Virus record (IMG/VR): IMGVR_UViG_3300044630_004720
Reading direction: 5' to 3' (one strand)
Length of the DNA: 64,000 bases
Source of the DNA: a virus
Lineage: Duplodnaviria > Caudoviricetes
Below are positions 1 to 64,000 of the stretch, piece after piece (within the stretch, counting starts at the first letter, position 1; the number at the start of each line of letters is the position of its first letter). The notes below the pieces were generated by a model that ran no database searches, had not been told where the DNA came from, and saw only the letters and a list, made by a program, of their open reading frames with translations. A program made the position numbers and the translations under genes.

Positions 1-1
1 A

Positions 2-1750
2 ATTGAACAATTAAAAGAATATGCAAGAATTATTAAAGATACACCATACGCTTTAAGAACTTATTTGCAAACGTATGATAATACTCAAAAAAAATACGTC
101 CCTATGGACTTGTTTCCTGACCAATTACAATTGATTCAGGATTATGAAGATTACAACGAAAACATCACAAAAAAATATCGTCAAGCAGGGGTTACAACAG
201 TAACTGCGGCTTGGTTATCTAAAAAATTACAATTAGCAAAACCAGAGAATCCCGAAAGAGTCCTAATCATTGCAAACAAAAGAGATACCGCAATTGAGAT
301 GGCTAACAAAGTTCGTAACTTTTTAGAACAATGGCCCGAATGGTTAAATGTTGGTTTCTCACCTGATAAAAACTCTGAAAGTAGATTTAGATTAAATAAC
401 GGATGTGAGGTAAAAGCCGTAGCAACATCTGCGGATGCGTTACGTGGTTATACACCGACGGTTCTTGTATTTGACGAAGCTGCGTATATCGAAGCAGGTG
501 AGGACTTTTGGGCGGCTTCAATGGCATCACTATCTACGGGTGGTAAGATTATTCTTATCTCAACTCCAAATGGATATGACCCAATATATTATGGTGTTTA
601 TGACCAATCATTACGTGGACTGAACGACTTCCATATAACCGATTTAAGATGGTTTAAAGACCCTCGTTATACAAAGGACTTAGTATGGGTAAAATGTAAT
701 GACATATGTCATTATATGTTGAATAGGGAACAATACAATGATGATGAGGTAGTACTTCGTGAATTCGATATGAGTAACTACCGAAAAATAGAAGAGGAAG
801 GTTATAAACCATTTTCATCTTGGTTTGAATCTATGTCTAAAAAATTCAAATACGATAGACGTAAGATTGCACAGGAATTGGAGTGTGACTTCTTAGGTTC
901 AGGAGATGGTGTAATTCCTGGTGACATTCAAGAGAATATTGCCAAAAATATGATTAGAGTTCCATTTGAGAAGTATATGCAAGGAACTTTTTGGCATTGG
1001 AAGGAACCAGTACAAGACCATCGTTACATTATGGGTGTGGACGTGAGTAGAGGAGATAGTGAGGATTTCTCGTCCATCAATATTATTGATTTTGATGAAA
1101 GAGAGCAAGTTGCAGAATACATTGGTAAAATACCGCCAGATGATTTAGCTGCGATTGCATATAAATGGGGAGTCTTGTATAACGCATTTATAGTTGTTGA
1201 TATTACCGGTGGTATGGGGGTTGCAACATCAAGAAAATTACAGGAATTAAACTATAAAAATCTATACATTGATGGTATTAATACTCAAAACATTTGGGAG
1301 TATAATAAGAAAGCAATGGATAAAATACCCGGTTTAAATTTCAATAATAAAAGAACACAAATTGTCGCAGCTTTCGAGGAACAATTAAGGAAAGGATTTA
1401 TAGTAAGGTCATCAAGACTACTAAACGAACTTAATACTTTCGTTTATATGAATGGTAGACCTGACCATATGAAAGGTGCTCACGATGATGCGATTATGAG
1501 TATGTCTATGGCGTTATATGCTGGTGATATATGTTTCAATCAATTACAAAGAACTGATGCACAAAACAAGGCAATGTTAGATTCTTGGGTATTATCTGAA
1601 AGGACATATGAAGCAAATAAGTCGTTTTATTCATATGGAACTACTTTTGACCCGGTAGGTTCAATGTCGTTCGGTGGTAGTTCACAACAGAACACACCAA
1701 GTAAAAATTCATACAATGAATACAGTTGGTTATTCGGTAAACGTAAGTAA
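2..1750 (+). CDS. terL: Terminase large subunit (T4 gp17-like), 5' end outside window
   Basis: Frame is open from position 2. Walker A-like KYRQAGVTT, Walker B VLVFDEAAYI, nuclease motifs MGVDVSRG and GAHDDAIMS. Directly upstream of portal. Confidence 0.95.
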   Translation: MEQLKEYARIIKDTPYALRTYLQTYDNTQKKYVPMDLFPDQLQLIQDYEDYNENITKKYRQAGVTTVTAAWLSKKLQLAKPENPERVLIIANKRDTAIEMANKVRNFLEQWPEWLNVGFSPDKNSESRFRLNNGCEVKAVATSADALRGYTPTVLVFDEAAYIEAGEDFWAASMASLSTGGKIILISTPNGYDPIYYGVYDQSLRGLNDFHITDLRWFKDPRYTKDLVWVKCNDICHYMLNREQYNDDEVVLREFDMSNYRKIEEEGYKPFSSWFESMSKKFKYDRRKIAQELECDFLGSGDGVIPGDIQENIAKNMIRVPFEKYMQGTFWHWKEPVQDHRYIMGVDVSRGDSEDFSSINIIDFDEREQVAEYIGKIPPDDLAAIAYKWGVLYNAFIVVDITGGMGVATSRKLQELNYKNLYIDGINTQNIWEYNKKAMDKIPGLNFNNKRTQIVAAFEEQLRKGFIVRSSRLLNELNTFVYMNGRPDHMKGAHDDAIMSMSMALYAGDICFNQLQRTDAQNKAMLDSWVLSERTYEANKSFYSYGTTFDPVGSMSFGGSSQQNTPSKNSYNEYSWLFGKRK

Positions 1751-1795
1751 CCTCTTTATTTTTCCAATAATTAAGTGTAGATTAAATAGAAATAG

Positions 1796-1803
1796 TATTT
1801 ATA
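1796..1803 (+). promoter_or_regulatory. Putative late promoter TATTTATA (portal)
   Basis: Motif recurs upstream of structural genes. 3 nt before the ATG at 1807. Confidence 0.7.
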
Positions 1804-1806
1804 GAT

Positions 1807-3645
1807 ATGGCCGAGAATAATTTAACAATATTTCAAAAACTTACTAAAGTATTTGGTTTTCAGGGTAAAACAAAAGAAGAACCACCTTCCTTTACGTTTT
1901 CAAAAGATGAATTACTAAGAACTGATAGTAAAGAAGAGTACGAAAAGGCGTTGTTGCAGGCTCAACAATCGACCTACATTGCAGATAAATGGACTAAACT
2001 TGACCAATCATTATATCAACAGTCTGTTTATTATGAACCTAATAGGTTGTCAGCATATTATGATTATGAATCAATGGAGTTTACTCCTGAAATATCTGCG
2101 GCTTTAGACATTTATGCTGAAGAGTCTACAACAATGTCAGAAAAGGGTGAGATACTTACCGTATATTCTGAATCAAAAAGAATCAAAGCAATTTTAGAGG
2201 ATTTATTTAAAGAAAAATTAGACATAAATACCAACCTACAAATGTGGGCAAGAGGTATGTGTAAGTATGGTGATGATTTTGTTTATCTAAAAGTAGACCC
2301 TGAAAAAGGAGTCGTTGGGTGTCAACAATTACCGAACATCGAAATTGACAGAATTGAAGGTTCAAGTGCTTCTGGTAAAAATTTAGCACCTGTTCCCCAA
2401 GATAGTAAATTACCAACAAGAGAGTTAAGATTTAGTTGGAAGAACAAGGATATGGAATTCCAAGCTTGGGAAATAGCTCATTTTAGAATTTTAGGTGATG
2501 ATAGAAAGTTACCGTATGGTACTTCTATGTTAGATAAGATTAGAAGAATTTGGAAACAACTTTTACTTGCTGAAGACGCGATGTTAATTTATAGAACATC
2601 AAGAGCACCTGAAAGACGTGTATTTAAAGTGTTCGTTGGTAATATGGACGATAAGGATATTGAACCATACGTACAACGTGTGGCAAATAAATTTAAAAGG
2701 GACACTGTGGTTGACCAAAAAAATGGTCAAGTGGATATGAGATATAATCAAATGGCGGTAGACCAAGATTATTTCATACCTGTTCGTGACCCCGCTCAAA
2801 CTAACCCAATTGAAACATTAGCAGGTGCTGCCAATTTAGGTGAAATCGCCGATATTGAGTATATCCAAAAAAAGATGTTAGCGGCACTTCGTATTCCAAA
2901 AGCGTTTTTAGGATTTGAAGAGGTTGTTGGTGATGGTAAGAATTTAGCGTTAATGGATATTCGTTTTGCAAGAACCATTAATAGAATACAGAAATCATTA
3001 ATCCAAGAATTAAATAAAATAGCATTAATTCATTTATATCTTTTAGGTTTAGAGGACGAATTACATAATTTCAGTTTATCACTAACTAACCCATCATCTC
3101 AGTCTGATTTACTTAAGATTGAACAATGGAAAGAAAAGATTACCCTTTATAAAGACGCAACATCTGACCAATCACAACTTGGTATCTTACCTGTTTCACA
3201 TACTTGGGCTAAGAAGAATATTCTCGGATTTAGTGATAATGAAGTTATACTTGATTTACAACAACAAAGACTTGAAAGAGCTATTGGTGGTGAATTGGCG
3301 GCAACTGCAACAATCATTAAACGTTCAGGTGTATTTGATGAGGTGGATGCTAAGTATGGTATTCCTGAAGAAGAAAGAGAGAAATTGGAAGCTGCTGGTG
3401 CTGCAGGTGGAGCCGAAGCGGGAGCTGCTCCGGGAATGGATATGGGTGGTGGAGGAGCAGCCCTTGGAGCTGAAGCGGCACCTCCGGGTGGTGAAGCCGC
3501 ACCATTGAGTGAATCAAGAAAAGAGAAGATATTATCTATGTTGAGTGATAAAGATGAAAAATTGGAGGACCTATTTGACATTAATAAAGCACAACAGAAT
3601 ATTTATGAAATAGAAAATAAATTAAACAACTTACTAAACGACTAA
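1807..3645 (+). CDS. Portal protein (T4 gp20-like)
   Basis: gp20-type motifs YGDDFVY, YRTSRAPERRVFKVFVGNM, DYFIPVR, ETLAGA, LRIPKAFLG. Ala/Gly/Pro-rich C-terminal extension. Confidence 0.95.
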   Translation: MAENNLTIFQKLTKVFGFQGKTKEEPPSFTFSKDELLRTDSKEEYEKALLQAQQSTYIADKWTKLDQSLYQQSVYYEPNRLSAYYDYESMEFTPEISAALDIYAEESTTMSEKGEILTVYSESKRIKAILEDLFKEKLDINTNLQMWARGMCKYGDDFVYLKVDPEKGVVGCQQLPNIEIDRIEGSSASGKNLAPVPQDSKLPTRELRFSWKNKDMEFQAWEIAHFRILGDDRKLPYGTSMLDKIRRIWKQLLLAEDAMLIYRTSRAPERRVFKVFVGNMDDKDIEPYVQRVANKFKRDTVVDQKNGQVDMRYNQMAVDQDYFIPVRDPAQTNPIETLAGAANLGEIADIEYIQKKMLAALRIPKAFLGFEEVVGDGKNLALMDIRFARTINRIQKSLIQELNKIALIHLYLLGLEDELHNFSLSLTNPSSQSDLLKIEQWKEKITLYKDATSDQSQLGILPVSHTWAKKNILGFSDNEVILDLQQQRLERAIGGELAATATIIKRSGVFDEVDAKYGIPEEEREKLEAAGAAGGAEAGAAPGMDMGGGGAALGAEAAPPGGEAAPLSESRKEKILSMLSDKDEKLEDLFDINKAQQNIYEIENKLNNLLND

Positions 3646-3647
3646 CA

Positions 3648-4385
3648 ATGAGTAAATTTGGGGTTTTAAAAACTAAGATATTAAAGAAACTCACAGAATC
3701 ATATTCAAATCAGAATAAAACTGAGATGAAGGAAATCCTTAAAATGATTAAAGAGAATAAGGATTTTAAAGAGTTATATCTTTTTTACGAAGAAATCGAA
3801 AACAAATATTTTGAAGATAAGGACACTGCAAAATTATATGTGGAAGAATTGAATACAATTCTAAAGAACAAATCAAAAAATATATCTGATTTTTGTAATA
3901 AATTGAATACGAAATTAAATGACATTGAGATAAACGAAAATGAAGTTTACTCAAGTCTTGATACGTTATTAGAAGAAGATAACTTATCGAATATTGATAA
4001 GAAGGTTCTCTCTAAGAAAAAATTAGTCGGTCATTTAACGACTTCTAAACAAACAAACGAAGACTTATCGTCTGATGTTGTTGTAAATGAATCTTTACTG
4101 CACGCAGTATTAGTTAATAATTTTAACGTTTTATATTCAAACAACCTAAACGAAGAACAAAAAGAAGAATTAAAAAATATTCTTTCAATGAATCAAGAAG
4201 ATTTAGATAAGAATATGTCAGAATTAAAAGAAAATGTTTTAGACCAAGTATCAAAGATTTTAACTGAAAATTCAGACCAAGACCTTTCAAAGAAGTTAAC
4301 ACAAGTTCAAGACGAGGTTAACAAAATGACATTTAGTAAAATTAATTATTTCAAACTTAAAGAATTAAAAAATGGTCTTAATTAA
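3648..4385 (+). CDS. Hypothetical helical protein, 245 aa, head module
   Basis: Long ORF co-oriented and 2 nt downstream of portal. Several [ILV]-x-E motifs. Confidence 0.8.
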   Translation: MSKFGVLKTKILKKLTESYSNQNKTEMKEILKMIKENKDFKELYLFYEEIENKYFEDKDTAKLYVEELNTILKNKSKNISDFCNKLNTKLNDIEINENEVYSSLDTLLEEDNLSNIDKKVLSKKKLVGHLTTSKQTNEDLSSDVVVNESLLHAVLVNNFNVLYSNNLNEEQKEELKNILSMNQEDLDKNMSELKENVLDQVSKILTENSDQDLSKKLTQVQDEVNKMTFSKINYFKLKELKNGLN

Positions 4386-4397
4386 GACCATTTTTTA
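4366..4397. terminator. Perfect 32-bp palindrome, bidirectional terminator shared by two convergent genes
   Basis: TAAAAAATGGTCTTAA|TTAAGACCATTTTTTA. A6/T6 flanks and both stop codons lie inside it. Confidence 0.75.
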
Positions 4398-4569
4398 TTT
4401 TCTCTGAATAGATTGCTTTGAGTTTTTCTTTACGTTTTTTAACGGAGGGTTTTACAAACTCTTCCCTTTCTCTTAATTTTTGGATTTGCTTAATTTTTTG
4501 AACTTTTTGTTTGTACGTTCTTAACGCAAACTCAATTCCTCGCTCTCCCTTTACTTCGATTATAATCAT
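4378..4569 (-). CDS. rpsU: Ribosomal protein bS21, phage-encoded, Bacteroidota-type
   Basis: 63 aa with IEFALRTYK..K, LREREEFVKPSVKKR and KAIY. Antisense within the head module, as reported for bS21 phages. Confidence 0.9.
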   Translation of the reverse strand: MIIIEVKGERGIEFALRTYKQKVQKIKQIQKLREREEFVKPSVKKRKEKLKAIYSEKIKNGLN

Positions 4570-4588
4570 TTGTTTTTAATTTATATTT

Positions 4589-4596
4589 TATAAATA
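4589..4596 (-). promoter_or_regulatory. Putative late promoter TATTTATA (bS21)
   Basis: TATAAATA on + strand, 19 nt from the bS21 ATG. Confidence 0.65.
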
Positions 4597-4599
4597 TAT

Positions 4600-4631
4600 T
4601 TTGGATTTACCAGAATTTTTCATTATATTTT
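4600..4631 (+). promoter_or_regulatory. Host-type (Bacteroidota -33/-7) promoter
   Basis: TTTG-N20-TATATTTT upstream of 4670. Confidence 0.55.
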
Positions 4632-4669
4632 AAATATAACCATAAGATATTATAATATGAACAAAATTA

Positions 4670-5095
4670 ATGAAAACCGGAAAATTTATACCACTGGGAC
4701 ACTATGGTAATGTAAAAATCGGATATGGAACTGTAGATTACAAAAACTTAAAAACCATATATATAAAATTAAATTCTTGGCTTTTACCTGAAACCGATAC
4801 TAAAGACTTCGATGTCATAATTTCAAAATCACGTAGAGAAATTAAAAACTATATCTATTGTTTGGATAACGACTTATTTAGAAAAGAAAATATAGTCGAT
4901 TTAGACATTAGAACTAAAGGAATCAAACTCGAAAAGAAGTCATTTATGAATTTAGAGATAACATTATTTGTTAAAAATCATTTTGATATTCGCGATAAAA
5001 AAGTAAAGAGTAGAATTAAAGAACTATCCGAACACATCGTTGATACTAATCTAAAAGACAAAAATCTGTTTAATTTCTATAAGAACAAGAAATAA
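4670..5095 (+). CDS. Hypothetical protein, 141 aa
   Basis: Intact ORF with A-rich start context. No recognised family. Confidence 0.8.
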   Translation: MKTGKFIPLGHYGNVKIGYGTVDYKNLKTIYIKLNSWLLPETDTKDFDVIISKSRREIKNYIYCLDNDLFRKENIVDLDIRTKGIKLEKKSFMNLEITLFVKNHFDIRDKKVKSRIKELSEHIVDTNLKDKNLFNFYKNKK

Positions 5096-5110
5096 GTTGG
5101 GTTATTGATG

Positions 5111-5118
5111 TATTTATA
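5111..5118 (+). promoter_or_regulatory. Putative late promoter TATTTATA (protease)
   Basis: 15 nt before ATG 5134. Confidence 0.7.
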
Positions 5119-5133
5119 GTATAAAAACTGTAA

Positions 5134-5820
5134 ATGAAAATTTTAGGTCCTCACGAAACGGGTAAAGGAATCTTAATAGAGTACGACGCCGGACATATAT
5201 CACCTGAAGAAAACAAGCAAATCATTAAGGAAATGAGAGAACTTGATTTTTCTCAGGACATAGTTTTATACGCTGTTTTACAAAAATACGACACTCCAAA
5301 TAAGAACGGAAGGATTTATCCTGAAATGTTACTGAAAAGAGAAAACGAAAAATACCAAACGCTAATTAAAAAGGGTGGTGCATTAAACGAATTAAATCAC
5401 CCATCATCTTCACTTATCGATTTAGATAGGGTTTCCCATTCAATTCTTGAAACTTTTTGGGATGGTAAGATGCTTATGGGTAAAATTAAACTTTTCACTT
5501 CGCCGGGTTGGAGAAAGATGGGAATTGTTTCCACAAAAGGGGACCAAGCAGCAATGTTAATTATGAACGGAGCTACTTTAGGTATCTCTTCAAGAGGTGT
5601 CGGTTCATTAAAGAATGTTAAGGGTCAAAACATAGTACAAGAAGATTTTGAACTTGTTTGTTTTGATTTGGTGTCATCTCCATCTACACCAGGTGCATAT
5701 GTGTTCCCTGATTTATCTGACAGGGACAAATATCAAGAATCTATTGATGAAAAATCTGATGAAGGTATGAACAAGATGAAGTCATTAATGGGTAAACTAG
5801 ATAGTTTTTTATCTAAATAA
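5134..5820 (+). CDS. Prohead maturation protease (T4 gp21-like)
   Basis: NKNGRIYP, ELNHP, GISSRGVGS, DLVSSPSTPGA motifs. Confidence 0.95.
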   Translation: MKILGPHETGKGILIEYDAGHISPEENKQIIKEMRELDFSQDIVLYAVLQKYDTPNKNGRIYPEMLLKRENEKYQTLIKKGGALNELNHPSSSLIDLDRVSHSILETFWDGKMLMGKIKLFTSPGWRKMGIVSTKGDQAAMLIMNGATLGISSRGVGSLKNVKGQNIVQEDFELVCFDLVSSPSTPGAYVFPDLSDRDKYQESIDEKSDEGMNKMKSLMGKLDSFLSK

Positions 5821-5873
5821 TAATTTTTATCCGTTTTGAGGTATAAGAAAAGTAATTTTTTCTAAAATCAATG

Positions 5874-5881
5874 TATTTATA
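5874..5881 (+). promoter_or_regulatory. Putative late promoter TATTTATA (scaffold-capsid operon)
   Basis: 26 nt before ATG 5908. Confidence 0.7.
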
Positions 5882-5907
5882 GGATAATAAAACATTTAAA
5901 AAATACG

Positions 5908-7140
5908 ATGAGTCAAAAATCTATTTTAGAACAAGCTTTACTTCAAGTACAAACTCTTGAAGAAGCAGTTAAGCAAAATGCAAAGGGTATACTTGCTTCT
6001 ACAATGAAACAAGAACTAAATGATTTGCTTAAAGAATCAGAAGACGAGGGGAATATTGAATCTCCTGAAGTTGAAGAACAAGATGTACCAGAAATTGGTG
6101 ATGAAGAAACTCCAACAGATGACGAAGAATCAGACGAAATTGCAGATGAACCTGAATCTGACGAAGAAGGTGAAGATGAAATGGGTGCTGATGATGAAGA
6201 AGAAATACCTGCGGATGACGAGGAAATGCCTGCTGATGACGAAATGGGCGTTGAAGACGAAATGGGTGCTGATGATGAAGAGGGAGAAGATGTTCTTGAT
6301 ATGACATCGGCTTCTGACGCTGAAGTACTTAAAGTTTTCAGAGCTATGAAGCCTGATGATGGTATTGTCGTTAAAAAAGAAGGTGATAAAATTTCTTTGA
6401 ATGTTGATGATGAGGAGTACATTATTAAGCTCGGTGACGAAGGAATGGGTCTTAATGAAGGATGGGATGAATCTGAAGGACAATATGATGAGTCTGATGT
6501 AGACACATCTATGTTGGAAGATGATGATATCGAACCTTCTGATGAAGACGGAACCGTTTTTGAAATCGAACTTGACGAAGAGGAAAAAGATGTTATTGAG
6601 CCTGTTGAAGGTGAAGTTAAAAAGGTTGAAGCAACCGAAGCGTTACGTACAAAATCAAACCGTCACGGAGATAAAAACGGCCAAAATCGTACTGGTTTAC
6701 CGGCTAAAAATGTTTACAAAGCGGGTACAGTAACTAATGAGGAAGTATCAACACTTAAAAAACAAGTTCAAGTTCTTAGAGAAAAGAATGAAGAGTACAA
6801 AAAAGCTCTTGTGCTTTTCAAAGAAAAATTGAACGAAGTCGCTACTTTCAACGCAAATTTAGCATTCGCAACCAAATTGTTTACAGAACATTCAACAACT
6901 AAACAGGAGAAAATGAATATATTAAAAAGATTTGATTCAGTTTCTACTATAAAAGAGTCCAAAAATCTTTATTCTACAATTAACTCTGAATTAGACAATA
7001 AAAAACCAATGACAGAGGCTATTGTAGATAAAATTACATCTAATCCAACAACTTCTTCTACCGAGGTTCTTTCAGAGTCAAAAGCTTATGAAAATCCACA
7101 ATTCAGAAGAATGAAAGATTTGATGAATAAAATAAAATAA
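5908..7140 (+). CDS. Prohead core/scaffold protein (T4 gp22-like)
   Basis: Between protease and major capsid gene. Very acidic middle with DEMGADDEE repeats, coiled-coil C-terminus. Confidence 0.8.
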   Translation: MSQKSILEQALLQVQTLEEAVKQNAKGILASTMKQELNDLLKESEDEGNIESPEVEEQDVPEIGDEETPTDDEESDEIADEPESDEEGEDEMGADDEEEIPADDEEMPADDEMGVEDEMGADDEEGEDVLDMTSASDAEVLKVFRAMKPDDGIVVKKEGDKISLNVDDEEYIIKLGDEGMGLNEGWDESEGQYDESDVDTSMLEDDDIEPSDEDGTVFEIELDEEEKDVIEPVEGEVKKVEATEALRTKSNRHGDKNGQNRTGLPAKNVYKAGTVTNEEVSTLKKQVQVLREKNEEYKKALVLFKEKLNEVATFNANLAFATKLFTEHSTTKQEKMNILKRFDSVSTIKESKNLYSTINSELDNKKPMTEAIVDKITSNPTTSSTEVLSESKAYENPQFRRMKDLMNKIK

Positions 7141-7171
7141 TAAAAATTTAAAAAAATAAAATCCAAAAAAA

Positions 7172-8905
7172 ATGGGAGCATTATTAGAATCAGGTATGGT
7201 TGGTAACATCGGTCTTAAGCACCTTCGTGTTATCAAAGAAGATACCATCAAAAAATGGGACGAGTTGGGATTCCTTGAGGGTCTTGGCGGTCACCAAAAA
7301 GATAACATCGCACAATTATACGAAAACCAAGCATCTTACTTAATCAACGAAGCAGCAGTATCTGACGCTTCAGGTTCATTTGAGACAGTGGTTTTCCCAA
7401 TCATTCGTCGTGTTTTCTCTAAATTATTAGCAAACGATATCGTTTCTGTACAAGCAATGAACTTACCAATCGGTAAATTATTCTACTTTGTACCTAAAAT
7501 CCAAAACAGACAAAGTAACTCACTTAATGAGCACTACGCACCTTACAAGATGCCAAGTAACACTGACGCTCAAGACGCTGGTTATACTTCTGGTTTAAAC
7601 CTTTATGACCGTTTCTACGAGTCAGGTGATGGTAACAGCCCTGATACAGGATTGTTCGATTACTCTAAAGGTTCTTATTCAGGTGTAACTTTAGCAGGTG
7701 CTGCAGTTGTAGCATTCTCTAACGGTGTTGTATCTGATGTAACAAGAGCATCATTAACTGGTACTACTAAAGATTCATTAGTTGTTAAATTCTCAGGTTT
7801 CACTAAAGATGGTCAAGGTAAACTTATCGGACCTAACGGTTCTGTAATGGATACTGAAGAATTCTTAGCAGGAGCTGAAATTTTCGTTAGTGGAGCTTCT
7901 AAAAACTTCAACATCGTAACTCAGAAATACGGTAAAGGTATTATCGAGTACGGTTCAAAAGCAACTTCAGCATTCCCTGGTGGTAGATTCCAAGATGTTT
8001 GTGATGAGGAAGGTGTAATTTACATCAATGTAGATTTACAAAACTACAACGGTGCAACTACAGGTTTTACCGCATCTCAATTATCTAACACATTCCAAGC
8101 TTCAGACGTTACTTTGACTTTCAGAGTATACAATGACTTAGAATTTGAAGATGAAATCGGTGAAGTATCTTTCGATTTAGAATCTGTTACAGTTTCTGTA
8201 GTAGAAAGAAAATTAAGAGCTAGCTGGTCTCCAGAATTAGCACAAGACGTAAGTGCATTCCACAACATCGACGCTGAAGCTGAGTTAACTGCATTGTTAT
8301 CTGAGCAAATCGCGGCTGAGGTTGACCGTGAAATCTTACGTGACTTACGTAAAGGTGCCGCTTGGACAGCTAAGTGGGATTACAACGAATGGAAATACGG
8401 AAACGGTGGTTCTTCATTCGCAGGTTACACTCAAAAAGACTGGAACCAAACATTAATCACTAAGATTAATCAGATTTCAGCTCAAATCCATAAAACTACT
8501 TTGAGAGGTGGTGCTAACTGGATTATCGTATCTTCAGAAGTATCTGCAGTATTCGATGATTTAGAATATTTCCACGTATCAAACGCTCATCCTGAGCAAG
8601 ACCAATACAATATGGGTATTGAGAAAGTAGGTACATTAGCAGGTCGTTACCAAGTATATCGTGACCCTTACTTCCCAGCAAACAAAATTTTGATTGGACA
8701 CAAAGGTAAGTCATTGTTAGACGCTGGTTATGTATACGCACCATATGTTCCACTTCAATTAACTCCAACAATGTATAATCCTTTCAATATGACCCCAATT
8801 AAGGGTATTATGACTCGTTACGCTAAGAAAATGGTTAACAACCGTTACTTCGGTGTAATCACAGTGAGAGGTGTACAAACGTTCGATATGAACACATTAA
8901 GATAA
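7172..8905 (+). CDS. Major capsid protein (T4 gp23-like)
   Basis: VSVQAMNLPIGKLFY, RKLRASWSPELAQD, EIDREI-like EVDREI, YAPYVPL, GIMTRY motifs. Confidence 0.97.
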   Translation: MGALLESGMVGNIGLKHLRVIKEDTIKKWDELGFLEGLGGHQKDNIAQLYENQASYLINEAAVSDASGSFETVVFPIIRRVFSKLLANDIVSVQAMNLPIGKLFYFVPKIQNRQSNSLNEHYAPYKMPSNTDAQDAGYTSGLNLYDRFYESGDGNSPDTGLFDYSKGSYSGVTLAGAAVVAFSNGVVSDVTRASLTGTTKDSLVVKFSGFTKDGQGKLIGPNGSVMDTEEFLAGAEIFVSGASKNFNIVTQKYGKGIIEYGSKATSAFPGGRFQDVCDEEGVIYINVDLQNYNGATTGFTASQLSNTFQASDVTLTFRVYNDLEFEDEIGEVSFDLESVTVSVVERKLRASWSPELAQDVSAFHNIDAEAELTALLSEQIAAEVDREILRDLRKGAAWTAKWDYNEWKYGNGGSSFAGYTQKDWNQTLITKINQISAQIHKTTLRGGANWIIVSSEVSAVFDDLEYFHVSNAHPEQDQYNMGIEKVGTLAGRYQVYRDPYFPANKILIGHKGKSLLDAGYVYAPYVPLQLTPTMYNPFNMTPIKGIMTRYAKKMVNNRYFGVITVRGVQTFDMNTLR

Positions 8906-8925
8906 TATTTTTTATCTTATTTTAT

Positions 8926-8955
8926 AAAAACCCCCGACTATTCGGGGGTTTTTTA
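8926..8955. terminator. Intrinsic terminator after major capsid gene
   Basis: AAAAACCCCCGA-CTAT-TCGGGGGTTTTT followed by T run. Confidence 0.9.
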
Positions 8956-8967
8956 TTATGTAACAGA

Positions 8968-8975
8968 TATTTATA
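8968..8975 (+). promoter_or_regulatory. Putative late promoter TATTTATA
   Basis: Just after the terminator and upstream of 9006. Confidence 0.65.
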
Positions 8976-9005
8976 TATTATAAAATAAAAAAAAACATTT
9001 ATAAG

Positions 9006-9932
9006 ATGAAAAGAAGAGTAATTCAACTAAAAGAATCTGAACTCAAACAATTGATTTCAAGAATTATAGAAGAACAAACAGCGGCTTCGGCATTTACACA
9101 AGGTCAACAAGCTGGTCAGGTGGCGGGACAACAAGCTCGTCAGGTAGTTAATAAAGCAGCAAATCAAGCAGTGACTGCGGTTAAACAAGGCGCAAACACC
9201 GTAATTAAAGGGGTTACTGAGACAATAGTTACTTTCGCTAAAGTAACATTTAAAATTGTTGTTTATGGTGCTGCAGTTGTATTCGTAATTGGTCAATCAA
9301 TTTTTAAAGTTGGTGCGGCTATTGGAAATGCAATTATAAAATTTATAGCGTCGACAGGTCAGGCAGTTATTAAAAGTGGCCAAGCGATAGCACAAGACAC
9401 TGCGGCGGCATTTAGAAAAGCAGGTATTGCACTTGAAAAAGGAGCTCAATGGGTTGGTCAACAACTATCGGCATTAAAAGACTCAACACTTGCAGTTGGT
9501 AAATATCTCATCGACCACGCAAGGTCATTGGGAACAGCAGCATACGCTAAATTCTTAGTGGCGATGGCAGGAATAAAAGAACTTGGGACTACTTTTGGTA
9601 ACTACTTGAAAAATGGTTGGGCTAGTATCCAAAATAGTATAGGTGTGGCTTGGGAAAATGCATCTAGTTGGGCTTCAGGAATGTACAATAAAGCTAAACA
9701 AGGTCTTTCAGATGTGGGTACTGCAATAGGTAATAAAGCAAGGCAAGTGGGTACTGCAATAGGTGATAAAGCAAACCAAATAGCTCAAGGAGTGTCAAAT
9801 TTAGCCGGTAAAGCCTGGGGTGGTATTCAAGGTTTCTTACAAGAAATGTATGAAAGATATCTTTCTTTTTCTGACAATAGCAAATCAATACTTAATGAGG
9901 CCGTACACTATAACGGTAAAGTTATTTTATAA
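9006..9932 (+). CDS. Hypothetical Ala/Gly/Gln-rich amphipathic helical protein with 11-aa periodicity
   Basis: Leader MKRRVIQLKESELKQLISRIIEEQ. VGTAIGNKARQ/VGTAIGDKANQ repeat. Confidence 0.85.
   Translation: MKRRVIQLKESELKQLISRIIEEQTAASAFTQGQQAGQVAGQQARQVVNKAANQAVTAVKQGANTVIKGVTETIVTFAKVTFKIVVYGAAVVFVIGQSIFKVGAAIGNAIIKFIASTGQAVIKSGQAIAQDTAAAFRKAGIALEKGAQWVGQQLSALKDSTLAVGKYLIDHARSLGTAAYAKFLVAMAGIKELGTTFGNYLKNGWASIQNSIGVAWENASSWASGMYNKAKQGLSDVGTAIGNKARQVGTAIGDKANQIAQGVSNLAGKAWGGIQGFLQEMYERYLSFSDNSKSILNEAVHYNGKVIL
9714..9779 (+). repeat. Two tandem 33-bp copies (11-aa repeat)
   Basis: gtgggtactgcaataggtaataaagcaaggcaa / gtgggtactgcaataggtgataaagcaaaccaa. Confidence 0.9.
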
Positions 9933-9951
9933 TTTTTTCATAATACTTTTT

Positions 9952-9979
9952 AAAACCCTCGAGAAATCGGGGGTTTTTT
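9952..9979 (+). terminator. Intrinsic terminator
   Basis: AAAACCCTCGA-GAAA-TCGGGGGTTTTTT. GNRA loop and U tail. Confidence 0.9.
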
Positions 9980-9983
9980 GTTT

Positions 9984-10014
9984 TTTGTATATTCTGAAAA
10001 ATACACTATATTTG
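9984..10014 (+). promoter_or_regulatory. Bacteroidota consensus promoter
   Basis: TTTG-N19-TATATTTG is an exact match to TTTG/TAnnTTTG. ATG follows 4 nt later. Confidence 0.7.
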
Positions 10015-10018
10015 TGCT

Positions 10019-10333
10019 ATGGGTGAAACAGATTATAGTAAATTAAGAACTGATGTCCTTGAAAAACTCATTTACGAGAGAAGTATTGAGTGCAAAATGA
10101 AAAAGGACGAAATGGTAAAAATGTTGAGGTTGTACGATGAGGGGAAGTATGTAGAACCAATGAAAGAAACTTCATACGTAAAAGACGGAGATGGTTTTAT
10201 GGTGGGTGTTGATATGAAGAATAAGGAACACTTACAACAAATAAGTAAATTAATAGAAAAAAAAGAGGGTAAATCCTTAAACAGATATTCGGACGATAGA
10301 GTATGGTATTGGATTCCTAACAAATTAATATGA
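10019..10333 (+). CDS. Hypothetical protein, 104 aa
   Basis: Intact ORF after promoter. N-terminus resembles a small helix-extended-helix nucleic-acid-binding motif (weak). Confidence 0.75.
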   Translation: MGETDYSKLRTDVLEKLIYERSIECKMKKDEMVKMLRLYDEGKYVEPMKETSYVKDGDGFMVGVDMKNKEHLQQISKLIEKKEGKSLNRYSDDRVWYWIPNKLI

Positions 10334-10770
10334 ATTGGATAGAATATTTTTTGGGTTTAGCTGAACAGGTTAAGTTAAAATCTAAAGACCAATCCACACA
10401 GATTGGTGCAGTTATCGTTGGTGAGGACAATGAGGTCCTTTCTACGGGTTATAATTCATTTCCGAGAGGAATGGATGATTCGAAAGAAGAACGTCAGGAA
10501 AGACCTGAAAAGTACTTCTGGTTCGAACACGCAGAACGTAATGCAATATACAACGCTGCTCGGGTTGGGACTCCATTAAAAGGTTCTACCATATATCTGA
10601 CATCAGGATTACCGTGTATGGACTGTGCCAGAGGTATAGTAAATAGCGGTATAAAAACTGTTTACTGTAAAGAGGTGTGTACTACAAAAAATAAGGAGAA
10701 GTGGGATGAATCTCAAAAGAAATCACTCCAACTCCTCCTTGAATGTGGGATTGTTGTAAACTATTATTAA
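10330..10770 (+). CDS. dCMP deaminase
   Basis: KSKD..TQIGAVIV, TGYNSFPRG, HAERNAI and PCMDC zinc motifs. Confidence 0.95.
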   Translation: MNWIEYFLGLAEQVKLKSKDQSTQIGAVIVGEDNEVLSTGYNSFPRGMDDSKEERQERPEKYFWFEHAERNAIYNAARVGTPLKGSTIYLTSGLPCMDCARGIVNSGIKTVYCKEVCTTKNKEKWDESQKKSLQLLLECGIVVNYY

Positions 10771-11676
10771 TTACCAAGTTCTACAAGCCCAATATCTCGC
10801 TTTCCATCTTGGTCCTGGGTTGTCACAATTGTGTCTAGCTCTAAATGATTTTCTTCTTTCGGGGTTATTTTTCTTAATCTTCATAACCTTACCTTTTGCT
10901 GATTTACCACCAAAACCAAAGTTTACTTTTACAACCTTTCCACTTGCATTTTTAACATAAACTTTGAATTTCTTTACGTCTCCTTGCATAATTTTTCCTA
11001 ATTGTACTTTACGTCCTTGGTATTCAGCCTCATTTAATAAATCGGTTACTTCATAATCAGTTTGTTCGATTGGTCCGTATTCATTTTCATATATGAATGT
11101 TAAATCGTCGTCAGATAAATCTAATTCACCACTTAAATATAGTTCTTTAGATTCTTCTAATAACTCATAGAAACCATCAGTACCTAACTTATAAACACTT
11201 TCTATTAGTGGTTTTTTTGCTAATACGTGGTATGTTAATGCTGCGGATGTTTCTATATTTTCATTAACCAATGTTGGGTATAGTGTAACATTGTTTGGTA
11301 TTGAAAAATCAACCTTTATTTTGTTTTCCATTCCTTCATCAAATTTTGTCATTGTTGGTTTATTACCCTTACCAATTTTAGGGTCTTTCTTTTCAGCTCT
11401 TCTCTTTTGAGAAGTCATTGCTTTCTTTTCTTTCTTACTATAAGAACCTGCAGTTTTAGGGGTTTCTTTTGATACTTTTTTCGATGGTCTACATTTTGGA
11501 TATGATTTACCATCTGCGTCTTTTCTACCGCAAGGTGGGTGTTTACCATCTACCTTACGACTGACATCTACCCACTTTTCTTTAAACCAACGTCTAAGGT
11601 CTTCCACCAAAACATCACCATTTTCGATTGATTCTTGAATGTATTTAAAATCTTCTTTACTTACAAGTACCTTCAT
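10771..11676 (-). CDS. Hypothetical protein with two basic mini-domains (C-terminal one DUF6321-like)
   Basis: DLRRWFKEKWVD...CGR...PKCRP domain, acidic spacer, then AEYQGRKV...KVVKVNFG...RKSFRARHNC...RYWACRTW. Confidence 0.85.
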   Translation of the reverse strand: MKVLVSKEDFKYIQESIENGDVLVEDLRRWFKEKWVDVSRKVDGKHPPCGRKDADGKSYPKCRPSKKVSKETPKTAGSYSKKEKKAMTSQKRRAEKKDPKIGKGNKPTMTKFDEGMENKIKVDFSIPNNVTLYPTLVNENIETSAALTYHVLAKKPLIESVYKLGTDGFYELLEESKELYLSGELDLSDDDLTFIYENEYGPIEQTDYEVTDLLNEAEYQGRKVQLGKIMQGDVKKFKVYVKNASGKVVKVNFGFGGKSAKGKVMKIKKNNPERRKSFRARHNCDNPGPRWKARYWACRTW

Positions 11677-11681
11677 ATCAA

Positions 11682-12134
11682 TTATTTTTTACATTTTTTC
11701 CAACCACCACCTTTTTTCTTATAGTTTTTCGCCGCCCAACCATTTGCATATGCACTTGGGTAAACATCGAATTTTGATTTAGCAGCCGCTTTAGATGCTG
11801 CCCATTTACCTGGGTCGGTAGGACAATTTCTACTCTCGTCTATTTGGTATTCTTCACTTAATAAACTCTCATCCATTTCAGTATCTTGACCCTTTGTTTG
11901 ATTCATCATAAAATCAAAAACTTGGTCCAAATTTTCTTTGGCTACCGTTATGTGGTCATCAGCCCAATCGTGTCCGTTATCGAGTATTTCGTTAACCTTA
12001 TTTTCGTCTATTTCTAATAACAATTCACATTGTCTTTTGATTTGTTCTAAATTACTAAAAAACATATAGTTACCCGTTTTTTGTTCTACGAGTTTTGATA
12101 TGTGTTTTTTAATAACATTTTCTAAATTTTTCAT
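11682..12134 (-). CDS. Hypothetical protein with basic C-terminal domain (DUF5872-like)
   Basis: KFDVYPSAYANGWAAKNYKKKGGGW. N-terminal YMFFSNLEQIKRQ...HDWA.DHI domain. Confidence 0.8.
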   Translation of the reverse strand: MKNLENVIKKHISKLVEQKTGNYMFFSNLEQIKRQCELLLEIDENKVNEILDNGHDWADDHITVAKENLDQVFDFMMNQTKGQDTEMDESLLSEEYQIDESRNCPTDPGKWAASKAAAKSKFDVYPSAYANGWAAKNYKKKGGGWKKCKK

Positions 12135-12148
12135 ATTATTAAATAGTT

Positions 12149-13528
12149 TTATTTTTCTGATATAATTTCAAATTTCAATTCTTCTCTATAGAATATCTCT
12201 TCGGTATGTGTTTTAGCTTTTATTTCAACCCAATACTCTCTTGGTATCATATAACTTGTATCTAAAATAAACGAATTTTCATTTGTTCTGTCTAATTTAG
12301 TCCAATCAAACACATTTACTTGGGTAAGTCCTTCTTTCACATATACCCTATAATAAACCTCGTCAAATAAAACCGATTTAGGTTGATTAATTGACCTTAG
12401 AGTGACAACTACTTTTCTAAACTCTCCACGTTTAATTTTTTCGTTTAATTTAATACCAAAAAATTGAATAACGTATCTTTCTAATTCTGTTTGATTCTCA
12501 CCAATAGTGAATAGACTTGTATGTGGTTTAGGGATAAATTTTTGTTTAACGTCACTAAATGAAATACCACCTATTTCAATACCTTTCCATTTATCATAAA
12601 AGAATCTTTTACCGTCACAAAGAACACCACTAATACCAAATGTAACCTTATAAACTCCTTTACGAACTTTAGTAGTGGTGAGGTTAGATAATCCCGCAAT
12701 TGGGTTGTTTGTACTGTCTAATATATCAACTGTTGGTAAAACGTCTAAGTCGTAGAAATTAGTACCTTTTGTGACATATAAATATAGATTTCTATTGATG
12801 TCGGCAATAAAGTTTTCCCTATTGTCATCTATTTGGTCATCGAATACCGTTTCAACAAATGGTTCAAAAAATGTTTGGGTATACATTGTAAAAAATGATA
12901 CCGATTGGTCAACCTCGTTTGTAATATTTTGATATTCGGGGGCAAATGCGATACCTAATCCATAGTTAATACTTGTACCTGTTAATATGCTATTTACGTA
13001 ACTTGTAATATCTGCTTTAAAGTTTTCATTTCCATTATCAAAATGAACTTCAGCAATTGTGGTACCTGTCGGTGGGGCCGTAGAATAAACTCCCTCTTCT
13101 GTCCACTGGTCTAATGTAGTTCTATTAAACCAGTTCGACGGTCTTTGGTCAAAGGTTTCATTACCTGAAGTATAATCATAGGCTTGTTCATAATCAAACC
13201 CAACTCCCTCATCCCAAAATTCAGATACTTTGAATACGATAAGGTCAAAAGAGGTTGTTCTTTCTCTACCTGTGCCTCTTTTTACTCCTTTAAGTGACTC
13301 ATCACCAAATATGGTATTAGTTAGATTTAGGTAATGTCTTGTGTTTGAATTTAAAACAAATTCACCACTATCAACTTTCGATTTTAAATCATCTAAATTG
13401 ATTCTGAAGATATACTTAGAGAATCCCGAACCATAAAAAATCTCAGTATTTGGATTTTTTGCGGTGTTAACCTGTGAATCCTTAATTAAGGTGTTGTTTT
13501 TATTGAAATATGAACGGAAATATGACAT
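12149..13528 (-). CDS. Putative virion structural protein, 459 aa
   Basis: Beta-rich composition, late-type motif upstream, adjacent to the gp5-like gene. Confidence 0.7.
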   Translation of the reverse strand: MSYFRSYFNKNNTLIKDSQVNTAKNPNTEIFYGSGFSKYIFRINLDDLKSKVDSGEFVLNSNTRHYLNLTNTIFGDESLKGVKRGTGRERTTSFDLIVFKVSEFWDEGVGFDYEQAYDYTSGNETFDQRPSNWFNRTTLDQWTEEGVYSTAPPTGTTIAEVHFDNGNENFKADITSYVNSILTGTSINYGLGIAFAPEYQNITNEVDQSVSFFTMYTQTFFEPFVETVFDDQIDDNRENFIADINRNLYLYVTKGTNFYDLDVLPTVDILDSTNNPIAGLSNLTTTKVRKGVYKVTFGISGVLCDGKRFFYDKWKGIEIGGISFSDVKQKFIPKPHTSLFTIGENQTELERYVIQFFGIKLNEKIKRGEFRKVVVTLRSINQPKSVLFDEVYYRVYVKEGLTQVNVFDWTKLDRTNENSFILDTSYMIPREYWVEIKAKTHTEEIFYREELKFEIISEK

Positions 13529-13538
13529 CTTTTTATTT

Positions 13539-13546
13539 AATAAATA
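13539..13546 (-). promoter_or_regulatory. Putative late promoter variant TATTTATT
   Basis: 10 nt before ATG 13528. Confidence 0.55.
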
Positions 13547-13550
13547 TCAA

Positions 13551-15062
13551 TTAGTTAATTCTAATTGAGTGGTTTATTAAATCATTCTCCATAGAATCAA
13601 TAAGATTTTCTAAAACATACATATCTTCGGTTGTCATATGTCCTGGTTCGGCCCAGTTATGTACGTGACCAACCAAAAATTTATACATCTTTTTTATTAT
13701 TTGAATTAAAACTTCCCCCCTAACAGTTGCGTAGGTTGAGGGTTCAATTTCCATAAGATAGTCTTCCTGAGTGAATTCGTAATTGTCTATTTTTGTGAAA
13801 TCTACACTTTTTTTAGGTCCTTTGTTTGTACTTGTAGATACAAAATACATTTTATCGGATATTAAATTTGAAAATGTTTGCTCACCTTTATTGTCCTCAG
13901 GTCTAAGAACTTTTATCGTTTTTGTTTTAATTGAAGGGAGTGGATTTGCAAATTCTTTCGAGAAAATCAATCCGTGACCTCTACCAACTCCTCTGACCTG
14001 AATATTATCTATGAACGATTTACGATTCGATTTTTGTGAATCTGATATTGTTGTTCTTGTTAATAGTTCGTTTGTTGGTCTGAAATAGAATGGGTGTACA
14101 TCATCTTTACTATAAAGAGTACTAATTTTTTGTAAACTATCTGTGTGAATTATATGTAAGATTTCTCGTAATTCTATATAACCAGTTTTAAACGTGTCAA
14201 TTGATATTGTTGCAGTTGCTCCTGTTAGTGAATTATCTGAATTAATTAGTTTTACCTTTTTTGTATCATTTAAATCTATTTGAGTTCCACTACTAAAATA
14301 GTTTGTGTCGAAAATGGGTCCATATGTGTCCAATATTTTATAAACAAATACATCAACCTTTGTTGGGGTTGTTAAATCATCAATGGTATATTCAACAAGG
14401 TGTTTTATTTTATTTACTGCGATTTTGGAGATGGTAATTTTTTCGTCTTTAATCGACATAGTTCTTGGAAACTTTTTAAGATTAAGTTTTGACATCTTTT
14501 CCGACATCAAAGGAACCTCACTTAACCTTTTTCTAAATTTAGGATTTGGGATTTCTTTGTTTATGAGTTTACCACCTCTTAACATCATACCATTCTTTGT
14601 AAAAACTATATCAGAACCATAGTTTCCATTTAATGCGGTATCATCCAAAGTAGCCATTGTACCATATGATTTCCTATCAATATAGTTTCCTGCTTTATCT
14701 CTTAAATCGGGAAGTCTTTCTGCAATAACACCACCATATGTTGTATCTTGGTGTTGTGGGGTAAATGTTTGAGATTCAAAGTCGTGTGGAGATGTATATG
14801 GTCCCGGTACATATTCCACGTTTTGATTATCTTTATCAGTATCGTATTTAATTAACTTTACTGACTGACCATCTTTGGGTATAATATTGATGTGTCCCGG
14901 TAGAAACGGAATTGCTATTAATGGGTCCTTTTCGTCCCATTCATCATAATTTTGTCCTGCGGCAATTTCACTTAGAAATTGACCATACGGTCGATATCTA
15001 ATTCTACCAATTCCTTTTGGGTCTCTATTGTTAGTACAGACGGCGACATCAATTATTTTCAT
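13551..15062 (-). CDS. Baseplate central spike/hub (gp5-like OB-fold N-terminus)
   Basis: VAVCTNNRDPKGIGRIRYRP resembles the gp5/VgrG OB-fold start. C-terminal RGEVL...GHVH resembles a spike-tip HxH. Confidence 0.65.
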   Translation of the reverse strand: MKIIDVAVCTNNRDPKGIGRIRYRPYGQFLSEIAAGQNYDEWDEKDPLIAIPFLPGHINIIPKDGQSVKLIKYDTDKDNQNVEYVPGPYTSPHDFESQTFTPQHQDTTYGGVIAERLPDLRDKAGNYIDRKSYGTMATLDDTALNGNYGSDIVFTKNGMMLRGGKLINKEIPNPKFRKRLSEVPLMSEKMSKLNLKKFPRTMSIKDEKITISKIAVNKIKHLVEYTIDDLTTPTKVDVFVYKILDTYGPIFDTNYFSSGTQIDLNDTKKVKLINSDNSLTGATATISIDTFKTGYIELREILHIIHTDSLQKISTLYSKDDVHPFYFRPTNELLTRTTISDSQKSNRKSFIDNIQVRGVGRGHGLIFSKEFANPLPSIKTKTIKVLRPEDNKGEQTFSNLISDKMYFVSTSTNKGPKKSVDFTKIDNYEFTQEDYLMEIEPSTYATVRGEVLIQIIKKMYKFLVGHVHNWAEPGHMTTEDMYVLENLIDSMENDLINHSIRIN

Positions 15063-15259
15063 AAAGCGGTTCTATTTCCTATTTCTTTGTTTATCTCTTC
15101 GTAATATTCTTGTACGGTATCTAAATGCCTTGTTAAATCAATAATAAGCTGTTTTGTTTTTTCGTGTTCCTCAATTAAAAAATCTCTAGCCTCAAATAAT
15201 GTTTTATTTGATTTATCTTTTGCGTTTGAATAGATTTCAGTTAATGTTTTATTATCCAT
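15059..15259 (-). CDS. Small coiled-coil hypothetical protein, 66 aa (start revised to MDNK)
   Basis: ATG at 15259 sits 1 nt after the upstream stop codon. Confidence 0.7.
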   Translation of the reverse strand: MDNKTLTEIYSNAKDKSNKTLFEARDFLIEEHEKTKQLIIDLTRHLDTVQEYYEEINKEIGNRTAL

Positions 15260-15260
15260 T

Positions 15261-17147
15261 TTAGAATATTTTACCTGCACCAACAATCATTGGTGAAATA
15301 ATTGCACCACCCGGACCAGAAGGTATTACTGCTGGTTTTAAACCAATTTTTACAAATGATTTTTCATCCATTGTTTGGCTATAAGCCTCCATCGTTGATT
15401 TAATTGCGGTGTTCCATTTATTTTCTCTATCAAAAAGTGGTCCTGTTTGAAGTCCACTTCTCGTCATCTTTTCAATTGCTAACATATAAGCTTCATCCAC
15501 ACTAAAACCCGGTAATTTATCTGCTAACATTAAGAGAATACCCGGTATTGGTATTTTTATTGATTGGCTTAAAGCACCATTTATTGTTGATAGTATGGTG
15601 CTGAATATAGCCTCACAACTATCTAATTTAGTTGTTAAGATTTTCATTAATAATGTAATCAAAGCCAAAAGAATACCTTTCCATCTTTTGAACTTTCTTA
15701 ATATAATTTTTGCAGCTATTCTTTTTATAAAATTTAATAAATCTCTTTTAATAAATCTCCAAAAAGTTTCAATAAATCTCCAAAATAACTTTTTTACAAT
15801 ATCGAAAAATAACTTAGCTAATCTTTTTAGTATTTCGGCAGCACTGAATACCGCTCCTTTGATTAATTTGTAAACTACAACAATCGGTAAAAATAACTTA
15901 GGAGATAAAATAGATTGTATTAATGCTTTTGGTAAATTAAGAATAAACAAACCAGTGATATTTGCTTGTAAATTTCCTAAATCAACTGAGAGTCCTGATT
16001 TTTCGTGACTCTCTGATGCAACTTTACTCAATGTATTATCCACAACTGAATCAATATCAGGACCATTTTTATCTGAAAAATGTAAGAAATCTTCTAAATG
16101 GTTTTTATTTACCGGAACCTCAAAATTATTACAATCTGTAAATCTTAATACTCTTCTTAATCTTGCATTCTCATCATCTAAATCAATACCTTCAACATCA
16201 TCAAAATCAAAATAATTTTCCTCATCATCTTCATTGTCTAATTGGTCGATGGGATTTTGATTTAGTGGTTTAGTTTTTTGTTTTTTATTACAAATGGCAA
16301 ATAGTTTTTGTAATATTCTATTCAAATTATTTGTTGATGCGGTGAATGATTGTGGAGCGTCATCGGCCCCCTGTATTGTCATCATCATTGCTTGCTTCAC
16401 AATATTCGAAATGTCGGGATATTCGATATTAGAATAGTAGTCGGTTAGAAAGTTTTCAACTGTTGTAGTTCCTGATACGCCTTGTAAACCACCGAGGTTA
16501 TATGCTTGTGCACCGTTATTCCAATCCATAGTAAAGATTGTCTTATAATCCTTATTATTAAAGAAATATGAAGAACCGGCATCAAATTGGTCATAGAGTT
16601 GTTTATTCATTTTTACAAATCCTGTAGTTGTTGAGGATTCATACATAATGTTACCCGTGCTACTATCAGGAGTAACTTTAAGCATATTTAAAAAATCAAT
16701 TTCCTTTGGGGAAATGTCTACACTATTTGCCGGCATTAGTGTATTTGCACCACAAACACCACCACTAAAGAACGCAGTTTTAACAGAATCCATAACAATG
16801 TTTTTGGATTCTCTACCTGTAATACGTGCAGATTCCTTTGCGTATTTTTTTAATTTGTTTTTAATTACTGGTTTACTTGTTGATGCATTTGGATTTGTTG
16901 ATTGTTCTGAACCTAAAAACCCTTCGAATGTTTTTATAAGTTCACCAAAAATATCTTTCTTTTGAGTTTGTTTTGCTTTCCTACTATTCTTAAAATCGTC
17001 TATTTTCCTTTTGACAAGACCATCAATATCAGGTAATTCATCTTTAACCCTATCAAATAGGTCGTCTACTACCTTGTCATTTTCGTCTGCCAATTTTTTA
17101 ATAGCATCAAGTTTGGCTCTTATTAATGCTCTTTGTGTATTAGCCAT
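15261..17147 (-). CDS. Hypothetical protein, 628 aa, with hydrophobic/basic helical C-terminal third
   Basis: Long ORF in operon. No recognised family. Confidence 0.8.
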   Translation of the reverse strand: MANTQRALIRAKLDAIKKLADENDKVVDDLFDRVKDELPDIDGLVKRKIDDFKNSRKAKQTQKKDIFGELIKTFEGFLGSEQSTNPNASTSKPVIKNKLKKYAKESARITGRESKNIVMDSVKTAFFSGGVCGANTLMPANSVDISPKEIDFLNMLKVTPDSSTGNIMYESSTTTGFVKMNKQLYDQFDAGSSYFFNNKDYKTIFTMDWNNGAQAYNLGGLQGVSGTTTVENFLTDYYSNIEYPDISNIVKQAMMMTIQGADDAPQSFTASTNNLNRILQKLFAICNKKQKTKPLNQNPIDQLDNEDDEENYFDFDDVEGIDLDDENARLRRVLRFTDCNNFEVPVNKNHLEDFLHFSDKNGPDIDSVVDNTLSKVASESHEKSGLSVDLGNLQANITGLFILNLPKALIQSILSPKLFLPIVVVYKLIKGAVFSAAEILKRLAKLFFDIVKKLFWRFIETFWRFIKRDLLNFIKRIAAKIILRKFKRWKGILLALITLLMKILTTKLDSCEAIFSTILSTINGALSQSIKIPIPGILLMLADKLPGFSVDEAYMLAIEKMTRSGLQTGPLFDRENKWNTAIKSTMEAYSQTMDEKSFVKIGLKPAVIPSGPGGAIISPMIVGAGKIF

Positions 17148-17524
17148 TAACTATCGTAATTTGCGGTTTTAACGTTATTATCGTCACCTTCATTGACTAA
17201 TTTTTCCAATAATTCCCTATCTTCTTCAGAAAGAGTCATTTTTGAAAATCCTTCTTTTCCACCACCTGAAGATTGTTTTAACAATGCTCCTTGAAGTTTA
17301 ACTAAAGATATTTTCTTTTCGGTACAGTCATTTAGGATTTTTTGCTGTTCTTTGATGACAGGACCAATAGTACTCATATCTTCAGCATCTTTCATAAATG
17401 ACAACATTTTTTTCATTATGAGAGATGCTGTATTTCTATTTTCTACGATATCATTGTAAATCTCCTGCATTAATGCTAATGCGGATTCCGTATCCAACGA
17501 TATGTTTCTTTTTCTGTCTTTCAT
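17147..17524 (-). CDS. Hypothetical helical protein, 125 aa (start revised to MKDRK)
   Basis: TATTTATG motif at 17528-17535 overlaps the first Met, favouring the second ATG 3 nt downstream. Confidence 0.75.
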   Translation of the reverse strand: MKDRKRNISLDTESALALMQEIYNDIVENRNTASLIMKKMLSFMKDAEDMSTIGPVIKEQQKILNDCTEKKISLVKLQGALLKQSSGGGKEGFSKMTLSEEDRELLEKLVNEGDDNNVKTANYDS

Positions 17525-17541
17525 ATACATAAATAGATATT

Positions 17542-18243
17542 TTATGAATTTAGAAAACCAAAAATAACACCATCGTACATTTTTCGATATTTTTTAAGAG
17601 CAACCCTTATTTCTTTAGTGTTCAGGGAGGTCATTTCTCTTAACGATAGTAATATTAAGTTTTTATTGAATTTATTACCATCACCAACTTGGAATATTCT
17701 ATCGAAGTTGCTAAAAATTTCAAGTAGGGCAAACCCTAATTTTTGTTCGTTTTCACTGAGTTCTTCAGTGTTTATAAAATCCTCTAATTGAACTGTCATC
17801 TTTATGATAACATCTTTGTAGTCTAATACCGATTCATCTATTGTATATGAATACTCGGGATTATCCTCCATATCACTAGATATGTCATCATAAGACACTG
17901 TTCTATTGTTGTCTTTGGTATCTTTCTGTATTGCGCCCATAAGGTAATTCTTACAGATGGTACCAAAATAAGAATACGCCTTATGATTCTTGGTGTGGTC
18001 GAACTTACTAATCTTAGTCATTAAAAATGACATAGTATCTGTATGTAAGTCTTCGAATTCGTAATCTTTTCTATATAATTTATAACGTCGAATAATTGAT
18101 TCGACCATTATAATCAGGGGTTCTCGTAAATATTCGTTGAATATCTTGTTTCTTTCTGCCTCATCAACACTTTCAAGGTATTTGACTACTGCCTTCTCTT
18201 GGTCCTCCCCAAAATAAATTTTTTGGGTCCTTTTTCTTGGCAT
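17542..18243 (-). CDS. Late-transcription sigma factor (T4 gp55-like)
   Basis: Sigma region-2-like MVESIIRRYKLY...KFD..KNHKAYSYFGTICKNYL, comparable to the gp55 NPFAYFT-type motif. Confidence 0.75.
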   Translation of the reverse strand: MPRKRTQKIYFGEDQEKAVVKYLESVDEAERNKIFNEYLREPLIIMVESIIRRYKLYRKDYEFEDLHTDTMSFLMTKISKFDHTKNHKAYSYFGTICKNYLMGAIQKDTKDNNRTVSYDDISSDMEDNPEYSYTIDESVLDYKDVIIKMTVQLEDFINTEELSENEQKLGFALLEIFSNFDRIFQVGDGNKFNKNLILLSLREMTSLNTKEIRVALKKYRKMYDGVIFGFLNS

Positions 18244-19031
18244 TAGCTTTCTACATAATTGACATCTCTTTTATTTTTAAAGAAAAATTCTTTCTTAGCA
18301 GTTTCAATCCAAAATTTAACTTCGTTTTCGTTTAGTTGTCCGTCTTCTCCATTTTTGTATGACCAAAAAAGTGAATCTTCTCTAAAGTTAACGTGTTGGT
18401 ATCCTGCTCTTGGAACAACCATAATTTTAACACCATTGTGTGTTAATCTTAAAAGAAATTCATATGTGAAAGTCAATTTGATATTATTTTTAAGTTTACC
18501 GTTTTCCTTAACGACTTCTGTTTTAAATAAACCACCACTAGTTTGGTAGTTTTGATATTCCATTAAAACTTCATTGTCAATAAAACCTTGGTTGTCGGTA
18601 AATCCATACGCCCAAGCAGATTCATTCGTAAAAGAAATAAATTCACCGTTTCCATTAATGTCCTTAACGATAGGTAAGAAAACATCAACTTCAGGATTAT
18701 TATGAATATATTCACCCATTGAATTAATCCAGATTGTCTTATACTCATCATCGATTTCCAAAATAGAAAACCATTCAGTATCACAATCATCGATGCCTAA
18801 GTTTATTTGACTTACAAAATCGGTTTCATTTGTTTTATTTTCTAATAATTTAACCTCCAATTTTTGACCGAAATCAAAATCTTCAAGTTTCTTTTTTACA
18901 CTTGTTGGGGAAATTACTGTTAACTTAATATCATTGTGAAAATCTTCAATTGATTCCAAAGCATTCGCTAACATCACAGACTCATCTTCCCCAATTTTAT
19001 GTATTGGTAATAAAATTGTTATTTTTTTCAT
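18243..19031 (-). CDS. Glycosyltransferase, GT-A/family 2-like
   Basis: ITILLPIH start, INLGIDDCDTEWFSILEIDD (DxD-like), YEFLLRL. Confidence 0.8.
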   Translation of the reverse strand: MKKITILLPIHKIGEDESVMLANALESIEDFHNDIKLTVISPTSVKKKLEDFDFGQKLEVKLLENKTNETDFVSQINLGIDDCDTEWFSILEIDDEYKTIWINSMGEYIHNNPEVDVFLPIVKDINGNGEFISFTNESAWAYGFTDNQGFIDNEVLMEYQNYQTSGGLFKTEVVKENGKLKNNIKLTFTYEFLLRLTHNGVKIMVVPRAGYQHVNFREDSLFWSYKNGEDGQLNENEVKFWIETAKKEFFFKNKRDVNYVES

Positions 19032-20083
19032 ACAGTTTCTTCTACTTTAAGTTTTTCAATAGCACTTTTAATTGACTCTTGTCTGATTGATATCAGTGAG
19101 TTAAAAATTGCTAAGGTGTTATTGTTGTGTGTTTCTTTGTTATATGGTAAAACAGTTTGTTTCATTTTATCTTTTACTTCTTCAGTGATTTCAACACCTT
19201 CTAACCAAGCCAAAACAAATGTACCTAATATCTCAACGATTTTATTTGAATCGTAAGTCCATAGACCATTTTCACTTAACCAATCAGGTTCAGTATTTGG
19301 TATTTTACCAATAACCGGTACACCACATTTCATAGACTCTAATGGGAATGTACCGAATGTTGATTCATCATCAACCCAAACCGATACCATACACTCTTTG
19401 AGGTTATCCGCAAATTCATCATATGACATTTGTACCATATCTCTAAAAGTTACCCATCTTAATTGTGGGTATTTAATATAAAATTCAGAAATAATTCGTC
19501 TGTGTACCAATCTGTCTCTGCAGCTGATTGCCACATATGGTTTTAATGGTTTATCCGATGGTTTAAAATTATCACCAATGAATGGTGGAATTAGATGTGA
19601 TAATGTTTCAGGAAAATATTCTTTGATATATTTTTTTGTTGATTCGGTTGTTGTGATACACTTATCGAATCCATAATCACCCCATCTACTACCAATAGGT
19701 AATGTTTCAAACATATAATCCTTTTGTTGTACCAACATCACTTTAACTGATTTAATATTGGTTAATTGTGGTAATACGTTTGAATAATGTTCAGGTACTA
19801 CTATAACATCTTCTACTTTAATTTCAACTTTATCGTCTTTAATTGAAACAACTTCGAGAGTATTATATTCTTCACCTAACCAAGACTCTACACCACCGTA
19901 GGTCTTATCCTCTACTAATATTTTAGCATTGTAACCATTTTCTTTTAAGGTTAATGCCATATCATAGATATTCTTAACTGCAGCCCTTGCGTTGTTCTTT
20001 GTGTCGTAAGTTAAAAAATATATGACGTTTTCTTTATTTTCAATCCTACCTAAAGAGGATTCTAATTTTTCAATGTTACTCAT
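19028..20083 (-). CDS. Glycosyltransferase, GT-B/family 4-like
   Basis: STFGTFPLESMKCGVPVIG matches the E-x-F-G-x-x-x-x-E-A-M-x-x-G-x-P-V signature. Confidence 0.85.
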   Translation of the reverse strand: MSNIEKLESSLGRIENKENVIYFLTYDTKNNARAAVKNIYDMALTLKENGYNAKILVEDKTYGGVESWLGEEYNTLEVVSIKDDKVEIKVEDVIVVPEHYSNVLPQLTNIKSVKVMLVQQKDYMFETLPIGSRWGDYGFDKCITTTESTKKYIKEYFPETLSHLIPPFIGDNFKPSDKPLKPYVAISCRDRLVHRRIISEFYIKYPQLRWVTFRDMVQMSYDEFADNLKECMVSVWVDDESTFGTFPLESMKCGVPVIGKIPNTEPDWLSENGLWTYDSNKIVEILGTFVLAWLEGVEITEEVKDKMKQTVLPYNKETHNNNTLAIFNSLISIRQESIKSAIEKLKVEETV

Positions 20084-20360
20084 TTTCTTCTTCTATTAAG
20101 ATGTTATTTTTTACTAATGTGTTAAATGCTAATCTGAACGATATGGTGGTATCTTTTTGTGCGAAAAGACCCATCTCTTCATCTGATTCATCGAATTCGT
20201 TAAGAACTCTTTCAAGACACATTTTTATTATTTCGTATTTAAAAATGTTTATTTCGAGCGATTCGCCCCCATCGTCATCTTTAATCGTGTTACCTGTTCT
20301 ACAAACTTCTGTAACCGTATCAAGGTCGATGTAATAATATTTTCCGAAGACTTCAACCAT
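20076..20360 (-). CDS. Hypothetical protein, 94 aa
   Basis: Intact ORF, overlaps upstream gene. Protein-like composition. Confidence 0.7.
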   Translation of the reverse strand: MVEVFGKYYYIDLDTVTEVCRTGNTIKDDDGGESLEINIFKYEIIKMCLERVLNEFDESDEEMGLFAQKDTTISFRLAFNTLVKNNILIEEENE

Positions 20361-20941
20361 AATTTATCAATTTCTATTAATTTATCAATTTCTATTCCAT
20401 TAGTAAAGTATTCGTTATACTGTGTTTTAAACTTTACTGCCGTTTTATTTTTAGGACACTTGTCTATAATATTTTTATTATCGGTAATCCATAAATCACA
20501 TTCCTTCCAAAGATTATCTATTTCAGTATCTCTTGAAAATTTTATGTTATTTGACATACACCCATTTCTTGAGAGAAAGAAAAGAGTAGCTGCTTTCGCT
20601 TTACCCAATTCATTAATACCAACTAATGTTATGTTGTGTTCTTTGTGTTCATAAATGAATTCATTAAGGTGAATGAAAGCATTTTGATAACTTTGTGTAG
20701 CGTGTCCAAAAATTTCGATTGGATAATCGATATATAAAAAATTATCATATTCTTCTTTAGATTGGAATTTATAATAATTTAAAAGATTATCATTTTGGAT
20801 TATGCTTTCTTTCCCATACTCAAAAGACTCTTGTTCATTTCCCTCTTCAATTTCAGAGTTGATGAAATAATCGTGGTAATGGTAATCGAATTTTTGAATT
20901 GTGTTTCTTAAAACCCCATCAATACTAATGTATATTTCCAT
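20249..20941 (-). CDS. HAD-fold 5'(3')-nucleotidase-like protein with degenerate motif I
   Basis: YISIDGVLRN (DxD changed to SxD), ATLFFLSRNG, DLWITD. Confidence 0.6.
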   Translation of the reverse strand: MEIYISIDGVLRNTIQKFDYHYHDYFINSEIEEGNEQESFEYGKESIIQNDNLLNYYKFQSKEEYDNFLYIDYPIEIFGHATQSYQNAFIHLNEFIYEHKEHNITLVGINELGKAKAATLFFLSRNGCMSNNIKFSRDTEIDNLWKECDLWITDNKNIIDKCPKNKTAVKFKTQYNEYFTNGIEIDKLIEIDKLWLKSSENIITSTLIRLQKFVEQVTRLKMTMGANRSK

Positions 20942-20945
20942 AATG

Positions 20946-20976
20946 AAAATATAACATAGATAGATTTATAAGTAAA
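20946..20976 (-). promoter_or_regulatory. Host-type promoter
   Basis: TTTA-N19-TATATTTT, 4 nt before ATG 20941. Confidence 0.5.
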
Positions 20977-20981
20977 CAATA

Positions 20982-21013
20982 AACCCACATTTGAAAACTA
21001 ACAAATGTGGGTT
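20982..21013 (-). terminator. 12-bp hairpin downstream of phoH
   Basis: AACCCACATTTG-8nt-CAAATGTGGGTT. A second smaller hairpin (ACTAACA/TGTTAGT) lies at 21016-21036. Confidence 0.65.
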
Positions 21014-21055
21014 ATACTAACAAATGATATGTTAGTGTGCAAAATTATGTTATCG

Positions 21056-21766
21056 TTAATCGTATCTTTCTAAGATTTCAGAAATAATTGGATTTCTAAC
21101 AATGTCTTCGGTTCCGAATTCGAACACACCAATACCTCTCACTCCTTCTAATCTTTTTTTGGCGTCGTATAATCCTGACTTTGTTTTGTCTTTAAATTTA
21201 TCTGATTGTTCTAAATCTCCTGATAAGAAAAACTTAGAATTAAAACCAATCCGTGTAAGTAATAATTTTATTTGTGCTGGCGTTGCGTTTTGTGCCTCTT
21301 CAAATACTAGAATTGTATTATCTACGTTCCAACCCCTCATATACGCTAGTGCGGCAACTTCGATAAAACCTTCATCTTTTAACCTTTCTCTCGATTCTTT
21401 ACCTATAATCTTATTTAGTAGGTAATATGAAGGGTATATGTATGGGTCTAATTTTTCTTCTAATCCACCGGGTAACGAACCGAGTTTTTCCTCAGCTTCA
21501 ACCGCGGGTCTTACAATTATAATTTTTTCATACTTATTATCTTCCTGCCATAAGAGGTCAACCGCTCTTTTCATTGCTATGTAGGATTTACCAACACCTG
21601 CGGGACCAAAACACAAGGTGATTTGATTATCACCTAATATTTTCCAGTATTCTTCTTGATTTTTTGTTAGGAATTTTTCTTTTGGTCTTTTAACTAGTTC
21701 TCTGATTCTCTCTTTATGAGTTGTTTTTTTGTCTTCTACAACTGATTTAAATTTTGGTTTCAACAA
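21056..21766 (-). CDS. phoH: PhoH-like ATPase
   Basis: GPAGVGKSY, IVRPAVE, YMRG, EEAQN, LLTRIG, GDLEQSD, DIVRNP. Confidence 0.95.
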   Translation of the reverse strand: MLKPKFKSVVEDKKTTHKERIRELVKRPKEKFLTKNQEEYWKILGDNQITLCFGPAGVGKSYIAMKRAVDLLWQEDNKYEKIIIVRPAVEAEEKLGSLPGGLEEKLDPYIYPSYYLLNKIIGKESRERLKDEGFIEVAALAYMRGWNVDNTILVFEEAQNATPAQIKLLLTRIGFNSKFFLSGDLEQSDKFKDKTKSGLYDAKKRLEGVRGIGVFEFGTEDIVRNPIISEILERYD

Positions 21767-21812
21767 GGTCTTTTTAATTTAATATAAACTATTATTTTAT
21801 GATAAATATCAT

Positions 21813-22463
21813 CTAATTACCCGTAGAACCAAATCCACCTTCACCTCTTTCGGTATTTGACAATTCATTAGACTCAACCATCCTTATCTGTGGGTAAGGT
21901 AAAATAACGATTTGAGCTCCTCTTTCACCCACGTTATATGATATACTATCCAAACCCTGTGTTTTTTTGAAAGTGGCTTGTAATTCACCTCTATAACCAC
22001 TATCAATTACTCCAACACAATTAGATAATATTAAATCTTGGTTTCTAACCGATGAACGAGGGAAAACTAATCCAACATAACCTTTAGGGATTTCCATTGC
22101 AATACCAAAACCATATGAAATACTGAAAGTGGTATTTTCTTTAATATTTGTAATTGTTAAATCCATACCCGCATCTCCGTCTTTTGAGTATGTAGGAATC
22201 ACAGCATTTGGGTCTAATTTTTTGACTTTAACGGGTACGGTGAATATTGATGAAGGGGATACTTGTTGGGGTGTTTCCATTACCCCCTTCATCATCTCTT
22301 GCTCAACATCTTTATTCAATGACGTTAAAACATTGTTCAGAGTCTGAATGAAATTATCGTTTAACATTTCATCATCCTCTAAAGACTCATCATCGACATC
22401 TTCAATTTTACTATTCAGTTCCATTAATTTACTAATGTACTCCTGAACCTTATCTTTTTCCAT
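21813..22463 (-). CDS. dut: Trimeric dUTPase with acidic N-terminal extension
   Basis: DAGMDL, PRSS, GVIDSGYRGE, AQIV, RGEGGFGSTG. Confidence 0.95.
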   Translation of the reverse strand: MEKDKVQEYISKLMELNSKIEDVDDESLEDDEMLNDNFIQTLNNVLTSLNKDVEQEMMKGVMETPQQVSPSSIFTVPVKVKKLDPNAVIPTYSKDGDAGMDLTITNIKENTTFSISYGFGIAMEIPKGYVGLVFPRSSVRNQDLILSNCVGVIDSGYRGELQATFKKTQGLDSISYNVGERGAQIVILPYPQIRMVESNELSNTERGEGGFGSTGN

Positions 22464-22464
22464 A

Positions 22465-22683
22465 CTATTGGGTTACTCTTTTTTCTGAAATCCACTTATC
22501 TAATGCCTTAATTCTTTTTTTAAGGTCTTCATCTTGAGGTCTCAAACAAATCTCAACGAATAAATCGGTGATTCTTACTAATTCCTCTAATGTAACTGAT
22601 ACACCTACAGATTGAACGTACTCCAAAGCCATTTTGCTTTGTGATTGACGCATAATTTGTATTTCACGACTGTAGAATTCCAT
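22465..22683 (-). CDS. Hypothetical protein, 72 aa
   Basis: Intact ORF in tight operon. Confidence 0.7.
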   Translation of the reverse strand: MEFYSREIQIMRQSQSKMALEYVQSVGVSVTLEELVRITDLFVEICLRPQDEDLKKRIKALDKWISEKRVTQ

Positions 22684-22694
22684 TTTTTTTATGT

Positions 22695-22928
22695 TTATGA
22701 TTTATAATATTCTGGTGTGTTTTTTTCGTCGATTACACATTCAATCGGCATTTTAACTACACTCAAACTTTCACTACCGCGGATATCACCTGCTCGGTAT
22801 TTTCCTGCAACAAGAGTTGCTTCTTCAACTGATTCTGCTTGAAGGACGTATTTTACTTTTTTAATACGTGGGTTACCTTCTCTGTCCATTTGTTCGGTTT
22901 CATAACCGATAGTTACTAAATAATACAT
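22695..22928 (-). CDS. Small protein resembling DUF4494 (Bacteroidota-associated)
   Basis: YYLVTIGYE...G..KKVK..YVLQAESVEEA pattern, recalled family resemblance only. Confidence 0.55.
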   Translation of the reverse strand: MYYLVTIGYETEQMDREGNPRIKKVKYVLQAESVEEATLVAGKYRAGDIRGSESLSVVKMPIECVIDEKNTPEYYKS

Positions 22929-22939
22929 AATTGTTGTTT

Positions 22940-24166
22940 TTATTTGTTAATAATTGATTTGAAAAATTCTGCTCGTGTGTTATTGACAACTCTTAATGAA
23001 TATCTGTCTTTAACTGTTTCATATAGTCGATTACCCAAGTCTTCAATCATATTTGGATTTTCGATTAATCTTTTCATATGTTTAGCCCAATCTTTGTGAT
23101 TTCTTCTTGTGTTAACGAGTAAGGCATTTCCTTTACTATTGAACTTACCTTCATCAACCGCATTTACTAAATCAATAAGATAAGGATTACATTCACTTGC
23201 AATTAATGCTTTTTTATGAAATCCTGCTTCAATTGCTTTTAATTGTGATTTATTTGAATTAAACTCACTGTCAACAAGTGGAGCTATCGAAACATCAAAT
23301 GTATTATAATTTAATGCATATTTTGAAATTTCTTTAGTCCATCTTCTTCTGTATGGTTTATTAGTATCATCGTATTGTTCGTCTTTGAATGTTAGAAGAA
23401 AATTTTTATAATCTTCGTCTAATGATTTATAATCATCAGTAAACATTCTTTCGTATTGATACCAAACAGTTTCTGTCGGTGTTATGGGTCTTTCAGTAAC
23501 TTTACCTTGAGCGTCCATTTGTTTTACTGTACCTCTTAAATCGAAACCACATAAAACAAATTGTGTTGAATCTTTATAAGCAGCAAGTGTAGATGAAATT
23601 CCGCTCTTAGCCAATTCCAAATCGTGAAAGTGGGATGAACCACCTAACCAACCAAAACGAATTTTATCTGATTTTTCAACATTCGATTTGTATTGGCTTT
23701 CATTTTCATCTATTGCGTTTGGAAAAACAACAATGTTTTTTAATCCGATTTTTTTTGCTATTGTATCTCTGAAAACACTTGTTGTTGTTGAAACATAGTC
23801 GGCAGCTCTTAGTAGTTGTACCTTCTTTTTATTTGTTTCCGTTTTTATAATTGACTGATACATAGGGTGTCTATGGTCAGGAGTCCAAAAATCATCAATG
23901 TCCACAATTACCTTAACTCCCTTGTTTTTTAACCATTCGATTCTCGATAAGTTTTTTTCAAAGGGAACTTTGTTGTGTATAAAACTATGTAAAACAACTA
24001 CATCATAGCCATCAAACTCAGAATCATTATCTTCAACATTGTATTTGATATCAATATGGAAATCATTAGGGTAAGTTTCTTGTAAGTGGGTGTATGGACC
24101 CATAACCCTGAATTTACCAACACCATATTGGTCTGAGGGAATAGCTAATATTTTAATTTTTGACAT
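22940..24166 (-). CDS. Glycosyltransferase, GT-B fold
   Basis: DIDDFW, ADYVSTTT, VFPNAID, RFGWLGGSSHFHDL, DVSIAPL..SEFN..KSQLKAIEAG. Confidence 0.9.
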   Translation of the reverse strand: MSKIKILAIPSDQYGVGKFRVMGPYTHLQETYPNDFHIDIKYNVEDNDSEFDGYDVVVLHSFIHNKVPFEKNLSRIEWLKNKGVKVIVDIDDFWTPDHRHPMYQSIIKTETNKKKVQLLRAADYVSTTTSVFRDTIAKKIGLKNIVVFPNAIDENESQYKSNVEKSDKIRFGWLGGSSHFHDLELAKSGISSTLAAYKDSTQFVLCGFDLRGTVKQMDAQGKVTERPITPTETVWYQYERMFTDDYKSLDEDYKNFLLTFKDEQYDDTNKPYRRRWTKEISKYALNYNTFDVSIAPLVDSEFNSNKSQLKAIEAGFHKKALIASECNPYLIDLVNAVDEGKFNSKGNALLVNTRRNHKDWAKHMKRLIENPNMIEDLGNRLYETVKDRYSLRVVNNTRAEFFKSIINK

Positions 24167-24186
24167 AATTTACTTCACTTATATCA

Positions 24187-24217
24187 AAAATATAAATAAA
24201 AAAATTTGAAAAACAAA
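24187..24217 (-). promoter_or_regulatory. Overlapping host-type and late-type promoter motifs upstream of the glycosyltransferase
   Basis: TTTG-N19-TATATTTT (24217-24187) overlaps TATTTATA (24198-24191). Confidence 0.55.
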
Positions 24218-24218
24218 A

Positions 24219-24794
24219 TTACTTTGCTTTATTTACTCCTGTAATTTTACCTTTGAATATTGAATCCCCAACCTTTAAAACAAGGTTTTCATTAATACTT
24301 GAGGTTTGTTGTGCAGTTAATATTTGATTTAATTTTTCGTCTAATACTTTTCTAACTGTGTTTTCAATTAAAACCGCAATTGCATTCATATCAACATTAG
24401 AAGAGCCTGTGGTAGATGGTCTCTGTGTCGGTTTTTGGGATTTTGAACTAACTCCCTCTTGTTCCATTAATCTTTTTGCACCCTTCACAAAATCCATATC
24501 TAAACTGTCGTTTAATGAAATTTGAGGTATAGGGTTTTCTCTCATCGCCTTTTTAATGGCGTCAGGTAATTTAGAATTTTCTATTCTATCAACAGAAGGC
24601 ATTCCAACCGGTTTTGTGTTTTGTCTAACTTGTGGTTGTGACATTTCCATCGTTGACTCATTACTTTCAACATAAAGTTTTGATTCGTCTATTTGACCTC
24701 TTTCGAAGTTTCCCGAATCTACTTTATTCATTACTTTTTTTGCTTGTACTAATTTGTACATTAAATCATTTTCTGATATTGCTCCGTTTCCCAT
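24219..24794 (-). CDS. Hypothetical protein, 191 aa
   Basis: Intact ORF. SKLPDAIKKAMRENPI motif. Confidence 0.8.
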   Translation of the reverse strand: MGNGAISENDLMYKLVQAKKVMNKVDSGNFERGQIDESKLYVESNESTMEMSQPQVRQNTKPVGMPSVDRIENSKLPDAIKKAMRENPIPQISLNDSLDMDFVKGAKRLMEQEGVSSKSQKPTQRPSTTGSSNVDMNAIAVLIENTVRKVLDEKLNQILTAQQTSSINENLVLKVGDSIFKGKITGVNKAK

Positions 24795-24809
24795 ATTACT
24801 AAATATAAT

Positions 24810-25703
24810 TTATACTAACGAATTTATCAATGTTTTAATCCTTTTTATAGTTTCAGATAAATTTTCAGGTTGATTTTCGTCTTGTACCTTTATGTTGTCT
24901 TTATTTAATAAAGTATCTAATTCTGTTCTTGATTCCTTATCAAATCTTGCTCTTGTCCCTTCTCCCGGTCTATCATTACCTGCAACTTGTCTTTGGTAAT
25001 TTTTCCAATCTCCCTCTTTTCTATTATATAAATCTTTGACCGCAGTTTCGTAATCTTGTTTGTTTACTACTTTTTGCCCTTCAATATCTTTTACTTTGCC
25101 CCTCAAATTATTTAAAACTTCAGGACCATAATTCTTTTGTGGTTCGGATGTTGGAATATCTTGTGGTTCAACTTTTTCTGGTTCAGGCGTTGGTTTTGGT
25201 TGAGGTTGTGGTGATGGTTGTGCCGGTGTAGGTGCGGTCGTTTTTGGTTTTGGTGGTGCTGGTTGTGTCGGTTGGTCCTTTTTAAATCTGGCGTCATCTT
25301 CAAACCAATAAGGTGAAAATATCTCAACCTTACTAAGTGACTTCATTGCGTTTGGTGCTTTACCTTTTTGGTATCCTGGTAAATCAGTTAATTTAAATGG
25401 ATTTAAACCTGGTTTTGTTTTAATTTGATTTACCCTATCTACTCTAAACATTTTCCAACCCGGTAATCCTTTCTTTGATGTTCCTTTAAACACATAAGCC
25501 CAAAAAACTAAATTACCTGATTTGGCGTGCGTTCCTAATACAACAGGTTCAATGTCATATCGTACACCATTTAATACTTCATCATCTTCACTTCTATAAT
25601 CAATAGTAATAGGCGTTCTTTCACTGATTGCATTCCTCAATAAAAGAAGTTTTGCATCTTGTTCAAGTAAAAGTTCCTCAAATATGTTTAATATTTCAGA
25701 CAT
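24810..25703 (-). CDS. WYL-like domain protein with Pro-rich linker
   Basis: ITIDY...RYDIEPVVLG...NLVFWAY...WKMFRVDRV. No N-terminal HTH. Confidence 0.7.
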   Translation of the reverse strand: MSEILNIFEELLLEQDAKLLLLRNAISERTPITIDYRSEDDEVLNGVRYDIEPVVLGTHAKSGNLVFWAYVFKGTSKKGLPGWKMFRVDRVNQIKTKPGLNPFKLTDLPGYQKGKAPNAMKSLSKVEIFSPYWFEDDARFKKDQPTQPAPPKPKTTAPTPAQPSPQPQPKPTPEPEKVEPQDIPTSEPQKNYGPEVLNNLRGKVKDIEGQKVVNKQDYETAVKDLYNRKEGDWKNYQRQVAGNDRPGEGTRARFDKESRTELDTLLNKDNIKVQDENQPENLSETIKRIKTLINSLV

Positions 25704-26362
25704 TAAAAATCAGGATAGTTTTTGTTACCGTTATATTTGTTAAAAGCTACGGATTTTGTTCTATTGTTTATATCAGATAATGAACCAACAACTCCATTGT
25801 TATCTCCTTTTCCTTTTTCGTCACTATCTGAAATTGCGTTAGGGTGTGTCACACCGTATTCGTTTTTATTGGTGTACGTATTTTTAACTACGTTTTGTTT
25901 TCTTAAATTAATATCAGTGATTGAGCCGATTTTACCATCGTTTTCTCCTTTGCCTTTTTCATCACCATCTGACATTGCATTAGGGTTATTCACACTATAT
26001 CCAAAACCGTCGTTATAAATGTTTTTACCTAACAAATTAATTCGAGTATTAATATCAACAGAAGACCCTATGTTACCATTGTTTTCACCTTTACCCTTTT
26101 CGTCACCATCAGACAATGCATTTGGATTACTATCTGAGTATCCATTTGATGGGTTATATGGGTTTCTTGCTAAACTATCAATTCTGGCGTTGATATCTAT
26201 AGAAGAACCTATTTTACCGTTGTTATCTCCCTTACCCTTTTCATCTCCACTTGATAACGCATTTTCGTGATTAGAATTATATTCTGTTTTGAAATTGTAA
26301 GAATTTCTTGTTATGTGTTCTTGTCTATATTTTTCAGCAAGTTGTTCTAATTGTGTTGCCAT
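25703..26362 (-). CDS. Protein made of four 47-aa repeats
   Basis: NA[LMI]S[DS][GS]DEKGKG[DE]N[ND]G.[IV]GS..DIN.R repeated at 141-bp spacing. Confidence 0.9.
   Translation of the reverse strand: MATQLEQLAEKYRQEHITRNSYNFKTEYNSNHENALSSGDEKGKGDNNGKIGSSIDINARIDSLARNPYNPSNGYSDSNPNALSDGDEKGKGENNGNIGSSVDINTRINLLGKNIYNDGFGYSVNNPNAMSDGDEKGKGENDGKIGSITDINLRKQNVVKNTYTNKNEYGVTHPNAISDSDEKGKGDNNGVVGSLSDINNRTKSVAFNKYNGNKNYPDF
25720..26263 (-). repeat. 141-bp period degenerate tandem repeat, 4 copies
   Basis: Repeat Asn codons at 26263, 26122, 25981 and 25840. Confidence 0.9.
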
Positions 26363-26363
26363 A

Positions 26364-26843
26364 TTACATCAAATTTTTTATTCTTTCTATCTCTTCAAAT
26401 AACCCAAGTGAAGTAATTGGAGATTTGAATGAGTTATTTTTTACAAAATTAAGATTTGGTAGGAAATCGGGCTTTTTTGAGTGTTTCTTTAAAAAACTAT
26501 TTTTTCTTTCTCCTGAAATTCCACCCATTTCGTCCGCCTTCTTTCTCCCTTCTTTTCTATTTGTTATTTGGTCTCTGTCCTGTCCTAATACTGACCATCC
26601 CCATTTTTCCATTAAGTCACCACCATATAGATTATGTCTTTGTGGTTCACTTAATTTATCAACATTTTTTAAATCGTGAAGAATTCTTTTAAGTTGACCA
26701 TAATTTACTTTACCTGATTGTATTAATTCTTTTGCACGATTAGTACCAACAGTATCGGTTGAACTAATCTGTAGTTGTGAATTAAGATGTTTTATTATAT
26801 CAGGAGGTAAATTATATTCTCTACCCTTTAATTCTTTATTCAT
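26364..26843 (-). CDS. Hypothetical protein, 159 aa
   Basis: Late operon member. Ends LFEEIERIKNLM. Confidence 0.8.
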   Translation of the reverse strand: MNKELKGREYNLPPDIIKHLNSQLQISSTDTVGTNRAKELIQSGKVNYGQLKRILHDLKNVDKLSEPQRHNLYGGDLMEKWGWSVLGQDRDQITNRKEGRKKADEMGGISGERKNSFLKKHSKKPDFLPNLNFVKNNSFKSPITSLGLFEEIERIKNLM

Positions 26844-27630
26844 TATCTTCCATTTGTTTTAAAATAACTTTTGGTGAAATACCATTGTCCTTTAACGTTT
26901 GAAGTAACACTTTAATCTGTCTTTTAATTATTGGGTTTAAATCTTCTTGATTTTCTTTTTCTAAAACATCGTTTTCATTTGATTTTTTAGCAATAATACT
27001 TTCCAAATATTCTTCAATAAATTTTTTAGGGTTTTCAATTAATCTAACTTTATCGGTGTTAGCTAATTTTTCATCATAACCCATTTTTTCTAATCTTTCT
27101 TCAGCCTCATCGTCAGATAACCCTAATTCATTGGTAAAATGATTTTCTGCGGTATCAAAATCCACATCATTACCCATAGTATCTTCATAACCCAACGATT
27201 TATTCATTGCGATTTCTAATAAATCCTCTTTTGATAATTCGTATCCTTCAGCCCAATATTTCAAACTTGCTATGTTTTTACTTGCCGGTCCAAATGCGCC
27301 AAAAGTACCGATTGTATTCATATATGACTGAACATAATCATCTGTGGTGTCTTTTACGGTTATACCTTTAGTTGCGATATTTGATGGTTTTTCACTTCTT
27401 GCTATGTTTCCATCAACGTCAACTATTTCATCAACTTCTTTTTCCACTTTATCAGGTATCTTATCAAAATCGGTTTTATCAGAATACTCTTTAGCCCACT
27501 TTGACCATTTATTACCTTTTTTTCCTTTCTTTCCCTCTTTTTTTTCTTTTGCTGCGTTAGCAAAGAATAGCCTTTGTTGTGCTTTTGAGGCAAATTTCTC
27601 TTCAATTACTTGTTTTATAAACTGATTCAT
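26836..27630 (-). CDS. Hypothetical protein, 264 aa
   Basis: First gene after the late motif. VIEE|KFASKAQQRLFFA basic segment. Confidence 0.8.
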   Translation of the reverse strand: MNQFIKQVIEEKFASKAQQRLFFANAAKEKKEGKKGKKGNKWSKWAKEYSDKTDFDKIPDKVEKEVDEIVDVDGNIARSEKPSNIATKGITVKDTTDDYVQSYMNTIGTFGAFGPASKNIASLKYWAEGYELSKEDLLEIAMNKSLGYEDTMGNDVDFDTAENHFTNELGLSDDEAEERLEKMGYDEKLANTDKVRLIENPKKFIEEYLESIIAKKSNENDVLEKENQEDLNPIIKRQIKVLLQTLKDNGISPKVILKQMEDNE

Positions 27631-27645
27631 TAAAAATCTTTTTAT

Positions 27646-27677
27646 ATAAATATCAAACAGAGGGAAAGATATTTATA
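27646..27677. promoter_or_regulatory. Back-to-back divergent late promoters
   Basis: TATTTATA on - strand (27646-27653) and on + strand (27670-27677). Confidence 0.7.
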
Positions 27678-27682
27678 GAAGT

Positions 27683-29128
27683 ATGAATACCCAAAATATT
27701 TTAAAGTTTTACGGTTCGAAGTTAGATATCAGGTTAGATAGCTCTGAATTTTATGATTATGAGGTTACAAAAACAGAAAATGACTATAATTCAGACGTTT
27801 TAGACCTGTCAACATCCATAACATATACCGCATTAACCATAAATGAGTCGTTAAATGGTTTTGGGTGTTCAAGAAACACTATCAAATTAACTGAATACGA
27901 TAATAGGACTAATGACCCGTCTTATATATATTCGGGGTTGTCAGCGACGGTTACATATTCTTCCTTCGTCAATCATATATCCTCAACATATCAACATACT
28001 ATATTAAATGATGATGTGTATGAATATGAGGGATTAACAGGAGAGACCCACTACTTTACTATAACGGCTTTTAATCAAGCTTTAAGTATTCATACAGGAT
28101 TTACCGCCACAAATGAAACAGATTTAATTTTAGGATTTGTTTCGGGAACTACATCAATTGAAAAATGTGAAGGTAGATTAGATTCTCCGTCGTATTGTTG
28201 TCCGTTTCCGCCAAAATTAAGTAATAAACCTTGGGCTTATCAATTTATTGACCCCATTGTTAATAGTTGTAGTCCATTTATCAAAAGGAGAACAGAAAAG
28301 GGTTGGACTCTTGACTTTATTTTTAATAGGGAAAGTTTACCTTGGTCATCTGGTGGAGTTTTTTATTACTTTGGAACCCGTGGCTCTTCCAATATAGATG
28401 ATTACGCAGATAATAATTTATCTTTTGGGTTTACTTCAGACAGAAGAATAAGGTGGACGGCTATCAGATATTCGGGAGAATGTGTTAACAACGCCTATAC
28501 CGAAAGTTATTATGTTGATTCAGACCAAACAGTTCCATTATGTACAACAGGAACCACCAAAGACTTCAACGTTACTATTGTATTCGACAGATACAAAAGA
28601 TATACTGAATGTAATTTGGAAAACGATGGCGGATGGAATGATTTATTAGGTTGGAGAATTGATGAGTATAGTGAAAGTGGGACCACATCCACTCAGTTGG
28701 TAACATATGACGCAGAAAACGAAGAATTAAATAAAAAATGGGCAGACGAGAGAGAACGAAGATTGGGTGTTTTAAAAATATACCTTAATGGTCGACCAAT
28801 TTACAAAAAAGAGAATTGGGAAGAGGTTGTTCCTTCAAAAAGAGGAGTACAACCATTTATACAATCTTGGGGTGGTGGTACAGGTTTAATGACTCATCAC
28901 GACGGTGTTTGTTGTTTTAATATGAAAACAATCAAGTATTATGAAGAACCGTTAGATTTTGTCCACGTTAGACATAATTTTTTAACGAGATTAAATCAAT
29001 ATGATTTCTTTATTTGTGGATTAAATTGTGAAGATGATGTTTACACCATTGAGGGTGGTCATATTATAAATCAAAATGGTGAAATCATAACAAGTAGCGA
29101 TGGTACACACATACTATATAGAACATAA
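27683..29128 (+). CDS. Putative virion structural protein, 481 aa, possible lectin/LamG-like beta domain
   Basis: Late motif 5 nt upstream. GWTLDF...VFYYFG...LKIYLNG pattern. Thr/Ser/Gly-rich. Confidence 0.65.
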   Translation: MNTQNILKFYGSKLDIRLDSSEFYDYEVTKTENDYNSDVLDLSTSITYTALTINESLNGFGCSRNTIKLTEYDNRTNDPSYIYSGLSATVTYSSFVNHISSTYQHTILNDDVYEYEGLTGETHYFTITAFNQALSIHTGFTATNETDLILGFVSGTTSIEKCEGRLDSPSYCCPFPPKLSNKPWAYQFIDPIVNSCSPFIKRRTEKGWTLDFIFNRESLPWSSGGVFYYFGTRGSSNIDDYADNNLSFGFTSDRRIRWTAIRYSGECVNNAYTESYYVDSDQTVPLCTTGTTKDFNVTIVFDRYKRYTECNLENDGGWNDLLGWRIDEYSESGTTSTQLVTYDAENEELNKKWADERERRLGVLKIYLNGRPIYKKENWEEVVPSKRGVQPFIQSWGGGTGLMTHHDGVCCFNMKTIKYYEEPLDFVHVRHNFLTRLNQYDFFICGLNCEDDVYTIEGGHIINQNGEIITSSDGTHILYRT

Positions 29129-29135
29129 AAACTAA

Positions 29136-29143
29136 TATTTATA
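29136..29143 (+). promoter_or_regulatory. Putative late promoter TATTTATA
   Basis: 3 nt before ATG 29147. Confidence 0.65.
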
Positions 29144-29146
29144 GAA

Positions 29147-30232
29147 ATGGCAGAAAATAAACTAATATCAGAACTATCAGGAATAACAAACCCAAGTCTT
29201 ACGGGGTATACCGTTTATGATGACGGAATAACCACCTACAGAATGGCTTTAGGTGAATTAGTGGCATACGTAACAGCCGAGGAAGGTGATTTTGCAACTA
29301 CGGGAAGTAACACATTTAACGGAAATCAAATAATTAGTGGTAGTTTAACAATTACAGGTTCCGTAACTGCCAATTCGTTTGTAGGTAATGGTAGTGGATT
29401 GACAAATTTACCGTTATCACATTTAACAACAACATCATCGTTTAACACATTTACGGGTAATACAATGTCAATGTTTAGTAGTTTGACCCCTGTTTTAAAT
29501 GATATACAAACATCAACAAGTTCTTTAAATTCATTTACCAGTAGTATTAATACTAAAACAGGTTCATTTGCAACCACTGGCTCAAATACATTTTTAGGTA
29601 GCCAAACCATAAAAGACGCCGTTATTATCGGTCCGAGTGGTAGTAGACACACCAATAATCCTGAAATGTTACACGTCCAAAATAGTGGAAGTTTTAATAT
29701 TGCACATCTTCAAGGTAATGTTGACAATTATTTTCAACTTAATATAAAGAATGAAAGTTCTGCCGCGGGAGCAAGTACTGACTTTGTTGCAACTGCTGAT
29801 AATGGTACTGAAAATTTACATTATGTTAATATGGGTATCAACTCAAGTGGTTTTCTTACACCGTTTTCAGTTGGTTATCAAAATGATGCGTACCTAATTA
29901 ACAGAGGTAGAGATTTATATATTGGTTCTTTGGATGGTCCGGATTATGACCATACTCACGTTCATTTATTTTCTTCTAATAGTTGGCAGAATCCACAGAT
30001 TAGTATTATAAGTGAAGGAAAGATAGGATTTAACACAGGTTCTGTAACAACAGGATACACATATGAATTTAGTGGTAGTGTTAAATTAAATAATAATTTA
30101 AAAACGGATGGATTTACAATATTAACAAATGTAACCTCAAGTTTTACAAATGACGCGGCGGCCGCGGCTGGTGGTGTACCATTACAAGGACTATATAGAA
30201 GTGGTAGTTACGTTTTAATTAGATTAACATAA
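29147..30232 (+). CDS. Tail fiber-like protein
   Basis: Two FATTGSNTF.G.Q.I repeats around a coiled segment. C-terminal DAAAAAGGVPLQGLYRSG motif. Confidence 0.7.
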   Translation: MAENKLISELSGITNPSLTGYTVYDDGITTYRMALGELVAYVTAEEGDFATTGSNTFNGNQIISGSLTITGSVTANSFVGNGSGLTNLPLSHLTTTSSFNTFTGNTMSMFSSLTPVLNDIQTSTSSLNSFTSSINTKTGSFATTGSNTFLGSQTIKDAVIIGPSGSRHTNNPEMLHVQNSGSFNIAHLQGNVDNYFQLNIKNESSAAGASTDFVATADNGTENLHYVNMGINSSGFLTPFSVGYQNDAYLINRGRDLYIGSLDGPDYDHTHVHLFSSNSWQNPQISIISEGKIGFNTGSVTTGYTYEFSGSVKLNNNLKTDGFTILTNVTSSFTNDAAAAAGGVPLQGLYRSGSYVLIRLT

Positions 30233-30233
30233 T

Positions 30234-30602
30234 ATGGAATTTTTTATCAGACAGGGCGCAAGTGACCCAATATTGAAAATGAAATTGATTGATGACGGTA
30301 AAAACGACAAGTCGTCCTTTAATGATATGCTAGAAAATTCAGACATCACATTTGAAATGTTTGATGTTAAAACAGAAGAATATCATATCTTAAACGGTCC
30401 TTGTCTATTAACGACAAGAACCAAAAAGTATGACCAAACAACTGACGAATACTACATTACCTATCGTTTTTCAGAAGAAGGTACGTCAGTTAAAGGTAGA
30501 TACGAAGGAATTGTAACGGTTCAATTTTTAGATACAAACTCAAACCCAACAACAAAACTTATCCTTCCAATCAAAGAAAAATTATACATTAACGTAGTGT
30601 AA
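30234..30602 (+). CDS. Small structural protein, BppU-N-like
   Basis: FFIRQGASDP.LKM.L...ITF.M...YRF...T...G.YEG...V.F...LILP. Confidence 0.55.
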   Translation: MEFFIRQGASDPILKMKLIDDGKNDKSSFNDMLENSDITFEMFDVKTEEYHILNGPCLLTTRTKKYDQTTDEYYITYRFSEEGTSVKGRYEGIVTVQFLDTNSNPTTKLILPIKEKLYINVV

Positions 30603-30634
30603 TTTGTTTTTCACCGTTTAATTTTTTATATTTA
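30603..30634 (+). promoter_or_regulatory. Host-type promoter for DNA polymerase
   Basis: TTTG-N20-TATATTTA. Confidence 0.55.
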
Positions 30635-30698
30635 TTAAGTAACAAGGCAAACTGTGATTTAGGTCACAAGCTAATACGTCACTTTAAAAAAATATAAA

Positions 30699-33596
30699 AT
30701 GAAAGAGGTAATATCTCAGGAAGTTATTGAAAGCTTCCTTAACGGTGGTGACCCCGAAGAGTTCATCGTGGGTGTTGAATATGACTACCCAACCAACAAA
30801 ATCTACAAAATTATTCAGGACCCTATTCAGGGTAAAATCATCAAAGAAGATACGTTTACTCCATTTATGTGGGTAGGTGATTTATCAGGATTAAATTTCT
30901 ATGGTAATTCCAAATCCATTCAAAAGAAAAGGATGGGTGAATTCGGTATTCTTATTGAAAAATTAGAAACCGGTGGAAATGAAAGACTTGAAGCAGGTAT
31001 GAAATTTTTAGTAAAAAGTATTAAAAGTTATACTGACTTAATTTCATTTTTCAGAATGGGGGGATTAAATCCTTGGGATGAAAAATATAGACAATTTTTT
31101 ACAATACTATCACCCGTAGAACAATATCTAATTCAAAAAAGAAAAAGATTATTCAAAGGAATTGATGACTATGGTGGTGTACATCGATTTGTATTCGATA
31201 TTGAGACCACAGGTTTAGACCCTGAAACTTGTAATATCATTTTGATTGGAGTTAAGGATAACCGTGGTTTAAATGAAACAATTCCCGCATTTGGTGAAGA
31301 TGGTGAAAAGACTTGTATAGAAAGGTTTTTTTATCATATTAGAAATTTGAAACCAACAATTATTGGCGGTTATAACTCCGCATTCTTTGATTGGCCGTTT
31401 ATATTAAAACGTGCACAAATACTTGGTGTTGATATTGAAGGTTTGACACAAATCTTTACATCACAAGGTATGAAAGAAAAAGAGGGGATGTTAAAACTTG
31501 CAAATGAAATTGAACCTTATACACAACACGTTATATGGGGTTTTAATATTATCGATATTGCACATTCTGTTCGTAGAGCTCAGGCAATTAACTCAGAGAT
31601 TAAGTCTTGGGGTTTGAAATATATTACACAATATTTGGAAAAAGAAAAACCTAATCGTGTTTACGTTGATGGTGGTAAAATCTCAAAAATATATCTTGAT
31701 AATGAAAGTTATTATGTTAATCCTAAAACAGGTAACTATAAACAAATTGGTGACCCCGGTACTGAAGGATTAATGGAAAAATATCCCGGCAAGTTTGAGA
31801 TATGGCCAGGTAGAAAAATTGTAGAACAGTATCTTGATGATGACTTGTATGAAACTATGATTGTGGATGATTCGTTTTCACAATCAACGTTTCTACTTTC
31901 TAAATTGGTACCTACAACATATGAAAGAATTGCAACAATGGGTACTGCAACATTATGGAAGATAATAATGTTAGCTTGGTCATATGAAAACAATTTGGCG
32001 GTTCCTGCTAAAGATGAAAAACGAGCAATCACAGGAGGTCTATCACGTTTATTAAATGTTGGGTACTCAAAGAACATTGTTAAGTTTGACTACGCTTCAC
32101 TTTATCCATCTATTCAACTTGTGTATGATGTATTCCCCGAATGTGATATTATGGGTGTACAGAAATCAATGTTAAAGTATTTCCGTAACATTCGTATTAA
32201 GTACAAAAGATTAGCGGGAGAACTTGCGAAAACAAATCCCGTAGAGGCGGAAATGTACGACCGTAAACAATTACCAATTAAGATTTTTATTAACGCTTAT
32301 TTTGGTAGTTTATCTGCACCACAAGTATTTCCTTGGGGAGATATGAATATGGGTGAAACTATCACTTGTACAGGTCGTCAATGTTTACGTATGATGATTA
32401 TGTTCTTTATGAAGAAAGGTTATAAACCTCTCGTAATGGATACAGATGGTGTGAACTTTGAAACTCCTGACACAATTAACGAGCACAAGTATATTGGTAA
32501 AGGTTTAAATGAGTTAGTGGAAGAAGGTAAAGAATATCAAGGTATTGAAGCGGACACAGCAGAATTTAATGATATCTTTATGAGAAACGAAATGGGTCTT
32601 GATATTGACTACACTGCTCCGGCTTGTATTAACGTATCTCGTAAGAACTACATCATTAAATTGATGAAGAAAGGAAAAGAGAAAATTAAATTAACGGGTA
32701 ACACTATTAAATCTAAAAAATTACAAACATACATTGTTGAATTTTTAGATGAAGGTTTGAAAATGTTATTGAATGGTGATGGTTTATCTTTCGTTGAATT
32801 GTATTATGAATACGTTGAAAAGATTTATAACAAAGAAATCCCATTAGCAAAAATTGCAAACAAATCACGTGTTAAACAATCCGTAGAAGATTATAAAAAA
32901 CACATCAAGAAGACAACTAAGGCAGGTTCATTAATGTCACGTCAGGCACATATGGAGCTAATTCTTGAAAACGATTATCCTGCCGGACTTGGTGATACTA
33001 TCTATTACATCAATAATGGTACAAAGAAAACCTCCGGTGATGTTCAGAAGATAAGTAAACCAACCAAGAAACAACAAGAAGAATATCGTGCAAAAAATGG
33101 TGTTGATATGCCAAATGATTTTATAGAAATCAATTGTTATATGATTCCTGAAAAAGATATTGTAAATAATCCAAATTTAACAGGTGAATACAATGTTGCG
33201 AGATATCTATCAAACTTCAATAAACGTATTGAACCTTTACTTTGTGTGTTTAAAAAAGAAATTCGTGAGGATATTTTAATTGAAGACCCAAGTGATAGAC
33301 AATACTTTACTAAATCTCAATGTGAACTTATTAATGGTCAACCGATAAAAGAAGACGGTCAAGATAAATTTGATGAAGTGATGACATTGTCAGATAGTGA
33401 GGTGTTATTTTGGAACAGAGTTGGTCGTGACCCGTTCTTTATGTATGTAGAAAACAGCTTAGAACTTGCGGACCCATATTGGGTAGACCACAATAGGAAA
33501 GTAGTTTCTCTACAAGCGGAAAGTATTAAGAGTAACGAAGATGAAATTATCGAAACCAATGGAAACGACTTTGCTTTACACGCAGTTGAAAGTTAA
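30699..33596 (+). CDS. Family B DNA polymerase
   Basis: Exo FDIETTG and YNSAFFDW. Pol FDYASLYPS, KIFINAYFG, DTDG. No intein apparent. Confidence 0.97.
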   Translation: MKEVISQEVIESFLNGGDPEEFIVGVEYDYPTNKIYKIIQDPIQGKIIKEDTFTPFMWVGDLSGLNFYGNSKSIQKKRMGEFGILIEKLETGGNERLEAGMKFLVKSIKSYTDLISFFRMGGLNPWDEKYRQFFTILSPVEQYLIQKRKRLFKGIDDYGGVHRFVFDIETTGLDPETCNIILIGVKDNRGLNETIPAFGEDGEKTCIERFFYHIRNLKPTIIGGYNSAFFDWPFILKRAQILGVDIEGLTQIFTSQGMKEKEGMLKLANEIEPYTQHVIWGFNIIDIAHSVRRAQAINSEIKSWGLKYITQYLEKEKPNRVYVDGGKISKIYLDNESYYVNPKTGNYKQIGDPGTEGLMEKYPGKFEIWPGRKIVEQYLDDDLYETMIVDDSFSQSTFLLSKLVPTTYERIATMGTATLWKIIMLAWSYENNLAVPAKDEKRAITGGLSRLLNVGYSKNIVKFDYASLYPSIQLVYDVFPECDIMGVQKSMLKYFRNIRIKYKRLAGELAKTNPVEAEMYDRKQLPIKIFINAYFGSLSAPQVFPWGDMNMGETITCTGRQCLRMMIMFFMKKGYKPLVMDTDGVNFETPDTINEHKYIGKGLNELVEEGKEYQGIEADTAEFNDIFMRNEMGLDIDYTAPACINVSRKNYIIKLMKKGKEKIKLTGNTIKSKKLQTYIVEFLDEGLKMLLNGDGLSFVELYYEYVEKIYNKEIPLAKIANKSRVKQSVEDYKKHIKKTTKAGSLMSRQAHMELILENDYPAGLGDTIYYINNGTKKTSGDVQKISKPTKKQQEEYRAKNGVDMPNDFIEINCYMIPEKDIVNNPNLTGEYNVARYLSNFNKRIEPLLCVFKKEIREDILIEDPSDRQYFTKSQCELINGQPIKEDGQDKFDEVMTLSDSEVLFWNRVGRDPFFMYVENSLELADPYWVDHNRKVVSLQAESIKSNEDEIIETNGNDFALHAVES

Positions 33597-34711
33597 ATTA
33601 CATTAAACGGAGAAGGCATTGGTCTATATTTTAATGCCTTATTAAGATTTTCCGCCTCGGCTCCTTTTCTCTCGAGAAGTTTGTCGGGGCGAAGTCTTTC
33701 TAATCTAGCAGCCAACTCTTCAACAAGTTTTAATCTTTCGTCTTTACCCTCGGTAAGTAAAGAACTATAATCTAATTTAATTGTACTATCAGGAACCTGT
33801 AAGTCACCTGAGAATTTACCCCAAATACGACCTAAACCTTCTTTAGCATATCCGATTAGATATTTTCTAACCCAGTTTTGTGCGGGTTTATTTAATCTAT
33901 CCCAAGTCAATTGTTCAGTTTCAACGTCTGATGGTAACTTAATAACATCTGCGTTTTGTTCTAAACAAGTATCTCTGTCCATAGTATCATAATACCAATA
34001 CCAAACTCTGAAATTTGCGTTCTTTATAGAACCAAAATCAAATTTTCCACCCGGTACGTTCATTAAGTGTACAATTTTAGTACCATTAGGACCTGCGGTT
34101 ATTCTATATGTTAATTCACCACCAATAAGACGATTTTTTAAGTTTCTGTCTTGCATTCTCAATAATAAATCAAATGCAGGTAACATAAAGTAAGAACCTG
34201 ATGTACCGATTTGAGCAAAACCACCCACACCACCGAAACCTACACCACCAAGTCCACCAAAACCACCTAAGAAAGGGTCTACGATAGAATCGGTAAGTTC
34301 AGCTCTTGTGAACCATAAAAGTTCATTTATTTCACGACCCGCGGGAATCACATATGTTTGAGTACCTCCTGATAATGTGATGTAATCTTTTTTCAGTTCG
34401 TGAGGTCCATTAGCTTGAAGACCTACAATCTTTGAATATGAGTAGGTATATTGGGTTTCATAGTCTAAACTTCTTGTTGTAAAGGCTCGAGTTAAAGATT
34501 GTGTATCAACGTCTAACCCCGCCAAAGCTGACCACTGAGATTCAATTAACCAATCAGACACATATTGTTCGTATTCTGAAATTGAAAACTCAATAAAGGT
34601 GTCCATTTGTTCTTCGGTTAATTCAATACCTCTAACAGGCATACCTAATAAATGGAATACTTGAGAGTATAGTTTTTCTTTTTCTGGTTGTGATATAACA
34701 GTAGTAGCCAT
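33593..34711 (-). CDS. Neck/head-completion protein (T4 gp13-like)
   Basis: LLGMPVRGIELTEEQMD resembles the gp13 N-terminus. WVRKY...AKEGLGRIWGKF. Confidence 0.8.
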   Translation of the reverse strand: MATTVISQPEKEKLYSQVFHLLGMPVRGIELTEEQMDTFIEFSISEYEQYVSDWLIESQWSALAGLDVDTQSLTRAFTTRSLDYETQYTYSYSKIVGLQANGPHELKKDYITLSGGTQTYVIPAGREINELLWFTRAELTDSIVDPFLGGFGGLGGVGFGGVGGFAQIGTSGSYFMLPAFDLLLRMQDRNLKNRLIGGELTYRITAGPNGTKIVHLMNVPGGKFDFGSIKNANFRVWYWYYDTMDRDTCLEQNADVIKLPSDVETEQLTWDRLNKPAQNWVRKYLIGYAKEGLGRIWGKFSGDLQVPDSTIKLDYSSLLTEGKDERLKLVEELAARLERLRPDKLLERKGAEAENLNKALKYRPMPSPFNVI

Positions 34712-34712
34712 A

Positions 34713-34744
34713 TTTGTTTTATTTCTATAAATAGTTTATATTTT
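34713..34744. promoter_or_regulatory. Interleaved divergent promoters: host-type (+) and late (-)
   Basis: TTTG-N20-TATATTTT on +. TATTTATA on - at 34726-34733 lies inside its spacer. Confidence 0.6.
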
Positions 34745-34749
34745 AGAAT

Positions 34750-35775
34750 ATGAATATAAATTCAACTCAAAAATTAGATTATAGTTTCTTTCAAAACCTT
34801 TACGAGGAAGGTAAAACGGGGTGGAAGGGACTTTACTTTGAGGAAGCTCAAAGATGTTTTGAGTCCGCATTTTCTAAAATTAATAGATGGGGGTGGTTTG
34901 AAAAAGAAGAAAGGTATGGTATATTAAGTGAAGATGGAAAATGGGACGCTTTAAATAGATTCAACACTCACCCGAATTTATATCGGTTTGTTTATGAAGA
35001 ATGTATAAACTCAAACCCAAATTGTTTTACTGATTTTGGTAACCCAATTTATCACGAGAAAAATATAAAAGTGATGTGGGAGTTTTTAATGGAAAATTTT
35101 GATTTGTACTTCACAAAAAACATAACACCAAAATATTACAATAAAATATATTATCTATTAAATAAATCTTGGCAAACAGGTAATATAACAACAATCATTG
35201 CAGTATCTCACTTGAAAAATGCGTTTCCGAATATTACTGAGATGAAATACGGATTTGAAGCTGGTGATAAATCAGATATGATGGGAGTGGATATTGAAAT
35301 TAAGTTAGATAATGATGAAATAAAAAAATTTCAAGTTAAGAGTGGTAGATATACTGATAAAAGTTATGGTGGTATCTATTACGTTAATGGTTCTGCGAAT
35401 GATTTGAGTTATAAAAATTGTGATTACTACATTTATGGTCAACCTAAGTGGCAAGACACATTATCACAAGTAATAATTTTTAAAAATAGTCCTGATTTAA
35501 AAAAGAAAGATAAAAAGACATTACTCGTACCTCAAAAAAATATTATATATAAAACACAACAATTTATGTCAATACCTGAAAATTTATCTAAACTAATGGA
35601 GATATGTGGTAAAAACGATATCGAGTTTAGAATATTAAAAGAAGAGGAGGAAAGTTCAGTTTCATTTAACGAAGAAGAACAAATACTAACAGTTAAATTT
35701 ATTGGTCCTGATGATTCTACTTTATTAAGTAAGATTCAGAACACAATAAAAACATTAGAAGAGAGATTTAAGTAA
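34750..35775 (+). CDS. Hypothetical protein with PD-(D/E)XK-like nuclease motif
   Basis: SDMMGVDIEIK...KFQVKSG. Confidence 0.5.
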   Translation: MNINSTQKLDYSFFQNLYEEGKTGWKGLYFEEAQRCFESAFSKINRWGWFEKEERYGILSEDGKWDALNRFNTHPNLYRFVYEECINSNPNCFTDFGNPIYHEKNIKVMWEFLMENFDLYFTKNITPKYYNKIYYLLNKSWQTGNITTIIAVSHLKNAFPNITEMKYGFEAGDKSDMMGVDIEIKLDNDEIKKFQVKSGRYTDKSYGGIYYVNGSANDLSYKNCDYYIYGQPKWQDTLSQVIIFKNSPDLKKKDKKTLLVPQKNIIYKTQQFMSIPENLSKLMEICGKNDIEFRILKEEEESSVSFNEEEQILTVKFIGPDDSTLLSKIQNTIKTLEERFK

Positions 35776-37506
35776 GTCCTTACTGAATGTTTCTGAGTAT
35801 TCTCCGTCACCCATCACTTGGTCGATGATACCTTTTTTCTTCTGTAATATATTGTAAACAATCTTCTCAATAGTGTTCTCAAATATTGGATAATATACGA
35901 GGACACTATTTTTTTGCCCGTATCTATATGCTCTATCTTCTGCTTGACTATGATGTGCAGGGACAAATGACAAATCATTCATAATTACAACTTCAGCCGC
36001 GGTTAATGTAATACCAACACCACCGGCAACAATGTTAGATATGAATACTTTTACCTTATCATTGTTTTGAAATTTATCTACCGATTCTTGTTTACGCTCT
36101 TTAGACATACGACCATCGAGAGTAACCGAATTCTTTTTGTATTTTTCGTGAATCAATTCTAATGATGATGTAAAATTGGTAAATACAATTACTTTCTTCC
36201 CTTGTTCAAGACATTTGTCAATAAGTTCACAAGTGTACGATACTTTTTCAATCGCAATCAATTGACGAATCTTCATTAAACGATTTAAGGTAACAGTAAT
36301 ACTTTCATTTTCTTTGTTGTCTTTACTGATTCTCATAAATTCCTCTAACTCATCGTCATAGAATGTATTTTTCAATTCTAAATAAACGGGGGTTACTATT
36401 TTTTCAGGTAAATCGAGAATGTCAGTTTTCATTCTTCTTAAAACTAAACTTTTAGTTCTTTCCCTTAGTTCATCTAAATTAGACGCTCCACTAGTGTTCC
36501 AAACCTTTCTATTACCAACTCTAAATTGATATCCTGCACAATATCTACGAACATATGATTGCCAATTAAGTGTTAATGGTGATTCGACAATTTTTAATAG
36601 ATTAAAATAGTTAATAGGTCTTGATGTCATCGGAGTTCCTGTAAGTAACCAAACCTTTGGTATTTTTTCTAATACGTCATTTAATAATCTTGTCCTTTGA
36701 GCAGTATTGTTAGATATGTAATGAGCTTCATCTACAATCGCCAAATCAAAACCTGCGTTTACCAATAGTTTATAATCTTCACTATCTTCACTATTGTCTG
36801 TGGTATGGAAGTTCTTTAATATATCATAATTTATAATATAATAATCAAAAGTAGAACCCCACTTACGACCTTCAATTAGTAAGATTCTTCTATCTGTATA
36901 ATTTTCAATTTCTCTTTGCCAGTTAATTTTGAGGGATGCCGGACAAACTATCAGAATTTTTCTGGCATTACTTTCTAAAGACGCAATAACCGCGGACGTA
37001 GTCTTCCCAAGACCCATATCATCCGCTAAAATAAATTTATCGTTTGCTAATAATTTCTCGATGGCGACTTTTTGATGTTCCATCGGAGCTCTCTTACTAT
37101 AGGGACTATAGTCAATTACTCTATTGAGTTTCTTTTCTTCTTGTAAGATTGCGGCTTTAGGTACCCACATTGCCTGTAGTTTATCCGAATCTAAAACCTT
37201 ACCCCAAATGTGGTATGCTTTGTCTGTTTCGCAAAGTAATTTCTCGACCCATATTTTTTGTGGGACTGAAACCAAAAATCTTTGCTCCATTATCTTCTCT
37301 CCGAACGATTCAACTATTGAAACGTATTTTTTTGCCACCTTTGGTGTAATTGAGTGATATTTTAAAACATAATCAGCCTGTGGCCTTGTAAAACTAAACC
37401 CCTTTGCAGTTTGGGATTTAATTTTCCATTCCAATAATTGATTATTGGAACCATCATAATTTTCTAATATTTCTCTTGCCTCTATCTCAGGAATTTTTCT
37501 TTCCAT
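35755..37506 (-). CDS. SNF2/HARP-like helicase (start revised to MERK)
   Basis: LADDMGLGKT, DEAH, LTGTP, LRRMK, GVGITLTAA, QAEDRAYRYGQ. Confidence 0.93.
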   Translation of the reverse strand: MERKIPEIEAREILENYDGSNNQLLEWKIKSQTAKGFSFTRPQADYVLKYHSITPKVAKKYVSIVESFGEKIMEQRFLVSVPQKIWVEKLLCETDKAYHIWGKVLDSDKLQAMWVPKAAILQEEKKLNRVIDYSPYSKRAPMEHQKVAIEKLLANDKFILADDMGLGKTTSAVIASLESNARKILIVCPASLKINWQREIENYTDRRILLIEGRKWGSTFDYYIINYDILKNFHTTDNSEDSEDYKLLVNAGFDLAIVDEAHYISNNTAQRTRLLNDVLEKIPKVWLLTGTPMTSRPINYFNLLKIVESPLTLNWQSYVRRYCAGYQFRVGNRKVWNTSGASNLDELRERTKSLVLRRMKTDILDLPEKIVTPVYLELKNTFYDDELEEFMRISKDNKENESITVTLNRLMKIRQLIAIEKVSYTCELIDKCLEQGKKVIVFTNFTSSLELIHEKYKKNSVTLDGRMSKERKQESVDKFQNNDKVKVFISNIVAGGVGITLTAAEVVIMNDLSFVPAHHSQAEDRAYRYGQKNSVLVYYPIFENTIEKIVYNILQKKKGIIDQVMGDGEYSETFSKDLLKSLF

Positions 37507-37509
37507 ATT

Positions 37510-37549
37510 AAAATATAACAAAATGGATTGTATTATTAAACTATTTATA
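37510..37549. promoter_or_regulatory. Back-to-back host-type (-) and late (+) promoters
   Basis: TTTA-N19-TATATTTT on -, 3 nt before ATG 37506. TATTTATA on + at 37542-37549, 5 nt before ATG 37555. Confidence 0.6.
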
Positions 37550-37554
37550 CGTAT

Positions 37555-38067
37555 ATGGAAAATAAATTACCCATAAACAGATTATCTAAATTCTTCTCAA
37601 CAGACGACTTTGACCTCCATATTCAAATGGGTCAGGAGTATCTACACGGAGATTTAAATATGAAATTGGTTCTATATAGAGTAGATAGAGCCAAAACAGA
37701 TAAGGACGCAGTTTATGCAGAAGTGGGTAAGGATGAGATAAAATATTTCCCTCCTATTGAATTTAATGCGTTAGTTAAAATTGATGAACCTAAAAATAGT
37801 TCTTATAAGAATGGAACTCTTAGGTATTTGGAGCCTGGTAATTTACTAATCCAAGTGTATATAAAACACTTAGAAGAATTGAAGATAGATGTTAGATATG
37901 GTGATTATATCGCGTATCCCGAATCGGAAGGTCGAGTTAGATATTATAATGTTATTAATGACGGAAAAGTAACATCTGACAATAAACACAATCATTTCGG
38001 GTTCAAACCATATTATAGAACAATAACTTGTGCACCTGTTCAGGAAGGTGAATTTAGAGGAGTTTAA
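37555..38067 (+). CDS. Neck protein (T4 gp14-like)
   Basis: GQEYL..LVLYRVD...VYAE...Y..PIEFNAL. Precedes the gp15-like gene. Confidence 0.7.
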   Translation: MENKLPINRLSKFFSTDDFDLHIQMGQEYLHGDLNMKLVLYRVDRAKTDKDAVYAEVGKDEIKYFPPIEFNALVKIDEPKNSSYKNGTLRYLEPGNLLIQVYIKHLEELKIDVRYGDYIAYPESEGRVRYYNVINDGKVTSDNKHNHFGFKPYYRTITCAPVQEGEFRGV

Positions 38068-38069
38068 TT

Positions 38070-39305
38070 ATGCCATTACCAAAAAGAAAAAATAACATAT
38101 CCATCTACGGACAAAAGGAACTGACAGAAAGGAGACAAGAGTTGTTGGATAGAATAACCAAGTCTGACACTTATCTTCCTGATTCCATTTTACACGATGA
38201 CCTCGACTTGGGTATGCTTGAATTTATTAAAGATAATTTCAAAGTTGTTTCTGATGGTACAAAAATTCCTATCATTGATAAGATTTTAACAATACAGAGG
38301 TGGGGTGAGATTTTAAATAATTGGGAGTTTTCTGATGATGACGGGAATATGAAGATTCCATTCATTGCTATTATTCGTAGACCTGATGTTCAGCCAGGTA
38401 CAAACCCTGTAGTTCAAAGAACTATACCTGATAGACGTACATTCTATTATGCTTCTGTCCCAACTTGGAATGGAACACAAATGGGGGCCGATGTATATAA
38501 AATACCACAACCTGTTGCTATTGATATTAGTTATGAAGTGGTAATTTTATGTAACAAGTTTAGAGACCTTAATAGATTTAATAAGGTAGTTCTTCAAAAG
38601 TTCTCATCAAGACAGGCGTATACAACAGTTAAAGGTCACTATATTCCTATTATATTAGATAAAAATGGTGACAACTCTCCGATTGATAATATGGATGGTC
38701 GTAAATACTATATGCAAACTTACGATTTTACTATGTTAGGGTTTTTAATCGATTCGGAAGAATTTGAAGTGAAACCCGCAGTTAGTAGAATGTTTTTACT
38801 TACTGAGTTTATAGGTACAAAACCATTTGAAAAGAAATTCTTTAATAAATCTATTGAAACAACGACCGTAAAATTTATTGCGGATGGAATGCAAACCACA
38901 TTTAGTGTGGGAGAGTCTATTGGATTTTTATTTTCAGTTGCAATTAATGGATTAGTTCAGGAAAGGGATGTTGATTATTTCCATATTGCAGGTACATCCA
39001 AAATAACATTTGTAGAACCCCCAATGGAAGGTTGGGAAATCACGGTTTCATACTATGCAGGTAGAAATAGTGTCTTTATCGACAGTTATGGTAAACCTTT
39101 GTTTTTGGAATCTGAATATTTTGTGTACGATGGTAGTACATTAACGTTTACACTTCTAAATAAAATAGATAGTATCATTAATGTTACAATTAATGGTCTT
39201 ATAGATGAGGAAGGTGCGGGTTTTGCGGTTTCGGGTGATAATGAGATAACTTTACTTTCGTCTCCTGTTTTAGGTTCCAATATTGGTATTACCTATATAC
39301 GTTAA
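38070..39305 (+). CDS. Tail terminator/sheath stabiliser (T4 gp15-like) with two C-terminal beta repeats
   Basis: DDLDLGM, QRW, PQPVAIDISYEV motifs. Position before the sheath gene. Confidence 0.75.
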   Translation: MPLPKRKNNISIYGQKELTERRQELLDRITKSDTYLPDSILHDDLDLGMLEFIKDNFKVVSDGTKIPIIDKILTIQRWGEILNNWEFSDDDGNMKIPFIAIIRRPDVQPGTNPVVQRTIPDRRTFYYASVPTWNGTQMGADVYKIPQPVAIDISYEVVILCNKFRDLNRFNKVVLQKFSSRQAYTTVKGHYIPIILDKNGDNSPIDNMDGRKYYMQTYDFTMLGFLIDSEEFEVKPAVSRMFLLTEFIGTKPFEKKFFNKSIETTTVKFIADGMQTTFSVGESIGFLFSVAINGLVQERDVDYFHIAGTSKITFVEPPMEGWEITVSYYAGRNSVFIDSYGKPLFLESEYFVYDGSTLTFTLLNKIDSIINVTINGLIDEEGAGFAVSGDNEITLLSSPVLGSNIGITYIR

Positions 39306-39460
39306 TCTTCCCCGTATAAATCCTTCTTTTTAGGTTTACAAAATTCATCAATCCACTTTTCTAAAACTTTGTAGATTTTTAAACCATTTTTCTCACAATA
39401 TTTTTTTAACATTTCGTGATGTTTTTCACTGATTTTTACATTTTTTGATTTGTTTTCCAT
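39302..39460 (-). CDS. Ribbon-helix-helix DNA-binding protein, 52 aa (not in ORF track)
   Basis: Translated by hand: MENKSKNVKISEKHHEMLKKYCEKNGLKIYKVLEKWIDEFCKPKKKDLYGED. Strand-helix-G-helix pattern of the Arc/CopG class. Confidence 0.75.
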   Translation of the reverse strand: MENKSKNVKISEKHHEMLKKYCEKNGLKIYKVLEKWIDEFCKPKKKDLYGED

Positions 39461-39464
39461 ACTA

Positions 39465-39549
39465 AAGATATATTAAGATATAAAAAGATAAATAACTATC
39501 TTTTTTGAAAAAAGTACGGAAATCTTTGCTAAAAACAAAGATATTTATT
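39465..39549. promoter_or_regulatory. AAGATA repeat array overlapping divergent late-type motifs
   Basis: AAGATA at 39465, 39475, 39485 and 39538. Inverted TATCTT at 39497. TATTTATC (-) at 39487-39494 and TATTTATT (+) at 39542-39549. Confidence 0.6.
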
Positions 39550-39586
39550 GAATAAGTAATAAATTATTTTAACCAAACAACAATCA

Positions 39587-42421
39587 ATGGCAAATTCAAA
39601 CAAAGTATTCGTATCTCCGGGTGTGTACACATCAGAGAAGGATTTAACATTTGTTGCACAGAGTGTCGGAGTAACAACATTGGGTTTAGCAGGTGAAACC
39701 TTGAAAGGTCCTGCAGAAGAACCCGTTTTGATTACCAATTTTGACGAATTCAAAACTTATTTCGGCCCAACATCTCCAGAAAAATTTGGGAATGGGAATC
39801 CGAAATACGAATTGGCATATGTAGCAAAGGCTTATTTACAAGAATCAAATCAACTATTCGTAACAAGAGTACTTGGACTTACGGGTTATAAACCCAATAA
39901 AACATTTGGTATCAAAACTATCGCAGGCGTAACCTTCGATTCAGATTCAACTCCTGTTGAAACTAGTGGTACTTTAATCTCTACCGTTACAGGTGTAACA
40001 GGTAGTACATTCTTTGCAGACTTATCAGGAAAAACAGCAACAACAGGAGATAGTGTTACTGATTTCATCGTAGAGGGAGTGTATTCTAATAATGAGTGGT
40101 TTACAATTGGTTTGGTACCTGAAGATGACACCGCTTTATTATCTGGTGACCAAATTGCAGGACCTATCGGTTCATACACTAACCAAAATTGGTATAACTA
40201 TTTCTACACAACTAGTGGTGGTGGAACTGTGAATGGTTTATATTCATATTTGTTTGTATACTCAGCATCAACATCAACTTTTGTTGTGACAAGATACAAT
40301 TACACAGGTGCAACCACAAATAATTTTGGTGACATTACCGTAGCGGCATTAAGACCAAGAGGTTCATATTCAACTGAAGTGTTGAATTTAGAAACAACAT
40401 CAAATTCTGCTTTCATTGTTACATCAGATACGTTAACAACCAATCCACTGAGTGAATTCACAATTAACGTTACAGGTGCTACAAGTGGAGCTAAAGAATT
40501 TACTTGTTCATTAGATACAACATCATCAAAATACATTACTAAGGTAATTGGATTGGATGTGTTCGATAAAAAAGCAGACGAAATTCCTGTTTATGTTCAC
40601 GAAGTATACCCTACTTTAATTAAGAAGTTATGGGAAAGAGGTGAAATACGTGGTTTAAGTCTTTCTGAGGTATATCATTCAGTTGGTGAAGATTTCTTAA
40701 CTGATTGGGATACACCGGCATCACCAATGGTGGTTTCTGAAGTTCGTGGTGGTAAGGTATCTGATTTATTCCAAGTGTTTACCGTATCAGATGGTAACTC
40801 AGCAAATACTGAAGTTAAAATTACTATTCTAAATGTGGACTTAGATACTACTGAATTTGATGTACTTGTTCGTGATTTCTACGATACTGACGATAATATG
40901 GTAGTATTGGAGAAATTTACAAGATGTACTATGGATTCAACTTTACCTGGCTACGTAGCAAGAAAAATTGGTACTGTAGATGGTGAATACGAATTACGTT
41001 CAAAGTATATTATGTTAACAATGGCGGAAGAACATCCTGAAGATGCAATCCCTGCTGGATTTAAAGGTTTTGTTACTGATTCATTATCAGGAACTACCTT
41101 GGGTGATGTTAAATACAAAACATCATTCTTAGAAGCTGGTGAAGCAACAGGAACATTCACTACATCAGGAGAACCTGTTTTAGCCGCACAAGCTGACAAA
41201 TTCAAGAAAGTATCATTAGGTATCTCATCTCAAATAGGTCTTGATACCGATTTATTAAAATATAAGGGTAAAAATCCTGACAAAGTAACCGTAGGATTCC
41301 ACTTATCAACAAACGCATCAAGTATTACAGGTAATACAATTACAGGTAAAGCATTTGAATGTACTCCATATGATTTGGAGGGTGTAAATAAGGGTAAGTT
41401 AGAATCTATTAACTTCCGTAAGTTTACTTTCGCAGTATGTGGTGGTTTTGATGGTTGGGATATCTACAGAAGTTCAAGAACTAACACTGACGGATATGTT
41501 TTTGGTAAAAGAACATATGTAAGTGGACATACAACTAACAGTGGTGTGTTTAGTTCAACTGTAGGTAACTCAGACTATTACGCTTACTTAAGAGGTATCG
41601 AATCGTACTCAAACCCTGAGGCTGTAGATATTAACATATTTGCAACACCTGGTATTAACTTTAAGGACCACAATTCTTTGGTTACACAGGCGATTGATAT
41701 AGTTGAAAACGATAGAGCTGACTCTCTTTATATCATAAACGCTCCAAATGTATCAACTTCGGACGAAATTGTTGATGATTTGGATATGGCGAATTTGGAT
41801 ACTAACTATTCAGCAACCTATTGGCCTTGGATTCAAGTTAGAGATAACGATAACTCTACTCAACTTTGGTTACCACCAACAGGAGAAGTAGTGAAGAACA
41901 TCGCTTTAACTGACAACGTATCTTATCCTTGGTTCGCAGTAGCTGGTTATTCAAGAGGTTTGGTAAACTCTATCAAAGCATATAAGAAGTTAACTCTTGA
42001 TGAAAGAGATACATTATATAAGAACAGAATTAACCCAATTGCAACTTTCTCTGACACTGGTACTATTATTTGGGGTAACAAAACCCTTCAGGTTAGAGAA
42101 TCTGCACTTGATAGAATTAACGTAAGAAGATTATTATTAAGAGCAAGAAAGTTAATTTCAGCAGTTGCTGTAAGATTGTTGTTCGAACAAAACGATGAAC
42201 AAGTAAGACAAGAGTTCTTAAGGTTGGTAAATCCAATTTTAGAAGCAATTAAAAAGGAAAGAGGTTTATATGACTTCCGTGTAACAGTATCAAATGACCC
42301 AGAGGACATCGATGCAAATACACTTAGAGGTAAAATTTACATCAAACCTACTCGCTCACTTGAATTTATCGATGTTGAATTCATTATTACACCAACAGGT
42401 GCTTCGTTTGAAAACATCTAA
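39587..42421 (+). CDS. Tail sheath protein (T4 gp18-like)
   Basis: VSPGVYTSEKD, PWFAVAGYSRG, RINPI, WGNKTL, SALDRINVRRLL, LFEQND, IKPTRSLEFI. Confidence 0.97.
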   Translation: MANSNKVFVSPGVYTSEKDLTFVAQSVGVTTLGLAGETLKGPAEEPVLITNFDEFKTYFGPTSPEKFGNGNPKYELAYVAKAYLQESNQLFVTRVLGLTGYKPNKTFGIKTIAGVTFDSDSTPVETSGTLISTVTGVTGSTFFADLSGKTATTGDSVTDFIVEGVYSNNEWFTIGLVPEDDTALLSGDQIAGPIGSYTNQNWYNYFYTTSGGGTVNGLYSYLFVYSASTSTFVVTRYNYTGATTNNFGDITVAALRPRGSYSTEVLNLETTSNSAFIVTSDTLTTNPLSEFTINVTGATSGAKEFTCSLDTTSSKYITKVIGLDVFDKKADEIPVYVHEVYPTLIKKLWERGEIRGLSLSEVYHSVGEDFLTDWDTPASPMVVSEVRGGKVSDLFQVFTVSDGNSANTEVKITILNVDLDTTEFDVLVRDFYDTDDNMVVLEKFTRCTMDSTLPGYVARKIGTVDGEYELRSKYIMLTMAEEHPEDAIPAGFKGFVTDSLSGTTLGDVKYKTSFLEAGEATGTFTTSGEPVLAAQADKFKKVSLGISSQIGLDTDLLKYKGKNPDKVTVGFHLSTNASSITGNTITGKAFECTPYDLEGVNKGKLESINFRKFTFAVCGGFDGWDIYRSSRTNTDGYVFGKRTYVSGHTTNSGVFSSTVGNSDYYAYLRGIESYSNPEAVDINIFATPGINFKDHNSLVTQAIDIVENDRADSLYIINAPNVSTSDEIVDDLDMANLDTNYSATYWPWIQVRDNDNSTQLWLPPTGEVVKNIALTDNVSYPWFAVAGYSRGLVNSIKAYKKLTLDERDTLYKNRINPIATFSDTGTIIWGNKTLQVRESALDRINVRRLLLRARKLISAVAVRLLFEQNDEQVRQEFLRLVNPILEAIKKERGLYDFRVTVSNDPEDIDANTLRGKIYIKPTRSLEFIDVEFIITPTGASFENI

Positions 42422-42443
42422 TCTAAAAGGAGATAAAACAAAG

Positions 42444-42471
42444 AAGGGGTTCCGAAAGGACCCCTTTTTTT
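42444..42471. terminator. Intrinsic terminator, probably bidirectional
   Basis: AAGGGGTTCC-GAAA-GGACCCCTTTTTTT. A-rich 5' flank gives a U tail on the minus strand. Confidence 0.85.
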
Positions 42472-42501
42472 ATATGGACACCATTATGGTGGGATAGAAA
42501 C

Positions 42502-42515
42502 GTTCCACGGGGAAC
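42502..42515. promoter_or_regulatory. parS-like palindrome
   Basis: GTTCCACGGGGAAC has one mismatch to the parS core GTTCCACGTGGAAC. Confidence 0.45.
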
Positions 42516-42560
42516 CAAAATTTATAAAATTAATACCATTTTATTTTACCCAGTATTATA

Positions 42561-42637
42561 CTAGTATATTCTAGTACTAGTTTTCTAGTATTTATTATTA
42601 ATATTATTCATTCTAGTTCTTTTATCTGGTGCTCTAG
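42561..42637. repeat. Array of six CTAG(T) units in an AT-rich intergenic region
   Basis: CTAG at 42561, 42571, 42577, 42585, 42613 and 42634. Confidence 0.75.
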
Positions 42638-42638
42638 G

Positions 42639-42670
42639 AAAAAATACGAAAAAAAATTGAGAAAAACAAG
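42639..42670 (-). promoter_or_regulatory. Host-type promoter pointing into the non-coding CTAG array
   Basis: CTTG-N20-TATTTTTT on minus strand, with no ORF longer than 8 aa downstream. Confidence 0.4.
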
Positions 42671-42716
42671 CTTGACACAATAATTAACCTAAAAAAATTA
42701 TTTTCCGATTTCAACA

Positions 42717-42724
42717 TATTTATA
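42717..42724 (+). promoter_or_regulatory. Putative late promoter TATTTATA (tail tube)
   Basis: Upstream of ATG 42759. Confidence 0.7.
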
Positions 42725-42758
42725 GGAAAGTAATAATTAAAAACTTAACAAATACAAA

Positions 42759-43247
42759 ATGGCAGATTTATTAATGAAAATGCCGGTTCCTTACGAACCG
42801 AAAAGACAAAACCGATTCATTTTAAGATTCCCTTCATCATTGGGTATCAATGAATGGTACGTAACATCAGCGTCTAGACCTAAGGCTACGATTGCTGAAA
42901 CAGAAATTCCGTTTTTAAATACATCAACATACGTTGCGGGTAGATTCAAATGGGAATCTATATCAGTTAAATTTAAAGACCCAATTGGTCCATCAGCCGC
43001 TCAAGCATTAATGGAGTGGTTCCGTTTACACGCGGAATCAGTAACAGGTCGTATGGGATACGCTGCTGGTTATAAAAAAGATATTGAACTTGAAATGTTA
43101 GACCCAACAGGTGTTGTGGTTGAGAAATGGATTCTTCAAGGTACATTCTTATCAGGTTTGGATTTTGGTACATTAGACTATAGCCAAGATGCGTTAGCTG
43201 ATATCACTGCAACGATGAGAATGGATAGATGTATCCTTGTATACTAA
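42759..43247 (+). CDS. Tail tube protein (T4 gp19-like)
   Basis: EPKRQNRF, AGRFKWESI.V.F.D, QALMEW, YKKDI.L..LDP.G.VVEKW.L.G.F. Confidence 0.95.
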   Translation: MADLLMKMPVPYEPKRQNRFILRFPSSLGINEWYVTSASRPKATIAETEIPFLNTSTYVAGRFKWESISVKFKDPIGPSAAQALMEWFRLHAESVTGRMGYAAGYKKDIELEMLDPTGVVVEKWILQGTFLSGLDFGTLDYSQDALADITATMRMDRCILVY

Positions 43248-43275
43248 TATTCCAAATAAACATATAATCTGTCTT

Positions 43276-43306
43276 AAAGGGGTCGATTTCGGCTCCTTTA
43301 TTTTTT
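43276..43306 (+). terminator. Intrinsic terminator after tail tube
   Basis: AAAGGGGTCG-ATTT-CGGCTCCTTT followed by ATTTTTT. Confidence 0.75.
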
Positions 43307-43350
43307 GCCTAAACTTTACTTTATCGTAGTTATTGTATAATATTAATACT

Positions 43351-44100
43351 ATGGAAGAATTAAGAATTGACCCAACTATTGCGTACGACGTTGTGGAGTT
43401 ACCAAGTAAAGGTATTTACTACTCAACACAAAAAAAATCATTAAGAATTGCTTATTTAACAGCGGCAGATGAAAATATTTTAGCCTCACCAAATTTAATC
43501 CAAACAAATTCTTTGGTTACTGAATTATTGAAAAGAAAAATCTTAGATAAAGATTTTGATGTTGATGATATGGTCGAGGAGGATAGACAAGCGGTATTAA
43601 TCTTTTTAAGAAATACAGCATTTGGTTCTGAATATAAAATGATTGTAACAGACCCAAAAACAGATAAGGAATTTACTTTTATGGCGGATTTATCGACACT
43701 TAAAATCAAAGATTTTAAATTAGAACCCGACAGTAATGGTGAATACAAGTATCTAATGAAAAAATCTAATGTTGATATCACCTTCAAATTTTTAACTAAG
43801 AAAAATGAATTAGAAATCGATAAAATAAGGGATAGTTGGAATGGAAATGGTGTTGCACCAATTATAACAAAACAACTTGAATTTATGATTAAATCGGTTG
43901 CAGGTAACAAAGACCCTATGAATATAAGAAATTTCATTGAAAGGTTACCAATCAAAGATTCTCAAGATTTTAGAAAATACATTTCTGAAAATAAACCGGC
44001 ATTAGACTTAACACAAAAAATTATGACCCCTTCAGGAGAAGAAATCCAAGTTGAAATTGGGTTTGGGGTAGAATTTTTTCGCCCTTTCTACGGAATATAG
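43351..44100 (+). CDS. Baseplate hub assembly/tail chaperone (gp26-like; start revised to MEELR)
   Basis: VVELPSKG.YY, YLTAADENIL, C-terminal GVEFFRP. Directly precedes the tape measure gene. Confidence 0.7.
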   Translation: MEELRIDPTIAYDVVELPSKGIYYSTQKKSLRIAYLTAADENILASPNLIQTNSLVTELLKRKILDKDFDVDDMVEEDRQAVLIFLRNTAFGSEYKMIVTDPKTDKEFTFMADLSTLKIKDFKLEPDSNGEYKYLMKKSNVDITFKFLTKKNELEIDKIRDSWNGNGVAPIITKQLEFMIKSVAGNKDPMNIRNFIERLPIKDSQDFRKYISENKPALDLTQKIMTPSGEEIQVEIGFGVEFFRPFYGI

Positions 44101-44230
44101 GAAAGGAATGCTCGATGAGATTCTCTATCTCGTCAGAAGAGGTTTTTCATACAATGACATATTAACTATGCCTGTTTATGTAAGAAGATATTATATCAAT
44201 TACATAATGGAAATAGAAAGTCCGAATTAA
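44072..44230 (+). CDS. Out-of-frame C-terminal chaperone extension (GT-like), or a 40-aa gene starting at ATG 44108 (not in ORF track)
   Basis: The +1 frame is open 44072-44230: NFFALSTEYRKGMLDEILYLVRRGFSYNDILTMPVYVRRYYINYIMEIESPN. MP..RR motif is typical of tail chaperone GT/gp51-like segments. Confidence 0.7.
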   Translation, partial: NFFALSTEYRKGMLDEILYLVRRGFSYNDILTMPVYVRRYYINYIMEIESPN

Positions 44231-44232
44231 TC

Positions 44233-44240
44233 TATTTATA
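44233..44240 (+). promoter_or_regulatory. Putative late promoter TATTTATA (tape measure)
   Basis: 3 nt before ATG 44244. Confidence 0.7.
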
Positions 44241-44243
44241 GGT

Positions 44244-46175
44244 ATGGCGAATATGGTTGATTATAGTAAATTCCCAAGTAACTTAGATTGGGCCTCATTC
44301 CAAATTGAATACCAAAAATCATTTTCAAAAGCGAATGGAGGTAAAACATTGGACCTTAACGATAAAAACGTTATGGAACAGATGAAAAGTGCGTTCGCAG
44401 GATACCAATCAACCGCCCCAAGTGCGGGTACAACTACAACAAAAACAACTAGTACAGGAGGAGGTATTGTAGGTGGAATAGTTGCGGGTATGAAAGAAAT
44501 GGGTGTCGACCAATCAAATAGAGGTTTCGATACAAGAGAACGAATAGGGATTGAAGGTGTTTTGGGTACTGTAATCGATACTAATACCGGAAAATTAAAA
44601 TCATTTTCAGAGATTATAGACAGTATTAAATCTGGAATTGGCGATGGTATTGTTCTACAACTTAAACAACAATCACAACTCCAAGCCAAAATCAATACTG
44701 AAACAGGACTAACAGGAGAATTATCCGAAAGTCTTAGAAGTTCAATTACTGAAGCATATCCTGCGGCGGTAAGATTGGGTTATTCGTTTGAAGATATTTC
44801 CTCAGCAATATCAAGTATGACTGCGGATTTAGGAAGATTTAGACTTCTTAATGAAGAAACTATGACCGATGTCGCAATGACAAGTAGAGTTTACTTTGAC
44901 TCTATGGAAGAAGGTGGTCGAGCAGCAAACTCGTTTCAAGACGTTTCAGTCGGAGCTAGAGATGCAATGTTAACAATACAAAAGGCGGGAAAATCATCGT
45001 TAGAATTAGGTTTAAACGCAAAAACAACATCAAAAGATTTAGTTGCAAATATTGGTAAGTTAAACGAATATGGATTTAACAAGGGAATTGATGGTTTAAA
45101 TCAAATGGTTCAAAAATCAGTATCTCTTAGAATGAATATGCAAAGTGTATTCACAATAGCAGAAAAAGTTATGGACCCAGAAGGTGCACTATCAATGGCC
45201 GCTGGATTACAAGCAATTGGTGGAGCATTTGGAACATTTAGTGACCCTATAAAAATGATGTATGATGCAACAAATAATGTTGAAGACTTACAAAATTCAT
45301 TAATTGGTGCTGCTGAAAGTTTAGCAACATACAATTCAGAACAAGGTAGATTTGAAGTGTCGGGTGCAAACTTAAGAAGAGCACGAGCTTTAGCTAAAGA
45401 ATTAGGTGTAGACTATAACGAACTTACAAAAATTGCCGTGAACGCCGCACAGAGAACATCTGCAGCCGCTGATATGATGGCGAATGGTTTAACATTTAAA
45501 AATGAAGAAGATAAGGAGTTTTTAACGAATCTTGCACAAATGAAAGACGGTAAGATGTCTATTGAAATTCCAAAAAATTTACAAAAAGAATTTGCAGGTG
45601 CAACATCTGTTGCATTAGAAGATATGACATCTAAACAATCTGAAACACTATTAAAATTCAGAGAAGAGTTTCAAGAAATGTCAACCGAAGATATTGCAAA
45701 AAAACAAGTAAGTTTAGTTGAAAATATTAATAGAGATGTAAACTTTTTAGCGGCACTTGCCAGAATTAGAGCAGGACAAACAGGTGAAAATTTAATAAAA
45801 CAATTAGGATTTGACCCAGCAGCGGCAGCAAAAGAATCCGCAAAAATGGCCAATGCCGCCGCATCAGGTATTGAAGTAGTATCAACCGCAGTAAACGATG
45901 GTATCAGAACATTAACGAATGCAGATGCAAGAGAAAAGGCCGCAGCTAAACCTACTGAACAAAAATCAGTACCGGTAGCAGAGGCTGAGAAAGCAAAAGC
46001 AGATGCGGAAAAAGCTAAAGCTCAGTCACAACAACAAACACAACAAAAAACTCAAATTGATATGAACATCAAATCGAATGTAGATGGAGATTCAGTAAGG
46101 AGAGCGGTACTAAATGACCCAACAGTTGTAGATAAATTTTTCTCTGAATTTAGTTATACTTCATTACCAAAATAA
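44244..46175 (+). CDS. Tape measure-like protein
   Basis: Ala/Gly-rich helical sequence after tube and chaperone. TMP-type GLTGEL...I.EA......LG segment. Confidence 0.75.
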   Translation: MANMVDYSKFPSNLDWASFQIEYQKSFSKANGGKTLDLNDKNVMEQMKSAFAGYQSTAPSAGTTTTKTTSTGGGIVGGIVAGMKEMGVDQSNRGFDTRERIGIEGVLGTVIDTNTGKLKSFSEIIDSIKSGIGDGIVLQLKQQSQLQAKINTETGLTGELSESLRSSITEAYPAAVRLGYSFEDISSAISSMTADLGRFRLLNEETMTDVAMTSRVYFDSMEEGGRAANSFQDVSVGARDAMLTIQKAGKSSLELGLNAKTTSKDLVANIGKLNEYGFNKGIDGLNQMVQKSVSLRMNMQSVFTIAEKVMDPEGALSMAAGLQAIGGAFGTFSDPIKMMYDATNNVEDLQNSLIGAAESLATYNSEQGRFEVSGANLRRARALAKELGVDYNELTKIAVNAAQRTSAAADMMANGLTFKNEEDKEFLTNLAQMKDGKMSIEIPKNLQKEFAGATSVALEDMTSKQSETLLKFREEFQEMSTEDIAKKQVSLVENINRDVNFLAALARIRAGQTGENLIKQLGFDPAAAAKESAKMANAAASGIEVVSTAVNDGIRTLTNADAREKAAAKPTEQKSVPVAEAEKAKADAEKAKAQSQQQTQQKTQIDMNIKSNVDGDSVRRAVLNDPTVVDKFFSEFSYTSLPK

Positions 46176-46195
46176 TAAAAAAATAAGATAAAACC

Positions 46196-46203
46196 TATTT
46201 ATA
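46196..46203 (+). promoter_or_regulatory. Putative late promoter TATTTATA (baseplate operon)
   Basis: 13 nt before ATG 46217. Confidence 0.7.
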
Positions 46204-46216
46204 GGAAACGTTAATA

Positions 46217-64000: not shown

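Follow-up and report, generated by a model that had tools for sequence, protein, structure and literature searches.

The short protein motif [S/T]-G-x-T, preceded by a hydrophobic residue, occurs in a five- to eightfold excess in the outer proteins of an uncultured jumbo phage and its relatives, and this excess is restricted to the lineage of that phage. The window that was analysed is a stretch of 64,000 nt (IMG/VR record IMGVR_UViG_3300044630_004720) in which an earlier note had pointed out the motif, and the observation is confirmed and is stronger than first stated. In the form phi-[S/T]-G-x-T, with a hydrophobic residue at position -1, the motif is a candidate for a new sugar-attachment signal coating the virion that would be read by a pair of phage glycosyltransferases (GTs), a reading to which we give, judging from the sequences, about an even chance of being right.

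The counts reported for the six motif-rich virion proteins proved to be exact, with 38 copies in 5,920 aa. Four are found in the gp23-like major capsid protein (MCP; 577 aa, 7172–8905, plus strand, phrog_138 at 1.9e-68) against 0.43 expected, five in a 481-aa virion protein of no known family (27683–29128, plus strand; 0.65 expected), whose gene has TATTTATAG 13 nt upstream, five in a 361-aa fibre-like protein (29147–30232, plus strand; 1.17 expected), eight in the gp18-like tail sheath (944 aa, 39587–42421, plus strand, phrog_23 at 1.1e-63; 1.6 expected), five in a 1598-aa tail or baseplate protein (46217–51013, plus strand; 1.13 expected) and eleven in a 1959-aa tail or baseplate protein (51323–57202, plus strand; 1.26 expected). 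The last two had been called exterior proteins, and the larger one a hub; these labels follow from synteny, as the 1598-aa protein is named by its position after tube, chaperone and tape measure and neither protein matches a Pfam or PHROG family. Single copies are present in proteins of 459, 503 and 628 aa, and the tube protein (42759–43247) has none. Likewise exact were the numbers of [S/T]-G pairs followed by Thr two residues further on (sheath, 8 of 21; 481-aa protein, 5 of 9). Composition alone is too little to account for these sites, as the note had argued: composition-preserving shuffles of the six proteins (5,000 replicates) gave 6.25 ± 2.45 motifs when done globally, 6.89 within blocks of 30 aa and 7.16 within blocks of 15 aa, and the highest replicate reached 19. 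The other 46 ORFs of the window (14,229 aa) contain 9 motifs against 6.2 expected, and the figure given earlier for a set of non-virion proteins, 4 in about 6,000 aa, had to be corrected to 5 in 7,397 aa.

The look-elsewhere objection is answered by an unbiased scan of all 8,000 motifs of the form a-b-x-c in the six virion proteins, because TGxT took the first rank (21 against 3.3, p 5e-11) and SGxT the second (17 against 3.0, p 2e-8), the third having a p of 1e-3. When the positions were substituted one at a time, enrichment was seen only with Ser or Thr at position 0, Gly at +1 and Thr at +3. Ser at +3 (5 against 5.8 and 14 against 9.7) and the reversed motif (9 against 6.3 and 9 against 11.2) were not enriched, and altered spacings gave either no excess or a far weaker one (at most 15 against 6.3 and 31 against 11.2). 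The x position is free, as had been claimed, with retained sites reading ITGNT, ITGTT, ITGVT or ITGDT, and 69% of 297 sites have a hydrophobic residue at -1, the fuller consensus of these sites being [T/N]-[L/I/V/Y/F]-[S/T]-G-x(not P/E)-T-[F/I/A]-[T/N/S].

The codons at the three fixed positions are diverse (ACA, TCA, AGT, ACC and others at position 0) and track background usage, therefore selection acts at the protein level and a DNA motif such as a restriction or methylation site was rejected. Nor is the motif carried by one repeated domain, since 84-aa flanks of the sites showed no similarity in an all-against-all BLAST (best hit at most 24 bits), or by collagen-like G-x-T repeats, as most sites are isolated and few overlap. 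Tandem clusters are present (SGATTGAT; TGRT...TGFT..SGST..TGTT), and a spacing of 141 aa between sites in the 1959-aa protein is a coincidence. Two known sequons were also rejected as explanation: N-x-[S/T] is not enriched in the six virion proteins (61 against 70.7), and the host signal D-[S/T]-[A/I/L/V/M/T], from which the motif is indeed distinct as the note had stated, is mildly raised in the virion proteins (31 against 21).

The four MCP sites (SGVT170, TGTT196, SGFT208 and TGFT297) lie in a variable, indel-rich central segment, and the sheath, which has insertions of about 450 aa, carries its sites at residues 135, 138, 147, 240, 296, 501, 581 and 646, none of them in the invariant N- and C-terminal core. 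Among orthologs of the sheath, the MCP, the 481-aa and the 1959-aa protein the positions drift while the motif persists, a behaviour that the note had named as a check. The 78 sheath orthologs have a mean of 7.45 sites against 1.46 expected, distributed over 41 positions of which none is universal and the most occupied is used in 60 of the 78, and permuted motifs of the same composition reach 1.0–3.9 per sequence. For 80 MCP orthologs the mean is 3.1 sites at 20 positions with a maximum occupancy of 37 of the 80. Orthologs of the 481-aa protein contain 7, 4, 4 and 11 sites (24 distinct positions in five orthologs, 17 of them private) and those of the 1959-aa protein 6, 9, 8 and 5 (26 distinct positions, 19 private). 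Gained sites often lie within short inserted loops, and the motif is kept across orthologs of 45–80% identity. Selection keeps each protein rich in sites while single sites are gained and lost, and by analogy this turnover is the behaviour of a glycan-shield sequon.

Every relative examined was enriched. We counted 102 motifs against 35 expected in G002, 121 against 33 in G003 and 52 against 20 in G004, and in the virion module of G005, a 324-kb relative that is 97% complete, 114 against 29.6, or 72 against 9.5 if a hydrophobic residue is required at -1. Eight motifs are found in a G005 protein of only 191 aa (G005:5543–6118). The other 312 ORFs of G005 contain 27 against 29.6, i.e. the motif is not avoided in non-virion proteins. 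In G006, a 60-kb IMG/VR contig that is about 20% complete, the excess is found in the MCP (5 against 0.69) and a 498-aa protein (6 against 0.80), with at most one site in each of the remaining ORFs, and in the L212 lineage in the MCP (3 against 0.48; here position -1 is not hydrophobic but has R, A and G), a 453-aa protein (3 against 0.37) and a 611-aa protein (2 against 0.42). The 498-aa and 453-aa proteins are motif-rich homologs of the 459-aa virion-module protein with a single site in the window (12149–13528, minus strand), which includes a CBM96-like segment (Pfam CBM96 at 3.5e-5, below the cut-off). Genuine low-complexity PT and SG repeats also occur in the relatives. The excess is not a trait that beta-rich virion proteins or AT-rich phages have in general, as T4 (11 against 10.5), the virion region of phi92 (25 against 13.3), Flavobacterium phage immuto (35 against 21.5, with none in its MCP) and LR756508.1 (4 against 5.3 and 7 against 6.6) reach 1.0–1.9 times the expectation, and TGxT and SGxT are not among the top motifs in any of the four. 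The Ser/Thr-rich fibres beside the large GT region of G005 are depleted of the motif (32 against 58), therefore the GTs of that region probably serve something else.

The alternative that survives best, although we consider it unlikely, is an unmodified motif with a structural or adhesive role, namely a lineage-specific exposed beta-hairpin turn (e.g. a Ser/Thr-capped tight turn) in decoration domains to which the GTs are unrelated, and which would stabilise loops or provide a hydroxyl-rich surface weakly sticking to polysaccharide. The residues before the motif are polar-hydrophobic and those after it hydrophobic-polar, which is the pattern of a turn between two beta-strands, so that a purely structural role would fit; tight turns also typically have Gly at +1, and the lack of avoidance in the non-virion proteins of G005 points the same way. 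In the usable part of the AF2 model of the sheath (residues 101–370; mean pLDDT of the model 52.8) the motif is found where strands end, in hairpin turns or in loops; exposure of the sites was assessed by secondary structure and by how variable the domains are. However, a favourable turn would be expected in other beta-rich virion proteins as well, and T4 and LR756508.1 (7 against 6.6) are close to expectation. A structural turn normally keeps its position, but in the sheath it is the count that is kept and none of the 41 positions is universal, and turn geometry does not readily account for a strict Thr (not Ser) at +3 beside a free choice of Ser or Thr at 0. The tandem clusters resemble added cassettes, which also argues against a mere turn.

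The two GTs proposed to read the motif are encoded next to each other on the minus strand, between PhoH and neck-like ORFs and about 10 kb from the MCP gene, with synteny in at least eight contigs from four lineages, and they lie among genes that carry a late-type TATTTATA element. The module PhoH-x-GT-B-GT-A-sigma-like-neck ORFs recurs in lineages of only 35–45% identity. The pair is syntenic with 65–81% identity in G002–G005 (66–81% for the GT-B alone), and the GT-A is syntenic in G002–G006 and L210–L213. This GT2-like GT-A (262 aa, 18243–19031; PF00535 with 26.4 bits at a cut-off of 23.3, E 7.8e-6) would be the candidate initiating enzyme. All 32 orthologs compared, including those with as little as 38% identity, have E92, D94 and D95 (consensus LEIDDEY), in agreement with a DxD-type metal/nucleotide-sugar motif, and the AF2 model of the enzyme (pLDDT 80, pTM 0.80) has a GT-A Rossmann-like fold with 6p61, AvpGT, TarS, RmlT, TarP, SpsA and chondroitin polymerase as best Foldseek matches (E 6e-13 to 1e-9). 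These neighbours are generic GT2 enzymes, the sole known protein glycosyltransferase being a weak match to GmaR (E 0.14), and no homolog was found in 50,697 phage records.

The adjacent GT-B (351 aa, 19028–20083) belongs by clear sequence homology to the Agt/AmGGT family (phmmer against PDB, 8xsg at 6.9e-7) and is a candidate chain extender. A profile built from 36 sequences matched 8xsg at E 8.2e-23, with positions 44–336 on 25–320 of 342 (293 positions), the next PDB match being at 3e-4. The GT-B is matched by 505 metagenome clusters (50% identity) at E ≤ 0.001 and had no match in INPHARED phages. Agt enzymes add glucose to peptide-linked glucose, whereas AmGGT acts on free oligosaccharides and not on glycopeptides, and the acceptor is determined by C18-T19 and V80-M81 in ApAgt as opposed to T15-Y16 and G78-V79 in AmGGT (PMC12159676). 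In the 8xsg alignment the first of these residue pairs is outside the aligned range, and for the second the identity is too low for a reliable assignment.

Tracking of motif density with phage GTs, another check named in the note, was found for this pair: all three sampled lineages with the 18243–20083 pair are enriched, a co-occurrence that comes from few lineages which are not phylogenetically independent, and the lineages without it (T4, phi92, immuto and LR756508.1) show no strong enrichment. In LR756508.1 and immuto all three GTs of the window are absent. The claim that the enzymes at 18243–24166 jointly serve the motif may hold for the pair and is doubtful for the third of them, a GT-B-like glycosyltransferase of 408 aa (22940–24166, minus strand, phrog_7162 at 1.3e-42), even though its gene has a late-type TATTTATA element 32 nt upstream. 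Homologs of this enzyme are present in LR756501 and in phi92-like coliphages, which are without strong enrichment, and none was found, syntenic position included, on the 60-kb, about 20% complete contig of G006, where the MCP is enriched. Its membership of the system and its link to the motif are doubtful. The GTs may also have a role in DNA or host-glycan modification; a search of G005 for the thymidylate-synthase family gave one strong match, which speaks neither for nor against modified DNA.

Less probable than a structural turn is a different reader, i.e. phosphorylation, acylation, ADP-ribosylation, a host enzyme or a non-covalent partner, in which case the motif and the GT pair would co-occur through shared ancestry only. 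The evidence for a linear motif is silent on what reads it, and lineages with and without the motif differ in many further genes, but the conserved module showed no recognisable kinase, ADP-ribosyltransferase or acyltransferase, the two GTs are the sole conserved enzymes embedded in this late module, and the Bacteroidota signal D-[S/T]-[A/I/L/V/M/T] is a different and only mildly raised one. That the motif is a functionless by-product of composition, low-complexity expansion or mutational bias is highly improbable, because even though S, T and G are richer in virion proteins, a few sites overlap as T-G-x-T-G-x-T and true repeats are present in the relatives, it is already contradicted by the shuffles and permuted-motif controls, with an excess that persists in 15-aa blocks and unenriched permutations of identical composition, and also by the varying codons, the depletion in the fibres richest in S, T and G and the maintenance across orthologs.

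We return to phage-encoded, sequon-directed O-glycosylation of the virion as proposed in the note, which is partly supported by the shuffles, the site turnover, the co-occurrence with the GT pair and the Agt/AmGGT homology, apart from the third enzyme that does not track the motif. According to this proposal phi-[S/T]-G-x-T would be a short linear signal for recognition that capsid, sheath, baseplate and fibre proteins display in their variable outer domains, at the ends of strands and on hairpin turns, and its reader would most likely be a phage enzyme that is made late and acts in the cytoplasm. The GT-A would recognise Gly at +1 together with Thr at +3 and place the first sugar on the Ser or Thr of position 0, and the GT-B would extend this sugar, resulting in a short O-glycan coat on the assembled virion. 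As the motif is without Asn, the linkage would be O- and not N-. We infer that the motif is modified at all and that it is modified by a sugar, as well as the acceptor residue, the starting enzyme and the purpose of the coat, which might be shielding, stability or adhesion. The complete scheme, in which the GT-A and the Agt-like GT-B read the sequon on folded beta-hairpin loops and cover capsid, sheath, baseplate and fibres of an abundant uncultured freshwater jumbo-phage lineage with a glycan coat that can evolve, is put forward tentatively, with slightly less than even confidence.

To our knowledge, a few actinobacteriophages are known to have glycosylated proteins in their particles, with no defined sequon, and a literature search on the motif and on sequon-directed glycosylation by phages gave nothing relevant. 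Mycobacteriophage virions are described as O-glycosylated by phage-encoded GTs, with the glycans on extensions at the C-termini of the capsid and tail-tube subunits (Freeman et al. 2023, Cell Host Microbe, as cited in PMC12619734). Both systems have phage GTs embedded in or beside the structural genes and capsid and tail as targets of a glycan coat, which in our case is proposed. They differ in that no short sequon is described there, in contrast to the strict motif of four to five residues here, that the sites of the window are internal and scattered over insertion domains (MCP 170–297 of 577; sheath 135–646 of 944), and that our phage has a predicted Gram-negative host (Bacteroidota) and is known from its sequence alone. 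The proposed system can also be likened to the soluble, cytoplasmic NGT/Agt system, which modifies many N-x-S/T sites on large beta-rich surface proteins, the adhesins of Actinobacillus and Haemophilus, and in which Agt extends the N-linked glucose. Here too an Agt/AmGGT homolog adjoins a second GT, but this partner is a GT-A of the GT2 type and N-x-[S/T] is not enriched; GT41/NGT (PF13844) was found neither in the 97%-complete G005 nor among the scanned ORFs of the window. A Maf transferase (PF01973) of the flagellin nonulosonic-acid type was likewise not found in G005, and a faint PF01973 match beside NeuB, a CMP-transferase-like ORF and GT29 was seen in the distant L212 lineage only. The general O-glycosylation pathway of Bacteroidota is periplasmic and lipid-linked and works outside the cytoplasm. 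It shares with the proposed system a short sequon, there of three residues, on many proteins and belongs to the predicted host phylum, but its motif differs. The glycan shields of enveloped animal viruses (N-x-S/T) are similar in their stable count and in positions that shift within variable surface regions, none of them fixed, but depend on host ER machinery and N-linkage, whereas here a tailed phage with phage-encoded machinery is proposed.

Even without a sugar, the lineage has a specific five-residue motif whose density is under selection in dozens of virion proteins, and such density-selected motifs usually escape domain-based annotation. If a strict phage-read sequon is true, virion glycosylation sites would be predictable from sequence alone, and a compact cytoplasmic O-glycosylation tag together with its enzyme pair would be available for glyco-engineering. 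It would also mean that tailed phages are able to evolve glycan shields like those of enveloped animal viruses, and it would bear on how freshwater jumbo phages deal with hosts, grazers and polysaccharide matrices.

Recounting the six large virion proteins of the window (major capsid protein (MCP), sheath, 361-aa fibre, and the 481-aa, 1598-aa and 1959-aa proteins) returned 38 [ST]-G-x-T motifs, and the counts of the earlier note for virion proteins proved exact. The enrichment also survives the composition-preserving shuffles proposed there, local blocks included, with 6.25 ± 2.45 motifs expected globally, 6.89 in 30-residue blocks and 7.16 in 15-residue blocks, and a maximum of 19 in 5,000 replicates. 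The other 46 ORFs of the window hold 9 motifs against 6.2 expected. As a look-elsewhere control, every a-b-x-c motif (8,000) was scored in the same six proteins: TGxT ranks first (21 against 3.3, p = 5e-11) and SGxT second (17 against 3.0, p = 2e-8), the third-ranked motif reaching p = 1e-3, and both are unremarkable in the remaining window ORFs. A composition artefact as the cause of the motif is essentially excluded.

In a one-position substitution series, enrichment was confined to S and T at position 0, to G at +1 and to T at +3. With Ser in place of this Thr the count is flat (5 against 5.8 expected in the window; 14 against 9.7 in the large relative G005), the reversed motif shows no enrichment, and alternative spacings are unenriched or enriched far more weakly. 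Position -1 is hydrophobic at 205 of 297 sites (69%; background 34%) with Arg, Glu, Ala and Gly nearly absent, while x tolerates any residue save Pro and Glu, +4 is biased to F/I/A and +5 to T/N/S. As the fixed positions are encoded by varied codons, the constraint acts on the protein. No shared similarity was detectable when the 38 sites were compared over 84 surrounding residues, so that a single domain copied around can be ruled out as the carrier of the motif. Tight clusters are frequent in relatives, e.g. ...TGRTwqagyTGFTflSGSTipTGTT...

The AT-rich window (GC about 33%) contains head, neck, replication and tail modules of a myophage with T4-type core genes (gp23-like MCP, gp18-like sheath, gp19-like tube, gp32 and PhoH). 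Its relatives in IMG/VR number in the hundreds (488 MCP matches, at least 592 sheath matches) and include contigs of 200-324 kb, G005 being 324 kb long with completeness rated 97%. No close isolated phage was found among 50,697 phage records; the best MCP matches there, just 33-41% identical, are LR756508.1, Microcystis phage Mel-JY01 and Flavobacterium phage immuto, with LR756508.1 the closest deposited relative by MCP and by sheath. Directly 3' of the MCP gene, a 308-aa ORF (9006-9932) has no homolog in the large relatives G002-G005, its surroundings being all syntenic, and is likely a strain-specific insertion.

Motif enrichment is not a general property of virion proteins. The structural region of T4 (50 kb) shows 11 motifs against 10.5 expected (sheath 0, gp23 1, Hoc 1), the virion region of phi92 25 against 13.3, immuto 35 against 21.5 (MCP 0), and LR756508.1 4 against 5.3 around the MCP gene and 7 against 6.6 in 60 kb of tail genes; neither TGxT nor SGxT ranked among the top motifs when these four were scanned without bias. 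The virion modules of the large relatives are enriched in all four cases, with 102 against 35 in G002, 121 against 33 in G003, 52 against 20 in G004 and 114 against 29.6 in G005 (72 against 9.5 with a hydrophobic -1 required). Single G005 proteins reach 14 against 1.2 (521 aa), 12 against 0.7 (591 aa), 11 against 0.6 (395 aa) and 8 against 0.6 (191 aa); the remaining 312 ORFs of G005 have 27 against 29.6, and its ten Ser/Thr/Gly-rich fibre-like proteins are depleted (32 against 58).

Two further signals were observed in these relatives. In G005, SGxS occurs 453 times against 87 expected genome-wide, and fibre-like proteins encoded at G005:239445-242594 and G005:282814-299601 are very rich in Ser, Thr and Gly. 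Additional GT2 matches (G005:222257-229073) lie near such proteins, and the fibre-like proteins close to them are depleted in [ST]GxT (2 against 12 and 4 against 9.3), which suggests a second, different target class. In the virion regions of G002, G003 and G004 (loci L106-L119) the motif scan was dominated by Pro-Thr repeat tracts (PTxT 238 against 18 in G002; TPxP 176 against 10), mucin-like linkers of virion-region proteins that are distinct from the [ST]GxT signal.

In sets of five orthologs the number of motifs is kept and their positions shift, as the earlier note had predicted for sites that drift while the motif persists. The sheaths (72% identity) have 8, 7, 9, 5 and 8 sites at 20 distinct positions, none common to all five; the 1959-aa protein (48% identity) has 11, 6, 9, 8 and 5 at 26 positions, 19 of them private, and the 481-aa protein (56% identity) 5, 7, 4, 4 and 11 at 24 positions, 17 private. 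In contrast, all orthologs of an enzyme retain its Walker-A TGKT. Across 78 sheath orthologs the sites number 7.45 on average (1.46 expected) and fall at 41 positions (30 within residues 118-300), the fullest occupied in 60 sequences, whereas permuted motifs of the same composition occur 1.0-3.9 times per sequence, at positions of low occupancy. MCP orthologs behave alike (3.1 per sequence against 0.1-0.7 for permuted motifs). At retained sites x changes freely and Phi-[ST]-G-.-T stays (Phi, hydrophobic), and several sites of a more distant relative lie in short inserted loops that the window protein lacks. The G005 sheath (818 aa; G005:47836-50292) still has 8 motifs, although part of the motif-dense insertion, approximately residues 116-244 in the window sheath, is missing from it.

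Sheath sites keep clear of the invariant ends of the protein (100 residues at the N-terminus, 280 at the C-terminus). The AF2 model of the sheath is poor overall (mean pLDDT 52.8) and confident for residues 101-370, where five sites fall at a strand end, in a hairpin turn of two residues or in a loop beside a helix. MCP sites occupy a variable segment rich in indels, which follows the conserved N-terminus and precedes the gp23-like part (the C-terminal two thirds). Insertions of this kind face outward in T4 gp18 and gp23/gp24, and by analogy the sites in both proteins are likely exposed and would face outward. The strand-turn-strand flanks, together with the absence of motif avoidance in cytoplasmic proteins, would also suit the main rival explanation, a structural or adhesive turn that carries no modification. 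Lineage specificity, turnover of site positions and the strict Thr at +3 argue against such a turn, and we regard it as unlikely.

Three glycosyltransferase (GT)-like genes lie at 18243-24166. The 262-aa protein (18243-19031, minus strand) scores above the Pfam GT2 threshold, has an E-x-D-D invariant in 32 orthologs and a predicted GT-A fold, with generic GT2 enzymes as nearest solved structures. The adjoining and overlapping gene (19028-20083, minus strand) encodes a 351-aa GT-B for which no Pfam family was found; its family profile matches the AmGGT crystal structure 8xsg over nearly the full length (8.2e-23; next PDB match 3e-4). AmGGT is an Agt homolog from Actinobacillus minor, and Agt enzymes add glucose onto peptide-linked glucose (PMC12159676); AmGGT itself prefers free oligosaccharides, a preference switched by four residues (PMC12159676). 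This pair is syntenic in G002-G005 (65-81% identical) within a conserved order that runs from PhoH through small ORFs, the GT-B and GT-A genes and a sigma-like ORF to ORFs encoding about 600 and 500 aa, and the block recurs in metagenomic contigs with the GT-B only 35-45% identical. No homologs of either protein were found in the 50,697 deposited phage genomes.

An element, TATTTATA(G), is found 5-45 nt upstream of the portal, 228-aa, scaffold, 481-aa, fibre, tube, tape-measure and 1598-aa genes and also of the 408-aa GT gene (window positions 1796, 5111, 5874, 27670, 29136, 37542, 44233, 46196 and others), and looks like a late promoter of the lineage. As the GT-pair block sits among genes preceded by it, its late expression is plausible.

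The motif follows the GT pair among the lineages sampled, three with and four without it. In G006, a more distant 60-kb contig (MCP 62%, GT pair 41-45% identical to the window's), the MCP has 5 motifs against 0.69 and the homolog of the 459-aa protein 6 against 0.80, and the remaining ORFs (about 60) have at most one each. That homolog is the most motif-rich G006 protein besides the MCP; the 459-aa neck or head-side protein of the window (12149-13528) has a sub-threshold CBM96-like segment at residues 119-190. In the distant metagenomic lineage L212 (GT pair 36-40% identical) the MCP has 3 against 0.48, a 453-aa protein 3 against 0.37 and a 611-aa protein 2 against 0.42, nearby genes being flat and the MCP sites lacking the hydrophobic -1. 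LR756508.1 and immuto, with related MCPs, have none of the three GTs by homology and no strong enrichment. The co-occurrence is suggestive, since the lineages are not phylogenetically independent. The expectation that motif density would track the GTs thus holds, suggestively, for the pair and fails for the 408-aa GT (22940-24166, minus strand; phrog_7162), which we leave out of the system because its homologs occur in phi92-like coliphages without strong motif enrichment and the syntenic position in G006 yielded none. Directly before the pair, L212:1092-9655 (ENA contig k141_929959, 117 kb) encodes NeuB, three methyltransferases and an ORF of the GT29 sialyltransferase family, besides a CTP_transf_3-like ORF and one that faintly resembles MptE/Maf, a content that suggests nonulosonic-acid chemistry.

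That the motif is read by a host enzyme or a binding partner, or serves some other modification, appears less likely still than the unmodified turn. Sequon-directed cytoplasmic glycosylation is documented for NGT/Agt, from which the present case differs in that no GT41 enzyme was found in the 97% complete G005 and N-x-S/T is not enriched in the window's virion proteins. Phage virion glycosylation is already known, documented in mycobacteriophages, where it sits on C-terminal extensions and no sequon is described (cited in PMC12619734); for the motif, or any putative sequon-based system in phages, full-text literature searches found no description.

In summary, our analysis establishes [ST]-G-x-T as a functional short linear motif whose density is under selection on the predicted outer portions of virion proteins; the lineage concerned encodes, within its morphogenesis module, a dedicated GT pair. 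We hold with moderate confidence the simplest mechanism, in which virion subunits, folded or still folding, would be O-glycosylated in the cytoplasm as directed by the sequon; the GT-A would initiate the glycan, and the Agt-like GT-B would lengthen it.
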